Source: Opitutales bacterium (GTDB lineage Bacteria; Verrucomicrobiota; Verrucomicrobiia; Opitutales; PNEW01). Taken from it: a DNA stretch of 64,000 nucleotides. Location: assembly GCA_965197745.1 (NCBI GenBank), contig CBDANS010000005.1:192001-256000 (forward strand). The letters are read 5' to 3'. Shown here in pieces: positions 1 to 64,000 of this stretch; within the stretch, counting starts at the first letter, position 1; every line of letters begins with the position of its first letter. The position numbers were made by a program, and so were the translations under genes. A model generated the notes under the pieces. It made no database searches. It was given only the letters and a program-made list of their open reading frames with translations, and was not told where the DNA came from.

Positions 1-1
1 G

Positions 2-187
2 CTTTATATCATTGCAGGATTTGTCCTATTCCGGTTTTTTGATATCATTAAACCTATAGGGATAAAAAAACTTCAAAAATTACCAGGAGGCATAGGGGTA
101 GTTTTCGATGATCTGGGAGCAGCGATAGCTACCTGCATCACCCTTCATTTGTGTTTATGGGGTTTGAAGGGTTATGGATTTATTTAA
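2..187 (+). CDS. pgpA: Phosphatidylglycerophosphatase A, C-terminal part (5' truncated by window edge)
   Basis: Manual translation of frame 2: ...[36 protein letters not shown]...; FRxFDIxKP and GGxGxxxDD motifs. Confidence 0.9.
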
Positions 188-651
188 TTCGACTCCCTAA
201 ATCCCTTAATTTCTTTGGCCCCTCCCGCTAAATAACGCAGAGCACACACATATCCATAAAATCCTAATCCTGAAATAATACCTTTTGCTATCGGTGCGGT
301 ATAGGACAGGTGGCGGAATTCTTCACGCTCATAGATATTGGAAATGTGTACTTCAACGGCGGGTAAATCACTGCCCGCCAGGGCATCTCGCAATGCTACA
401 CTGGTATGGGTTAAGCCCCCATGGTTGAAGACGACCCCATCAATTTTTGCATCTGCTAATTGCGCATATTTTTCAATTAACTCCCCTTCGTGATTGGAGT
501 GGAAAAAAATTAGTTCAACTCCTAAAGCATCACCTTCTTTCTTTAAATAAGATTCCAGGTCGGTTAGGGTCTCACCTCCGTAAATTTCCGGTTGGCGAGT
601 ACCTAATCGATCTAAATTGGGTCCGTTAATGATGGCGTATTTTTTCATCAA
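184..651 (-). CDS. aroQ: Type II 3-dehydroquinate dehydratase
   Basis: NGPNLxxLGx[25 protein letters not shown] and EVHISNIxxREEFR motifs. Confidence 0.95.
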
Positions 652-842
652 AAATATTATTAGTTAAAATGCTTATATTTGAATTTACATATTTAATTAT
701 ATGTCAGTTTATTCATTGAATATCTGACATTATCAAGCATGGGTACAAATTAATTAGCAAAAAAATTTATTTACTCAAGGACATTGCTCGTGAATACAGC
801 ACGTTTTACTCCTTCTGACCGGTTTATATATAAAAAAGGACC

Positions 843-2336
843 ATGAATATTACGCCAATGCGACTTATACGAAGAATTGGGTCATGGCTTGTCGATAGTT
901 TATGTTTGGTTCTGATTTTATCACTGGTATTTCTATTATTCGAAAAAATGATGGGGTGGTCACTGGCCAATTGGCTGTTAACTATCTTCATCCTATTTAT
1001 CCTCCTTTTAACTAAATTAATTTTTCAATTAAATGAAGGGATATTTTGTTTATTTAATAAATATGGACTAAAGAAACCCTATCAGTTTGAGCGCTCGTTA
1101 ACCCAATGGTTTAAACTAAAACGGGCGGTCTTTTCTCTGACCGCAATAACTATTCTCCTGATTTTGGGAATCTTAGAAGCGGCCTTGCGCCTCTACCTGG
1201 ATGATCTTCCGGTCAATCTGGCCAATCATTTGGGGCATGGATATCATCTTACAGGTTCGGGTATTTATCGTTATGATGAAGAGAGAAAAACGCCGAGAAT
1301 GCGAAAGGGATATGAACGGGAAATGTATTTTAACGATTTTCGCTGGTGGCATAAGACTGATGCAATGGGTTATCGTAATCCAGAAGATCGCGATCAAGCA
1401 GACATTATTTTATTGGGTGATTCTATCATTTATGGGCATGGACTTGAAGAAGAAGCGACGGTAAGCAGCCAAATGGAGAATCTGACACAGGTCCCCGTGG
1501 TAAATTTTGGACAGCAGGGGGCTGGCATTCACTGTGAATATCAAATTCTCAAACATGATGGTGTCCTCATGCGACCCAAGCAGGTTTTCCTATTCTTCTT
1601 AAATAATGATATTAATGACCTGATCCTTAATTTAGATGAAACGGATAGACACAATTTTTTGAAAATCCCCATAGGCGATCATTCAACGCGATACTTTGAG
1701 GTAGAGGAAAGGCGTAAAAGGATTTTGAGTAATTGGGAAGATGCCCTCAAGGAGTTCTATGTAATCAAAAGTGGACAATTTTTCATCGATTCACTGACGA
1801 AGAATAAACGAGTGTCCTTATATCCGGAAAAAGGGAGTGAACTATCCATTGAATCGACGACAAGGACTGAAGCAAAAGCAAATCCTCACAATCCCGGCCC
1901 ATTCGAAGGTGAGAAAGATGAAATACCCGGCAATTATCAATCAAACGATGACCCCTATTTAGAAGTTGGATGGGGATCACTCCCGCTCTTTGCCGATAAT
2001 CCAAATTTACATCAAGCCATGAAATTTCACCTCCGGGCGCTGCTCCAGATTAAAGACCTTGCGAAACGCCATGAATTTAAATTCGTATTAATTTATATTT
2101 ATACGGGCTTACCCTACGACGACACCTTTTCAGGCATTCTCAACACCTTTTGCGAAAAGAATAAAATTCAATTCTTAAATCTTAAAGCTGTTTTTGCAGA
2201 AGCGGAGGCGCGCGGGGAGCAACTCTTTTTGCCACACGATGGTCATTTTACAGGCAATGGGGCGCTTGTCACTGCCGAATCTTTAGCAGATCATTTTTCT
2301 TTGCCTTCGGGATACGAGATTAATGATGAGAATTAA
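843..2336 (+). CDS. Membrane-anchored SGNH/GDSL hydrolase-family protein
   Basis: N-terminal TM helices; LGDS block I, NFGQQG, and C-terminal DGH; adjacent to the carbamoyltransferase cluster. Confidence 0.75.
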   Translation: MNITPMRLIRRIGSWLVDSLCLVLILSLVFLLFEKMMGWSLANWLLTIFILFILLLTKLIFQLNEGIFCLFNKYGLKKPYQFERSLTQWFKLKRAVFSLTAITILLILGILEAALRLYLDDLPVNLANHLGHGYHLTGSGIYRYDEERKTPRMRKGYEREMYFNDFRWWHKTDAMGYRNPEDRDQADIILLGDSIIYGHGLEEEATVSSQMENLTQVPVVNFGQQGAGIHCEYQILKHDGVLMRPKQVFLFFLNNDINDLILNLDETDRHNFLKIPIGDHSTRYFEVEERRKRILSNWEDALKEFYVIKSGQFFIDSLTKNKRVSLYPEKGSELSIESTTRTEAKANPHNPGPFEGEKDEIPGNYQSNDDPYLEVGWGSLPLFADNPNLHQAMKFHLRALLQIKDLAKRHEFKFVLIYIYTGLPYDDTFSGILNTFCEKNKIQFLNLKAVFAEAEARGEQLFLPHDGHFTGNGALVTAESLADHFSLPSGYEINDEN

Positions 2337-2369
2337 CTCAATTAGTATATCTTAGCGTGGGTAAGATAA

Positions 2370-2783
2370 CTAAAATTGACGTTCGTAATTCTCATTACTT
2401 TGTCCGGGGACGTCATTCTCCCAATAGGTGTGGGCCTCTTTTCTTTTCAAGCGAAGTCTGTCTCGGCCGAGGAGACGGGCGAACAGGCCCAGGGGAGTTA
2501 CTATGAAAAAGAAGATTATAGACAAAGATAAATATACTAGCAGTTGAGTAAGAGCGAACATAATTCCCATCCATGCCCAGTAAAATGGTAAACCCACGGA
2601 CATTCCGGTAATACAAAAAATAAAGGAGAGACACCCGTATCCCCAAATAAAAAAGGCGATGCCAGTTTTATCATGAAAAAAATAAAAGAATGACCCCAAA
2701 ATTCCCAACCCGATTAAGATGCTGCAAGCAAATATTCGTAGATCGCGAGGGCTTGGTTTCAAATTAATCTTTGCAAAAGCCAT
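2370..2783 (-). CDS. SxtJ-family membrane protein
   Basis: LRxF start, YxAWM, FFxIVTPLGLxxRLLGRDxL, and terminal YERQF. Confidence 0.85.
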   Translation of the reverse strand: MAFAKINLKPSPRDLRIFACSILIGLGILGSFFYFFHDKTGIAFFIWGYGCLSFIFCITGMSVGLPFYWAWMGIMFALTQLLVYLSLSIIFFFIVTPLGLFARLLGRDRLRLKRKEAHTYWENDVPGQSNENYERQF

Positions 2784-2796
2784 CCTTATACGATAA

Positions 2797-2955
2797 TTAA
2801 AATAGGGTATAAATAAACGGTGCGGCTTGAGAACTGCCGAGAATTATTAAAGCACCGGTTAAGAGTAAAATAACAATAATAGGCGCCAACCAGTATGCCT
2901 TATGTTCTTTTATAAAGATAAATAATTCAGAAACGATCGATTTTCTTCGGACCAT
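2797..2955 (-). CDS. DUF5989/SxtK-like small membrane protein (52 aa)
   Basis: K.YWLAPII...GSSQAAPFIYTLF signature; start reassigned to ATG at 2955. Confidence 0.85.
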   Translation of the reverse strand: MVRRKSIVSELFIFIKEHKAYWLAPIIVILLLTGALIILGSSQAAPFIYTLF

Positions 2956-3001
2956 ATTTATATCACTTGAATAGAGGAAAAGTTTGTAAATTAACTTATT
3001 A

Positions 3002-4837
3002 TTAATCGAGCTTAAAATGAGCTTTGTATGCGTCCGCTCCATCCATATTGGGTTGTTCCTCTTTTAAACAGATACAGTTCTCCAGAACGAGAACGTCCAT
3101 ATCGGTGAACATAAAACAGCGGTAAGCGTCTTGAGGCGTTCCTACAATAGGTTCTCCTCTTATATTGAATGATGTATTTACGACAATTGGATAACCCGTT
3201 AAATTCTGAAAGGCCTTTATAATTTTGTAGAATCGGGGAGCAGTTTCAACATCAACAGTCTGAATGCGCGCTGAATAATCGATATGAGTAATAGCGGGGA
3301 TATCAGAGCGTAACTGTTTAAGTCTATCCAGACCATAGAGGTTTTCCTGCTCCTTATTTAATTTAATTCGACGATTTTCTTTTAAGGGTGATACTAATAA
3401 CATGTAAGGACTTTCATGATCTAAATTAAAATACTCTGCGGTGTAGTCTTTCAGGCAACTTGGCGCGAAGGGCCTGAAGGATTCCCGGAATTTTATTTTA
3501 AGATTCATTTTTGACTGCATATCAGGATTGCGCGGATCACCGAGGATGCTGCGGTTGCCCAGAGCACGGGGGCCAAATTCCATTCGACCCGCAAAGTGAC
3601 CAATTACTTTGCCTTCATTAATATGCTGAGCAATAGTATCGGCGAGAGCATCCTCGCTCTCATATACGGTAAATTTGGCTTTGCTTAGACGTAAAAAGTT
3701 TTGAATTTCACTCGCTGAGAATGAGGGACCAATAAAAGAACCCTTCTGTGAATCTCTCTTATTTATCTTTCGAGGTTCATTCTTAACTTGATGCCGTACG
3801 AATAGCGCTGCGCCCAGAGCGCCACCGGCGTCTCCTGCTGCCGGCTGAATCCAAACATTGCGAAAAGGCGTTTCTCGAAGGATGCGACCATTGCCGACAC
3901 AGTTCAGGGCCACACCACCTGCCATACAAAGATTTTGGAGCCCAGTTAGGGCAAAGGCATGGAAGGCTACTTTTAACATAATTTCTTCCACAACCTTTTG
4001 AATGCTGGCCGCCAGGTCCATATCGCGCTGACTTAACGCACACTCAGGATTTCTCGGTGGTCCACCAAAGAGCTTATGAAATTTATTGTTGGTCATAGTC
4101 AGACCGGCACAATAATTGAAATAGCTCTGATCGAGCCAGAAGGATCCATCTTCTTTCAGGTCGACTAAATATTTAAAAATCAGATCCGCGTACCTGGCTT
4201 TCCCGTAAGGGGCTAAGCCGATTACTTTATATTCACCTGAATTGACCCTAAAACCCGTGTAGTAAGTAAAAGCGCTATAGAGAAGGCCGAGAGAATGAGG
4301 AAATTTTATCTCTTTAAGCAGTTCTATAGTGTTATTACGGCCGCAACCAATGCTTGTTGTCGTCCACTCTCCAACACCGTCAAAGGTTATGATCGCGGCT
4401 TCATCGTAAGGACTGGGGAAAAAAGCACTGGCGGCATGAGATTCATGATGGTTGGTAAAATAAATTGGGCCGTCATATTTATTTTTCAAACCCTTGTCGA
4501 TTTCTTTAGGGAGGTGTAACTTTTGACCCAACCAAAGTGGCATAGCCATGAGAAAGGATTTAAATCCTAATGGAGCATAAGCCAGATAAGTTTCCAAGAG
4601 ACGTTCAAACTTTAAAATTGGCTTCTCATAAAAGACGACTGCCGATAATTGATCGGTTGTGATCCCCGCTTCGTGAAGGCAGTAATCAATTGCATTCAGG
4701 GGAAATTCATGATCGTGTTTTTTTCTCGTAAAGCGTTCTTCCTGGGCAGCCGCTATAATATTTCCCCCCTTTAAAAGGGCAGCCGCGCTGTCATGATAAA
4801 AAGCTGAGATACCAAGAATATAAGATTCAGCAGACAT
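3002..4837 (-). CDS. NodU/CmcH-family O-carbamoyltransferase (SxtI-like)
   Basis: ILGISAFYHDSAAAL, EERFTRKKH, HHESHAASAF, GPRALGNRS and VNTSFN motifs. Confidence 0.95.
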   Translation of the reverse strand: MSAESYILGISAFYHDSAAALLKGGNIIAAAQEERFTRKKHDHEFPLNAIDYCLHEAGITTDQLSAVVFYEKPILKFERLLETYLAYAPLGFKSFLMAMPLWLGQKLHLPKEIDKGLKNKYDGPIYFTNHHESHAASAFFPSPYDEAAIITFDGVGEWTTTSIGCGRNNTIELLKEIKFPHSLGLLYSAFTYYTGFRVNSGEYKVIGLAPYGKARYADLIFKYLVDLKEDGSFWLDQSYFNYCAGLTMTNNKFHKLFGGPPRNPECALSQRDMDLAASIQKVVEEIMLKVAFHAFALTGLQNLCMAGGVALNCVGNGRILRETPFRNVWIQPAAGDAGGALGAALFVRHQVKNEPRKINKRDSQKGSFIGPSFSASEIQNFLRLSKAKFTVYESEDALADTIAQHINEGKVIGHFAGRMEFGPRALGNRSILGDPRNPDMQSKMNLKIKFRESFRPFAPSCLKDYTAEYFNLDHESPYMLLVSPLKENRRIKLNKEQENLYGLDRLKQLRSDIPAITHIDYSARIQTVDVETAPRFYKIIKAFQNLTGYPIVVNTSFNIRGEPIVGTPQDAYRCFMFTDMDVLVLENCICLKEEQPNMDGADAYKAHFKLD

Positions 4838-4966
4838 CGGATAATTGCAAAAATATCAACATGGAGGTAGTTATCGTGGTTATTTCAATCTGAATAAATC
4901 AAATTCACGTTTCATCTTTTCACAGAGCTCGATTCAAGTATAATATAATTAATAATGTAGGAAGTA

Positions 4967-6103
4967 ATGTATAGGAAAATTAAAATATCTTCACTGTTTT
5001 TTCTTGGGTGCATTGCCATGGAAAGTGTTCTGGCTTATGAAACTATAGATCGAATGGAAGTTGGTGAAGCTGTTTTTTTAGATGTTGAAGTTAAGAAAGT
5101 GACACCGAAAGCGCTTATTATCAAACATTCCAAAGGCATTGCCCAGGTGCTTCTCGCCGATCTCAGTCCCGTGTTGCAAAAAAAATCTGGTTATAGTGCC
5201 GAATTGGAAGAGGCCTACAACAAAAAAATTGAAGAACGCAAGAAAGAGGTGCTGGCCGCGAGAGCAAAAGCAGCGGCTGAAAAAGAGAAGCCAAAACCCC
5301 AGCAATTGGTCTCAGATCGTATCCTGCAAAATTTCGGTCGTCCTCCGGAAATACAATCCGAAATCGATCTTCGATCGCGATTTCGTGAAATGAAATTGAT
5401 ATCCAAGTCCCAGGGCAGGCGTCCGAGTTGCTCGGTATTTGCGGTGGTCAGTGCGCTGGAGTATCAGAACGCCGCGGTGGTCGGGGAGGCGGAAAAATTA
5501 TCAGAGGAATACCTCATTTGGGCTACTCGAAAAACGCTTGGCTATAACCCTGTTTCCGAGGCATCACCCAATGGGAGAACGGTAAAGGAAGATGATCCCA
5601 ATGATGCCGATGCAGGATTCAATCTGGTTGAAGTCGTTCAGGCATTGAGGAGTTATGGTATTCCTCTCCAGGAGCAGATGCCCAACACCTTTGGTAAAAG
5701 TATGGCGAAAATTCAAGAGCCGCCGCCCGAACTCGTAGCAACCGCACAGAACCGGCGAAAAGTTTATTCATTTGTAATTACCGGTCGGGAAAACGCTGAA
5801 AAAATAGACGGTATTCTTCATTCCTTAAATGAAGGTGTTCCCGTGGTCATCGGAATGGGTTGGCCGCACTATAATTCGCTGGAGAATGCGCCCATTCTTC
5901 GCGCTCAAAAACCACGCGAAAATTATGCTCATGCCGTCACCCTTGTTGGTTACCGTTGTGAATCCGGTCGCCGTGAAGACCTGCTTTTCATCTTTAAGAA
6001 TTCATGGGGACGGAAATGGGGAGTCGCAGGCCATGGATATGTGTCCTACCCCTATTTGGAAAAAAACATCAACTCCGCAATTTTTCTCGAAGTGGCACTT
6101 TAA
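4967..6103 (+). CDS. Secreted papain-like (C1) cysteine peptidase
   Basis: Signal peptide; QGxRxSC (catalytic Cys), HAVTLVGY (His) and KNSWG (Asn). Confidence 0.85.
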   Translation: MYRKIKISSLFFLGCIAMESVLAYETIDRMEVGEAVFLDVEVKKVTPKALIIKHSKGIAQVLLADLSPVLQKKSGYSAELEEAYNKKIEERKKEVLAARAKAAAEKEKPKPQQLVSDRILQNFGRPPEIQSEIDLRSRFREMKLISKSQGRRPSCSVFAVVSALEYQNAAVVGEAEKLSEEYLIWATRKTLGYNPVSEASPNGRTVKEDDPNDADAGFNLVEVVQALRSYGIPLQEQMPNTFGKSMAKIQEPPPELVATAQNRRKVYSFVITGRENAEKIDGILHSLNEGVPVVIGMGWPHYNSLENAPILRAQKPRENYAHAVTLVGYRCESGRREDLLFIFKNSWGRKWGVAGHGYVSYPYLEKNINSAIFLEVAL

Positions 6104-6209
6104 TATCAGGAGAGAATTATAGTGTAGATCCTGGTATTTATTTAGTTTTGCTGTTTGATAATATTTCTACAGTAAATTCTTTAAATCTCAACCTCCCCCC
6201 TATTCACGC

Positions 6210-6878
6210 ATGCAATCTGTACAATCCATAATATTTGATATGGATGGCCTCATGCTCGATACAGAGAGACTAAGCCTTCAGGCCTGGAAGCTTGCTACCG
6301 AGGAACTTGGCGTGGAAATGACGGAGGATATTTATCACCAAATTATTGGGCGTAACTCGCAGGATACAAAATCTATTCTGAAAAGTTTATTAAATGAAGA
6401 ATGTAGTGTTGAAGAGATTTACACCTCTACCTGGGATCATTACCATAAGATAATATCAGAAAACCCGATACCGATTAAACCGGGGCTCATCCAATTATTG
6501 GATTTTCTTGAAGAGGAGGAGATAAGCAAAGCGGTTGCCACATCGACAAAAGGTGAATTAGCCGAAAGGAATTTAAGATCACTGGATCTGTATGAGCGGT
6601 TTTCTGTTGTTATAGGTGGAGATCAGGTAAAGAGGGGAAAACCTTCCCCTGAAATATTTCTTCAAGCTGCCGCAAACCTGGGAGTTTCGCCAGCTGAATG
6701 TGTCGTTTTAGAGGATTCCGAAAACGGAATCCGCGCAGCACACGCGGCGGGATCTTTTGCCATCATGATCCCTGACCTTATCCCTCCCTCGGATGAAATA
6801 CGCAAACTGGCGTACCGGGTTTTCAATTCGATTAACGAATTCCTTGTCTTCTTTAAAGACGGTCGGGGTATTGGTTGA
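6210..6878 (+). CDS. HAD-family phosphatase (beta-PGM/CbbY-like)
   Basis: FDMDG, GKPxP and EDSxxG motifs. Confidence 0.9.
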   Translation: MQSVQSIIFDMDGLMLDTERLSLQAWKLATEELGVEMTEDIYHQIIGRNSQDTKSILKSLLNEECSVEEIYTSTWDHYHKIISENPIPIKPGLIQLLDFLEEEEISKAVATSTKGELAERNLRSLDLYERFSVVIGGDQVKRGKPSPEIFLQAAANLGVSPAECVVLEDSENGIRAAHAAGSFAIMIPDLIPPSDEIRKLAYRVFNSINEFLVFFKDGRGIG

Positions 6879-6885
6879 ATCCCGC

Positions 6886-7920
6886 TTATCTTTGACTGAT
6901 GCGACAGGAGTGACACGAGAATCCCGCGCCAAAGGCGGTGAGCCAGAGATCATTTTCCACCTTGTTATTTTGTAGATATTCATCGAGCGCAAAAAGAACG
7001 GATGGACTGCTCATATTTCCGTAGTTTTTTAAAACTTTAGCAGATTCCTGCAATGGGTATTCAGGAAGCGCAGACTGTATCGCTTCAAGGACATCTCTCC
7101 CACCCACATGTGATATAATTCTTGCGATATTATGATGCTTACCATTTTGCCGGTGAAATAATTCATAGACGGAATCACTGGCCAGATCCGGGACGGTTTT
7201 ATGTAAACGGTTGCGAAGTTTTCCCTGGCTGTTTATGAAGCGCAGTTTTTCCCGGTTTTCAGGGACATGCAGCGTATCGAAATCGTTACAATAGAGTCCG
7301 GTTGTATTATTTGCCATCGACCAAACACTGGCTGACGCTCCATCACCGAATAAACAGGCACTGACCAGCACACCGGGGTCATTCTCCAGATAAAATGCCG
7401 CCGAACATATTTCTACCGCAATGACCGCAACTTTAGACTGAGGATTGGCCGAGAGGAAGTAACTGGCACTCCGGAGAGTGGGAATAACCGCTCCACAACC
7501 CAGACCTACAATGTCCTGTAAAAAAACATTACTGTTCATTCCCATTTGTTCCGCTACATGACTGGTTATTCCAGGGCAAATATAACCGGTACATGTGCAG
7601 ATGAAAAGGGCATCTAACTCCTTAGCGTCAGTCTTACACTTATCAAGGGCCTTTTTTAAGGCCCGGCTGGCGAGGGAGGGGGCTTCACGTTCGAATGCGC
7701 GGTTTAGCGATTCTGCGTCTAATTCAAAGAGTGTTTCCAGTTCGGGAAGAGCAAAGTGGCGTTTATCAATACCGTTGTCGTTGAGCAGAACTTTCTGGAT
7801 GATATTGATGGAGCGCTGTTTCAAGCGCTTAGGTGTTTCCGAGTTAATAAATATATCCCAGCACTTCTCTTGCGTAAATGCATGGGGAGGGACCGCATTT
7901 GCTAAGCTTTGAAGATACAT
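6886..7920 (-). CDS. Type III polyketide synthase
   Basis: Catalytic triad contexts GLGC, HVGG and GNMSS; AFGAG. Confidence 0.92.
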   Translation of the reverse strand: MYLQSLANAVPPHAFTQEKCWDIFINSETPKRLKQRSINIIQKVLLNDNGIDKRHFALPELETLFELDAESLNRAFEREAPSLASRALKKALDKCKTDAKELDALFICTCTGYICPGITSHVAEQMGMNSNVFLQDIVGLGCGAVIPTLRSASYFLSANPQSKVAVIAVEICSAAFYLENDPGVLVSACLFGDGASASVWSMANNTTGLYCNDFDTLHVPENREKLRFINSQGKLRNRLHKTVPDLASDSVYELFHRQNGKHHNIARIISHVGGRDVLEAIQSALPEYPLQESAKVLKNYGNMSSPSVLFALDEYLQNNKVENDLWLTAFGAGFSCHSCRISQR

Positions 7921-7923
7921 GAA

Positions 7924-8940
7924 TTAATGTAAAATTTTAAAAAGTGATTGAAAGGGTAAAAGGTGCGTTCGACTTAGACCGAAGAGAAATTTCTGAAGGG
8001 TTGGGGTATAAAGCCATGGATGCATAATACGCGACACCTTCAACCGTAAACGAAATTTTCTAAGTAATAATCTGTTTACTTTAGTTACTGTCTCCGACCA
8101 GGATTGTTTATCCAGGGCGTAGGCATTAAGCGGCTCAGCGACAAGGGCGCCGGCTTCAAAAGCCATCGACATCCCATTTCCGGTAAAAGGTGGGATTACC
8201 GTAAACTGATCACCTAAATAAATTCTCTCATCCGATTGATGGCAGTGATTGAAGTCGATCGCAGCAATGCCCGTCGAACTATCCTCGTCGATTTCTGCTT
8301 TTGCCAATCTTCCAGCCATGTTATTCATCCCACAGGCTTCAAGGTAGGCTAATAGTAGATCTTGTTTTTTTACCTTAATCTCAGATCTGCGGCGAAAAAG
8401 GCCGCAAATATTAACGCGGCCATTTTCCACCGATGACGCACCTGCATATCCATATTTTCCCAGGTGAACCTCCAAGTCACTGGCGAGGGGATAATCCAGA
8501 CTATGTACTTTAATTCCTATCCAATTACTCTGTGTTATTTGTCTTCCTGCCGCCCATACCTGACCTTTCTCAACGGCCAAATCACGAATGCGATGATGGG
8601 TATGAAGAATACCGCCGAGGCGTTCAAAATCTTGAGCTAACCGGTGGTCCAGAAGGTAACGTGATATGCCCATAGCTGGCCGCGGAAGCATATCATCTCT
8701 TACTTGACGGCCATTGAGAAACCAAGCGGTATGACGATGCAGACAGGCATCATCCAGATGCCTCGTAATCCCGAGTTCTTTAAGCGTGTCTGATTTCACT
8801 CCGGCAATGAATTCGCCACAAACTTTATGTCTGGGGAATATACCTGCTTCATGGATTGTAACGTCGATATTACGCTTTCGCAACGCAATGCCGAGGGAAA
8901 GCCCTGCCAGGCCACCACCGATAATAGTTATAGGGTTCAT
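7924..8940 (-). CDS. FAD-dependent oxidoreductase
   Basis: GGGLAG, KVCGEF, and GD...IPPFTGNGM motifs. Confidence 0.88.
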   Translation of the reverse strand: MNPITIIGGGLAGLSLGIALRKRNIDVTIHEAGIFPRHKVCGEFIAGVKSDTLKELGITRHLDDACLHRHTAWFLNGRQVRDDMLPRPAMGISRYLLDHRLAQDFERLGGILHTHHRIRDLAVEKGQVWAAGRQITQSNWIGIKVHSLDYPLASDLEVHLGKYGYAGASSVENGRVNICGLFRRRSEIKVKKQDLLLAYLEACGMNNMAGRLAKAEIDEDSSTGIAAIDFNHCHQSDERIYLGDQFTVIPPFTGNGMSMAFEAGALVAEPLNAYALDKQSWSETVTKVNRLLLRKFRLRLKVSRIMHPWLYTPTLQKFLFGLSRTHLLPFQSLFKILH

Positions 8941-9596
8941 TTGCGAACAGCGATCATATGGTATTGGCCAAGGAATCCAATCTTACATTTACAGATCCAT
9001 TGGGTGGGGTCTAAGTCTAAGAGATATGGTAACTCATTCCCGAGAAACCCTGCCTCTATGCTCGCCCTGGCATCATGGTTAGTTACATAGCTGGTGCCGA
9101 ACAATCGGGCCAGCCGGGCTTGATGGATATGTAATTTGCGTCTGGCTGGTTCAGACACTAAAATAAGCCTCGCTTTTTCCCCAATAAACCGACCCAGTTT
9201 TTGTAATTCATGGTCTTGAAATTGATGGAGGACGAGGTTGGCTAAGACAATACTGTAATGATTATAGCTGTTAAAGGATCGAAGATCAACTTGATGCCAA
9301 GTCCCTGATTCAGGCCAACGAGGGGGGCGAGACCACCGATCCAAACCATCAATGGAGACTTTTCTTCTATTTAAGAGACTAAAGTGTAAGTGTTGCCCCA
9401 GTTCACCGAGCCCCGCACCTATTTCAAGCAGGCGGTCATTTTCGTTCAACCGGTTTTTAAGTTCTCGACAAAACCAACGAAAATTTCCCATGAGATGGTT
9501 AAAGAGTAACAGGTCTCTCCGATTGTGGAGAGCGTCTGGATGATTTTCCGGGAGAATGTCAAGAATCTCGGGTTTAACAGTACGGATCATAACCAT
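8937..9596 (-). CDS. SAM-dependent methyltransferase associated with type III PKS
   Basis: ExLD start, LEIGAGxG, NLVLHQF and HDAxxSI; overlaps the oxidoreductase start. Confidence 0.85.
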   Translation of the reverse strand: MVMIRTVKPEILDILPENHPDALHNRRDLLLFNHLMGNFRWFCRELKNRLNENDRLLEIGAGLGELGQHLHFSLLNRRKVSIDGLDRWSRPPRWPESGTWHQVDLRSFNSYNHYSIVLANLVLHQFQDHELQKLGRFIGEKARLILVSEPARRKLHIHQARLARLFGTSYVTNHDARASIEAGFLGNELPYLLDLDPTQWICKCKIGFLGQYHMIAVRK

Positions 9597-9684
9597 GATT
9601 CTATTTCATAAGATCAATAAATGAGTTTCAACGCTACAATATGTTAACTCATGGTTATTTAATTTCGTGGATAATCGCATGATG

Positions 9685-9712
9685 AAAAAAAAACCCTTCC
9701 TGAACGGAAGGG
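9685..9712 (-). terminator. Intrinsic terminator of the small basic protein gene
   Basis: On the minus strand: CCCTTCC-GTTCA-GGAAGGG stem-loop followed by T9. Confidence 0.8.
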
Positions 9713-9740
9713 CGGCAATAGATACTCATCTCGGTAGCAT

Positions 9741-9899
9741 TTAATCTTCCGGTTTCGTTTTTATTAAACCTGACACGGCTTCACCGTCTTTCCATTGGCC
9801 GCGCTTTTTAAGAAGGAGGACGCGTTCAAAACGTTTAAGAACATTACGCTTTTTTAAAGACCTTCCACCGCCTTTTTTAAAACTATTGTGCTGGGACAT
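9741..9899 (-). CDS. PVC-superphylum small basic protein (52 aa; absent from the ORF track)
   Basis: Manual translation MSQHNSFKKGGGRSLKKRNVLKRFERVLLLKKRGQWKDGEAVSGLIKTKPED; RNVLKRxER...GLxK pattern. Confidence 0.88.
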   Translation of the reverse strand: MSQHNSFKKGGGRSLKKRNVLKRFERVLLLKKRGQWKDGEAVSGLIKTKPED

Positions 9900-10012
9900 A
9901 GATTTTGTATTTACGGGTTAAAAGATCGCCATAAAAACGACTCTTTCGAGAAAATCAATATTTTTTTTAAAATCCAGTACTGAATAGAATAGAAGTAAGT
10001 GCGATTACTAGA

Positions 10013-11500
10013 TCAGAGACTGGGTCTTCCCCAGATAGTCAGTTCCCTCGATCCCTCAGGACCACCCATGGACAAACTGGCAATAGCTCCGACAATAAAA
10101 CTTATGCCAAAACTGAATGGAAAATAATAAATGAAGTGTACCTCCAGACCGTTTATTAACCAAAGTATAGCGGGGATGTTGACAACTGTACCGACGATCC
10201 ATCCGCGTAAGGTGGCACGCTTCATTAAAATTCCCAGAAGAAAAAGACTCAAAATAGGACCGGTGAACAGGCTGGTTAAGATGCTGGCTGCTTTTAAAAT
10301 ATGCCCAATCGAGGATACGAAACAGGCAATAGTGACCGCTAAAGCACCAAGGCCGAAAGTCAGAATGCGCGCCAATTTAACATCCATGTGCTCATCGGCT
10401 TCATGGCTCCTTAACGGTTTGACAAAGTCGTTAACGATAACTGTAGACACGGAGTTAATGCCAGAATCCATACTTGACATTGCTGCTGCTAAAATGGCGG
10501 TGATAAGGAGACCCGAAACACCATTCGGCATTTGTTGAATAATATAATACGGAAGTAATTTATCACCTTCAATGCCTGCCGATAGTTGATCGGGAAAATG
10601 TTGAAAATAGGCAAGCATACCGAGCCCCAAGAAGGTCAATAAACTCACCATGATCAAAGTAATGAGCGAATTAATCCATGTCGCTTTGACCATACCAAGA
10701 AAGTTTTTAGTCGATAAAAGCCTTTGCACCGTAACCTGATCGGTTCCAAAATCCTGCAGCGCGGTGATAAAAGATGTAATAGCCAATGCGAGAAGAGACA
10801 TTTCAAAGAGATTTATTTTCCAACTGAAAACATCCAGTTTACCCGACGCATGTGCCACCTCGATAATCCCAGTCCAACCTTCGGGGACATTAAGGAGTAA
10901 GCTTAACCCTATCCAGATGGCGCCACCGACAAGAATTACAAATTGCAAAGCGTCCGTCCACACGACAGCGGAGAGCCCGCCCAGCACCGTGTAGGTTGTT
11001 GCGAGAAGCCCCATGAGGATGATAGCCAGGTATAAGTTGATATCGGTAACTACTGATAGGGCAAGGGCAGGTGAGTAGATGACAACTCCCAACCAGCTTA
11101 ACCGCTGGAGGATAAATAAGCCGGAAGCTACGTATCTTCCCAGCGGGCCATAACGCCGGCCAACGTATTCGTAAGAAGTAGTAACATTGAGTTTTCGATA
11201 AAAGGGATAAAATAATAAGATCAGGAAGGGGGCGGCAACGACATACATAACCCCCAATGCAATAAAGGAGATGTTCTCCATATAGGCCATGCCGGGAAGA
11301 GCCATATAGGAAGCGGCACTGGCAAGCGAGACATACATACTAATGGCTACGATGAACCAGGGCATCCGACGTCCGGCGAGGAAATAATCTTCAGTAGTTT
11401 TTTGTTTTTTCGCGAAACTAACCCCAATGCCAAACATGACCCCAAGATAGATAATACAAATACTGTAATTCAGGGTGCCAAATGATGATGCTTCCTGCAT
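10013..11500 (-). CDS. Sodium:solute symporter (SSS, sialic-acid/sugar-type)
   Basis: DYFLAGR, GGLSAVVWTD, DQxxVQR and AAAMSSMDSGINS motifs; about 13 TM helices. Confidence 0.92.
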   Translation of the reverse strand: MQEASSFGTLNYSICIIYLGVMFGIGVSFAKKQKTTEDYFLAGRRMPWFIVAISMYVSLASAASYMALPGMAYMENISFIALGVMYVVAAPFLILLFYPFYRKLNVTTSYEYVGRRYGPLGRYVASGLFILQRLSWLGVVIYSPALALSVVTDINLYLAIILMGLLATTYTVLGGLSAVVWTDALQFVILVGGAIWIGLSLLLNVPEGWTGIIEVAHASGKLDVFSWKINLFEMSLLALAITSFITALQDFGTDQVTVQRLLSTKNFLGMVKATWINSLITLIMVSLLTFLGLGMLAYFQHFPDQLSAGIEGDKLLPYYIIQQMPNGVSGLLITAILAAAMSSMDSGINSVSTVIVNDFVKPLRSHEADEHMDVKLARILTFGLGALAVTIACFVSSIGHILKAASILTSLFTGPILSLFLLGILMKRATLRGWIVGTVVNIPAILWLINGLEVHFIYYFPFSFGISFIVGAIASLSMGGPEGSRELTIWGRPSL

Positions 11501-11741
11501 AGGCGAAATCTAATTTTCTGATGGTAAAATAATAATAATCCACAAAGTGCTTATTTATTATAAGAATTCAAGAGGATTATTTTTGATGAAAATGAAGCTT
11601 GAACACTCATTGCAGATAAAACTTGTAGATAATGATATGATTTTAGAAATTAAGTTTATTCTAGAGAGTGAACAGCTTATGAACAAAGCAACGGATATTA
11701 TGACCTCTGTAAATTTAAAGATGAAATAAAGGATAACTTTA

Positions 11742-12539
11742 ATGGCAAAGATAAATTATGAGTATATGCTTCCACACGAAATTTTAGCTGCGCGCAATGC
11801 TAAACCGCTGGCTTATTTGCCGCTTGGGCCCATCGAATGGCATGGGGTACACAATCCAGTAGGGTTAGATGCGCTTAAAGCTAAATCGCTATGTGAACTG
11901 GCCGCTGAGAGGGGTGGGGGTATTGTCATGCCACCTCTCTGGTGGGGTGAACATCGAGAGATTCAATTGCTGGAAGCGAATCCTGCGACACGGGCATCCG
12001 CTGCGAAAAAAATGGGATTGGCGCCAGAAGATTTTACCTTCGGTTCGATGGGTGGCAGGACCGTTGAAGAGCAGGCCCATTTTTATAATGATCTTTTATT
12101 TCATATCTATCACCAATTAGCTAATTTAGGGTTTAAAGCGATTTTTGTCATGTGCGGGCATGGACCGCTTCCCTTATATGCGAATTTTACAGCTGAAGTT
12201 TTTATGCGTAAAAGCCCCGTTCGTGTTTTTGCGACGAGTGAAGCGGCGCTCGTATCTGACAAAGTCAAAGAACTTGATTGCCCAGTCGAAGATGGTGAGG
12301 AGTGGGGAGGGGATCACGCTGGGAAATGGGAGACATCTCTTCTTATGGCCCTATATCCGGATCTTGTAGATTTATCACTTCTACCCAAAGGAGAAGATGC
12401 TGAACTTATCGGCATCATGGGTGAAGATCCTCGGCAATCTAATCTGGATTTCGGGAGACGGGCCGTAGAGGCAATCATCAATGCCATGATTGATAAAAGC
12501 GATACCTTAATAGAGGAAGCAAATACCTTTCAGTCTTAG
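11742..12539 (+). CDS. Creatininase-family metallo-amidohydrolase
   Basis: GxIEWHGxH..GLD, GHG and DHAGxWETS motifs. Confidence 0.85.
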   Translation: MAKINYEYMLPHEILAARNAKPLAYLPLGPIEWHGVHNPVGLDALKAKSLCELAAERGGGIVMPPLWWGEHREIQLLEANPATRASAAKKMGLAPEDFTFGSMGGRTVEEQAHFYNDLLFHIYHQLANLGFKAIFVMCGHGPLPLYANFTAEVFMRKSPVRVFATSEAALVSDKVKELDCPVEDGEEWGGDHAGKWETSLLMALYPDLVDLSLLPKGEDAELIGIMGEDPRQSNLDFGRRAVEAIINAMIDKSDTLIEEANTFQS

Positions 12540-12658
12540 GGTCATTTCAGCTATAGCTGAGAGTCACCTTTCGCGTCTATTCTGCATTTGATTCCAGGGT
12601 TGGTCTTGCAAGAATAGGGATCTGCATTAGATTAGGGGGTCGGATTTTGTCTCTCTCT

Positions 12659-14614
12659 ATGGTGGTGAAAAAGCTTCTATCATTAATTATCTGTATCGCT
12701 TTCAGTCTCTCGCTATGGGCCGAGCCTGAGGATCTCGAGTTCTTTATCGATTTTGAAAATATTGCTGCTTCAGATGATTTCAGCATAGGTGAACCGGACA
12801 CAAGTGTCCATTTCTTTGGGTTTAAGTTGCAAACTGTAGATGATCCTAGCCTCGCCCGTTCAGGGACAAAAGCGATAACGCTGGAGGAAGGGGAAGAAGG
12901 GATTATCCAATTTGACCGAGGCATTAATCTTTTGCAGTTTTATGCAGTTGAGACCACTGGTGCAGGTCGGATCGAACTCCGAGACAAAAATGCATTTCAT
13001 TTGCATCCATTGGGCCTGGTTGTGGATCTGCCACGCAGCATTGATACGATTACGAATTCAGCTTTACAGCGCTTTGTCGCATTCAGTGGTGATATAGAGG
13101 ATCTTCAGGATCTGAACTTTACCAACGGTATTAAGGAAATAAAAATAAAAAATGTCTCGGGATTATTTGTTCTCGATGATCTCGGATTTTCCCATGTTAT
13201 TGGACCACCGAATAATACCGTGTTTGAAGATTTTGAAGTATTAACTAATAATACTATATATAAGAACCCAGAAAACTTCAAAATTGGACAATCCCCTGTT
13301 ACCGCTACTTTTACGGGTGGTATTGCAAAAAGTGTTCTCGATAGACAATCATCAAATTTAACTCCCTTTAATCATACCTATCCTGTCGCCTTAAATTTCC
13401 TCGCTGAAGCAGCATGGGTAATCCCCAATGGAAAGACGGGAACTATTATTTTTGAAACACCCGCAGCCCAGGTTCAGTTTTACGCCGCGCTTTTCATTCT
13501 CGGTGACGGGATAATTGAGGTATTCGATTCCAATGATAATTTCCTTACGAGGCGAACGGATATTCCGCGTAGTATCTCTATTGAATCGGAAGTCCCGTTT
13601 ACGTTTATCGATTTAAATGCGGAGGAATTAGGTGCTCCCGGGGGTATAGGAAAAATCACCTATACTAATACCCCGCTACAGACGCCAGCTACGGGTTTTG
13701 ATTCTATCACCATAGACGATATTGGGTTTACTCCTATCGCTCAACCGTTCCTTGGACGTGAATCGGTAGTGGAGCCCGATGATCTGATCATTGAAGGTTC
13801 AGGAGAAATTGTTGGGACTAATATCTTACACCCCAATGGGAATATTTTTGATCAGATACTGCTCTCCGGTGATCGAGTGAAAGTCCGTGCAGACGTAAAC
13901 CAGATATCACGCGTATCTTTCCTGGACGTAAACGATGATATCGTGCAGGTTGAATTTTCCGGTAGTGGTTTGATGACAGTGACAATAGACCCTGAATCTT
14001 ACAAACCTCCTTCCATACCGTTGAAATACAATCAGGAGATTAAATATGTTAAGGGGAGTCCTCGCATTATGATTGAAGGAGCTGACGCAAGTACTTTTAT
14101 CAGCATTTTTACGGTCGGCAGGATCAATGCCGTTGACCAGAGTTTATTTCCTCAAGGTGTCGAGTATGACGCCGTAGCGGATGTATCCTTGTTAGAGGTG
14201 TTCAACTCATTCAGCATGGGAGGCATTCAATGTGCCAATGCGCGTTTTACGGCAAGCAGTGGTAAGGTGGGAATTGATGCCCGCGATGTACCCATAGCAG
14301 TGCGCTTAACAGTGGGAGATATCGATGCTTTAGGTAATGCCGTCCCCTACCTGATAATTGGTGCTGATTCATTCAAGATCAGGGCGGCTAATCCTGGTTT
14401 AAGGGTAACCGGAGGGGACCTTCAGCAAAGCAATGGAGTGCCCATAATTGTGGCGCCAGGAAGCTCGATCGTGTCGGGTTTCGAGACCTTAATATCACAG
14501 AACAATTTTAAATCTGATAATACATCTCAGCCCACTCAAAATATAAGCGCTTCTTTCATCAATGAAGATGGGGAGGATGTTTTCTTTATAGTGATAGAAA
14601 CAACTGTTAATTAG
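12659..14614 (+). CDS. Secreted protein with two beta-sandwich-like repeats and a conserved C-terminal domain; paralog of 26741-28969
   Basis: Signal peptide; extensive visible identity with 26741-28969 (HPNGNxFDQILL, DIVQVEFSG, IFTVGRINAV, QNNFKSDNT). Confidence 0.75.
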   Translation: MVVKKLLSLIICIAFSLSLWAEPEDLEFFIDFENIAASDDFSIGEPDTSVHFFGFKLQTVDDPSLARSGTKAITLEEGEEGIIQFDRGINLLQFYAVETTGAGRIELRDKNAFHLHPLGLVVDLPRSIDTITNSALQRFVAFSGDIEDLQDLNFTNGIKEIKIKNVSGLFVLDDLGFSHVIGPPNNTVFEDFEVLTNNTIYKNPENFKIGQSPVTATFTGGIAKSVLDRQSSNLTPFNHTYPVALNFLAEAAWVIPNGKTGTIIFETPAAQVQFYAALFILGDGIIEVFDSNDNFLTRRTDIPRSISIESEVPFTFIDLNAEELGAPGGIGKITYTNTPLQTPATGFDSITIDDIGFTPIAQPFLGRESVVEPDDLIIEGSGEIVGTNILHPNGNIFDQILLSGDRVKVRADVNQISRVSFLDVNDDIVQVEFSGSGLMTVTIDPESYKPPSIPLKYNQEIKYVKGSPRIMIEGADASTFISIFTVGRINAVDQSLFPQGVEYDAVADVSLLEVFNSFSMGGIQCANARFTASSGKVGIDARDVPIAVRLTVGDIDALGNAVPYLIIGADSFKIRAANPGLRVTGGDLQQSNGVPIIVAPGSSIVSGFETLISQNNFKSDNTSQPTQNISASFINEDGEDVFFIVIETTVN

Positions 14615-14696
14615 ATTGATTTTAACAGGATTAACTTATCATTCCTTCCCTGATTGCGGGATCCTTTAGCCTTGAAGCAGAGTCAATACTTGATGG

Positions 14697-15158
14697 CTAT
14701 AATTCTAAAATAAATGCGTATCGATTGCCTGCGAGACGTTGAAAAAGACCCGTGCTCAGGTCGCCATCATCTATGGTGTCATCAATCTGTTGCATTTGAA
14801 TGATTCCAAGATTGCTATTTAACAGGCTGATAGCAGCTGTAATTCCAAAAACACCGACATCCCAATCCCAACTGCCTCCCACCGGGGTGGATTCCGTCCA
14901 TACCGTATTACCGAGGTAATCATTCATGCCGTTAGGAATAACCGCCGGACCAACATCAGGCGGGTAGCTTCCCTCGGTTTGGGCATATTGTTCAAATCCA
15001 CCGGTAAATACCCGCCAGTTGTTTATAAGATATTTATTTTGCGCAGATTCGCGCGTCTTCCTCAGATATGGAATGGCGATGGTCGCCAGGATCCCGATAA
15101 TAATTACCACGATCATCGTTTCCACTAAGGTAAAAGCTCTGGATTTTGGGATTCTCAT
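14697..15158 (-). CDS. Type IV pilin/pseudopilin-like protein
   Basis: Prepilin motif RA|FTLVE plus hydrophobic helix. Confidence 0.88.
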   Translation of the reverse strand: MRIPKSRAFTLVETMIVVIIIGILATIAIPYLRKTRESAQNKYLINNWRVFTGGFEQYAQTEGSYPPDVGPAVIPNGMNDYLGNTVWTESTPVGGSWDWDVGVFGITAAISLLNSNLGIIQMQQIDDTIDDGDLSTGLFQRLAGNRYAFILEL

Positions 15159-15187
15159 TCGCTCTAGGTTAAAATGTAAAATTAAAA

Positions 15188-16110
15188 TTATATAGATTTA
15201 AAATAGGCTCTGTTCCCTGTTAAATCATACCCCCCTGAGATTTTATTATTTTCATCATCCGATATAACTTTAAAATTGTATCCATTTTCAATATTCACTT
15301 CGGTCATAGATTTCCACACCAGGTATTGTTCTTCTTCACTCATGTCCTCCAAACCTTCGATTGGTAGATCTGAATAAAATCGATAGCGAGCTATTCTAAA
15401 GGGTTTTTCTTCAATCTTATTGATTTCTAAACGCTTCGCCTAGCCCAGTTTAAAAATTCTGGCTCGCTGATAGAAAACTCATATACATCAGTTAAGCGGT
15501 CTTTGTAATAAGAGATATTATTTGCCGATTTAGGCAGCCAATCAACGGAATCTACATTTTCCGCATAATCATAGTTATTATAGAAATATATATGGTATAT
15601 GATATTGCCCGAGATTATTAATACGACCACTGCGATAAGCACAAACCAATCATATTTCGGGTTGGCCACCGCTTCACGCATATCTTCAAGAACGGATGAT
15701 TTATTTTCAGGACGAGATACTTTTTTTTGTTCCAGTTTATAGGATTGAAATTGTTCAACGGGCTCGGGTAAGTCTTCATTTTCATTTTCATTTTCATTTT
15801 TATCTTCAATTTCATCTTCTTGATCTATGGCTAATCGCTCTACAAACCCGCCATTTTCAATGGCACTTTCAGCATCATATATATTAAAAAAATACCCGTT
15901 AATTTCACTCTTGTCATCCTCAGTCGCGGTATGGGCCGCGTACATCATTACGGTACTGAAGGTTTCCCCTTTAGGGACTTCATAGGGCTCTATTCTGGTC
16001 TTCTCGATATCCGACGCACTGATGTATTTTTCAGCCTTAGCCCTGCTGCTGAATGCACTTATTGCTTTATCGTTTCCGTTGGAATTCGCGATGACGATAT
16101 AAAAAGTCAT
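15188..16110 (-). pseudogene. Membrane-anchored protein, frameshifted near 15440; paralog of 16691-17194
   Basis: After ...FLNWAR the alternate frame reads KRLEINKIEEKPFRIARY...GGYDLTGNRAYFKSI*, matching the C-terminus of the paralog. Confidence 0.8.
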
Positions 16111-16199
16111 GAGTTTATGTAATTAGAACTCATATTAACTCTCTTGTCAAAAATTCTTAAGTGCAAAATGACTCACTGCGTAATGGTGATTGACAGTTA

Positions 16200-16661
16200 T
16201 TATTTATCCATAATCAAACAATACCGAGTGGCGCCGACACGCTGAAAAATGCCAAGGCTCAAATCACCATCGTCTATGACAAAATCTATGTTCTGCATCT
16301 GCAATATCCCAAGATTCGCATCGACTAAACTGACCCCCGCATTAATGCCAAATCCGTCCACATCCCAGTCCCAATTACCACCCATCGGGGTCGTTTCCTT
16401 CCAGATAGTATTACTTAAATATTCAGCCATTCCGTTAGGAACGATTCCACGATTTGCATCAGGAGGGTAATCCCCTTGTGCCTTGGCGTACTGTTCATAG
16501 GCATCAGAAAATACACGCCAATTATTTATGAGATAACTATTCTGGGCAGATTCACGAACACTTCGAAAATAAGGCACGGCGAGCGTAGCGAGTAATCCGA
16601 TTACCGCTATTAGAACCATAATTTCAACTATTGTGAACGCTTTGTGACGAGAACTGTACAT
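16200..16661 (-). CDS. Type IV pilin/pseudopilin-like protein (paralog of 14697-15158)
   Basis: KA|FTIVE motif; shares ESAQNxYLINNWRVF, WDWDV and IDDGDLS. Confidence 0.88.
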   Translation of the reverse strand: MYSSRHKAFTIVEIMVLIAVIGLLATLAVPYFRSVRESAQNSYLINNWRVFSDAYEQYAKAQGDYPPDANRGIVPNGMAEYLSNTIWKETTPMGGNWDWDVDGFGINAGVSLVDANLGILQMQNIDFVIDDGDLSLGIFQRVGATRYCLIMDK

Positions 16662-16690
16662 TTTGTCTGAACTGCGTATTTCGAATTATA

Positions 16691-17194
16691 TTATAATGAC
16701 TTATAATAAACTTTTCCCGCTTCTGCATCATAGCTTCCTGAATTATTATTTTCATTAGCATCGGGATCCCCTTCAAAGAAATAACCATTATTGATGAAAA
16801 CCTTATTTTGAGACATCCACTCCTGATAGCTTTCTGTTTCACTCAAGTTTTCATGATCGTCGTTAGGAGCATCAATGAAGAAGCTATATCTGGCCACCGC
16901 GATAGGCCCTTCTTCTATTTTTTCATACTTTAGATCCTTTTCCCTGGCCCATAATAAAAAATCAGTTTCGCCAATAGAAAATTCGTATACATAGGATTGG
17001 TCGCGTTTATAATATGAAATATTCTTAGCTGACTGGGGCAGCCAATCTACCGTTTCTAAATTTTCTGCAATTTCATATCGGTTGTAATAAAAGGTATGAT
17101 AAATTACATTGCCACCGGCTATTAATAGGATCAGCGCGACAAGAAAAATTTTTTTACAGCCAGGACTGTTCAGATATTCTGTGTTAATGTTCAT
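16691..17194 (-). CDS. Membrane-anchored hypothetical protein
   Basis: Single N-terminal TM; VDWLPxSAxNISYY motif shared with 15188-16110. Confidence 0.7.
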   Translation of the reverse strand: MNINTEYLNSPGCKKIFLVALILLIAGGNVIYHTFYYNRYEIAENLETVDWLPQSAKNISYYKRDQSYVYEFSIGETDFLLWAREKDLKYEKIEEGPIAVARYSFFIDAPNDDHENLSETESYQEWMSQNKVFINNGYFFEGDPDANENNNSGSYDAEAGKVYYKSL

Positions 17195-17728
17195 GTGCAA
17201 TAAAGTCTGATTGGGAAAAGTAGCGTATAAGATCTATTAATATAATAAATACATCCTGATTAGAAGAATTAAATACCCTAGTTGTGAATTTTTACAATTT
17301 ATTATTAAAAAAGCCAATAATTATATTATGCATTTATTTGTCAATTCATTGCATGGTGAAATGGATATTGGACCTCTATTAGAATGAAATACTCCAGAAT
17401 ATGGTGTCTTATTAAATTAAATGACAACGCTAAATGATCGGACCCCGTTATTCGAACCGTGTATATGAGAGCGTTTACGGCTATGAAACGAGTTGTCGAA
17501 TCCGCTTCGCATCATCCCGATATTATCCTTTTTGCAACAGTGATGGAAGGTCCATTCGCTCAGGTTGTAGCCTCTGCAGACTTCCTTAATCATCTTTGCA
17601 CAGTATCGCTGCGTTCTGTTCTGTTGTGTATTTCTATCTTTTCATTGTGGTTATTCTGTTTGTCCCCATAAACTCACTCAATGAATGATACATATTTTAT
17701 GGGTCACGCCAAAACCGATTAACTAATA

Positions 17729-18424
17729 ATGGAAAATATAATGAGAGTGATAACTAACAGCTTTTCACCCTGTCTATTCTCGGTATACGCACTAATCAAT
17801 AGCGCATTTTTATTGATCGTAATTCCCGGAACAGCTTCAGCTGATTTTATCAAGCCCGTTGTCACTGCAAATAGCGAATTATCTTTTGCCACTTATATGT
17901 ATGACTCAGTCCTTTCTCCCTCAAATGTGGATCTAATTACTGAAAAATGGGAATGTAAAATTGCCCAGGCATCCTTTGACCTGATTGGAGTTGATAACGA
18001 TATTAAAATTTCAGTGCGACACAAGATTGCGCCGCATTCAGGTGAGGTTGCACCTGGATCTTTAAATACGCTGTTAATTTTAAACGTTGATCGCAGGGAT
18101 GAATTGGATCCCCATAAATTTTATTTAGGGGTTCCTGTGATTGGAGACCATCAAAATGGAAGCCACAGAGATTTGATCAGGGCAAAATACGAACCCATTT
18201 ACAGCAAAAACTTTCTTTATTCGATATTTATACGGAGAGCATCAAGATTATCAATTGTTCTTGATCACGGTGAAAATGATAAGCAACCGACACCCCTCGT
18301 AACACCAACAAGTGGTTCAAGTATTATTATTGTGCGTTGGTGGCCTGTTTCCCTCACCTGTGCAGCGATTGCCGTGATCGCCATAGGGGTGTTCGTTTTA
18401 CAACGGAAAAAACGGCGAAATTAA
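17729..18424 (+). CDS. Hypothetical exported protein with C-terminal TM anchor and basic tail
   Basis: Signal-like N-terminus (..TASA|D), Pro/Thr linker, TM, then RKKRRN. Confidence 0.55.
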   Translation: MENIMRVITNSFSPCLFSVYALINSAFLLIVIPGTASADFIKPVVTANSELSFATYMYDSVLSPSNVDLITEKWECKIAQASFDLIGVDNDIKISVRHKIAPHSGEVAPGSLNTLLILNVDRRDELDPHKFYLGVPVIGDHQNGSHRDLIRAKYEPIYSKNFLYSIFIRRASRLSIVLDHGENDKQPTPLVTPTSGSSIIIVRWWPVSLTCAAIAVIAIGVFVLQRKKRRN

Positions 18425-18556
18425 TAAAGGGGGGGTGATGCGGGTTAAACGTTCGTTTTATTTTATTATAAAATCTGCTTACTATTCTTTAAAATTCTAC
18501 TCCGCATATGTCATCCAAATTATCTAACCATAAAAAATTGTTAAGTTGTTGATCAT

Positions 18557-18591
18557 TAAAATGGTGGTGGGAACAGGATTCGAACCTGTGA
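18557..18591. repeat. att direct repeat (displaced 3' end of tRNA-Tyr), left island boundary
   Basis: TAAAATGGTGGTGGGAACAGGATTCGAACCTGTGA is identical to 43920-43954. Confidence 0.95.
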
Positions 18592-18674
18592 TTACAATGC
18601 GGTGAATATTTAGTGCCGTATTCCGCTTAATTTAAGCATTTAAACAATCTACGTCATTCTTGACACTCCACGTT

Positions 18675-18694
18675 ATTGTAATATTAATTGTAAT
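18675..18694. promoter_or_regulatory. Putative integrase arm-type sites (left): 2x ATTGTAAT at 12-bp period
   Basis: 18675-18682 and 18687-18694; the same pair occurs at 43846-43865; inverted copy at 18591-18598. Confidence 0.6.
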
Positions 18695-19846
18695 ATGGCT
18701 TCGTTAAGAAAGGTTCCCAATTCTAAATATTGGATTGCCTGTTACACCGATCACACCGGTAAGCAGAGGCAGAAAAGCACCAAGGAGACAGACAGGCGAA
18801 GAGCGCAGAAGATAGCGGATAAACTCGAGTCAGCATATCAGCAAACATTAACTGAAGCCCAGGTAAGGAAATTGCTTTCTGAAGCCTATGAAGATATACA
18901 TGGCGATCGCCTATTTACTGCATCAGCAGAAGAATTTTTTTCACAGTGGCTTGAGAAAAAAGATGTAGAAACCGCACCTGCAACCTTGCGTCGCTACCAG
19001 AGCGTTATAAAAAGATTCCTAAATGCCATTGGCGAAAAACGGGATAAAGATCTCGTTTTTATCACGATCAATGATTTGACTCAATACCGTGATCATATAG
19101 CAAGAGAATTAAGTATATCGAGTGCCAATACACATTTAAAAATTATTCGGGCCGCGTTGCAGGATGCCCTGCGCCGAGGTTTGATTGAATCCAATCCTGC
19201 GGCACTAGTTCCTGTAATAAAACGCAAAAGTGGAACTGCAAACGAAAGACGGGCCTTCACCTTACCGGAGTTAAGAAAAATACTCGAAGTCGCTAATTTT
19301 GAATGGCAGGGGATCATACTTACCGGTATTTACACCGGACAGAGACTCGGTGATATAGCACGCCTGACATGGAATTCCGTGGACGTGCGCAGGGAAGAAA
19401 TAGCACTCACTACCAGTAAAACGGGCCGACGCATTATTTTGCCCATGGCAAAACTATTATTGGAGTATTACTTGTCATTACCTGCTCAGGATAATTTAGA
19501 GAGTCCTGTATTTCCGGGCGCTTTTGCAATTACGCATAAACAGGGACGCACTGGATCATTATCAAATCAATTTTATTCCATTCTTGTAAGTGCGGGGCTG
19601 GCTCCTCCACGGTCACATGATGCCTCGAGAAATGGACGTGACGGAAAACGCAAGGGCAATGCTTTATCATTCCATTGCTTAAGGCACACGGCGACAAGTT
19701 TGTTAAAAAATGCGGGGGTTTCCGAAGCAGTAGCGATGGACATCATCGGGCATGATTCTAAAGCTATCAGCGCAAATTATACCCATATAGAGGCCTCAAC
19801 TAAGCGGAAGGCCCTAAATGCTCTTCCAGATATTACAAGTCAGTAG
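18695..19846 (+). CDS. Tyrosine recombinase/phage integrase
   Basis: TGQRLGDI (R), KTG (K), FHCLRHT (HxxR), IGH and NYTH (Y) all present. Confidence 0.95.
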   Translation: MASLRKVPNSKYWIACYTDHTGKQRQKSTKETDRRRAQKIADKLESAYQQTLTEAQVRKLLSEAYEDIHGDRLFTASAEEFFSQWLEKKDVETAPATLRRYQSVIKRFLNAIGEKRDKDLVFITINDLTQYRDHIARELSISSANTHLKIIRAALQDALRRGLIESNPAALVPVIKRKSGTANERRAFTLPELRKILEVANFEWQGIILTGIYTGQRLGDIARLTWNSVDVRREEIALTTSKTGRRIILPMAKLLLEYYLSLPAQDNLESPVFPGAFAITHKQGRTGSLSNQFYSILVSAGLAPPRSHDASRNGRDGKRKGNALSFHCLRHTATSLLKNAGVSEAVAMDIIGHDSKAISANYTHIEASTKRKALNALPDITSQ

Positions 19847-19859
19847 CGTATTACTTTAC

Positions 19860-21083
19860 ATGCTAAATAAGCAAGATACCCGAGGGGAAGTTATTTCAGC
19901 TTGTCAGTTTAAATCTAAAAAAACGGGCAAACCATATTGGGCTATTGAAGTAAAATGGGAACCACTAGAACTACCAATTTTAAGAAAAGCTGAAATCCCC
20001 CTTCCAGTTCCTGAGTTAGGGAAGGTACTTCACGGTGTTCAATTTACCACTAGTTATTTAGAAATAGAAAAGCTGAATAAACCTGAAAAATTCGATCGTA
20101 TTGTTTGTAAATATCGAATAAATGAAGTCAAAATTGCTAATAACGATAATTATTGCAGAAGAAGCTTTTACATCGAGGGTGGAAAACAAAATGCTGAATT
20201 TTCTAAGGAAAAATTTAAAACTATAATAGAGGATAGCGGTGTTGATGAACTTGTGAGTAATAAATGGCAAAGGCTATTACGACGAAATATAAAAATTAAA
20301 GATAAGGACAAAGCCCAAAATATCATAAATAAAATTTACAAAAACCAGCAAAAATTTTTCATGCAATTTGATGGAGTAAAATCATTACCAGAACATGTTT
20401 TTAGAGAATTGGAGGAAGAATACCTTGAGGAACAACGAAATTTGCTTAGGCAATACTTCCCCGATATTAAACCCGAGGATTATGATACTATTATAAAGTC
20501 CATGTATGATGATGATGAACCCGAAAAACCAGAAAAACCAGAAAAACCAGAAATCTTAATTACTGAAAAGACTTTGGGGGATGGTACACCTATTACCATT
20601 AAATCTAGATCAGTTGACCATCACAGCAATCGTGAAGAAGTGGCAACAGCTTTACTTCGAAAAGAATATCCTAATTTGTTCAATGCCATGGATGGCCTAT
20701 ATAGGGCAAAAAATAAGCCTGATAAAAAGAAATGGGCAGAAAAAGCGCGCCAGGGATTTATCGTAGATTTAAAAAAAAATACTGGGATTCAACTCAGTGC
20801 AGAAGGCGAGGCAGAACTCTTACGGGACAATGCTTTCATTAATATGCTAAATGAGGCCAATGAAAAACCAGGAAAGAAGCAAAATATAGTGGCCTGGGAA
20901 ATAATTATATACTGGATAAAAAAAGGTTACTATAAAATGAAAAATCAGGATTTGGCAGCGGCTGTCTTTAAAGCTACAGGAGAAAAATTAAAAGGAACAA
21001 CGCTTGCTAAGCGTGTAGGTAGACTTGGTTTAAAAACCGCTTTAAAAAGAGGACGTCCTGAGAAAAAAGAGGAATTATTTTAA
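19860..21083 (+). CDS. Hypothetical AT-rich protein with possible C-terminal HTH
   Basis: Long ORF after the integrase; basic C-terminus ending KRGRP; start reassigned to ATG 19860. Confidence 0.6.
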   Translation: MLNKQDTRGEVISACQFKSKKTGKPYWAIEVKWEPLELPILRKAEIPLPVPELGKVLHGVQFTTSYLEIEKLNKPEKFDRIVCKYRINEVKIANNDNYCRRSFYIEGGKQNAEFSKEKFKTIIEDSGVDELVSNKWQRLLRRNIKIKDKDKAQNIINKIYKNQQKFFMQFDGVKSLPEHVFRELEEEYLEEQRNLLRQYFPDIKPEDYDTIIKSMYDDDEPEKPEKPEKPEILITEKTLGDGTPITIKSRSVDHHSNREEVATALLRKEYPNLFNAMDGLYRAKNKPDKKKWAEKARQGFIVDLKKNTGIQLSAEGEAELLRDNAFINMLNEANEKPGKKQNIVAWEIIIYWIKKGYYKMKNQDLAAAVFKATGEKLKGTTLAKRVGRLGLKTALKRGRPEKKEELF

Positions 21084-21158
21084 TTCGGACGAATTTAAAA
21101 AACATCGTCCGAAATACCCAACAAAATAACGCAAATCATTTATAGTGGTTTGCGTTAT
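21084..21158. promoter_or_regulatory. Two adjacent inverted repeats upstream of the AlpA-like gene
   Basis: TTCGGACGA-N12-TCGTCCGAA (21084-21113) and ATAACGCAAATCA...TGGTTTGCGTTAT (21126-21158). Confidence 0.55.
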
Positions 21159-21510
21159 GAAAATTTTAGAAAAAAATCCGACTAACGGCGGAAAAAAGAC
21201 CGTTAAAGAAGAGGCGGTAGTTATGACCGAGACTGCCTCGAATAATCGCCCTGAATGGATTCGGTTACCACAACCGAGTCGTCGTTGTCCTCACACTGGA
21301 CTTTCACGGTCCACGTTAAACGAGCTAACGATACCCGGCCCAGCCAATGACAATCGACCACCCGTAAAAAGTGTCGTTCTCAAAAAACGCGGTGCCATGC
21401 GGGGTATTCGGTTGATCAGCTATGACAGCTTGATGGCCTACTTAGAATCCCTCTCGGATAAAAATAATGTGCCCTCATCTAAGAAGAAAAAGGGGGATAT
21501 CAATGAATGA
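21145..21510 (+). CDS. AlpA/excisionase-like DNA-binding protein (true start may be 21157 or 21223)
   Basis: WIRLP...TGLSRSTLNEL...RLISYDSLMAYL pattern; position after integrase. Confidence 0.7.
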   Translation: MVCVMKILEKNPTNGGKKTVKEEAVVMTETASNNRPEWIRLPQPSRRCPHTGLSRSTLNELTIPGPANDNRPPVKSVVLKKRGAMRGIRLISYDSLMAYLESLSDKNNVPSSKKKKGDINE

Positions 21511-21628
21511 TACATGCCGACTAAAAAGCCCTCCCGCTGGCAGGTGAAAAGGGCATAAATCAACTAAAACTAAAAAAAGTAATATCACAAAAATAACACC
21601 TGTCAAGGTTCAGGAAATATATTATTTA

Positions 21629-22093
21629 TTGGGGTCAGAAGCGGTACTATTGCCTGTTCCATATAAGAAAAAAGGGTGTCGCAAATCCGAGTGGCAGAAA
21701 ACATCATCGAAAGATACGCAGACTACGGGATGGCAACGTGAACTTAACAAGGGGAATATTGCGGTTCTTACTGGTCAACCATCAAACGGTGTCGTAGCCA
21801 TAGACTTTGACAGTGATGAGAGCCTCAAGGAATTCCTTGCCCTTAATCCTGATTTAACCGAAAGCACGCGAACAAAAGGTAATCGCGGTGCCGTTATATG
21901 GATACGAGTCAAGGGTGATTATCCTGATCTTCGCATCTTTAAGATAGAAGACAATATTTTCGCGGAATGGAAGTCGACGGGAGGGCAGCAGAATATAAGT
22001 GGCATCCACCCCGAAGGGATTCCATATCGTTTCCATGTTATAAGCGGTTTAAGTAGATATCTGTTTAATAAACAAGCCACTCTAAAAATCTAA
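21629..22093 (+). pseudogene. Bifunctional DNA primase-polymerase N-terminal domain, truncated
   Basis: K..WQ, GNIAVLTG...VVAIDFD, T.GNRG and SGIHPEG..Y motifs; no downstream helicase region. Confidence 0.75.
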
Positions 22094-22209
22094 GCAGTTT
22101 ATATAGTAAATAAAGATAATAAATATGGGACTAAGCTGACGGGACGAAAAGTTACGTCTCCCGATCTGCATTTCCCAAATCTTTAAATCGGGAGTTACCT
22201 GCACGAGAA

Positions 22210-22935
22210 ATGAATAAAAAGAGCAATCATAAAGTTGCCTCTGCAATAGAAAGTCTTAGGAAAAGGGATCCAGAGCTATTTGAACCGGGTGCTGATAAGA
22301 CAGGTATTGCCAATGACTACATAATTGACATTAGGAGACTAAAACGAGGTCAACCGGTGGTTATTTACTGCCGGGTCTCCGGGAATGTTCAAGAAAGTTC
22401 CCAAAACCTCAGCGATCAGGGTGAGAATTTAAAGAATGAGTTAAAGCAGCCGGAATTTGTAGTTCTTAAGATAATATCAGAAGTAGCTTCTGGCTGGAAG
22501 GAAGACCGTGATGGCCTCAAGTTAGCAGCAGAATATGCTCTTGCAAAAGACGCCGTTCTCGTTGCGGAGTCTGTTACGCGATTTATCCGAAACAAGGATT
22601 ACAACAGTAAGACAAACTGGAAAGTACGGCCCACCCAAGCAGATTATAGACGTTTACAACGTGATACGCACGGTGTGAAGCTTGCGACCTTAATTAATCC
22701 TGATGCCACCCCAGAGGAGATAAGATCTTATGAGACTAAGCGAGGTAAGAAATCAAAAGGCAATCCAGGTGGTCGTCCTAAGAAACGTGATCCTGGATAC
22801 AAAAAAAGGGAAAGACAGATGTATTTGCCAATAGTCTTAGAACGGTATAAACAGAACAAGAATATTGCAGCCATTGCTAGGAGTATGAATTTAAAATACG
22901 ACACAGTGTATAGCTGGATTGTGAAATTCTATTAA
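22210..22935 (+). CDS. Serine recombinase-family protein with C-terminal HTH
   Basis: YCRVS, E.ASG...R and VAESVTRFIR motifs; IAAIARSMNLKYDTVYSW HTH. Confidence 0.75.
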   Translation: MNKKSNHKVASAIESLRKRDPELFEPGADKTGIANDYIIDIRRLKRGQPVVIYCRVSGNVQESSQNLSDQGENLKNELKQPEFVVLKIISEVASGWKEDRDGLKLAAEYALAKDAVLVAESVTRFIRNKDYNSKTNWKVRPTQADYRRLQRDTHGVKLATLINPDATPEEIRSYETKRGKKSKGNPGGRPKKRDPGYKKRERQMYLPIVLERYKQNKNIAAIARSMNLKYDTVYSWIVKFY

Positions 22936-23090
22936 ATCTTTATTTTTTTATGTCCGTTAAGATATTTAATATATTTATCATGTTGGGTTCTAAATGGATG
23001 CATTACTATGTTAGCTGCTATAATTTGAAAGAAAGCGTTATACAAATACTATAGGTAATGGTGTGTTGCTGAGATGTTACATAGAGTAGA

Positions 23091-23391
23091 GTGGATGTTG
23101 CAGTTTTTTGAATAGATTAAATATGATGTTAGATCACTATAAGTGATGTATTGGTGAAAAGGATTAAAGGTATACATCAAATGGTGGGTGTAGCAGTTTT
23201 TGAGATAAATTAAATATGACGTTAGATTCGATAAGTGATGTAATTAGTGATGTGTAATTTAGATGTAATAGATTTGTGGATAGATTAAATATGATGTTAG
23301 ATCCTATAATTGATGTAGATAAAGATGATGTATTGGTGAAATAAATTATAATTGAAAAGGATTAAAACTATACATCAAATGGTAGGTGTAG
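23091..23391. repeat. Degenerate ~93-bp AT-rich tandem repeats (about 3 copies)
   Basis: ATA(G/A)ATTAAATATGA(T/C)GTTAGAT three times; AAGGATTAAA..TATACATCAAATGGT.GGTGTAG twice. Confidence 0.75.
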
Positions 23392-23603
23392 GGTTAATAA
23401 GGGGATAAGATAAAAGGTTATAATATTTTTTTCGTATTCTAGATTTAAATCATGCTTTAATGCTTAAGGTTCGTTAGCGAGAACCATAAGATGACTTTTT
23501 TTAATTCAAATTTTACCATCTTAGTTTTTATTCTTAAGTCAGGATTTAGTGATAACTTAATCACTTATTACTTGCTTCAGAACCGTTTCAAGGAATAAGG
23601 AAG

Positions 23604-24921
23604 TGGTCGGGTTACACAAACTGGTCCACCGGGAGAGTTAGTCTGGAGAGGTTAATGTTGAAGTTAAGTTGGTAGAGGAAGTCAAGGCTTGGGCGCAATG
23701 AGGGCGTAGCCCGAATGGAGCCCGAGCCTTCGGTATTGAGGTTTTCAGTGAAGTGCCGTGGAGTGATGTTGCCGAGGCTGCGGTGGGGTCGGACATGATT
23801 GTAAAGCCAGCGCCAATCTTCGATGACCACGCGGGCTTCGGTCAAAGTCCATAACTGTTCACGGTTTAAACACTCCTCGCGAAAACGGGCATGGAACGAT
23901 TCAATGTATCCGTTCTGCCAAGGGCTTGCTGGTTCGATATAGAGGGTTTTGATTTTCATCGCAGTTAGCCAGGCTCTCAATTGGCTTTCAATGAATGGCT
24001 TTGCATGTCGTCGCTTCGCTCCTCGGAACGGAACCGTTGTCGCTACGAATATATTTTGGCGGCCCATGCCGGTCGAGCAGTTTTTGCATGATACCGCGCA
24101 CCGTTTCCGCATTGATATGGCGATCAACATGGATCACCCGGCACTCGCGGGTGTACTCATCGAGCACGGTCAGCATTTTTAGACTGCCGCCGCGAACCGT
24201 CTTATCGTGGATAAAATCCCAGGTCCAAACATGGTCGGGATGTTCGGCCTTTGTCGGTAGCCCGGTGCAGACACCCCTGCGCCGGCGTCTTGGCTTGCGT
24301 GGGGGGATCGCCAGACCCAGTTCACGTCGCAGACCTTGCACGAGACGTTTACCCACCTGCCAGCCTTCGTCCTTCAACAGCTTCGTGATCTTGGGATAGC
24401 CCCACCTCGCGTATTGCCGTGATAACCGCCTTACTGCCGCTTTTAGTTTCGTTAGCCAGGCATCCGGATGCTTGGCCCTATACGCATAGGTGGAACGGTG
24501 CAGCCGAAAGTACCGGCACCCCGCTCGCATCGAACACTGGCCCCGAGTCACAAGTCTCTCTGCCACTTGCCGCTTGTGCCCAGGGCTTACAGTTTTTTTT
24601 CGAGGGTCTCCTGCAGGATCTCTATCCCCAGCATCTTGTCCGCCAGCATCCGTTTTAACCGCGCGTTCTCCTTCAAAGAGCTCCTTCATCCGCTTGGCCT
24701 GGTTGACATCAATCATCCCAAACTCACGTTTCCAGCGGTGGAAGGTCTGTTCGCTTATGTTGTTCTCGCGGCATGCTTCCAGGATCGTTTTCCCTTTGTC
24801 CGCCTGGCGCAGCATCCGTATTTTCTCTTCGGTCGTGTATCTTTTGCCTTTCATTGTCTGTGTCCTTTCTAGTTGGACCAGACTAACTTTTCAAGTGGAC
24901 CAGTTTTCGTGGTCACGACCA
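23604..24921 (-). mobile_element. IS3-family element A (defective), with 4-bp target duplication GAAG
   Basis: TG...CA imperfect IRs (TGGTCG..AAACTGGTCCAC); orfA HTH; orfB WTWDF, DEYTRE, SDNG and PWQNGYIESF; frameshift in the orfA zipper and a 32-nt insert in the DDE core. Confidence 0.93.
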
Positions 24922-26500
24922 GAAGGACCAGAGGATGAACTTTTTAATTAAGATGCTGGATTCCTCACACGATTAGAATACGGGGTTTTTACTCCCTCCG
25001 GGAACTAAGTTGCGCAAGGTGCAGACCCGAACGAAGAATCCCGGCTTGAAAGCGGACCCACTCGATGTGGATATCCCCACCTTTATGTGATAGTTATTAA
25101 TAAGACAGAATTAATGTATAATAGTCCTTGCTATTAGCGTTATCATTTATAGCGATTTTCCCGCTAATCCCTTCCGGGGTCCATTGACTTTAGAGGTATT
25201 TCTCATCCCTCTACGGCCATAAGGTTTTTAGCCATTGATGGAAATAAATGAGAAAGAGACTTCGGAATTGCCCATTATGCCTAATCTCAAAGAGAAGCCC
25301 GACCCCAAAGATAAGTGGAGATAACCATGACCTTGGCACATTGTTTTTTCTCATCAATAACCTGTTTAAAGTAGAGCATAAAAAGTCCCCTATTAATATC
25401 TCAATTTTTGCCCATGCATTTACCCTGATATAAAAAGGAAGTGGTCAGTTAAGTAATAAGTTCCTTTTTAGGATAGGGATTGGATGTGAGCACGCTTTAA
25501 AAACAGTATATGGTTATGTAGTAAGAGACTTGGTTAGCATAGATGTTACCCAGTATCACATTTTCATTTTCCACTGGGTTAAAGCGGTAATAATGCCCGT
25601 TTTTCCTTCCCCAGAGAGACCAGAAATTTATGGAAATTTACGAGGGTGCGGGAGGGTCGTGGACGACGGCCTGTTTACAACGTCGTCGAAAGAAGTCCTC
25701 AAAGACATTAACTTTGGAAAAATTTTCCCCAGGGGGAGTATTAATCAAAAAATTGAACACCGTGAATTTTACGAACACGTAATAATAAGTAGGTGTGGGG
25801 CACACCATACTTTTTCTAATTTGGTGTAACGAAGGAACGCCCCGGACTGATATTTGAATTAAAGACACGAGTCAAAAAAGGATTAACAATGAATGACTAA
25901 CCAAAGATTATTGAGGATTGCATCAGGGAGCTCGCGGAGCGTGAGGTTATCGAGGAGACAAAGAACGATGTGACAATGAGGCAAAGCAGGACGGAGCGTT
26001 TGAGGATAGAATCCTCGGGGAGAGTTATTCCTGACCCATGGCGATGCGATAACTCTCACCGAAGTTTTTGGGGTGATTAACCGTTGGGACCCGGTCCCCA
26101 CGGGACAAAATCCCACATGGTAGCAAACTCGGAGAATTCGCCACACACGGCCTTTTGACCTCGAAATTGAACAATATAACGCTTTCTATAAGAAAACGTT
26201 ACGTTGAGGGCATAGATCGACGCTCCAAGGCCTCAATGCGACGCAACCCCATCTCAAAAACAACATCCACCGGGACTAGCTCCAAAAGGATGAAAATAAG
26301 TAGCCTCAAAACAATGATGCATAGGCGTAGAGATCTCCAAAGGGTAAAAGCAAAGAGAGAGCTCGGAGTTAGGATAGGGATACCGGGACATCAAAACCGA
26401 TGCGGCGTGACATCGGAAAATAAAAAAGTGGTGAAGGGGTTTAGAGGATAGTGGAGCATAACAACCTCAAGCAGGTATGATGCAACCCGGGACCCGGAGG

Positions 26501-26558
26501 CCTTTCTAGGTTACCAAGACTAACTTTTCAAGGGGCTCAGTTTCCGTGGTCTCGACCA
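26501..26558 (-). mobile_element. Solo left end of the IS3-A family
   Basis: CCTTTCTAG...AGACTAACTTTTCAAG...CAGTTTCCGTGGTCTCGACCA resembles 24865-24921. Confidence 0.75.
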
Positions 26559-26740
26559 CCCTTGAAGAGTATAAAAATGCTTTCAACCACGTGATCTAAT
26601 TAAAAGAACATTCATATTCCTCGCGTGTCATTTTACTGATCCCTTTTAATAATTCGATTCTTAGTGATTATATGATTGAAATAGACCATTAGATCCATTC
26701 CCTTTTTTATCAGCCATATCAACTGAGACCAGGAGAGTAA

Positions 26741-28969
26741 ATGAACCTAAAAAAGCTTGATACTGTAACCTCGGTATTGCTGACCATTCCCTTATTTATT
26801 CAAGCCGCGCCTCAAGACCAGGAAATATTTCTCGATTTTGAAAATGTCGAAGGAACTGGAGATTTTAGACTCGGCGAACCACCGAATGACATCCAGTTTC
26901 TCGGCTTTACGATAGAGACATTAGAAGATCCGACACTTTTACACTCAGGATCGAAAGCTTTAACTCTTGGGCCCGGCCAGGAAGGAAGAATCATAAGCAA
27001 CCGAGGGATTAATACGATTGAATTTTACGCAGCTGAATCAACAGGCGGTGGCAAAATCGAGATCAGAGGTTTAGTTAATTCAGAAGGAGGAGCAGCCGGT
27101 GGATTACCTGAAGTTATTACCGTAATATCAGAAAATGGTGAGGTTGAAGGACTGCCGGCCAACATCAGCCCTGACGCCAACCCCCCATTGCAAAGCTTTG
27201 TCGCTGACAGTGGCAATTTTCTTGATGGAACTGACCTGGAATTTATTGAAGGGATAAAAGATGTGAAGATCCTCAATGTTTCAGGTAAATTTTCTATCGA
27301 TGATCTTGGCTACACACTCACAGATAAGCCTTCTAATAATAGCGTCTTTACCCGGTTTGAGGAATTTGGAGTCGGTGATGGTTTATCGGGTCCTATTACA
27401 ATGGGAACATCTCCCAATTCAGCCACCTTTGATGGGGGCCAGATTGTAGCCTCTGTTTCGTGTGCATGTGGATTAATTTACTCGCAATCGCAAGGTTATG
27501 CGATTCGAAATGGAGAGGAATTCACGGTCACCTTTGAAACCCCGGCTTATGAAGTAGATTTTTACGCACAGAATGTAGTCAGAGTACAGTTGCAAGATCC
27601 CGATGGCTCATTTGAAGTCTACGATACTAATAATAACCTGATCGGGACCTTCACTAATTTTGAATCGAGTCTTAATCCGCAATTTAAACCCAATTTTTTT
27701 ACCCTCAACGCGGTGGAATTGGGAGCGCCAGGCGGCATTGGCAGGCTTGTTTTTAAGGACGATCCCGATTTGAACGATGATGTATTTAGCCATTCAGGTA
27801 TAGACGACTTTGGCTTTACGCCGATCGGCGCTCTGGGAACTGGCGGGGCCCCTCCGGTAGAAGGCCCGTCCATTACCACCCAGCCGGCGAGCCAGGAAGT
27901 GCCAGCCGGCACCTCGGTTACCGTATCGGTTACCGCCAGTGGCGACGGCCTTACTTACCAGTGGTATCTTGGTAACAGTGGCGACACCTCTAACCCCGTA
28001 GACGGGGCCACCACCAGCACCTTTAACAAAGGAGAAGTAAACGAGAATTCGAGTTGCTGGGTGCGGGTAAGCCAGGTATCGGGAGCTAGTGTGGATAGTG
28101 ATGCCGCCGTCATCACCGTCGCAGCCCCGGCCGTGCCCCTCGTGCTTGACGGAACAGGTGATATCGCCGGGGAGAACATCCAGCATCCTAATGGTAACGT
28201 CTTCGACCAAATCTTACTCACCGGAGAAACCATCCAGTTACAGGCCAGACCGGATCAGATTACTCGCGTCTCCTTTATGGATGAAACCGAGGACATTGTG
28301 CAGGTTGAGTTCTCTGGCGCAGGATCCTTTACCGTAAACCTGGACGCTGCCACCTTCCTGCCACCGGCCATACCCCCGCGCTATAACCAGTCCGTAGAGT
28401 ATGTGACGGGCAAGCCGAGTGTGGTGATCGATGGAGCGGACTCCAGTTCCTTCTTCAGCATCTTCACCGTGGGAAGGATCAACGCGGTGAACCAGGCGCT
28501 ATTCCCCGAGGGACAGATCTATGACGCCCAGGCGGACGTAACCCTGGTGGAAGTGATCAACTCCACGGGCATGGGAGGGATGCAGTTATCGAACACGGTA
28601 TTTAGTGGAAGCACCGGCAAGGTCGGTGTCGATGCGCGCGGGGTACCGATCGGGGTACGTTTAACTGTCGGTGATATCGATGCTGACGGCGATGCGGTAC
28701 CGCACCTCTTGTTTGGAGAGGGATCCTTCACGATACCCGCGGGCAACCCCGGGTTGCGGATCACTGGAGGAGACTTAGCACAGACGAACGGAGCTGCGGT
28801 CGTGGTAGCAGAGAGCGGATCGACGACAACGGGATTTGATACCCTGATTACGCAGAACAACTTCAAATCGGACAATACCCCTCAACCGACACAGAGCATC
28901 AATGCTACCTTTGCTAACGAGAACGGTGATGACATCGCAGTGACGACTGAAGAGGTAACGATTGAGTAA
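26741..28969 (+). CDS. Secreted Ig-domain protein with conserved C-terminal domain; paralog of 12659-14614
   Basis: Signal peptide; PSITTQPASQ...LTYQWY Ig I-set-like module; shared C-terminal ~270 aa. Confidence 0.8.
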   Translation: MNLKKLDTVTSVLLTIPLFIQAAPQDQEIFLDFENVEGTGDFRLGEPPNDIQFLGFTIETLEDPTLLHSGSKALTLGPGQEGRIISNRGINTIEFYAAESTGGGKIEIRGLVNSEGGAAGGLPEVITVISENGEVEGLPANISPDANPPLQSFVADSGNFLDGTDLEFIEGIKDVKILNVSGKFSIDDLGYTLTDKPSNNSVFTRFEEFGVGDGLSGPITMGTSPNSATFDGGQIVASVSCACGLIYSQSQGYAIRNGEEFTVTFETPAYEVDFYAQNVVRVQLQDPDGSFEVYDTNNNLIGTFTNFESSLNPQFKPNFFTLNAVELGAPGGIGRLVFKDDPDLNDDVFSHSGIDDFGFTPIGALGTGGAPPVEGPSITTQPASQEVPAGTSVTVSVTASGDGLTYQWYLGNSGDTSNPVDGATTSTFNKGEVNENSSCWVRVSQVSGASVDSDAAVITVAAPAVPLVLDGTGDIAGENIQHPNGNVFDQILLTGETIQLQARPDQITRVSFMDETEDIVQVEFSGAGSFTVNLDAATFLPPAIPPRYNQSVEYVTGKPSVVIDGADSSSFFSIFTVGRINAVNQALFPEGQIYDAQADVTLVEVINSTGMGGMQLSNTVFSGSTGKVGVDARGVPIGVRLTVGDIDADGDAVPHLLFGEGSFTIPAGNPGLRITGGDLAQTNGAAVVVAESGSTTTGFDTLITQNNFKSDNTPQPTQSINATFANENGDDIAVTTEEVTIE

Positions 28970-29141
28970 CTCTTCAAGGCATATCTAGGGTATACCCCAG
29001 CCCATCAAAACGCTCTCACTACTCACTGTGGCTTGCAAATGGTTAGGGAGAAAAGCCCCTCACACTGCCTTTTGCTTCATCATTTACAAGTTAAGGTAGT
29101 GGCTCCAGACTGAAGGTCCAATTCCCTAACGAGCATTCGCC

Positions 29142-29528
29142 GTGTCCGGCTTAATCCAGCTAAATATTGATGGCATTATGGAAAACATTCTTCACCACCT
29201 TATTATCCTTATCACTATTCTTTTCCTCACAAACCATTCTCTCTTGGCAGACAATAATAATGATAGCGACCAGGGAAAACAAGAACTGCTCATTACTGGA
29301 TCAGAAGCAGACTTGGGACAAGGGACAATTTTAATAACCGGTTTTAATTTCTCCCTGGGTTCAGGTTTTGATGGTGAAGTGCAATTATTTTTTCCACCAG
29401 AGGATGGTGAAGCAATCTTAAAGTATCTCAACGAGAACAACTGTCATAAAGTTCCTTATGAAACTGTATTTTACAGCATTTTAGGAGATGCAATCATCCG
29501 CAGTTTCAGTTATTTACCTCCCTCGTAA
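29142..29528 (+). pseudogene. N-terminal fragment of an exported protein
   Basis: Signal peptide from ATG 29178, then a LLIT...TILITGFNF beta segment, then an apparently unrelated tail. Confidence 0.45.
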
Positions 29529-29554
29529 AAAAATACTTTTGAACAATTTGTCCG

Positions 29555-31252
29555 ATGAATACTGTGCTTTACAATGGAATTCGGTTACCCGAGGAATGGC
29601 CCCCGCGTGACATGAATCCGTCATCCCGCGAGCCAATGCCGGTTCCGTATCTGGACTCTCCGCCATCGGTGATACCGATCGACGTGGGCCGGCAGCTATT
29701 TGTCGATGGTTTCTTGATTGAGAATACTACCTTGAAACGGGTGTTTCACCCGGCGCAAAAATATGAGGAAAATCCAATACTGGTTCCGGTGACCGCGGCT
29801 GAACAGGAGCGCCCCGCGGCCACGGCCTGTCCTTTCGACGACGGAGTCGCCTACGATCCGGTAACCCGGAAGTTCCTGCTCTGGTACCTGGCCTCCTATC
29901 CGGGACACACGGCGGTGGCGTTCAGCGACGACGGTTTGCATTGGGAGCGGCCGGACCTGGATATCCTGCCCGGTACGAATGTGATCCTTCCCAACGACTA
30001 CCCGATGCGTTCCCGGGACAGTTTCTGCCCGCTCCTGGATCTCCATGCGCAGGATCCTACGGAGCGATTCAAGGCCTACCTATACGTGTTTCACGGGAAA
30101 GTCCCCTGGGAGGTAAGTGAGATCCATCAGAAATTTTTTCCTTGGGAGAATCAGAAGGGCAAGAGAACCAGCGAAAACTGGCTCTTGAAATCGGGTGATG
30201 GCGTGCATTGGGAACATGCGGCACAGTTCACGGCTAGAGGCGCCGACGGCACGACCCTCCACTACAATCCCTTCAGACGGAAATGGGTGCTGAACCTCAA
30301 ACGCGACTATGAAGGCAAACGAGGCCGGGCTTATATCGAAAGGGATCAGTTCTGGCAGTTTCAAAGTCTTCGGGAGGCTACGCCGGAAGAGGCCCTGAGT
30401 CAGGTCAGGAGCCTCGATGAGCCCGCTCCGGGGCTGTCCGAAGGGCAGGTGTTCTGGGTCGGGGCCGACAGGCTGGACCTACCGGATCCAGAGTGGGTGG
30501 TCCAGGAGCCGACACAGCTGTACATGCTGGAGGTGGTGCCCTATGAGAGCCTCATACTGGGAATTTTTGCAATCCTCTATGGCCCGCCCAACGACATCTG
30601 CCGAAAAGGGCAGTTCCCAAAGCTGACTCAGATCAAGCTGGGCTACAGCCGGGATGGATTCCACTGGTACCGGCCGGACAGGGAGGTCTTCATCGGTGCC
30701 ACAAAAAAAGACGGGGACTGGGACCGGGCATACCTGAGACCTGCTGCGGGATGCATTATCGCCCGGGATCGGCTGCACTTCTACTATTCAGGATTTTCAG
30801 GCATCGCCCCTTCCGGTGCCCGCGACATATATGCCGGAGGCAGCACCCACGTCGCCTGGACTCGCCGCGACGGCTTTGTCTCCATGGATGCCGGCGATGC
30901 CCCCGGAGATTTGATTACCCGACCACTCACCTTCAAGGGCGGCCATCTTTTTGTCAATGTGGAGGCCCCGGAGGGTGAGCTCCAGGTCGAAGCCCTCGAC
31001 CGGGAAGGCCGGGTTATCGAACCTTATTCAATGGAAAGATGCATTCCGGTACATGGAGACGAAACCTGCGTGCCGATCCGGTGGCGGGGTGCCGCGGACC
31101 TCTCAGCGGCCGGTGGCGGGCCGGCCCGGTTCCGATTCCGGCTGACAAACGGCAGCCTGTATGCCTTCTGGGTCGCCCTCGATCCAGGCGGTAAGAGCCA
31201 CGGCTACGTCGCCTCCGGAGGGCCGGGTTTTTCCGGCCCGAGAGACGTGTAA
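29555..31252 (+). CDS. Beta-propeller glycoside hydrolase (GH32/GH43-like)
   Basis: RQLFVD, repeated SxDGxHW Asp-box-like motifs, R.DGFVSM; visibly higher GC than its flanks. Confidence 0.75.
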   Translation: MNTVLYNGIRLPEEWPPRDMNPSSREPMPVPYLDSPPSVIPIDVGRQLFVDGFLIENTTLKRVFHPAQKYEENPILVPVTAAEQERPAATACPFDDGVAYDPVTRKFLLWYLASYPGHTAVAFSDDGLHWERPDLDILPGTNVILPNDYPMRSRDSFCPLLDLHAQDPTERFKAYLYVFHGKVPWEVSEIHQKFFPWENQKGKRTSENWLLKSGDGVHWEHAAQFTARGADGTTLHYNPFRRKWVLNLKRDYEGKRGRAYIERDQFWQFQSLREATPEEALSQVRSLDEPAPGLSEGQVFWVGADRLDLPDPEWVVQEPTQLYMLEVVPYESLILGIFAILYGPPNDICRKGQFPKLTQIKLGYSRDGFHWYRPDREVFIGATKKDGDWDRAYLRPAAGCIIARDRLHFYYSGFSGIAPSGARDIYAGGSTHVAWTRRDGFVSMDAGDAPGDLITRPLTFKGGHLFVNVEAPEGELQVEALDREGRVIEPYSMERCIPVHGDETCVPIRWRGAADLSAAGGGPARFRFRLTNGSLYAFWVALDPGGKSHGYVASGGPGFSGPRDV

Positions 31253-31258
31253 CGTAAC

Positions 31259-31456
31259 GGCCCGACTGGCGCAACGGGACTAATAGGTCCAACAGGACCT
31301 CAAGGGATTCAGGGTTTAACTGGCCCCATTGGGCCGACAGGGACTGATGGAGTTCCATCGGGATTTATATAATAGGGGAAACACCAGTAGCTCCTAGTGG
31401 ATATAATTTTTTAAGAGAGTTTATATTAGAAGGAACTGACATCTGGTTAACAAAGG
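31259..31456 (+). pseudogene. Collagen-like protein fragment
   Basis: 11 Gly-X-Y triplets ([33 protein letters not shown]), then frameshifted [14 protein letters not shown]...IWLTK cut by IS3-C. Confidence 0.75.
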
Positions 31457-32474
31457 TGGCGTGACTGCCGAGGACTGGACCATTGCCAGTGAGAGTCTTT
31501 CCGTAAATAAGAACGGAAAGACGAATGAAACAGAAAAGACACAACACCGAGCAGATCATAGCAATCCTGCGCGAAGTAGACAGCGGCAGAGGCATCCAGG
31601 AAGTCTGCCGTGAGCACAACATCAGTGCTCAAAGCTACCATCGCTGGCGAAAAAAATATGGGCAGATGGACCTACGCAATGCGAGGCGGCTAAAGGAACT
31701 TGAAGGCGAGAACACGGAACTGAAAAAGATGTTAGCCGAGCAGATGTTAAAGAATCGGGTATTGGAGGAAGTGAATAAAAAAAAATGGTAAGCTCGTCGC
31801 ATAAGAAAGAAGCGGTCAAGCATGTGGTAGGGCAAGGGTTTTGCTCGCTGCGGCGGGCCTGCAGGTATCTTCGGCTCCATCGCTCAACTTATCTCTACGA
31901 GTGCAAGCGAGAATCTTATGGTACTCAGACAATGGTGAGACGAATCATTAGAATTTCAAAGGTACATTCGCGTTATTGCTATCGTCGTATTCGTGCCCTA
32001 ATGGACAAAGAGGGGTGGAAGGTAAGCCGTAAATTCGTGCAAAAAGTGCGAAGAGCTGAAGGGCTTGGAGTGAAACCCTCTCGTCGCCGACAGAGACGAC
32101 GAGGGCACTCTACTGGGCTCCCTACCAAAGCAGTAAAGCCGAACCATGTATGGAGTTGGGATTTTGTTGCCGACCACACCGATCGCGGAGGACAACTGCG
32201 GATGATGACTTTGATCGATGAATATACTCGTAAATGCCTGGCCATAAAGGTATCTCGTTCGCTCAAAAGCGAAAACGTGTTGCAAGTCTTAGTCGAAGCT
32301 ATTGAAGTGTATGGCAGCCCCCCATGCATCCGTTCCGATAAAGATTCGCAGTTCGTAGCACAAAAAGTCAGAGAAGCACTCCTAAATAACCAGATCGATA
32401 TTATCTACATCGACCCTGGCAGCCCTTTGGCAGAATGGCTATGTTGAATCCTTTAAACCATCGACGGCGTGACG
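31457..32474 (+). mobile_element. IS3-family element C, 3'-truncated (orfA 31525-31791; orfB about 31788-32474)
   Basis: IRL-like TGGCGTGACTGCCGAGGACTGGACCA; A9 slippery site at the orfA/orfB junction; WSWDF and DEYTR; frameshift at PW. Confidence 0.88.
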
Positions 32475-32739
32475 TACCGAGGAACGTAGTAATGCCATAG
32501 CGAAGCACTCCTGTACCCCGGTGGCCTGGGCGGATCGGTGGAATGGTGCGGAGTCTCGGAGACTGCCACGGATGCATCGTTTTGAGGATTCTCGTATAAC
32601 GCAAATAAACGACCGTTTGGATCAATAAAAAAATTGATTTAAAGGGTTGACTTATTTAATATTTTTATCACAATATAGTGCAGAACTACAATTATTTAAG
32701 AAATGAGATAATTCAAAGGGAATCAAAGGAATCACGCAG

Positions 32740-32988
32740 ATGCTCCCCCAAAGAAAGGATAATAAGATGAAAGTAAAAGATGATCTAAGCATAGCGGAAA
32801 AAATCAAAGCGGATTCACTATCAATTCAGCATCACGCTTTGCACATTAGCGAGTCGATGACTTCTTACGCTCGCTATAATGAACCACCATCAAAGGCAGC
32901 GTTAGAGGAAGTTATAGAAACGTTGCAAGAAATTAGCATTCTTACGGAAAACCTTGAAGCTGATATTTCCGACCAGGATCAAAATTGA
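32740..32988 (+). CDS. Small hypothetical protein
   Basis: ORF with AAGGA SD before ATG 32768; helical, acidic. Confidence 0.45.
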   Translation: MLPQRKDNKMKVKDDLSIAEKIKADSLSIQHHALHISESMTSYARYNEPPSKAALEEVIETLQEISILTENLEADISDQDQN

Positions 32989-33012
32989 TTTATAGAACGA
33001 AAGGAAAAATAG

Positions 33013-33663
33013 ATGAAGGATGAAAAGATCGTGTGGGGCTATTGCCGGGTATCGACAACGGGCCAGGATTACCAGGGGCAAAAAGCTTCAATCTATGAGT
33101 ACGCCAATAAGCAGGGTTGGCAAATAGACCGCGTTTTGCAAACGACGGTGGGTAGTCGCAAGGGTGAGAAGGAACGTGGTATTGATGTTCTAAAGGATGC
33201 GGTACTGGAGGGTAAGGTCGATGTAATAATCTTCAGTGAATTATCGAGACTTGCCCGGAGCGTTGGCCAGATATGCCGCTTAGTTGAATTCTTTGTAAAA
33301 GACAGTGGGGCCTCGCTGCATTTCGTTAAGGAGGGTTTGGTTTTGGAGGATGGCAAGCGTGATGTAGGGACTAAGGTTACCTTCTTTATGTTCTCGATGC
33401 TCGCGGAGATTGAGCGTGATTTAATTAGTGAGCGAACGCGTGAAGCTTTGGCTGCACGAAAGGCTCAGGGCGTGGTTCTCGGTCGTAGAAGGGGTAGTCG
33501 GATTTTGAACGGCCGTGGCAATGAGATCCGGGACAAGATTGACCAAGGTGTGAAACAATATCGCATTGCCGAGGAACTCCATTGCTCCCCGAATACACTT
33601 TCGACGTGGTTAAAAGAGAACCGCAATGCCAAGGGTTGGATTATCAAAGAGGATGCATCGTGA
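33013..33663 (+). CDS. Resolvase/invertase-type serine recombinase
   Basis: GYCRVST..Q, SELSRLAR, AEIERDLISERTREAL and C-terminal HTH. Confidence 0.93.
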   Translation: MKDEKIVWGYCRVSTTGQDYQGQKASIYEYANKQGWQIDRVLQTTVGSRKGEKERGIDVLKDAVLEGKVDVIIFSELSRLARSVGQICRLVEFFVKDSGASLHFVKEGLVLEDGKRDVGTKVTFFMFSMLAEIERDLISERTREALAARKAQGVVLGRRRGSRILNGRGNEIRDKIDQGVKQYRIAEELHCSPNTLSTWLKENRNAKGWIIKEDAS

Positions 33664-33809
33664 AGCGTGTATCAAAGCCTAAAGAACCTAAAGAACTTAA
33701 AAGAAAAAGAGATAAAGCTAGGAGCCGGTTTGTCAGCGATGGTAAAGGAGTTCGGGACGTTGTGTATGACCCGCCCAGAAAGAAAGGGAAGAGTAATGCT
33801 AGTAATTAA
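33660..33809 (+). CDS. Small basic protein (49 aa), partner of paralog 1
   Basis: GTGA overlap with the resolvase stop; its stop overlaps the paralog 1 start. Confidence 0.45.
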   Translation: MKRVSKPKEPKELKRKRDKARSRFVSDGKGVRDVVYDPPRKKGKSNASN

Positions 33810-34059
33810 GATTGAGGATGAAGTGCTGACTTACAATCGGCGGCAGAGTAAATGGGTCTGTTCTGATCGAGTGCTCGAAGCCGTTGCCAACAACATGTTA
33901 CCCGAAGGGCGGATGTCGCACGAAGTTATATTTATGGAAGAGGGTGGGACAGAGGGCTTCGTGCTGCGGTACATGGAAAAGATATGGGACGACGATCTTG
34001 AAGTCATTGCTTATGACCCCGACCCCCCGCCCGAATCAGAGGAGGGAATTGTTTATTAA
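33796..34059 (+). CDS. Small acidic protein, paralog 1 of 3
   Basis: MLVIKIEDEVL...W..SD.VL...EGGxEG...W..L.V...PxPPP; start reassigned by alignment. Confidence 0.75.
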   Translation: MLVIKIEDEVLTYNRRQSKWVCSDRVLEAVANNMLPEGRMSHEVIFMEEGGTEGFVLRYMEKIWDDDLEVIAYDPDPPPESEEGIVY

Positions 34060-34093
34060 GGGTAAAATAATGATAACATAACAAAGGAAATAT

Positions 34094-34237
34094 ATGCCAA
34101 AACAACCACTTGAGAAAGATAACATTGACGATTTGACAGAGGAGGAATTGCGGGAGCGTGCGAAGCGGTTCGTGTTTGAGCCGGATGACATCATTGTTAT
34201 TGATGACGGAGAGGAAGAGGAAGATGCTGGTAATTAA
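34094..34237 (+). CDS. Small acidic protein (47 aa), partner of paralog 2; absent from the ORF track
   Basis: AAGGA SD; MPKQPLEKDNIDDLTEEELRERAKRFVFEPDDIIVIDDGEEEEDAGN. Confidence 0.55.
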   Translation: MPKQPLEKDNIDDLTEEELRERAKRFVFEPDDIIVIDDGEEEEDAGN

Positions 34238-34484
34238 GATAGATGATGAGGTGCTCACCTTTGATCTACGCAAGTGGGAATGGGTAAGCTCTGATGAAGT
34301 GCTGGCTTCCGTGCTTAATGGGATGATTCCCTACGATGAGATAAGCGGAGTTGAAATGGCGTTTGTTAATCGTGGCGTGGAGGGGGCTGTTTTGGACCAT
34401 TTCAAAGAGATCTGGCCTGAACTTAAAGTAGTGGTGTTTGAACCCGAACCTCCGCCTCCGCAGATCCCTGGTGTCCTGTATTGA
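34224..34484 (+). CDS. Small acidic protein, paralog 2 of 3
   Basis: MLVIKIDDEVL...WVSSD...IWPELKVVVFEPEPPPP. Confidence 0.75.
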   Translation: MLVIKIDDEVLTFDLRKWEWVSSDEVLASVLNGMIPYDEISGVEMAFVNRGVEGAVLDHFKEIWPELKVVVFEPEPPPPQIPGVLY

Positions 34485-34518
34485 GGGTGAAATAATGATA
34501 ACATAACAAAGGAAGAAG

Positions 34519-34794
34519 ATGCTAGTAATTAAGGTATGTGACGAGGTTCTTATATTTGGGCCAGACGGGGAATGGGTGAGTTCGGATAATAAGGTATTGG
34601 CCGACACTCTCAACGCTATGTTTCTCGATGATTATGGGAATCCTGCCATAGTATTTTCAGAGGGTGGCAATGAGGGACTAATATTGCGTCATCTGCAGAC
34701 GATCTGGCCTGAGCTTGAGGTGTTGGTCTTTGAACCCGAACCTCCACCTCCGGAGAGGCCTGGTATTTTGTATTCCTGTAACGAGGAGGGTTGA
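34519..34794 (+). CDS. Small acidic protein, paralog 3 of 3
   Basis: MLVIKVCDEVL...WVSSD...IWPELEVLVFEPEPPPP. Confidence 0.75.
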   Translation: MLVIKVCDEVLIFGPDGEWVSSDNKVLADTLNAMFLDDYGNPAIVFSEGGNEGLILRHLQTIWPELEVLVFEPEPPPPERPGILYSCNEEG

Positions 34795-34854
34795 AACGGT
34801 TTGACTGAAAGGCGGTGTTTTGGTACGCCGCCGTGGGGCCCGTAAGGGCCAACT

Positions 34855-35235
34855 ATGGAGAAATCACAACAGGAATCGAAGAAGCGAAGCAAAGCCACGC
34901 CCACGCCCAGAAGACGGCTGCCAGTAACCTATGTGCCTAAGTTATGGACACAGGCAGATTTGAGAATGGCTTCGGTCCGAACGATTAGGAGTCGATATGA
35001 AGAATTCGTCAGTGATTCCAATGCGGTGTCAGTAATGAAAAAATCACTTTGTGACCGTGCTGCATTTCTATCTGTCTACATCGAAACGCTGGAAGTGATT
35101 GCCGTTGAGACGGGTGAACTTGAGAGCGGATCTTATGTTTAGGCGGTCAATGCTTACTTAGGGCTTCTCAAGACGCTGGGACTTGATAAGGCAACCACTG
35201 AAATAACTTTGAAGGCATACCAGAATGCGAATTAA
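34855..35235 (+). pseudogene. Terminase-small-subunit-like protein with internal TAG (35140-35142)
   Basis: The frame continues past the TAG as AVNAYLGLLKTLGL...; directly upstream of and overlapping terL. Confidence 0.55.
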
Positions 35236-36250
35236 CAACATCATCGAGGCCATTGAGGACGAGAACATTTTTAAGCCCTTCCTGGGCGATTTGGATTCAT
35301 GGCAGGGTTGGTTGACCGCCCTGCAGGTGCTTTACGGATAGGATATGAAGTCAACGAAGGACAAAGCCAATCTCATCTGCCTTTGCACCGGCTGGGAGCG
35401 AAAGCCCCAGTTTGAACCTGGAGGTTTTAAAACAGCTTTGTTTCTGATCGGTAGAAGAGGAGGGAAGTCACGTGTCATTTCCATTGTTGGAGCATTCGAG
35501 GCCATCTTGGCAGAGCATGACAAAAAATTGGCCAAAGGTGAGAAAGGGATTTTACCGATCATAGCCCCGACCAAGGCACAGGCCGGAATCATCAAGAATT
35601 ACCTGCGCTCGATCTTTGAAACAGACATCCTCAAGAATGAAATTGCGGAGGAGACAAGAGACGGATTTGACCTGATAAATAATATCTCTGTGCGGGTCAT
35701 GGCCGGCGATTTCAGAACCGTTAGGGGCTTCACTTTGGTATGCTCAATAATTGATGAGGCTTGTTTTTTTGGTGTGGAGGAGGGAGCCAAGATCAGATCC
35801 GATACCGAGTTGATCCGAGCAGTCCGGCCGGGGCTCTCCACGCTCGGAGGACGCATGATCGTAATCTCCAGTCCATACGCTGAAAAGGGATGGTGCTATG
35901 AGCAGTACTGTTCGCATTTCGCAAATAAACCAAGTGGTGTTTTGGTTTGGAATGCTGCCTCAAGGACAATGAACCCCACGTTGCTCCAATCGGTGGTTGA
36001 TGATGCTTTGAGAGAAGACAAGAACTCAGCCAGAAGTGAGTACTTGGGCGAATTCAGGGATGATATTTCGGACAACCTGCGCCGCGCCGCGGTCGTGACC
36101 TGCGTTATCGCGGGAGAAACGACCGGGATAGAGTCCCAGAAAGGAAGCTCAGTTTGTAGCATAAACCCCTCCCTTTCACATCACACGCATCAAACAAACA
36201 CGCCTCACAATGCACATTACGCAAATGAGCCGAGTCTACAATCCAACTGA
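35225..36250 (+). pseudogene. Terminase large subunit ATPase domain, internal TAG (35339-35341), nuclease domain missing
   Basis: Walker A GRRGGKS, IAPTKAQA, Walker B IIDE, ISSP, and N-terminal frame from ATG 35225. Confidence 0.8.
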
Positions 36251-36285
36251 TAAGGTAAATCCCTCTCAATTCTGTTGTCAAAAGT

Positions 36286-36804
36286 ATGAATACATCCGTT
36301 TTAGCTCAGCTCCACCGTAGGGGCGTTCACCTTTTGAGGATAAACTCTGCCCCGTTCCTGCCTTTCAAGGGAGACTCGAAATACCTTCCAAGTTTGATCC
36401 AACTGCGCCAACACGTCAGGAAGGGAGGCCTGATCGGCATGAGCCCTGGCCCCGATAGCATAGCCGTGATGAAAGTCTCTGGCAAAGAGTCGAGTGTGGT
36501 TTTCGATGCCCTGGTGGGATACGATCCGCTTTGCATCTCTCGGAGCGCAGGCAACGGGTTCTTGTTCTGGTTTGGTGATCATGTGGGGGAACTCAAGGGA
36601 TTGTTAAAGTGGGAGTTCATGGGGGCCAGGGGTAGCGTTGTTTGCGGCAAACGATGGTTCATACTGGCCGACTTGGGCAAGGCTTATGTCGAGTCGATCC
36701 AAAAGGGCCGCGTTAGTGACGATCACCCTTTACCCCTGGAATTGCTAAGAGGAGGATCGCAAGCGCACTCGGCCGCAAGCGGGGATGCGAAACTCTTTGA
36801 CTGA
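36286..36804 (+). CDS. Hypothetical protein, possibly a divergent prim-pol-like fold
   Basis: GLIGMSPG..SIAV and SRSAGNGFLFWF loosely resemble prim-pol motifs but lack the DxD and His residues. Confidence 0.35.
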   Translation: MNTSVLAQLHRRGVHLLRINSAPFLPFKGDSKYLPSLIQLRQHVRKGGLIGMSPGPDSIAVMKVSGKESSVVFDALVGYDPLCISRSAGNGFLFWFGDHVGELKGLLKWEFMGARGSVVCGKRWFILADLGKAYVESIQKGRVSDDHPLPLELLRGGSQAHSAASGDAKLFD

Positions 36805-37211
36805 AAGGTGTTCCTGGTCCTGTGCAACTGCGATAAAACCCCGTTGTGATAGGGCTGGAACACAGGGAACTTGGCCCCAATATTGGATGCGGTCCTTAAA
36901 CACGACGTGGCCGCGGGCTTTACAGGGTGGATCCCGTGGATAAGCAATCCTTAAAGAGTACCTGAACGAATTCATGTAATATCATTGGCATTGATTCAAG
37001 TTCAACACATTCTCCCGCGTAAAAATTGCTTCGTGAATGGTGGTACATACATGGATTCGAGAAAAGGACTTGAGTGTTATCTCTATTTCGAGTACAGATA
37101 CGTGCTGGATTCCAGCATGTATTCCAACATGGCCAAAGCTTGGGCACATCCGCGCTCGGTGTGACAAAAAAGTAAGAACTCCTTAACGACACCGAAAAGA
37201 AAGACAACACA

Positions 37212-37924
37212 ATGAGTGAATTCCTTAGTCCTGCAGTTCAGGCGCAGAACATTATTCGATACGTTTGTGATAAAATTATTGAATCAAGAAATGTTATTCC
37301 TGAACTCTCTGGCGACTTGCACAGTGAGATCGGTGCACCAAGCAGTGATCTTGCCTTTAAGCTGATAGTGGAATTGGTGGAAAAGGGAGTTCTCAATGAT
37401 GGTACTAACGGAAAAATTCACCCAGCAGCTTCTGCTCTCAGGAACGTTAACCTAACTCTTGAAGGATGGGAAAAGTACGAAGCGGAGAAACGTGGCAGGT
37501 TCGATGGAAACTACGGTTTCATTGCTATGAAGTTTGGCGATGACGATCTCGACGACCTTGTTCAGAACGTTGTGAAACCTACATTGAAAGAAGGTATCGG
37601 CTACGAACTCTATAATATGAAGGATGTCTCGCGGGCGGGGATTATAGATGACACATTATGCGCGTTCAAATCAGAGACTCTGCGTTCGTCATTGCCGAAC
37701 TAACGCACGACAATCCTGGCGCCTATTGGGAAGCAGGATACGCGGAAGGTTTAGGTAAGCCCGTAATCTATATCTGCAAAAAAGAAAAATTCGACGAGAT
37801 ATCAACCCACTTCGACACAAATCACTGTACAACGGTTTTATGGTCCAGAGACAACGATGAGGGCTTCCAGCAAGAATTGATTGCCACACTTCGCCGCTCC
37901 CTCGATCTCAGATCAGAAGTGTGA
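37212..37924 (+). pseudogene. wHTH plus nucleoside-2-deoxyribosyltransferase/TIR-like protein, frameshifted near 37655
   Basis: FIAMKFG...AGIID joins MRVQIRDSAFVIAELTHDNPGAYWEAGYAEGLGKPVI...HFDTNH. Confidence 0.75.
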
Positions 37925-37973
37925 GACAGTCGCTCACCTGTAGAGGCACATGGATCACAAAGCTTTACATTAC

Positions 37974-39304
37974 TGATCGGACCACGTTTTTCGTACCAAT
38001 TTTTAAGTGAGAGAGTTACCGAGTGTTGATGGTTTTAGGATTGATGTATATGAGAAATCTTGGCGAAGTGAGGGCGTAGCCCTAACGCGGCCAGGATCTG
38101 AAAGGAATCTGACAAACTCTTGCGGGCTTTTAAAGCCTAAACGACTGTAAGGATGTTCATGATTAATAGGTATGACGCCATTGTTCGATTACCACTTGAG
38201 CTTCAGCCACGCTGAGCAACACTTCGCGATTCAAACACTCATCGCGTAAGCGGTTGTGAAACGACTCAATGAAACCATTTGTTATTCTCGCTTTGGCTCG
38301 TTGAGGTGTCGCTTCGCTCGGTAGCCAGGGACTGCCCGGATCGATATAGATCGCCTTGATGTTTTTGTCGGACAACCACTGCTGCACCTGATGAGCAATG
38401 AATGGCTTCGCATGTCGTCGCTTCGCTCCTCGGGACACTGCCGTTATCACTACGGATATAGCTGGGAGCTCCCTCCTCTTCAATGGCCTCGCTAAGCACA
38501 GAGAGGACATCGGATGAGGTGAGTTGACGAGCTACCCGGATACTCAGATATTTACGCGTATATTCATCGATCAGAGTCATCATCTTTAATGGACCGCCAT
38601 TGTCTGTGCGGTCATGGACAAAGTCCCAAGACCAGACGTGATTGCGCCCCTGTAGAGACCCCTTGACGGTGTCTACGCTTTTTCGGTGGCTTTATCTGCA
38701 GCCCTTCTGAACGTCGTACCGCCTGGACAAACTTCCTGCTTGTTGCCCAGCCTTCCTTTACCAGCAAGGCACGGATGCGCCGGTAACCGTAGCAGGGATG
38801 TTCCCAGGACAGGGTTACAATCCGCTCGGTCAACCTCTGAGCTTTCTTACTGGCTTGCTTGGGCCGGTAGCTGTACGTTGACCAACTGAGGCTGAGATAA
38901 GCACAAGCCCTCCGCAACGAGCACAGCCCTCTGTCAGCCGCATCTTTTACTACTCGCTTCTTCTGCTTTGGGCTCACCACTTTTTTGATAGCGTTTCCTC
39001 CATCACCTGATTCTTGAGCATTTGATCAGCGAGCAGTTTCTTCAACTCGGTGTTTTCTTTTTCCAGCTCTTTAAATCGCTTCGCATCGGCCAGTTCCAAG
39101 TTGCCATACTTTTTACGCCAGCGATAGAAGGTCTGTTCACTTAGGTTGTTGCTGCGGCAGATTTCCTCTACCGTTTTACCGGTGTCGGCCTGCCGAAGTA
39201 TTCCTATAATCTGTTCTGTTGTGTATCTTTTTCTTTTCATTGAGGTTATCTGTTTATCCCGATAACCTCTCTCTGTAAATGATACGATTTTTGGGGGCAC
39301 ATCA
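37974..39304 (-). mobile_element. IS3-family element D (defective; orfA about 38974-39240)
   Basis: TGAT...TCGTA imperfect IRs; A6G slippery site; orfB broken by a deletion and by 32-nt and 43-nt inserts. Confidence 0.88.
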
Positions 39305-39412
39305 GTGACGTCTGATTACTGATAACTGTAATTCAATTGTTTTTCTTTGACTCATAACACTTAACTCTCAACTTTGCTTACCCTTTTCCGTTAGGTTTCA
39401 TAGTCAGACATT

Positions 39413-40504
39413 TTGAAATATAATCCTTATTCTTATTTTACTTTTGGGTTTTTAACTTTGCTGCTTTCTGTACTGCATACTGGAGGTGAGGATATAAAAA
39501 AATCTTCAGCTAAAACGGTCGACCATCCGCAAAACATTCAAAGCCCTGCAGGTATGTTATGGATTCCAGGTGGCGCTTTTATGATGGGAGATGACACAGG
39601 GAATAAGGTAATGCCGCATGGCGGCTATAACAATGAGAGCCCTGTTCATGAGGTGAAGCTCGATGGATTCTGGATAGATATGACTCCCGTGATAAACGAA
39701 CAATACGCGAAGTTTGTGGAAGAGACAGGTTACATTACCTATTCAGAACAAAAGCCCAAAGCGGAAGATTGGCCGGGTGCACTACCTGAGATGCTTATTC
39801 CCGCATCGATTGTTTTTAAACAACCCACCGGCAAAGTTGACATGAGAAATTTATATAACTGGTGGGAATATAAACCAGGTGCAAATTGGCGACATCCCGA
39901 AGGACTGGAAAGCAGTATCGAAGAGAGAATGAATCATCCCGTGGTACATGTGACCTATGATGACGCAATGGCTTATTGCAAATGGGCAGGTAAGGAGATG
40001 CCTACCGAAGCACAATGGGAGTACGCAGCACGTGGTCGCTTGGATAATAAGGTATACACATGGGGAGATCAACCCGAGCATCTTGAGAATAAAGTGATGA
40101 ATTATTGGGAAGGGAATTTCCCTTACGAAAACAGTGGCAACGATGGCCATAGTATTACATCACCTGTTGGCAGTTATCCACCCAACGGATACGGTCTTTA
40201 TGACATGGCCGGCAATGTCTGGGAATGGGTATCAGATTGGTATCATCCCCGGTATTATGAAGTCAGCTCTAAAGAAAACCCTACAGGAGTTATTAAAGAA
40301 CATAGCCTTGATCCTAATGAACCCGGTATTCCAAAACGCATTGTTAAAGGCGGATCATTCTTATGCAGCGAAAATTATTGTACCGGATTCAGGCCGAGTG
40401 CCCGTATGGCTACAGACCCACGATCCAGTTCTAATCACACGGGTTTCCGTTGTGTCGTGACGCAGAAGATGCGGGGAAATATAAATTTCCCAAAATACAA
40501 ATGA
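39413..40504 (+). CDS. Formylglycine-generating enzyme (SUMF1/FGE) family protein
   Basis: PTEAQWEYAAR, DMAGNVWEW and KGGSFLCSENYC..FRPSAR (Cys pair present). Confidence 0.92.
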   Translation: MKYNPYSYFTFGFLTLLLSVLHTGGEDIKKSSAKTVDHPQNIQSPAGMLWIPGGAFMMGDDTGNKVMPHGGYNNESPVHEVKLDGFWIDMTPVINEQYAKFVEETGYITYSEQKPKAEDWPGALPEMLIPASIVFKQPTGKVDMRNLYNWWEYKPGANWRHPEGLESSIEERMNHPVVHVTYDDAMAYCKWAGKEMPTEAQWEYAARGRLDNKVYTWGDQPEHLENKVMNYWEGNFPYENSGNDGHSITSPVGSYPPNGYGLYDMAGNVWEWVSDWYHPRYYEVSSKENPTGVIKEHSLDPNEPGIPKRIVKGGSFLCSENYCTGFRPSARMATDPRSSSNHTGFRCVVTQKMRGNINFPKYK

Positions 40505-40660
40505 CAAAATACAAATAAATTCTAATGATTGAGAAACCAAAACGACAAAAAGGATAAAAGAATATCTGATTCCTTATTATTTAATACCGTTTGGTAATTT
40601 AGATTTTGTAATTTAAATATTATTTGAGATTTGTGATTTGTCTTTTTGTCATTTGAATTT
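40483..40660. repeat. AT-rich palindromic short-unit repeat element, copy 1
   Basis: ACAAA-rich arm followed by TTTGT-rich arm; perfect IR CAAATGACAAAA (40498-40509) / TTTTGTCATTTG (40644-40655). Confidence 0.7.
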
Positions 40661-40704
40661 CATGATTTTTCTTTTGACAATTTACCGATCAATCCGGTCC
40701 CACC

Positions 40705-41391
40705 ATGAGCCAATTTATCGACATACGACACGACGAAGAGCGTAATTTTCTTCGTGCCCTTAGATCTTACGACGAAGAACTGGTTAGCGCCGGTCGGGTT
40801 TTCATTGAGACGCTTCACGCAGCTGCCGAGCTTAAGGATTTAGGAAAATGTGTGACAGTATTCGGATCTGCCCGTTTTTCAGACGATCATCCTAGCTATG
40901 TACTGGCTCGCGAGATGGGAAGGCTGTTGGCGATCGATGGCTATACCGTGGTGACCGGAGGAGGTCCAGGAATCATGGAAGCAGCCAATCGCGGAGCTAA
41001 AGATGAGGGGGGCAGATCAATCGGTTGCAATATCAGTCTACCCAGGGAGCAAAAACCAAACCCCTATGTGGATCAGTTTGTTGAATTTGAACATTTCTTT
41101 GTACGCAAGATGATGCTGGTGAAACTCTCCTCCGCTTTTGTCGTTCTGCCTGGTGGATTTGGTACGCTTGATGAAGTTTTCGAGACGCTTACACTCATAC
41201 AGAACGGGAAGATCGAATCCTTTCCTCTCGTCGTCCTGGGTGGCAAGTTCTGGGACGCAATGAGCGAATTTATCACGAATACAATGATTCGTGAAGGAAC
41301 GATCGGTGAAGAAGATCTCAATCTTATTTCCTTCGCAGAGACTCCGCAGGAAGCGGTGCCATTCATCAAAGGCGATAAGAAATCAGAGTAA
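40705..41391 (+). CDS. LOG-family (TIGR00730-like) Rossmann-fold protein
   Basis: FGSAR, TGGGPGIMEAAN and PGGFGTLDE motifs. Confidence 0.92.
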   Translation: MSQFIDIRHDEERNFLRALRSYDEELVSAGRVFIETLHAAAELKDLGKCVTVFGSARFSDDHPSYVLAREMGRLLAIDGYTVVTGGGPGIMEAANRGAKDEGGRSIGCNISLPREQKPNPYVDQFVEFEHFFVRKMMLVKLSSAFVVLPGGFGTLDEVFETLTLIQNGKIESFPLVVLGGKFWDAMSEFITNTMIREGTIGEEDLNLISFAETPQEAVPFIKGDKKSE

Positions 41392-41399
41392 GGTGAAAT

Positions 41400-41556
41400 G
41401 AATTTAAGCACAAAATAACAAGTTACAAACCACAAATAAATTCCAGTAGCCAAAAAACCAATTTACACAAAATAATAATCGAAAACAGTTTGGTTATTTA
41501 GAAATTGTAGTTTGGCTATTATTCGAAATTTGTATTTTGATAAATTGAGATTTATT
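41400..41556. repeat. AT-rich palindromic short-unit repeat element, copy 2
   Basis: Shares ACAAATAAATTC and GTTTGGT with copy 1; internal IR TAGCCAAA/TTTGGCTA. Confidence 0.65.
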
Positions 41557-41566
41557 TAATAATATT

Positions 41567-42220
41567 TTGATTAATCATTCAGAAATTCATAAAAACTCGG
41601 CAAGTCGGATCATTGCGATTACGCTAATCTTTTCGATTGGATATACGATACTTCGCTACCACATCGTCGGTCCGGTACCGTGGAAAGATTTCCCCTTTTT
41701 TATTTTAAATAAAGGGGTCTCACTAAGTGCATTTATATTGCTGACTTTTAATTTCAGTTTGGGACCGTTGAAAAACCTGGGATTAAAAGTTCCTGAAAGC
41801 TGGCTCAATGCCCGCAATGCTTTAGGTATGAGCGGATTCTTGCTAGTGCTCATCCATGCATTAATGAGCTTCATGCTGTTTAATCCAAAAATATACGGAA
41901 AGTTTTTTGATCAAGACGGTTCGCTTACACTATTGGCAGGCATAAGTATGCTCGGTGGTGTTTTAGCCTTTGTCATTCTCTGGGGTTACAACCTGAGTTT
42001 TCTAACCCATCTGAGAGAAGACAAGGCATTCATCCAATTTATTACCACACGGAAATTCCTCCTAGTAGCGATGATACTCGGTGCAGTTCACTTGTTTTTT
42101 ATGGGCTACAAAGGTTGGCTCAACCCATCCAGCTGGCATGGCGGGCTGCCACCGATCAGTCTGGTGGCGTTTGCATTTTTTGTGAGCGGGTACATGATTA
42201 ATTTGTTTGGGAGAAAGTAA
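41567..42220 (+). CDS. Multi-TM membrane protein, ferric-reductase-like TM domain
   Basis: About 6 TM helices; RNALG, and His residues in LIH and AVH positioned like heme ligands. Confidence 0.6.
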   Translation: MINHSEIHKNSASRIIAITLIFSIGYTILRYHIVGPVPWKDFPFFILNKGVSLSAFILLTFNFSLGPLKNLGLKVPESWLNARNALGMSGFLLVLIHALMSFMLFNPKIYGKFFDQDGSLTLLAGISMLGGVLAFVILWGYNLSFLTHLREDKAFIQFITTRKFLLVAMILGAVHLFFMGYKGWLNPSSWHGGLPPISLVAFAFFVSGYMINLFGRK

Positions 42221-42351
42221 ATTCTGAAGGACGATTCATCTCATTCGCTGAGCTATAAATAAATATTAAAATATTCCGTTTATAGTACCAAAGATGAAAT
42301 AAGAAATAGTCGAGTGTCGAGGGGCAGGTGTCGAGGGAGGAGTGAAGATAT

Positions 42352-42459
42352 ATGAAAAGTGGATTAAAAGTTTTTGGAGCTTATCATAAATCTATGGAGT
42401 TATTTGATCTTGTTGCACAAGATATGAAAACACTGAAGCCAGAATATTCTTTAACCCGT
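42352..42459 (+). pseudogene. Four-helix-bundle protein N-terminus truncated by IS3-B
   Basis: GGAG SD; MKSGLKVFGAYHKSMELFDLVAQDMKTLKPEYSLTR ends exactly at the IS end; preceded by GTCGAG short repeats. Confidence 0.65.
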
Positions 42460-43753
42460 TGGTCGGGTTACACAAACTGGACCACTGTGAGAGTTAGTCT
42501 GGAGAGGTTAATGTTGAAGTTAAGTTGGTAGAGGGAGTCAAGACTTGGGCGCAATGAGGGCGTAGCCCGAATGGAGCCCGAGCCTTGGGTATTGATGTTT
42601 TCAGCGAAACGTTGTGGAGTAATATTGCCGAGGCTGCGGTGGGGTCGAACATGATTGTAAAGCCAGCGCCAATCTTCGATCACCACACGGGCTTCGGTCA
42701 AAGTCCACAGCTGTTCACGATTTAGACACTCCTCGCGAAAACGTGCATGCAACGATTCGATGTATCCGTTCTGCCAAGGGCTTCCTGGTTCGCTATAGAG
42801 GGTATTGATTTTCATCGCAGTTAGCCAGGCTCTCAATTCCTTTTCAATGAATGGCTTCGCATGTCGTCGCTTCGCTCCTCGGAACGGAACCGTTGTCACT
42901 GCGAATATATTGTGGCGACCCATGACGGGCAAGCAGTTTTTGCATTGATATGGCGATCCACATGGATCACTCGACACTCGCGGGTGCACTCATCGAGCAC
43001 GGTCAACATTTTTAAACTGCCACCGCGGACTGTTTTGTCGTGGATAAAATCCCAAGTCCAAACATGGCCGGGATGTTCGGCCTTTGTCGGCAGCCCGGTG
43101 GAGACACCCCTACGCCGACGCCTTGACTTGCGTGGAGGAATCGCCAAGCCCAGTTCACGTCGCAGACGTTGCACGAGCCGTTTACCCACCTGCCAGCCTT
43201 CGTCCTTCAACAGCTTCGTGATCTTCGGATAGCCCCACCTCGCGTATTACCGTGATAACCGCCTTACTGCCACCTTCAGTTTCGTTAGCCAAGCATCCGG
43301 ATGTTTGAGCCTCATAGGTATAAGTGCAACGGTCCATATGAAAGTATCGGCACGCTGCACACATCGAACACTGGCCCCGAGCCACAAGTCTTTCTGCCAC
43401 TTGCTGCCTGTACTCAGGGCTTACAGTTTTTTTTCAAGCGTCTCCTGCAGGATCTCTATCCCCAGCAGCTTGTCCGCCAGCATCCGCTTTAACTGCGCGT
43501 TCTCCTTCAAAGAGTTCCTTCATCCGCTTGGCCTGGTTGACATCAATCATCCCAAACCACTATTCCAACGGTGGAAGGTCTGTTCGCCTAGTTGTTTTCG
43601 CGGCACACTTCCAGGATCGTTTTCCCTTTGTCTGCCTGCTGCAGCATCCGTATCTCCTCTTCGGTTGTGTAGCTTTTACCTTTCATTGTCTGTGTCCATT
43701 CTAGGTGTCCCAGACTAACTTTTCAAGTGGACCAGTTTTCGTGGTCACGACCA
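42460..43753 (-). mobile_element. IS3-family element B (defective sister of element A, no target duplication)
   Basis: Same IRs as 23604-24921; colinear; same 32-nt insert; additional indels. Confidence 0.92.
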
Positions 43754-43845
43754 ATATGTAAGTTTAAAATCTGTCATTCCTAGGCACTAAGGTTATTTTT
43801 TTGAGTTACTATTGTATTCCATCGCACTTGGATATTGGCGAATCT

Positions 43846-43865
43846 ATTGTAATAATTATTGTAAT
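43846..43865. promoter_or_regulatory. Putative integrase arm-type sites (right): 2x ATTGTAAT at 12-bp period
   Basis: 43846-43853 and 43858-43865, about 55 bp inside the att repeat. Confidence 0.6.
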
Positions 43866-43924
43866 TTAGGCCTATTACAGAATTAAAACATTCATAAAAT
43901 TCCTCTTAATAAAGACTTATAAAA

Positions 43925-44010
43925 TGGTGGTGGGAACAGGATTCGAACCTGTGAAGCGAAACCGCAGCAGATTTACAGTCTGCCCCCTTTGGCCGCTTGG
44001 GTATCCCACC
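43925..44010 (-). tRNA. tRNA-Tyr(GUA)
   Basis: GGTGGGA acceptor stem, GCAGA-CTGTAAA-TCTGC anticodon arm, long variable arm, GGTTCGAATCC, CCA. Confidence 0.97.
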
Positions 44011-44220
44011 ATCCGGAAATAAGTAGTGAAAAATGTATGCCTATGACAACTTTGCCAAGTATAATTTTGAATATTTTCTATAAATTACGAATGAATGATA
44101 GATACCGAAAGAGAATGCTCCACGGTTAAATTTAACTCGCTTTGAGGATAACAATTAGACATTTTTCCTAGGATTCTATTAATGGTCTGAACTAAAATAA
44201 AAACATTGATAGTTCTAATG

Positions 44221-44297
44221 GCCGGCTTAGCTCAGTTCGGTAGAGCATCCGCCTTGTAAGCGGACGGTCGCCAGTTCGAATCTGGCAGCCGGCTCCA
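44221..44297 (+). tRNA. tRNA-Thr(UGU)
   Basis: GCCGGCT acceptor stem, TCCGC-CTTGTAA-GCGGA anticodon arm, GTTCGAATC, CCA. Confidence 0.97.
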
Positions 44298-44386
44298 TTT
44301 TATATACGAATCACTTTCATTGACCCTTAAAAAGAAGATTGAAAATTATTTGTCCCTCGCCTTCTATGAAGCCCCTTTAATTATTC

Positions 44387-44460
44387 TGCCTGGTAGTGTA
44401 ATGGTAGCACGACAGATTCTGGTTCTGTTTGTCTAGGTTCGAATCCTAGCCGGGCAGCCA
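44387..44460 (+). tRNA. tRNA-Gln(CUG)
   Basis: TGCCTGG acceptor stem, ACAGA-TTCTGGT-TCTGT anticodon arm, GGTTCGAATCC, CCA. Confidence 0.96.
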
Positions 44461-44461
44461 T

Positions 44462-44610
44462 ACGACGCGCTCACTGCGTTCTCTTGCTCATAACAGGTTA
44501 TTTAAAGTAGTAAGGAGATGAGAATAGGCTAGGATGAGAATCGTAGATTCGTTCCGAGGAGCGCTATAGCGACGACACAAGCGAAGCGTCCATCCTAGCC
44601 GGGCAGCCAT
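44462..44610 (+). repeat. tRNA-linked repeat ending in a 19-bp copy of the tRNA-Gln 3' end (rtT-like)
   Basis: ATCCTAGCCGGGCAGCCAT at 44443-44461 and 44592-44610; GGCTAGGAT (44527-44535) is complementary to the copy; internal mini-hairpins. Confidence 0.8.
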
Positions 44611-44704
44611 TAGTTATCACGACCTGTTACCCTCAACTCATTACTCATTGCTGTCGTCTGATCTTAAGGGGTGCCTCCTCTTGGGATGTCTATGATGAGG
44701 AAAG

Positions 44705-45331
44705 TTATTCGCGCTTGTGCCCATTAAAACTCGACGAAAGAATTTTCTTCAATCCATCGAAGTAGCGATTATCCCAATGAGAACTATCTAAGTTTAGACC
44801 CAAGCGATGGGCATATTGGTGCCTGCCCAGATACCAGCCTTCAATTAATGCCCATAACAGACTCAAAATAATCTCTGCCGGTAAATCGTCCCTTAATCGC
44901 CCCAGCTTTTGTTCGCGTTCGATGATTTTGACTATTTGTCCCGCTTTTCCCGTAGCTTCTTCTGGTGGCAACTCCCTTTCTGCTATGATCCACGCTGACA
45001 GTCGTATGAAGTCAGGTGTGCTTCTGAGATAATTAAAGTAGTGGTCCGCGAATTCATAGGGGAAATTATGCCCGCGCGCCGCAGCGCTCAGACCGGGTCG
45101 TAATGCTTCAAATACCTTTTGAAAATAACGTTCACGTACCGCGGACCACAACGCTTCTTTATTTCCGTAGTGATGGTGGATAAGACTTTGCGTGACTCCG
45201 GAAGCTGCTGCTATATGCTTCATCGAAGCTCCATCGAAGCCCCTGGAAATAAAAGTCTTCTCAGCACCATCAAGTATCGCTTCACGTGTGCGTTCCTTCT
45301 GTTTTTGGCGATTGCTTCTCTTTTCAGCCAT
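44705..45331 (-). CDS. TetR/AcrR-family regulator
   Basis: ILDGAEKTF..RGFDGAS..IAAASGV...IHHHY.NKEAL HTH. Confidence 0.92.
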   Translation of the reverse strand: MAEKRSNRQKQKERTREAILDGAEKTFISRGFDGASMKHIAAASGVTQSLIHHHYGNKEALWSAVRERYFQKVFEALRPGLSAAARGHNFPYEFADHYFNYLRSTPDFIRLSAWIIAERELPPEEATGKAGQIVKIIEREQKLGRLRDDLPAEIILSLLWALIEGWYLGRHQYAHRLGLNLDSSHWDNRYFDGLKKILSSSFNGHKRE

Positions 45332-45471
45332 ATTTCATTGATTGATTAATCAGTTATTCAAGCAATGTAAAGGCTATTTTAACCTGACAGTGAAAATTTC
45401 AGGGTCTTGCGACCGATAATTGCACCTTCATGGCAAAGGTATCAATATGAATAGAGTGACATAGAATATTC

Positions 45472-45690
45472 CCAGAGGATGGTCCTGTCACACATAGATA
45501 AGCGGGTGAGAAAGCATAAGCCGACATTGGCAGTCCATGATGAAGATATTACTGTGGCATTGCGTTCACGGGGAGCGGACAGCCGGATATATAAAAAACA
45601 GGATATATAGGATACAGCCCCATGAGGTAGCATCTCGACCCTGCACCGGGTTCAATTTTCAATAGTCGAGCAAAATATAGGGCCTCTTTT
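45472..45690 (+). ncRNA. Candidate structured RNA (possibly 6S-like)
   Basis: Intergenic; ends can pair (GGUCCUGU/AUAGGGCC, AGAGG/CCUCU); CCTG..GGTTCAA segment; CTCGAC/GTCGAG stem. Confidence 0.3.
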
Positions 45691-45763
45691 TCAATAAAGA
45701 AATGACGGGAAATGAGTGTACTTTAATATGTTCAATCGTCTGGAATAGTGGTAGAAAAACGAT

Positions 45764-46222
45764 ATGGCTGCTAAGCTTATGAAGTCGTCATATGGAGACA
45801 CAATAATACAGTTTTCGGTATTTGCTGATAACAAAGTAGGGCGATTAAATGAAATGATCAATCTGCTTGGTTCACATGACATCCAAGTCATTGCTTTAAC
45901 GACTCAGGATACGACTGACTGCACGATTCTTCGCATCATTGTAAATTATCCCGAGAAAGCTCGTGAACTGCTTGATAAGGAAGGGTACTCTTTCACATCG
46001 AGTGAGATGATTGGCGTGGAGATTGATGACGCGACTAAATTAAGGGAGGTGTTATACGCCCTTTTGGAAGCGGAATTAAATATTCATTACATCTACTCCT
46101 TTATAATCAGGCCGCATGGAAAATCAGCACTTGCCATTCATTTAGAGGATAACGAACTTGCTACTGCTGCTCTTGAGCAACATCATTTGCGCGTGCTGAA
46201 GCAGACGGATATTGCACGCTGA
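45764..46222 (+). CDS. Tandem ACT-domain protein
   Basis: QFSVFADNKVGRL...LRIIV..PEKA...NIHYIYSF. Confidence 0.85.
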   Translation: MAAKLMKSSYGDTIIQFSVFADNKVGRLNEMINLLGSHDIQVIALTTQDTTDCTILRIIVNYPEKARELLDKEGYSFTSSEMIGVEIDDATKLREVLYALLEAELNIHYIYSFIIRPHGKSALAIHLEDNELATAALEQHHLRVLKQTDIAR

Positions 46223-46433
46223 CAAATTAATTTTCAGATTTTATATCCAAGGGTAAACAGCGCTGAAATAATCGTTGAATACGATATACTTCTGCGGTCA
46301 TTAAGTTTCACCCCATGTTATACGGTAGTAGAATCATGGGCTTCAATGATCGCTCGGGACAGGGCTGGGGTAAACGACGAAGCTGAAGAAAAACCAATAA
46401 CTTATCTTAGAAGGGATTGAGATATATCCGCGT

Positions 46434-48672
46434 TTATTTTGATGTCATCGTATAAACGCCATCCCAATTATCACCCGGTGGGGATAATTTTAACAAGAGG
46501 CAGCGGGTTTTCATGATCAGTGACGGATTTGTGCTGACGCCAGGAGTAACATTCGGAATATTCGGTTCCAGTTCTGAAGATTCCCCAAATAATTCTATAG
46601 CCTTATTGAAATCCTGATCGAGGTAGCTACTCATTGCCTTGTCAAATATTTCGTGGCAGTCGAATGTTTTCTGCGGCATATCCTTGCTGAACCCTACGAC
46701 CTCGTATACTCCGACGGGCTGGCTTCTCCCTTTAACTATGATGCGGTCAAGGAAACGAAAAACGCAGCCGTTACCTTGTTCTTCCGCCATTTTCTTAGTG
46801 TCTTCGGTGATCATAGTAAAAACACCATAACTTTTTGCTCCGCTTTCACAACGCGCAGCAAGGTTTACGGCGTCACCCATCATCGTATAATTAAACCGTT
46901 TCAGTGAACCCATATTACCAATGAGCGTCTAACCTGTATTGAGCCCGATACGGGACTGCATGGTAAAGACAATATCGGGCCACGTATCGCCCTCAGCCCT
47001 CCATTTTTCACGCAACTCAGCCTGGCGAAGCTGCATTCTTTGCGTGGCAATACAGGCACGGCTGGCATGATCTTTCATCGGGAGCGGGGCACCAAACATC
47101 GCGCACATAGCATCGCCGATGTACTTATCGAGAGACCCGCCCTCCTCTTGAACGATGTCGGTCATAGCGGTAAGGTATTCATTCATGAGGTCAACAAGTC
47201 TTTCTGGAGTGAGATATTCAGAAAAAGTGGAGAAGCTCTGAATATCACTGAAAAAAGCAGTGATTATTTCCTAGCGGCCACCCAATTGAGGTTCCTCTTC
47301 AGACTCGATCATCTGATGGACCACTTCCGGTGATACATAAGTCCCAAAAAGGTTTTTAATCCTGCCTTTCTGCTTTTCCTCGATGATCAGCTGGTGAATG
47401 CACCGATCAAACTTGTCGTGAGCGATGCACCGATTGGGGCGACCAGGGGCAAGACAAGATGATTATGAGAAAAATACCAGAATACGAGAACGATATACCC
47501 AAAAAGAAGAATACCACTGGTGAGTTTCAGATCTCGGCTATGTTTCCCCGTATTAGTTGCCATCATTGAGACAAAAAGAGTGAGGGCGAGGGTAATAAAA
47601 TATTTAACCCAATCGGGAATGCGTTTGATATAAATTCCTGAGAAAATGGTCTTCAGGACATTTGCGTGAACTCCCACTTTAGGGACCGGATAGTCATCCA
47701 TGGGGCTGGGTGCCAGGTCCTGGAGAAGGGGATCGGTAGGCCCGATAAGTATTATGGCGTCATTAAATTCACGAAAGAATTCTACAGCCTGTGCTTTCTG
47801 GTCTTCATCGCCTTCAGAGTAAAAGGCAAAGGCCTGGGCGACTTGCAACATGCTATAACGCGGATTTTTAGGGGAGTAGAATTTTGAAAACCAGTTAACT
47901 TCCATCATCTGTTGGCCCCATAAGGGAATACTCATGAGGGTCTCCCCTTCGTTACTCACTAATTCGATAAGGTCTTCGCTTCGTTTAATCGCTTCCGGAG
48001 GCAATCCGTAAGAGGTACGTGCTAATTGAAGGGCAATCTGGTAATAAGTAAATTTAAGACCATATTGGGATACTTCCGCAAACATGGGAACCCACCTTGG
48101 AGTGATACCATCACTGATTTCCTGATCGTAACCGATCAGTCCCATTTGATTAATTCCGCGACGCGCTGTAAATTGAGGGTGAGGGGTTTCAGGAAAATCA
48201 AAATTCTCCAGATCGTCATCACCTTTATAAATCAAAGGCATTCGATCACCTTCGGAGTAAGCGGTAGCTAATATTATACTCGGGTATTTATTCGTGACTC
48301 GAGCAAACTCCGCGACATCCTGATTAACAAGTTCCTGAGGCACCAAAACAGAGGCGTTAAATTTAGATAAGACGAGGTCAAAGCCGATAGCCTTAACTTT
48401 ACCCAGGACCAGTAATATTTCGGATATTTTTCCAAATTCATTGCGTGGCCATGGTCTTTCTCCCAGGTATTTACGGAAAGATTCAGCGTCGAGATCGACA
48501 TAAATTAATTTAACCGGAGCGTCAATCTCACCTCGCAGTCGAAAACGCCAGTCCATCGCTTTGTTTTCAAAAAGCTCAGTGCTCCAAAATGAGATAGCGC
48601 AATCCAAATTAACGGTATGGAAAGAAGCCATATCGCCCTAACAATAATCTTGATGAGAGCTTTAGACATCAT
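46434..48672 (-). pseudogene. CHASE2-domain class III adenylate/guanylate cyclase, disrupted
   Basis: FSDI, DKYIGDA and YT.MGDAVNLAAR motifs; frameshifts near 48570 and 47400; in-frame TAG at 47271-47273 and 46929-46931. Confidence 0.88.
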
Positions 48673-48805
48673 TCTGCAGCCAGGACTTTATCGTAAGTCT
48701 GTATAATTTTCATTACAGTAATTCTTGAAATAATGGCAACTAACAAATGATAAGCTTCATAAGCCTGACGGTGAATAGAAAAGCTTACGATGATGGTTTT
48801 TAAAT

Positions 48806-50752
48806 TCAATGGCTGCTGGTCGTATTAACTCTTCCTTGGAGGGTATAATCTCCCAGTAATTCAGTATTCCACCAGGAGCCAGTATTCTCGCGTGTAATAC
48901 GATCGGTAAAACTGTAGTGATGGAGTTGGATACGATAAAACTGCGGTGGGTTTTGAGGAAAAGGATTATCGGCCAAAAGAGTATTTACCTCGATATTGCC
49001 ATTGAATAATTCATGGAGAAAGCGCCCAAGCCAGGGTGGAAGGGTGCGTGATCTTTCGAAAGATAATCCCGCAAACCACATTTGCCAATCCAATCGTGGC
49101 ATATGCGGAACGCAGAAAAAGGGTCGTAGTTGGGGAGCACCAGGTTTATATTTAAAAGTGTAATCTTTCCATTCGATGCCGTCATCACTTCCTGAAATAA
49201 TTATTTCGGGTCGTGTCATGGTCATGACCCTGAAGAGGCCGTATGCGTTGATAGTATGAAAATGGCTGATTTGAAAATATGTTTTTCGGAAATAATCATG
49301 ATCTTGCATCCATTTTCTGGATTTTCTTGGCTTACGTGTGTCTTCACAACTTTGCCTTAACTGAAAACCGCTGACCGGGATAGTAACGAGGACAACTGAA
49401 ATCAGGAATATTCGATGAATCCTGAGAATCCAGTGCCGGGAATCTTTTTTCCTAAAGTTATTGCGAAGATTTTTTCTCAATAATTCCGGGAGACTCTGAT
49501 CATCGATAAGCGGTATACACAGAATAATTGTTAAAAGATTAAAGAACCCGTAATTACCGGTCAGAATTATACACAACTGGATTATCGTCATCCCTGAAAA
49601 TGCAAGATTGCGAATTCGGCGCGGACCAATAATGAAGAATGGCAGAACCAGTTCTGTAAAATAGAGTAGATAGAGGGATAGCTGGTGAAACCAGGGCGGC
49701 AGGTTGTGGAAATACCAACTGATCCCCGTTGGCAGCGGTTGACTCCAATAATGGTAATTAAGAGCGGTAAAATCGCGCCAGGTATTTACCTCGTCGAGAC
49801 CATAACTTTGAAGTTTGACGACACCCGATTCAAAATAAAGTCGAAATAGTAAAAACCAGATTAGCCAACGACCGAGACGGGTCGGATCGGAGTGAGATCG
49901 CAGGCGATCGATCATTTTCCAATGGCAAAAAAAAATGGTCAAAAAACTCATTTCTATAAGCAGGATATCCCACTGAAAGCTGAGAAAATCTTGCCCGGCG
50001 ATAAGCAGAGAGAGGTAAGATACCCATAGAGCGAGTGCCGACAGAGCGGGGAAAAGGCCAAGCGTGAGGCAAAGGGAAGCAATCAGTGCGAAGGAGAAGA
50101 CCGCGTTGATGGCAAAGTCGCTTTGATTAAACCAGAATAAAGTGGGTAAATAGAAAAATTTACAGCCTTCAAATTGGATCTCATTTAAATAGTTTTCTAA
50201 CCCTTGAAAATAAGCGGAAATGGGCAGTATGCCTTGGCTTCCAATTAAACCTTTTGCCTGGACCCAATAGGAAATGACAGCGATAGCGGCAATTACCCCT
50301 AAAGCCCTGGGGAAAACCCAGCTAGAGAATACATAGGTAGACGGTTCGCTGTTTTTTCCACTGAGAAGACGTGAGCAGAAAGATAGGAAATAGCGATTTT
50401 TCGATACCAGCTGATAGATCTTTTCTGAACCCCGGGCAAATAGTGAAAATTTGCAATAAAGACGGTACAGCCACGATTTTTTCGACGATAGGTGGAGACA
50501 TTTAAAAACGGCCTCAGCACCGGAGCATACACTTCCATCAGGTTCGATGAAATGGACCGCCTCTTTAAACTGTTCGCGTGGAATTTCAGAAAAACGCTCC
50601 CCGAGTTCCTGGTACGAGAGATACTCAACTTGTCCCTCGGTAGTAATTTTCCAACGCGCAATCCACCGTCTGCAGTATTCACATTCACCATCATAAATGA
50701 GTAAGGAGCGCTTTTCCGGAGGATTGGTAAGACTTGGATATTTATGCTTCAT
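48806..50752 (-). CDS. DCC1-like thiol-disulfide domain fused to lipase maturation factor family protein
   Basis: YDGECEYC; FQWDILL.E, HYWSQPLP, YGLFRVMT..RPE and PRLDWQMWFA. Confidence 0.92.
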   Translation of the reverse strand: MKHKYPSLTNPPEKRSLLIYDGECEYCRRWIARWKITTEGQVEYLSYQELGERFSEIPREQFKEAVHFIEPDGSVCSGAEAVFKCLHLSSKKSWLYRLYCKFSLFARGSEKIYQLVSKNRYFLSFCSRLLSGKNSEPSTYVFSSWVFPRALGVIAAIAVISYWVQAKGLIGSQGILPISAYFQGLENYLNEIQFEGCKFFYLPTLFWFNQSDFAINAVFSFALIASLCLTLGLFPALSALALWVSYLSLLIAGQDFLSFQWDILLIEMSFLTIFFCHWKMIDRLRSHSDPTRLGRWLIWFLLFRLYFESGVVKLQSYGLDEVNTWRDFTALNYHYWSQPLPTGISWYFHNLPPWFHQLSLYLLYFTELVLPFFIIGPRRIRNLAFSGMTIIQLCIILTGNYGFFNLLTIILCIPLIDDQSLPELLRKNLRNNFRKKDSRHWILRIHRIFLISVVLVTIPVSGFQLRQSCEDTRKPRKSRKWMQDHDYFRKTYFQISHFHTINAYGLFRVMTMTRPEIIISGSDDGIEWKDYTFKYKPGAPQLRPFFCVPHMPRLDWQMWFAGLSFERSRTLPPWLGRFLHELFNGNIEVNTLLADNPFPQNPPQFYRIQLHHYSFTDRITRENTGSWWNTELLGDYTLQGRVNTTSSH

Positions 50753-50805
50753 TTAGATGGAATACAATGAAGGGAACATCCACCCGGAAGTGATTGCGCA
50801 TTGAC

Positions 50806-51504
50806 CTAAGTTTCAGCACGGTGGATAGCAACAATGGAAAATGTAAGCCCTTTTGCGGTAACATTATTAAACCCTGCATCCTTAATCTGATTGCTGATAA
50901 AACTTTTTGAGGGAAAAGACTCGATGCTTCCTGCCAGATATTGGTAGGCATCTGATTGTCCCGTTAATAAGCCGGCCAGCTTTGGAAGTATAAGTTTAAG
51001 GTATAAATAGTAAATGGGACGGAACCAGAGTGACGGTTGAGTGAATTCAAGGATAAGTAATGTTCCACCTGGTTTACGCAATACTCGGCGCATCTCACTT
51101 AGTCCCCGGGTTCTATCCTCAAGATTCCGAATACCAAAAGCTATCGTCAGCACATCAACACTATCATCATCCAAGGGCAGATCAAGAATATCGCCATGGG
51201 TAAATTCTATATTTCTTAACCCCTCCTTTTTAGATTTTTTTTCATTGGCTTTATCAAGCATGGGTTCACAGAAATCGATCCCCTTAATGTGAGCGCTGTC
51301 ACCCAGTGATTTCTGAAGCGCGAAGGCGACATCACCGCTCCCTGTAGCCAGATCAACTACCCATGCAGGACGACAGGCCTTTACGGCTCTTACCAGTACT
51401 TTTCTCCAATAATAGTCGAACCCCAGGCTGAGAAAATGGTTGGCCAAGTCATACCGCCGGGAGATCCCAGCAAACATCTTTTTGATGTCGGCACCCTCGG
51501 GCAT
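50806..51504 (-). CDS. menG: Demethylmenaquinone/ubiquinone methyltransferase
   Basis: [24 protein letters not shown] and AYQYL..SI..FP motifs. Confidence 0.9.
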
Positions 51505-51622
51505 GTTTCAGTAGGAGTAAGAATGAATGATAAGCATATTACAAAAATTCGATTTCCTGTAATTGCAGGTTCTACATTTACGACTAATTTGAGCAATACA
51601 GACTGCTGAATATTGACCTGGA

Positions 51623-53215
51623 TTAATCACTCTGCTGCTGCTCGCGAAAACTTTCAACAACCATACGCGAGAGTTCCTTATCGGGATTGTCCACTATGGA
51701 TTTTGTGATGGTGAAGATTTCCTCTTTTGTGTTGCGGGAAATAATTTTAAGGCCGTGTTGAAAATCGCGAAACTTTTCCTCACATAGTGCGCGGATAGTT
51801 TTATCAAGATCAGTGGCAGCGTCAATGAGTGCATCGCAAGCTTCATCATCAAATTTCAGTTTAAGTCCATGTGCCTGATGAAAGCGAAGAGCAAAATCTT
51901 CAATATCCCTTCGCAAAACCTCGCGTTGTGCGTGTTGATTTTCCTTGAGTAGTGTCTTTAATGAATCCTGGAGTTCAGTAATCGTCTCTGAGGTAACCTC
52001 AAATGTTTTGACCGCGGTAGAAGGTAATTCGAATTTATAACTTCGAAAAATCTTTTCAAGAACAGTCATAAGTCCACGAGCTCCCGTTTGTTCCCGGTGT
52101 CCACGTCGTGCAATTTCTTCAATCGCTTCGCTGGTTATTTTGAAGTCTATGTCATAACCTCTGAAATCACTCAGATACTGTTCGAGTATACTTCCTTCAG
52201 ATCCCGTGAGAATTTTTGTCAAATCTTCTACTTCGAGCGCTTGACAGGTGACGCGAACGGGTAGGCGTCCGATAAATTCCGGTTCAAACCCATATTTAAT
52301 AAAATCTGTGGTTTCCACTTCATTAAGGTAGTCGAATCTGGATTTTTCCTCTTGATCCTGTGCTGTAGCGAAACCTATTTGGCTGCTCTCAATGCGTTTT
52401 TTTACGGTATTACCTAATTCTTCAAAGGCTCCACTGACAATAAAGAGGATATGCCGCGTGTTAATATTCTTTTTATGCGATTTTCCACCCCGACTAACCT
52501 CCATCATGGCTTGCATTTGAGCCATCATATCGGTCGGACTGAAGAGGTTGACTTCGGTTTCTTCCATCAACTTTAAAAGGTTAATCTGTACACCACGTCC
52601 CGAGACGTCACGCCCTTGAATATTGCTGGCCGAAGCGATTTTATCAATTTCATCAATATATATAATGCCGTATTGCGCGAGTTCGACATTCCCATTGCCA
52701 ACTTTAACAAGATCACGAACGAGATCTTCAACATCATGACCGACATAGCCCGTTTCAGAAAATTTTGTGGCATCCGCTTTAACAAAAGGAACCCCTATCA
52801 GTTTAGCGATGCACCGCATAAGATAAGTTTTACCTACGCCGGTGGGGCCTAATAGAATGATATTTTGTTTTTGATATTCCTTCTCTGCGAGTTCAGGGTT
52901 TTCAATACATTGACGCACATGATTGAAATGATCGCAGATAGCAACGGAGAGCACTTTTTTTGCCTCCTCTTGTTTGATTACGAATCGGTTCAAATAATCT
53001 CGGATTTCCCGAGGTTTCAGATTAAATTCATGTATCCGCTGCAATATTTTGCTGTCTGTATCTTCATTTTCAGAAGATTTCTTCTCTTTGTCTACCGCGG
53101 GGGAAGGCTCGTCACTGAACTTTTTGAAAGCTGAAATCACTTGAGGATTACGCATGGCATCCTGAAGTTGTTTTTGTAATTCTTCCAATGGGTTATTAGG
53201 ATCCTTTTCGCTCAT
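51623..53215 (-). CDS. ClpX-like AAA+ ATPase lacking the N-terminal Zn-binding domain, with C-terminal extension
   Basis: [35 protein letters not shown] and GARGL. Confidence 0.85.
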
Positions 53216-53304
53216 TATTTATGGGTTGACATAATTCTTTGATATTTACAGAAGTATCAGATAATTAATAACTTTTACTGGAATATCAACCCTCGGCATC
53301 AAAT

Positions 53305-53616
53305 ATGTCAGGTAACTTAACAAAAAGAGATATCGTTCTTTCTATCTACGAAAAAACCGGGTTTCCACAAAAAGAGGTCCGAGAGGTAGTACAACAGACA
53401 TTGGATACCATTGCTGCGGCTCTCGCCCAGGGGCGAAATGTCGAATTACGGAATTTCGGTGTGTTCGAGGTCCAAAAGCGAAAGTCCAGAATCGGACGTA
53501 ATCCTAATAAACCTGAAACGGATGTAATTATTCCCGATCGAGCAGTAATTAAGTTTAAAGCCGGTAAAGAACTCAAAGCCGAGCTTAAAGGTATCAACCT
53601 CGATAATCTTATTTAA
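53305..53616 (+). CDS. HU/IHF-family DNA-binding protein
   Basis: VELRNFGVF...RIGRNP...FKAGKELK. Confidence 0.93.
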   Translation: MSGNLTKRDIVLSIYEKTGFPQKEVREVVQQTLDTIAAALAQGRNVELRNFGVFEVQKRKSRIGRNPNKPETDVIIPDRAVIKFKAGKELKAELKGINLDNLI

Positions 53617-53663
53617 TATCACTCCGGGCCGACTTGTGCTACCGGATGTATGGAAAATACCGC

Positions 53664-54989
53664 ATGTTCGAAAGTCTACCGGGATTCCGTGACTTTTATC
53701 CTGAACGATGTGCTGTTCGTAATCATATTTTTAAATTATGGAAACAGGCCGCATTGAGCTTTGGGTTTTCTGAATACGACGTACCATTACTCGAACCGCT
53801 TGAACTTTACATTGAGAAAAGTGGCGAGGAAATCGTTGAACAACTTTTTAATTTTACCGATAAGGGAGGGCGCAAGGTTGCCCTGCGCCCGGAATTAACC
53901 CCTTCCCTTGCGCGTCTCGTAGGGGCACGTGCCGCGAGCCTGAAAAAACCGATTAAATGGTTTTGTATCGGTGAGAATTTTCGATACGAACGCCCTCAAA
54001 AGGGGCGATTGCGCGCTCATTATCAATTCAACGCGGATATATTCGGTGAATCTGATGCCGGAGCTGATACTGAACTCATTGCGCTCTGCATCCATGCTCT
54101 CACCACTTTTGGTCTCTCCTCTGATGATGTAGTTGTCCGCCTCAGTGATCGGAATCTCTGGATTTATTTCCTGTCCGCATATGAGATTAATGCGGATCAA
54201 GCTGTTGAGGTCCTCACCATTATTGATAAAGTTGAGCGTGTGGAGAGGGATGAAACGTTAAAAAAACTCGAGATCCATTTTAATCAAGCATCTGAAGATT
54301 TCCTGAACAGGCTCGAGGTTCTGGTGAGCATTCGAAACTTGGATGAACTTCGTTCTTTTTTTCTCTCTCAATCGCTAAATGAAGAGATCAAAGAAAAAGT
54401 TGAAGCTCGACTGGCTGATTGGAATATACTCATAGACAACCTGAATGCGATGGGACTAACGCCGTTTATCCAGATTGATTTTGGGATCGTTCGCGGCTTA
54501 GCCTATTACTCAGGGTTCGTATTTGAAGCCTATGAAAAGTCCGGCAAGACACGATCTCTTGCCGGAGGAGGGCGTTATGATCACCTTGTTCATAGACTCG
54601 GTGGGCCCCTTTTATCCGCGGCCGGTTTTGGAATGGGTGATGTAACTTTAACCGATCTTCTCGAAGAAAAAAAACTGGTTCCTGCCGATCTTGATGCTCC
54701 GGATATCTATGCAATTATAGGTGGAGAAAATGAACGGAGGATAGCGTTTGCTTCTATTAAGATTTTGCGTGACCGGGGTTACGGTGTGGACTATCCCTTG
54801 AAAAATATCAGTTTTGGCAAACAGTTTAAACTTGCTGATCAGTCGGGAGCTCGTATTGCGCTGATTTATGGTGCCGAGGAAGTCTCAGCACAGTCAGTTA
54901 AAATTCGGGACCTCGCGACGGGCTCGGAAATTCTTATTCCCGATGACCAATTAGAGTCTGAACTTCAAAATATTTTAAGAGTGAACTGA
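53664..54989 (+). CDS. hisS: Histidine--tRNA ligase
   Basis: LRPELT, FRYERPQKGR, RGLAYYSG, GGGRYD and anticodon-binding domain; start at ATG 53664. Confidence 0.95.
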   Translation: MFESLPGFRDFYPERCAVRNHIFKLWKQAALSFGFSEYDVPLLEPLELYIEKSGEEIVEQLFNFTDKGGRKVALRPELTPSLARLVGARAASLKKPIKWFCIGENFRYERPQKGRLRAHYQFNADIFGESDAGADTELIALCIHALTTFGLSSDDVVVRLSDRNLWIYFLSAYEINADQAVEVLTIIDKVERVERDETLKKLEIHFNQASEDFLNRLEVLVSIRNLDELRSFFLSQSLNEEIKEKVEARLADWNILIDNLNAMGLTPFIQIDFGIVRGLAYYSGFVFEAYEKSGKTRSLAGGGRYDHLVHRLGGPLLSAAGFGMGDVTLTDLLEEKKLVPADLDAPDIYAIIGGENERRIAFASIKILRDRGYGVDYPLKNISFGKQFKLADQSGARIALIYGAEEVSAQSVKIRDLATGSEILIPDDQLESELQNILRVN

Positions 54990-55037
54990 AGTCTAAACCA
55001 TGAGATTGAGAAATAAAGGAGTATTCTCTCAGGAAAT

Positions 55038-55571
55038 TTGGAGATGTCGCTGAATCCCAGTCTTAAAGAATTTCTGAGAAAAGATCCTCAGATCGACCCA
55101 AGCGCATACATCGCACCGGAAGCAGTAATCATTGGGGATGTAAGAATAGGGCCACACGTAAGTATTTGGCCACAATGTGTGTTGAGAGGAGATATCAATT
55201 ACATTGAAGTTGGTGAATGTAGCAATGTGCAGGATGGTTCCGTCATTCATCTGGCAGATGATAAAGCGGTGGTAATTGGTCGCTATGTTACGATTGGCCA
55301 TTTAGCCATGTTACATGCCTGCACCATTAATGACGAATGTCTCATAGGAATGCATGCCACGGTTCTCGACGGCGCGGTCGTTGGTCACAATTCTATTATT
55401 GGGGCTCACACTTTGGTCAAACAGGGAATGGAAGTGCCACCAGGTTCCCTTGTCCTTGGTGTGCCGGGAAGGGTAGTACGTCCCTTGAGTGACGAAGAAC
55501 AAAAAAAATTACCGAAGTGGGCTGAAAACTATCTGGAGATTGCCGCCGCATTTCAGGCCAAAACGGTTTAA
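55038..55571 (+). CDS. Gamma carbonic anhydrase family protein
   Basis: LRGD, SNVQD..VIH, GH.A.LH hexapeptide repeats. Confidence 0.92.
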   Translation: MEMSLNPSLKEFLRKDPQIDPSAYIAPEAVIIGDVRIGPHVSIWPQCVLRGDINYIEVGECSNVQDGSVIHLADDKAVVIGRYVTIGHLAMLHACTINDECLIGMHATVLDGAVVGHNSIIGAHTLVKQGMEVPPGSLVLGVPGRVVRPLSDEEQKKLPKWAENYLEIAAAFQAKTV

Positions 55572-55640
55572 TTAGAGTGGTAGTCCAGGCCGCAATCGAT
55601 GAGTTGCAGCCAACAAATAACCGCTCTCTAAAATATTAAG

Positions 55641-56669
55641 GTGATATCTTATAAGCAATATTCAAAATACCGTGAGGCAAAGATCGACAAGCGATTGCAG
55701 TATTACCTTATTGGCGTTATTCTCGGATGTCTGATCTTGATCGTCATACCTAGACCATTTCGCTTCGATCGATCGAGGATAGGAGATACGACAAATCCTT
55801 CACATGAATACTTTCCAGTCCTTTACAGCGACGGATATGATCGTCCTGTAGAAGTCACCGCTCCTCCCAAGCGTATAATTTCTTTATCACCAAATATTAC
55901 AGAAATCCTATATGCTTTGAACGTTTCTGATCGTTTAGTTGCCAATACGCGGTTGTGTAAATATCCCGGAGAAGCGCAAAATAAGGTAAAAATTGGAGAC
56001 CCCAATCATCCTGATTTTGATTTGCTGTTGCGACTTCAGCCCGATCTTATTTTGGGGACGGTTCTCAGCCCTCAACCCCTTTACGAGCGCATGGAAAAAT
56101 CAGGGTTGGTTGCGATAGCGATGAAGCATACGCGGATGAATATAATTCTGCACGATATGCTCATGATTGGAAAAATAATTGGAGAACCTGAAACCGCATT
56201 GGGCCTTGTCGTTGAAATACAGAATAAGCGGGATTCGATTATAAATAGAATATCGACATTAAGAATTGAGCAATATCCAGTTCGTGTTGTAATTCTATAT
56301 GATTCAGAACAATTATACACTGCTGATCATAATACATGGATTGAAGCATTTATAAAGCAGTGCGAGGCGATTAATATTGCCAATAAAGCCTTCATGCAAT
56401 CAGCATCGAATTCGCTGGAAGAGATAGCGGTGTCAGACCCGGAAGTAATTATTTTAGCATTACCCCCAGAGGAATCGGGACAAAACGAAGGTGATCATAT
56501 TATTAAAACTATCGAGAATCATCCTCTCTGGCAAAAGACCACGGCGTTACGTGAGCAGCGAATAGTGAAATTAGATAAAAATTTGCTCTTCGCTTCAGGG
56601 TTTCGCATCATTGAAGCGATGGATGCTTTGGGCCACGCCATTCACCCTGAAATTATTTTACCTCCTTAA
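55641..56669 (+). CDS. Helical-backbone metal/cobalamin-binding protein (BtuF-like)
   Basis: PKRIISLSPNITEIL.AL, L.PDL and DPEVII. Confidence 0.8.
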   Translation: MISYKQYSKYREAKIDKRLQYYLIGVILGCLILIVIPRPFRFDRSRIGDTTNPSHEYFPVLYSDGYDRPVEVTAPPKRIISLSPNITEILYALNVSDRLVANTRLCKYPGEAQNKVKIGDPNHPDFDLLLRLQPDLILGTVLSPQPLYERMEKSGLVAIAMKHTRMNIILHDMLMIGKIIGEPETALGLVVEIQNKRDSIINRISTLRIEQYPVRVVILYDSEQLYTADHNTWIEAFIKQCEAINIANKAFMQSASNSLEEIAVSDPEVIILALPPEESGQNEGDHIIKTIENHPLWQKTTALREQRIVKLDKNLLFASGFRIIEAMDALGHAIHPEIILPP

Positions 56670-56740
56670 TCGGATTTAGAGGCCAGGACACCGGCCTGAA
56701 TCCATTGAATGTTTATCTCGTGAAGGGTGAGGGTAAATAA

Positions 56741-57328
56741 TTATACGATACTTTTTTCGTTCTTTAGAAATTCACGGCTTTGCCGTTTCAATTTTCTAAG
56801 CTCGGGTTTTAATTCATTTATCATTTCTTTATCCATGTGGTCAATAAAGAGGATTCCATTGAGGTGATCTACTTCGTGTTGAACAACACGTCCAAGAAAG
56901 CCATTGCTTTGTATTTTATGGTGAGCACCTTTTAAATCCTGGAATGTAACTTCCATATTATCAGATCGAATAACATCGCCTTTAATTTCTGGAAAAGATA
57001 AGCAACCTTCTTCGTAAATGCTTGTTTCACCAGGATTTATTTTAACCACAGGGTTGATTAAAATCAGAGGCAAAATTAGCTCAAGGGGTGGTTGTTTAGC
57101 GTCGTAGGTATAGGGTTCATCACTGAGATCTTTAGAGAGCGGAAGATCAACAACGCATATCATTTTATCCTGATCTATCTGTTGTGCGGCTAAACCAATT
57201 CCTTCATTAGCATACATCGTCTCAAGCATATCAGCTGCTAATTTATCTAATGCTTTATTAAATATTCTGATTTTTTTACCCTTCTTGCGAAGGATGGGCT
57301 CACCGTAATGTGTAACGCGTAAGATCAT
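56741..57328 (-). CDS. def: Peptide deformylase
   Basis: GIGLAAQQ, EGCLS and QHEVDHLNG. Confidence 0.96.
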   Translation of the reverse strand: MILRVTHYGEPILRKKGKKIRIFNKALDKLAADMLETMYANEGIGLAAQQIDQDKMICVVDLPLSKDLSDEPYTYDAKQPPLELILPLILINPVVKINPGETSIYEEGCLSFPEIKGDVIRSDNMEVTFQDLKGAHHKIQSNGFLGRVVQHEVDHLNGILFIDHMDKEMINELKPELRKLKRQSREFLKNEKSIV

Positions 57329-57476
57329 TTTTAAAATATTAACTTAATCTCGAATTGTTTGTTTTCAACTTTAAAACCCCCGGTCTCAACTGCTGCTTCA
57401 ATGCAATTTCCATTGAATGTTTTATAGCCTAATGAGGGTTTGCCAGGCAGCCAATTCGGAATAATCTATTTATAAA

Positions 57477-59183
57477 ATGTTTAAAAATTCATCGCCATTG
57501 GAAAGCCTCCTTTTTTTCGTGTTGTCTTCTCTTCTCGCTCTTTTTGGAACGGGCATCCCTGTTCATTTTAAGGCAATAGCTCCTGGCGTTCTGGTGGAAG
57601 CAGGGCGAGACACTGAGAATACTAAAGATCTCGCCGGAAGCTTTCTGGACGGCGGACAAGTGGGTCCGGCTGCTCTGCTCTGGTCCGCCGATGATCAACT
57701 TCCCGATACTGAAGAATCCCGCAAAAGGTTTAAAGCCTTAAAAGAAAATAACCCCTACTATCGTTTTTCAGGAGGTCCAGCGCCCTATTTTGAAGAATTC
57801 CTGAAGATGATTAATACTGACACGGTAAGTGATAAAGACAGTGAATCATTAAAATTACTCATTCCCCAGAATAACCGGGAGCACCTCTTAAACTACCTGA
57901 TTTACAGCAATAATGCGTTGGTTCATTCCTTATTATCAACGCGCGGACTAACCAGTTATACGCACTTTATGCCTGTCAGTTCTCCTGCCGGTCAACCATT
58001 GGATGCCACTATCCTGATGACGGCACTCCTTGTTCAGGGAGGACACTATTCATCAACTTTCCTGCGCAACCTGAAACCTTTGCTCGATGAGGCCGTTGAG
58101 AATAGAGAGGAGGGCGAGGTGGAGCGTTTAGAAATATTTTATTTGAATATGTTGACGCTAGGTAAACGATTTAACTGGTTACAACTTACAACACTGACGC
58201 GACTATTTACTGATTTTGATTCAGTTGAAAATTCTGCGATTCTCTTTCGCCGTTTTCCTGATCTTATTCCCCAATTTTACGCTCTCATATTACTATCCGA
58301 AAATCCATCCGGAATTGTTGATTATATCAATGATAGAGATGAAGCGGGGCTCAGTGACATGTTATATACATTGCCCTTAGGACGGGGTGCGGTCTTACGG
58401 CTCATGCAATCGCGCCAGCCTTTATATCGACCTCCGGCTTTTGTGCAGTGGATTGATCAACCTATATCCTGGGTAAGACAGGCGCCTCTCTTGAGTTTTA
58501 CCCATCAACATCCACAGGCAGCCATCTATCTCAAAATGATCGTCATTCTATTTTCGGGATTTGCACTCGCTCTCGGGGTCAGCAGTTTATTCGAAAAGAG
58601 TGATCGCTATAAAGAAGTAAATAGAATCAGATCCCTGCTCTTATTACGTAATACGATAATAGCTTTATTTTTTTCCACTACAATATGGGTGCTGATAGAA
58701 CCAGCCTTGCTGGATATAGGTTCGGAACCCAAAGCGAAGTTGCGATTAGTCTTTGAATTTGTTAACAAAGTAGAATCCTTAAAATCAAAAAACGTTGATA
58801 CCGCCATGCTCGACCAAATCACTATCCTCATCCTCCTTATCTTTTTTCTACTTCAACTTACGATATATATTCTAGGGGTGATAAAAGTATCAGAAATCAA
58901 GAAGCAGGAAGCATCACCCGAGCTTAAGCTAAAGCTTCTCGATAACGAGGACCATCTTTTTGACCTCGGATTATACATTGGACTTGGAGGCACGGTGTTA
59001 TCGCTCATATTGCTCGCCATGGACATTGTCCAGGCAAGTTTGATTGCTGCCTATGCATCGACCCTCTTCGGCATAATATTTGTGGCGTTATTAAAAGTAA
59101 TTCACGTTCGTTCCTTTCGTCGGTCAATAATTCTGAAAGAGGAACATTCAGGTCATGAGTCGAGCACTTCTATTGATAATTAG
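57477..59183 (+). CDS. Membrane protein with C-terminal MotA/TolQ/ExbB-like channel region
   Basis: IGLGGTV and AAYASTLFG TM motifs near the C-terminus; large N-terminal soluble domain. Confidence 0.6.
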   Translation: MFKNSSPLESLLFFVLSSLLALFGTGIPVHFKAIAPGVLVEAGRDTENTKDLAGSFLDGGQVGPAALLWSADDQLPDTEESRKRFKALKENNPYYRFSGGPAPYFEEFLKMINTDTVSDKDSESLKLLIPQNNREHLLNYLIYSNNALVHSLLSTRGLTSYTHFMPVSSPAGQPLDATILMTALLVQGGHYSSTFLRNLKPLLDEAVENREEGEVERLEIFYLNMLTLGKRFNWLQLTTLTRLFTDFDSVENSAILFRRFPDLIPQFYALILLSENPSGIVDYINDRDEAGLSDMLYTLPLGRGAVLRLMQSRQPLYRPPAFVQWIDQPISWVRQAPLLSFTHQHPQAAIYLKMIVILFSGFALALGVSSLFEKSDRYKEVNRIRSLLLLRNTIIALFFSTTIWVLIEPALLDIGSEPKAKLRLVFEFVNKVESLKSKNVDTAMLDQITILILLIFFLLQLTIYILGVIKVSEIKKQEASPELKLKLLDNEDHLFDLGLYIGLGGTVLSLILLAMDIVQASLIAAYASTLFGIIFVALLKVIHVRSFRRSIILKEEHSGHESSTSIDN

Positions 59184-60591
59184 TGATTTTCTCTTGATTA
59201 GTTTACTTGCTTTGGCCCGATTTGATCTGCCCAAAGAAGATACTCCTGCGCTTGCCATAGAGGAAGCAAGCAGGGGAGATCGACACGAGGAAGACCTGAT
59301 TGAGGTTTTGAAAAATGCCCTGGAAAATGAAAAGGGGGAGAGCAGTAAAACGATTGAGGAACTCGAATCTGACAAAGATAATCTTGAAAGCCACTTACGT
59401 GATACCCGCGATAGTTTAAAAAAGAATGAAGAAGCTGTGCATCGGTTAGGGTTAGAAAAGGAAGACTTTGCTAAACGCTACATGGACACGAATGAGAAGC
59501 TGAATTTATCGAAAAAAGAACACGCAAATCTATTAGAAAACCTCACTTTATCAAGAGAGCGGGCTGCAGCGAGCAATGAGCGGGTCAAGCTTCTACAAGA
59601 GCAACTTCAATCAAGAGAACGGGATATTGAAAAGAAAGAAAATGAACTCCAGTCAGCCCAGGAAAAGCATTTGGCTATAGAACGTGAAAAACAGAATCTT
59701 TTCACTGAAATGAAAATTTATGAAACGGAAAAGAGATTACTGGAACAGAATCTTGTGGCTGCGAAAGCTGACATTGACACGATTAGAGTGGAAAAAGAGG
59801 TAATCCAAAGGCAGGCTGCGAAGTTAGCAGATGGTGTCTCTAATCTATCGGTGCAATCCACGCGCATTGAGGAAGAAATGCGACAGATGCAACCGCGATC
59901 GCTTAATTCAATATTTAGCGATTTTACCGATAACCGTGTCCTCGTCAGTTTCGATACTGAGGTGCGTAGCATTATAGGTTCGCGTAGTCGGCGCTACGAA
60001 GCAAAGTCGATATTTATTACCGAGGGAAAAGACATTTACGCGCTCATCCATACACGGGACACTCCGTTTTATGTCACGGAAATCGTGGGAAGCCTGTCAA
60101 AAGTTGACGGTATTTTGACGGTCAATGACCGGGAGCTACCGATCTCTCAAGTGGGATTCCTCACTGTCGACCCACGGCTTATGGTAATTGCAGTATCACC
60201 ACAGGTAGCTGAGCAATTGGATATCAAAGTGTTTCCCTTAGCTAGAGATCCCCTAAAGTATTCTCAGGCCGTCCTTATCGGAAGTGATGAAGGATATTAT
60301 GGGGAAAGTGATTTCAAATTAGATCACCAGGGAAATCGGTTTTTAACCATGCAGCCCCGATTATTTAATCGGCTTTTTGGGGAATTTTCACCATCACGCA
60401 GTGATTTGGTATTTGCCAAAACAGGGAGTTTCATGGGGCTTATGATAAATAAGGAGTATTGCGTTCTGGTGGATGATTTCGGGATAGAAGATAGGTTACT
60501 TATTGGAAATGATTTTAAGAGCGAAGAGTCTGAAACAATCACCCATAAGCTTCGCGAACGGCTCAATCAACTCCCCGTCGATTTACAATGA
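59155..60591 (+). CDS. N-terminally anchored coiled-coil protein; ExbD/MotB-like TM Asp
   Basis: LLLIISDFLLISLL TM, about 200-aa coiled coil, beta-rich C-terminal domain; overlaps the upstream gene. Confidence 0.55.
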   Translation: MSRALLLIISDFLLISLLALARFDLPKEDTPALAIEEASRGDRHEEDLIEVLKNALENEKGESSKTIEELESDKDNLESHLRDTRDSLKKNEEAVHRLGLEKEDFAKRYMDTNEKLNLSKKEHANLLENLTLSRERAAASNERVKLLQEQLQSRERDIEKKENELQSAQEKHLAIEREKQNLFTEMKIYETEKRLLEQNLVAAKADIDTIRVEKEVIQRQAAKLADGVSNLSVQSTRIEEEMRQMQPRSLNSIFSDFTDNRVLVSFDTEVRSIIGSRSRRYEAKSIFITEGKDIYALIHTRDTPFYVTEIVGSLSKVDGILTVNDRELPISQVGFLTVDPRLMVIAVSPQVAEQLDIKVFPLARDPLKYSQAVLIGSDEGYYGESDFKLDHQGNRFLTMQPRLFNRLFGEFSPSRSDLVFAKTGSFMGLMINKEYCVLVDDFGIEDRLLIGNDFKSEESETITHKLRERLNQLPVDLQ

Positions 60592-60610
60592 ATGACCGAT
60601 TCTCGATAAT

Positions 60611-61447
60611 ATGGAAATAGCTCTATTCGACTCCCCGAATCGCTATTACCAACATATTAGAGGTTTTCTTTTAAAAAACGAAGACGAAAACAATCTAATA
60701 ATCGGTATTTTATCACGCTTGGAGAAAAATGATATTATTCTCAATGAAGCTTTTTTAGCGGCGGGAGTAGAGAACGCTATGGTGATCGGCGCGGCACTCT
60801 ATATCCCCCCGCGCAATTTAATTATTACACGCGCTAAAATAGAGGTCATAACCCTATTTGCAAATTACCTGGCCTCTCATATAACACCTATACCCGGAGT
60901 AATGGGGCCGGCGAAAGATGCGCAAGCGTTTGCCAATATCTGGGCGGATAAAACAAAAGCGCATGTCGCCGCCAATCGTCGAATGCGCATATACCGTATA
61001 GATAAAGTGAGTTTACCTAAAGCAGTGCCTGGAAATATGCGTCTGGCTGAGAGGGGGGATATGAAATTCCTGAATGGTTGGTTTACCGCTATGCTCAGTG
61101 AGATTGAAGAGAGTGATTCTCCAGATATTGCTCAAGAACTCTTGTCAAATACAATTGAAAAGAGAAATCTCTTTCTCTGGGAAGATGGCAGTGCTGTCTC
61201 AATGGCGGGCACTACCCGGAGCACACCGAACGGCATGAGTGTCAACCTGGTTTATACCCCAAAAAAATATCGACGCCGCGGATATGCCAGTAATCTGGTG
61301 GCGTCACTAAGTGAAAGTATTATTCAATCTGGGAAGAAATTCTGTACCTTATTTACAGACCTTGATAATCCAACGAGCAATCACATCTACATGAATATTG
61401 GGTACTATCCTGTGAGCGATTTTACCGAGTACCGTATTTCACAGTAG
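60611..61447 (+). CDS. GNAT-family acetyltransferase (FR47-like)
   Basis: VYTP..YRRRGYA and LFTDLDNPTSNHIY..IGY. Confidence 0.88.
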   Translation: MEIALFDSPNRYYQHIRGFLLKNEDENNLIIGILSRLEKNDIILNEAFLAAGVENAMVIGAALYIPPRNLIITRAKIEVITLFANYLASHITPIPGVMGPAKDAQAFANIWADKTKAHVAANRRMRIYRIDKVSLPKAVPGNMRLAERGDMKFLNGWFTAMLSEIEESDSPDIAQELLSNTIEKRNLFLWEDGSAVSMAGTTRSTPNGMSVNLVYTPKKYRRRGYASNLVASLSESIIQSGKKFCTLFTDLDNPTSNHIYMNIGYYPVSDFTEYRISQ

Positions 61448-61519
61448 CATAAGCAAAGTGAGCGCTAAAATATTTATCTATAATAAATGCGAAAGTCACC
61501 TCTGGTGAATCAGCAATTA

Positions 61520-62795
61520 TTAGTAGGGTTTTCGATAGCGCACCCCATTTTTATCGATAAACACTAAATATCTGGATTCGCTATCAATGGCAATAAAACG
61601 AATCCCTAAATCGTGATTAACAACTGCATCTATGCTGAAGACAGAGGTATTCAAAAGCACCATGGGGCGCTCACCTTTGGATTTTACCCCCTTGACAACA
61701 AGACTATTTAAAAATTCTACAACGGCTGGATCAGGAGTCGGTTTTTGAACAACGGGTTCGGGAGCAATTGTTTCTGCCGGCACTTCTGGTGCTGGTGCTT
61801 CATATAACTCGGGTTCTTCCGGGGGGACCTGTGCAACCGGGCTTTCATCTTCAGTGGTACTCTCTCGAGTGTGCCTGATGATTGATGGGCCCGGCTCTTC
61901 GTCCGAGGAAGAAGGCGGGCTCGCTTCTTCGGCATCAACAAGTTCGGAAAGCGGGGATTCAGCATCCATGTGAATGCCGCCAATTTTTTCAGCTACGGAA
62001 CGTGCCTTTTGAATGGGATTAGTAGGAGCGGGGGGGGTGATTTTTTCAGCGGTCGTTTCTTCAGTAGTTTCAGTGGAAGTAAAAGCAGAAACAATGAGAT
62101 AGATTGCGCCTACTAATAGTGCGGCAACAAGAATAAAACCGGTCCCTAATTTTAACAGTATCTTAAAATTTGAAGCTTTTTTTGGCGCAGTTGCTCCCGA
62201 TTCCTGGCCACCCGGATCTTCTGAATCTGTCCTGGCCGGAGGTGCGGGTGGGGGTGCCGCAGATGGGGGTGCAACAGGAGGGGGAGGTGGTGCTTGGACA
62301 GTAGCTTTCGGTGGAGCTACCGGAGGTGGAGGCTTTGCCGTTTCTTCTGGCGGCGGCTCGGGCTCCTCACTCTCGGGAACCAACGCATCCGTTTCAATCT
62401 CCTCATCGATGGGTTCCTCGATATTTTCCTCAATATCTGGCGTAGTTTCAACCGGGGGTGGGCTGGCACTAACGTCTTCTTCAGGGGGAGGAATCGGGGT
62501 TACTTTATTTTCTTCCGCCGGAGGGGTCTTTTTTAATGAAAGACTGGGTTTTTTTTCGGGAACAGCTTCCTCAGGCGTTTTTTCGCTTTCATTCTCAGCG
62601 GAAGATTGGGGGTTCCTCTTCAGGATTTTCTGAATCAGACGATTGAGGATCCTTCTCGGGTGGATTCTCACCAGAAGCTTTCTTACGTAATGAAAGGCTG
62701 ATTTTAGGGCGTTGTTCTTCTGATGAGCCCGAATCTGAATTACTGGGTGAATTCGGCTGTTCGTCAGAATTGTTTGGTGTAGGTGTATCCGGCAT
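61520..62795 (-). pseudogene. Pro-rich membrane protein (GspB/ExeB-like C-terminus), apparent frameshift at a C5 run near 62610
   Basis: 62595-62801 and 61520-62671 join into one low-complexity frame; C-terminal domain resembles that of 62764-63567. Confidence 0.6.
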
Positions 62796-63567
62796 CGTCA
62801 ATTAATATTAGCTCTCTAGTTTTAATAGCCTTAATTTTCAATTTCAACTCCTTATTTATAATTGAATTAATACTATATACTTTGTTCCCCATCAATAGTT
62901 TACTGTTATTTCCTGAGATTCTGATCCCCCGAATTTGCAACTGATCTACATAGGCTATACTCACTGGATTAGGGCCATTGATCATCCCTTCTGCTGAAGA
63001 ATGAGTTGACGCGTTATGCGAAGTTAAGGCCTCCTGAGAAGGAGTCTGTGTATGTGGCGCCCCAGGAGAAGCGGGAACAGACTGGGTGCTGGAGGTATTA
63101 GCATTTTCTGCTATAGATGAGGGATCGGCGATGGATGGAGAACGGGTAAGGGTTTCAGGCGCTTGCTGGCTGTCTTTATTGTCATGAAGCGACTTAAAAC
63201 TGATAGCAGGAAGATTATTTCCCCCGGCTCCAATGGAAGGAGGGGTCAGCGCATTTGCGGTCTCATTAGTGGAGCCCGACTGCGTTGATGAAGCATCTAT
63301 ATCCTGAGGTTGTGGGACCACGACAACCTGTCCTCCTGTGGAATTTCTATCTATTATACTGATGACAAGAAATGCCACTAAAGCCGCGATGATAATAGTA
63401 AATATCATGACTCCCATGAGCACTTTAAATAAATCGGGTTGCCCTGAAGGAGTTGGTGTTAGTGTTGAGGACGGCGAACCCGGTGACGGGGGCGCGGTTG
63501 CAGAAGATACCTTACCTTCGGTTTGCACCTGCTGTGCCTTTTTAAGGGCTTCATTAATAAGGCTCAT
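62764..63567 (-). CDS. GspB/ExeB-like protein
   Basis: MSLINEALKKAQ start (ATGA overlap with upstream ATPase), TM, low-complexity linker, small C-terminal domain. Confidence 0.7.
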   Translation of the reverse strand: MSLINEALKKAQQVQTEGKVSSATAPPSPGSPSSTLTPTPSGQPDLFKVLMGVMIFTIIIAALVAFLVISIIDRNSTGGQVVVVPQPQDIDASSTQSGSTNETANALTPPSIGAGGNNLPAISFKSLHDNKDSQQAPETLTRSPSIADPSSIAENANTSSTQSVPASPGAPHTQTPSQEALTSHNASTHSSAEGMINGPNPVSIAYVDQLQIRGIRISGNNSKLLMGNKVYSINSIINKELKLKIKAIKTRELILIDDAGYTYTKQF

Positions 63568-64000
63568 TTTATTCGCAACTCCTTTATAGCCCGACGAACA
63601 TCCCAATAAGTTACATCATCTGATGATCTAATATAGGAAGATAGAAGCGATTTGTCACATATATTATTAACCATCCTGGGAATACCCCGACTTGCGTTGT
63701 ATATTTTTTTTAAAGCTGAATTCGTAAAGCGCGGGCGTCCTTCACTTCCCGCGAGAGTTAAGCGATGATGAATGTAGCGCTGGGTATCATCAAAATTGAG
63801 TGGGTTGAGTTCATAGTAGACAAGTATACGCTGCCTAAGCTGTCGCAATCGGTTTTGCGTTAGTTTAGCTTTTAATTCGGGTTGACCCAACATAATGATT
63901 TGCAGGAGCTTTTGTTTATCTGTCTCAAGATTGGAAAGCAGGCGTAAATGCTCCATCGTTTCAAAAGCTAAATTTTGAGATTCATCGATAATGAGCACGA
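63564..64000 (-). CDS. ExeA/GspA-family AAA ATPase, C-terminal part (5' truncated by window edge)
   Basis: IIDESQNL..E.LRLLSNLET, GQPEL, QLRQRI and GIPR..N.ICD. Confidence 0.92.
   Translation of the reverse strand, partial: VLIIDESQNLAFETMEHLRLLSNLETDKQKLLQIIMLGQPELKAKLTQNRLRQLRQRILVYYELNPLNFDDTQRYIHHRLTLAGSEGRPRFTNSALKKIYNASRGIPRMVNNICDKSLLSSYIRSSDDVTYWDVRRAIKELRIK

Follow-up and report, generated by a model that had tools for sequence, protein, structure and literature searches.

The short inserts that interrupt IS3 transposase genes in a marine Opitutales bacterium probably form a family of REP-type mobile elements, miniature and non-autonomous, that are inserted by machinery acting in trans and carried as passengers by IS copies. 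We observe insertion polymorphism, a junction rule, a common architecture with a covarying hairpin, and the inheritance of insert variants along IS lineages. The relevant features of the window (the whole 64,000-nt stretch of DNA that was analysed) are collected in Table 1.

Table 1. Inserts, IS3-family host elements and tRNA-linked features of the window.
Feature	Position	Strand	Remarks
IS3-family element, subfamily A, 1,318 bp	23604..24921	(-)	orfA +1-nt micro-variant; orfB interrupted by ins1
ins1, 32 nt, subfamily A copy	23997..24028	(-)	variant ...ATGCAAAGCC; between SDNGS and (E)F; net +31 nt
Uninterrupted IS3-family (rve) gene, 'element C'	31683..32426	(+)	= C5:223683-224426; homologous site insert-free
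IS3-family element, D family, degenerate	38000..39297	(-)	ends approximate; ins1 and ins2 present; ins3/ins4 sites empty
ins2, 43-nt family member in PW^QNG motif	38281..38323	(-)	net +42, in frame, no stop
ins1, D-family copy	38404..38435	(-)	second base C
IS3-family element, subfamily B, degenerate	42460..43753	(-)	several frame breaks
ins1, subfamily B copy	42853..42884	(-)	core match and sequence reading
Intact tRNA-Gln(CTG) gene	44387..44460	(+)	
tRNA-linked hairpin	44527..44609	(+)	9-nt arm complementary to tRNA-Gln 3' part, then T-loop-like loop
40-nt family member	44552..44591	(+)	after TTCG of T-loop-like sequence; one A (A58 or A59) missing

Filled and empty copies of IS3

The 20-mer core of ins1 has exactly three exact matches in the window, all on the minus strand (24007-24026, 38414-38433 and 42863-42882), and none in 100 shuffled sequences. 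A previous sequence-only reading had placed the full 32-nt insert around these cores and had reported two variant bases, i.e., the C of the D-family copy and the A of the subfamily A copy; reading the sequence bears out all three positions and both variants. Translation likewise puts SDNGS directly 5' of the insert in IS3-type orfA/orfB, with the net gain of 31 nt that had been claimed, and element C, described as free of the insert, is indeed uninterrupted and reads ...GAT TCG CAG TTC.... An intact IS3 copy elsewhere in the genome translates as SDNGSEF...PWQNGYIESF; C7:406740-408025 exemplifies the intact type. Genome-wide we count 73 copies of ins1, and SDNGS-like codons of IS3 transposase genes precede every one of them.

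The subfamily A element of the window (G000:C5:215604-216921) has eight more filled copies in this genome, 99.5-99.9% identical to it, and four copies that lack ins1. In alignment these empty copies, 1,286-1,287 bp long, otherwise match the filled window copy, the sole further difference being a 2-3-nt orfA variant in two of the four. The junction reads G-AGTTT when empty and G-[32 nt]-ATTC when filled. Contigs from other samples that run across the site have 'AG' (reverse complement 'CT') or 'AGTTT' ('AAACT') joining the two sides, and because these letters are missing from the filled DNA, the insert-less contigs represent empty alleles. Uninterrupted alleles therefore exist both in this genome and in other samples, which makes ins1 a recent insertion at the DNA level and not a product of RNA processing. 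That the insert was gained, and not precisely lost, we infer by parsimony.

Precise removal from the transcript, for which the sequence-only reading had suggested an RNA-level check, does not emerge from the data. The comparison of RNA and DNA used Logan contigs for one stretch, without raw reads; all three RNA-library records keep their inserts, which counts weakly, given that RNA libraries may contain DNA, and the insert-less contigs carry letters that the filled form does not have. A self-splicing or enzymatically spliced RNA intron was rejected on the same two grounds: the joined form is not derivable from the filled allele, and the RNA-library contigs are filled.

Insert variants are inherited along IS lineages: ins1 with the variant A occurs in 12 copies, all in the A/A2 lineage. 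Masking the inserts restores a frame of 354-425 amino acids in 28 of 35 filled A-family copies. In the D family, whose orfB shares only ~40% amino-acid identity with that of the A family, all 34 copies in this assembly carry at least one insert; its D2 subfamily has 14 near-identical copies despite the inserts and an in-frame TAG stop, the latter read from the alignment.

Inside IS3 genes there are at least five different family members, in combinatorial patterns. Among 13 aligned D-family copies, for example, ins1-ins4 show eight presence/absence combinations, with junctions (empty/filled, [E] standing for the element) GATG-AA/[E]A, GTG-AG or AA/[E]A, GGC-AA/[E]A and GATG-AG/[E]A. The 43-nt relative in the window, ins2, is present and keeps the frame open as had been described; the same site is empty in the D1, D2 and C6:662530 copies, where it reads GGC-AA-AACGG. 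The effects on the frame differ, with a net +31 for ins1, an in-frame TGA for ins3 and a net +35 for ins4. Four of the five IS3 inserts are in sense orientation; ins5 is antisense.

The tRNA-linked hairpin of the window ends with 18 nt identical to the 3' end of tRNA-Gln (A59-A76), and immediately 5' of this copy the 40-nt relative splits a T-loop-like GATTCG / ATCC, in agreement with the sequence-only reading. Analogous tRNA-linked units lie behind tRNA-Asn at G000:C6:355300-355900 and in the two sister genomes (G001 and G002). Rfam assigns neither the insert nor any of 20 related loci to a family; the tRNA-linked repeat gives a sub-threshold RtT-like match (23.7 bits, E 0.28, gathering score 45). 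An island boundary at the tRNA was considered and rejected: the six ORFs scanned downstream of the tRNA-Gln repeat encode ordinary domains and no integrase.

Architecture of the family

All members follow one plan: two variable bases (TA or TT in this genome), CCGAG, a small hairpin that covaries, CGACAY, and a tail with C as its last base, which is either short (CTTCC) or a second GCGAAGC-type hairpin. The modular pattern has 259 matches in this genome against 6 for the reversed control. Lengths range from 25 to 43 nt in this genome, with longer forms elsewhere, and the short form alone has 86 distinct flank pairs. Distinct sites outside IS number ~86. The claim of tiny non-autonomous inserts thus holds, but for a family much broader than the 32-43-nt set in which it was first noticed. 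Host sites are IS3 copies, pseudo-tRNA ends, heptamer repeats and other repeats. Inserts with known empty sites are single units; a large intergenic repeat with a related core occurs as inverted pairs in this genome.

The hairpin loop is often of GNA type, and the stem changes by compensatory substitutions. Specifically, a perfect end stem of at least 3 bp is found in 26 of 84 distinct variable segments, where 1.3 are expected, and the 9-nt segments are Watson-Crick paired in 60 of 78 cells compared with 45.4 in shuffles (maximum 54 in 1,000 shuffles). The hairpin proposed from sequence is therefore supported by covariation across family members but not by the folding of insert plus flanks, for which nearest-neighbour calculations are no better than shuffles (z -0.61 as RNA, -1.41 as DNA). 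In nearly all members the tetranucleotide GTCG stands immediately 5' of the hairpin on the complementary strand.

The junction rule

Wherever an empty allele is known, the element has entered directly behind a G or C, and the A-R that follows then reads as a single A; there is no target duplication and one base is lost. The same rule applies at the unrelated sites, i.e., ins2-ins5, the tRNA-like ends and the heptamer repeats. A logo of 49 sites has G (55%) or C (33%) at -1, C/A at -2 and C/T at -3, and A/T, A/T, T, C after the terminal CA, so that the preferred context is YCG^AAWTC, which resembles a tRNA T loop. The T-loop-like target that had been put forward survives as this preference; the minimal target itself is just S^AR, one base of which is lost. 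One observation goes further in favour of the sequence-only reading: in no fewer than three diverged IS lineages (A/B, D and one from Cerasicoccus) an insert of one type occupies an identical DNG(S/P)^EF codon boundary, a recurrence more site-specific than the S^AR rule predicts.

Two other possible determinants left no trace. A target inside a hairpin loop was rejected for the short family, where an enclosing stem of at least 5 bp occurs at 2 of 86 sites compared with 4.8 in flank-swapped controls, and orientation relative to GC skew shows no replication-strand bias (30/27 and 14/18).

One might instead suppose that, after one or very few ancient insertion events, IS3 copies acquired the inserts from one another through gene conversion or recombination, with no site-specific insertion at all. 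IS copies do recombine at the insert: one IS copy in G001 joins an A-type upstream part to a D-type downstream part at ins1, and the copy at C7:1674699 has a B-type patch directly 3' of it. Single gains followed by recombination could, moreover, yield the combinatorial pattern of the D family. We nevertheless find this unlikely. The low identity of A- and D-family orfB speaks against it, and the five bases before the shared junction G differ (GGTTCCG, GGCAGTG, GGATCGG), which would require a conversion tract to stop precisely at the first base of the element. It would also leave aside the unrelated sites that obey the same junction rule, and the related elements in tRNA-like T loops of other phyla. 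The sequence-only reading had named three observations that would count against it, i.e., identical A/B and D flanks, a lack of uninterrupted alleles and a lack of target consensus; what we find is that the flanks differ right up to the 5' junction (TTCCG and CAGTG), which one converted event does not explain, that uninterrupted alleles exist, and that the sites have a consensus.

Distribution and a possible link to integrons

Pattern matches number 110 in this genome and 140 and 157 in its two sister genomes. Each of 400 other Verrucomicrobiota genomes has at most 21, most of them 0-4, which is close to what the reversed control gives. Other phyla have the 21-nt core too, in T loops that resemble tRNA 3' ends. 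The two bases before CCGAG vary between lineages. In addition, two Treponemataceae genomes with bona fide integron integrases have attC sites whose apex consists of the same core (19-21 nt). In one of these the 17 core matches all share a strand and 16 of them are next to IntI, and the CGAG-hairpin-CGAC apex is present in 14 of 18 attC-like sites inspected; in the other all six are on one strand, 22-68 kb from IntI.

The sharing of a 21-nt module between phyla and attC apexes hints at common structure-specific machinery. In its strongest form, which we regard as rather improbable, a machinery present across phyla would paste the 21-nt G-A-rich mini-hairpin at TTCG^AA-type sites that resemble the tRNA T loop, replacing one base, and the apex of the spirochaete attC sites would be the same module. 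If true, this would link REP-like mini-elements with cassette recombination sites and account for a recurrent knock-out of IS3/rve transposases at the DNG(S/P)^EF boundary.

The attC apexes, together with the related core in the large intergenic repeat of this genome, could also mean that the inserts are attC-type fragments or scars left by an integron-like tyrosine recombinase acting on folded single strands. We judge this decidedly unlikely. The element ends do not resemble attC core sites, the junction as read from sequence is not G^TT...G^TT, and the 110 pattern matches of this genome lie on both strands (59 forward, 51 reverse). Nor is there an integron integrase above cut-off in this genome or its two sister genomes, the best TIGR02249 score being 80-84 bits where the cut-off is 265. 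IntI does occur in the three genomes that come next in element load, but it is widespread, being present in 119 of 401 genomes of the phylum and in 25 of 35 from the family of those three; its presence in other element-bearing genomes is uninformative, and a link to the integron integrase was rejected.

Probable passengers of insertion sequences

We propose that machinery acting in trans would insert the elements at the DNA level, directly 3' of G or C and 5' of A-R, with no duplication and the loss of one base. Copies would survive only where they are harmless, i.e., in IS3 copies, pseudo-tRNA ends and other repeats. Inside IS3 the inserts break orfB, by a net +31 or +35 or by an in-frame TGA. 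The disrupted IS copies probably move by means of transposase provided in trans, which would amplify each insert as a passenger. Mobility may proceed via a single-stranded hairpin intermediate, and the agent would be a structure-specific enzyme, e.g., a RAYT-like Y1 HUH transposase or some other recombinase.

The suggestion that the inserts are aimed at disabling IS3 finds nothing to support such an aim: the IS copies look like neutral ground that amplifies its passengers, and because the broken IS3 copies have still multiplied, the inserts are best read as inactivating hitch-hikers and not as an anti-IS3 weapon. A point against our reading is that the assembly contains no insert-free D-family copy that could have supplied transposase for the D1 and D2 bursts.

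That last point would fit ribosomes that bypass or shift frame over the inserts, so that transposase could still be translated from filled IS3 copies. Such copies are common and, with the inserts masked, most of them are intact; by sequence reading ins1 has no stop in the +1 frame, and RNA-library contigs retain the inserts, though DNA may be present in those libraries. Such tolerated recoding is still very unlikely, because each insert would need a different event, namely a +1 shift at ins1, read-through of a TGA stop at ins3 and a shift over +35 nt at ins4, and because reading of the junctions at ins1 and ins3 reveals no frame-restoring pair of take-off and landing codons. D2 copies multiplied despite their TAG, and decoding has no bearing on the family members found in non-coding repeats and pseudo-tRNA ends. 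The idea has a precedent in short mobile hairpin-bearing inserts in coding sequence, i.e., the relatives of T4 gene 60 and the mitochondrial 'byps', as described in the available part of bioRxiv 10.1101/2022.08.31.505936. In translational bypass, however, there are matched take-off and landing codons, which the inserts here lack, and the required frame corrections differ between inserts (+31, +42 with TGA, +35).

Least probable of all is an RNA-level origin, in which a small structured RNA would be joined into transcripts or tRNA and reverse-transcribed back to DNA. In its favour, every tRNA-like case and all IS3 inserts but ins5 have the sense orientation, CA or CCA closes the elements, the exact 3'-terminal 18 nt follow the element at tRNA-like sites and place the junction at A58/A59, and the two variable bases before CCGAG look like non-templated additions. 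Against it, ins5 is antisense, the short family in intergenic repeats is as common on one strand as on the other, and no RVT_1 reverse transcriptase was found in this 92%-complete genome.

Relation to known elements

The closest known kind is the REP elements. As far as the available parts of PMC3733652 and PMC3337134 go, REPs and REPINs associated with RAYTs are likewise dispersed stem-loops of 20-40 nt with conserved unpaired feet and covarying stems, and they are non-autonomous, high in copy number, lineage-specific in load and occasionally found inside genes. The genome with the largest number of intragenic GTAG REPs is given there as Opitutus terrae, of the same order as our host (Di Nocera et al. 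2013, PMC3733652), and the GTCG on the complementary strand of our elements may correspond to the degenerate GTMG form of the tag listed in that source. The single Y1 protein of this genome, moreover, scores best against the RAYT model. The differences are nevertheless considerable. Stems here are very short, mostly 3 bp with G-A-rich feet, compared with 5-13 bp in Table 1 of PMC3733652; the elements are mostly single, where a REPIN joins two REPs in inverted orientation into one long mobile hairpin (Bertels & Rainey 2011, PMC3337134); and the base-resolved junctions with one target base lost do not figure in the parts of these two sources available to us. In contrast to a REPtron, the RAYT-like gene here is not flanked by elements. 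Members of the present family also interrupt transposase genes and pseudo-tRNA T loops, and their 21-nt core is identical across phyla.

Other small elements resemble the family in fewer respects. IS200/IS605-type elements differ in that here only the -1 position (G or C) is near-fixed, not a tetra- or pentanucleotide, and in that a target base is lost; the absence of an orientation bias relative to GC skew also separates the two, and so counts against the reading that we prefer. Integron attC sites are, like these elements, hairpins of a folded single strand, but the elements have no R''/R' core sites at their ends, occur in both orientations and have no integron integrase in their genome. 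The palindromic elements of Rickettsia (RPEs) are longer and are typically kept in frame in functional genes, whereas most inserts here break the frame and lie in dispensable DNA. RPEs, which PMC3733652 mentions, do share with them the character of palindromic selfish DNA in protein-coding genes. Cyanobacterial SDRs, compared here through citing descriptions, are also very small modules (SDR5 has 21 nt) found at one exact position of a short target, namely between bases 3 and 4 of the HIP1 octamer in heterocystous cyanobacteria, according to the accessible parts of PMC4390886 and PMC13756078; their sequence, phylum and target are different. An exact-sequence search of the papers available to us with four core strings gave no match, and the literature on small dispersed repeats and bypass elements gave analogies only.

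We know of no settled account of how REP-type mini-elements enter new sites, and the near-identical filled and empty IS copies described here provide such sites at single-base resolution. The rule (after G or C, A-R becomes element plus A) and the T-loop-like preference constrain any enzyme that may be proposed. To our knowledge, neither HUH nor integron nor DDE insertion is marked by a lost target base, which counts against the preferred reading. The IS copies further illustrate that tiny inserts can silence most copies of an IS while riding its spread. For the annotation of Opitutales genomes, the family accounts for dozens of IS3 transposase genes that look 'frameshifted' and for odd repeats at tRNA ends.

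Search for the inserting enzyme

The sequence-only reading had held that the responsible enzyme could not be identified in the window, and our searches for RAYT, integron integrase, reverse transcriptase and neighbouring genes indeed assigned none. This genome has one Y1/RAYT-like gene (G000:C6:163149-163742), whose best model match is RAYT with 66.6 bits against an NCBIfam cut-off of 80, and which is truncated relative to its homologues, with 198 amino acids compared with 347 in the full-length G001 orthologue. There are no family elements in its 3.3-kb locus. Across the loci of Y1 homologues in G000, G001, G002 and G015, an element is found at one of six, 1.1 kb away; in G040 there are element matches at two of five Y1 loci, and the one examined lies inside an unrelated inverted-repeat insertion. 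Y1 homologues are present in 32 of 101 Opitutales genomes, irrespective of element load. A link to RAYT was therefore rejected, the elements flanking the gene neither here nor in the closest relatives and the homologues being independent of load.

Clustering of the ORFs within 1.5 kb of 89 elements yielded no recurrent small nuclease or recombinase. The largest ORF cluster near elements, at 26 loci, is a secreted paralogue family.

Filled and empty alleles of the inserts

The assembly that holds the window comprises 4.45 Mb in 7 contigs. In the window the 20-nt core of ins1, a 32-nt mini-element in IS3 orfB, has three matches, compared with none in 100 shuffles. Reading the DNA bore out what the sequence-only reading had described, i.e., the full 32-nt insert at all three places, two longer relatives, and an IS3-family gene, 'element C', that lacks any interruption (see table). 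Translation gives IS3-type orfA/orfB, with SDNGS immediately 5' of the insert and the remaining orfB 3' of it in the +1 frame; an intact IS3 copy at another genomic position encodes SDNGSEF...PWQNGYIESF.

Inserts in IS3 genes and related features of the window (^, insertion point)
Feature	Window position	Length	Site	Effect or remark
ins1, first copy	23997-24028, minus strand (core 24007-24026)	32 nt	SDNGS^EF	net +31
ins1, second copy	38404-38435, minus strand (core 38414-38433)	32 nt	SDNGS^EF	net +31
ins1, third copy	42853-42884, minus strand (core 42863-42882)	32 nt	SDNGS^EF	net +31
43-nt relative (ins2)	38281-38323	43 nt	PW^QNG	in frame, net +42, stop-free
40-nt relative	44552-44591	40 nt	T-loop-like sequence	
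Element C	31683-32426			uninterrupted IS3-family gene
ins3		43 nt	LID^EYTR	net +42, with in-frame TGA
ins4		36 nt	RLRD^ECLN	net +35
ins5		25 nt	A-rich frameshift site of another IS3 subfamily	antisense

Genome-wide, SDNGS-like codons precede all 73 copies of ins1. Of 40 full-length copies of the A family of IS3, 35 carry ins1 and 5 do not. Four of the latter align to the A copy in the window without other differences, except for a 2-3-nt orfA variant in two of them, and have G-AGTTT in place of the G-[32 nt]-ATTC of the filled copies. Empty forms also occur in contigs from public sequencing runs: AGTTT in runs X1 and X18, AG-TTC in run X18, and a D-type site in run X2 with 'AG' between its two sides at a depth of 280. 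Because the letters AG or AGTTT are absent from the filled DNA, the insert-less forms are empty DNA alleles and not spliced RNA. Inserts are also kept in contigs from RNA libraries, though such contig-level data say little about expression. In one A-family copy without ins1 (G000:C7:1466033-1467343) the GAG codon exactly at the insertion site is replaced by TAG (GGT TCC TAG TTC).

Thirteen aligned copies of the D family contain four distinct inserts, ins1 to ins4, in eight presence/absence combinations. At every site, A-A or A-G stands after a G or C in the empty allele. In the filled allele that G or C is kept and precedes the element (first base T, last base C), behind which a single A remains; no target is duplicated and one base is lost. 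We consider it probable that the inserts are mini-DNA that moves at the DNA level. The earlier proposal of a tiny, site-preferring, non-autonomous element is supported.

Target sites and tRNA copies

A target logo was derived from 49 distinct sites, all outside the large intergenic repeat described below. Position -1 is G in 55% and C in 33% of the sites, position -2 is mostly C/A and position -3 mostly C/T; downstream of the element's terminal CA the order is A/T, A/T, T, C. This gives ATCG^AA-AATC or TTCG^AA-TCC as the preferred site type, which resembles a tRNA T loop. Enclosing stems are not a feature of the sites (2 of 86, with 4.8 in controls), and element orientation is independent of GC skew.

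The window has an intact tRNA-Gln gene; the tRNA-Asn genes of two element-rich sister genomes and those at C6:355300-355900 are likewise intact. Partial or pseudo copies of the 3' parts of both tRNAs lie 90-400 nt downstream of the real genes, with the 40-nt element placed after the T-loop TTCG. Directly behind the element come precisely the 3'-terminal 18 nt of the tRNA, which means that A58 or A59 is missing. In the tRNA-Gln repeat of the window the element is placed in a hairpin loop, the 5' arm of this hairpin being complementary to the tRNA 3' part; six scanned ORFs downstream of this repeat encode ordinary domains and no integrase. At one sister-genome locus (L041, G002:C1:397661-400729) an intact tRNA-Asn gene is followed by two tandem units ~397 nt apart, each containing a near-full-length tRNA-Asn pseudo-copy in which the anticodon arm is replaced and the T loop holds the 40-nt element.

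Inserts as probable passengers of IS3

The inserts disrupt orfB, and the filled IS3 copies have nevertheless multiplied, which argues that defective copies are being moved, most simply by transposase acting in trans. Two A-type copies are fully intact. The inserts would then ride along with the mobilised defective copies. All 12 copies with an A-specific ins1 variant belong to the A/A2 lineage, and masking the inserts regains a frame of 354-425 aa in 28 of the 35 filled A-family copies. The 9 copies of subfamily D1 are near-identical to one another, as are the 14 of D2, and ins1 and ins3 are present throughout; D2 has an additional in-frame TAG, as read from the alignment without a frame check. 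At least one insert is present in 34/34 D-family copies, so that the assembly holds none free of every insert.

The idea that the element is directed against IS3 is unsupported: IS DNA, ~3% of the genome, is neutral ground for inserts, and no anti-IS3 function seems required. The A/B family, the D family (~40% protein identity to the A family) and a different Cerasicoccus IS all have the same insert type at the DNG(S/P)^EF codon boundary. This recurrence exceeds the specificity predicted by the S^AR rule, i.e., entry after G/C and before A-R with one base lost.

Otherwise identical IS3 copies also differ within orfA, reading CTC-GA-GAAGG or CTC-TTT-GAAGG (+1 nt; G000:C4:136859-138145 and C7:1901266-1902552 versus C7:406740-408025 and C7:1352654-1353939; ~24676, minus strand, in the window A copy). 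The TTT form places the orfA N-terminus and orfB in a single 415-aa frame that does not need the usual -1 frameshift, and all four combinations of this variant with presence or absence of ins1 are found. Two chimeric copies (L009, G001:C1:2763901-2766920; G000:C7:1673306-1674699) join an upstream segment from one family to a downstream segment from another exactly at ins1, which may be a recombination point between diverged IS families.

Family architecture and distribution

The family pattern, T-W-CCGAG, 3-22 variable bases and CGACAY, has 259 matches, compared with 6 for the reversed control. Members outside IS are mostly 28-40 nt long and end in CTTCCA; they have 86 distinct flank pairs, 37 of them inside one large intergenic repeat with its own related core. 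The variable segment forms a small hairpin with paired substitutions in the stem. A perfect end stem of at least 3 bp is found in 26 of 84 distinct segments (1.3 expected), and 9-nt segments are Watson-Crick in 60 of 78 cells, compared with 45.4 in shuffles (maximum 54 in 1,000). GAA or AAA loops predominate, and the long forms contain GCGAAGC, the motif known as 'mini-hairpin DNA' (reviewed in PMC13037366).

The large repeat reads ...GTCATTGC-GAGGAGC-NNN-GCGACG-NN-GCAATCCAGG... at many sites (e.g., C6:129610, C7:1573998 and C6:916427), frequently as inverted pairs and frequently with a short member nested after GGC.

The short-family pattern matches 110 times in this genome (control 2) and 140 and 157 times in the sister genomes (controls 1 and 0). 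Each of 400 further Verrucomicrobiota genomes has at most 21 matches, and most have 0-4, approximately the reversed-control level. The 21-nt core of the long forms occurs at no fewer than 63 public loci. Among the matches listed, taxa beyond Opitutales, Coraliomargarita and Puniceicoccaceae are Woeseiaceae, other Proteobacteria, Spirochaetes, Sulfurovum, Parvularculaceae and an Acidimicrobiia MAG. At 6 of 49 inspected loci the core again splits a tRNA-3'-half-like sequence, with GTTCG on one side and ATC(C/T) on the other. In two Treponemataceae genomes, reached via loci L078 and L105, the core is the apex of attC sites in true integrons. All 17 matches in the first lie on one strand, 16 of them adjoining the integron integrase, and 14 of 18 inspected attC-like sites have a CGAG-hairpin-CGAC apex; all 6 in the second lie on one strand, 22-68 kb from the integrase. 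The chromosomal arrays are large (G478:C1:872124-1051800 and G479:C1:477453-546359), with integrase genes above cut-off, and many of their attC sites share this apex module with the Opitutales mini-elements, up to 21 bases being identical.

Candidate enzymes

This genome has one Y1 HUH gene, shorter than its homologues, which scores best against the family model for REP-associated tyrosine transposases, though below cut-off (66.6 vs 80 bits); no elements flanking it were found at its locus. Of 101 Opitutales genomes, 32 have a homologue, regardless of element load. Another genome (G040) has element matches at two of five Y1 loci, the one examined lying inside an unrelated insertion. Inserted beside a Y1 gene in G040 is a ~190-nt element with 14-nt terminal inverted repeats (L031 2836-3034 vs L030, G040:C1) and a short family member directly within one of these repeats.

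No integron integrase above cut-off was found in this genome or the two sister genomes, nor a reverse transcriptase in this genome. The three genomes that rank next in element load do have IntI, which is uninformative, as 119 of 401 genomes in the phylum have it too. No recurrent gene was found adjoining the elements. A large paralogous family of ~460-aa secreted proteins adjoins many intergenic mini-elements (G000:C6:1108730-1110118 and 25 other loci).

Relation to known elements

REP elements are the closest known kind. Di Nocera et al. (2013; PMC3733652) describe them as tagged stem-loops of 20-40 bp that are also found within genes, with Opitutus terrae richest in intragenic GTAG REPs, and GTCG at the hairpin foot of the present elements (complementary strand) fits the degenerate GTMG tag given there. 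Unlike described REPs, the present elements have very short stems, are mostly single units, lack a REP-flanked RAYT gene here and follow a base-resolved junction rule with one base lost; they also occupy transposase genes and pseudo-tRNA T loops, and their core is common to several phyla and to attC apexes. We class the inserts with the REP elements, as a new form. The cyanobacterial SDR modules are a further analogue: according to citing passages (PMC4390886/PMC13756078), SDR5 is 21 nt long and occupies one exact position in HIP1.
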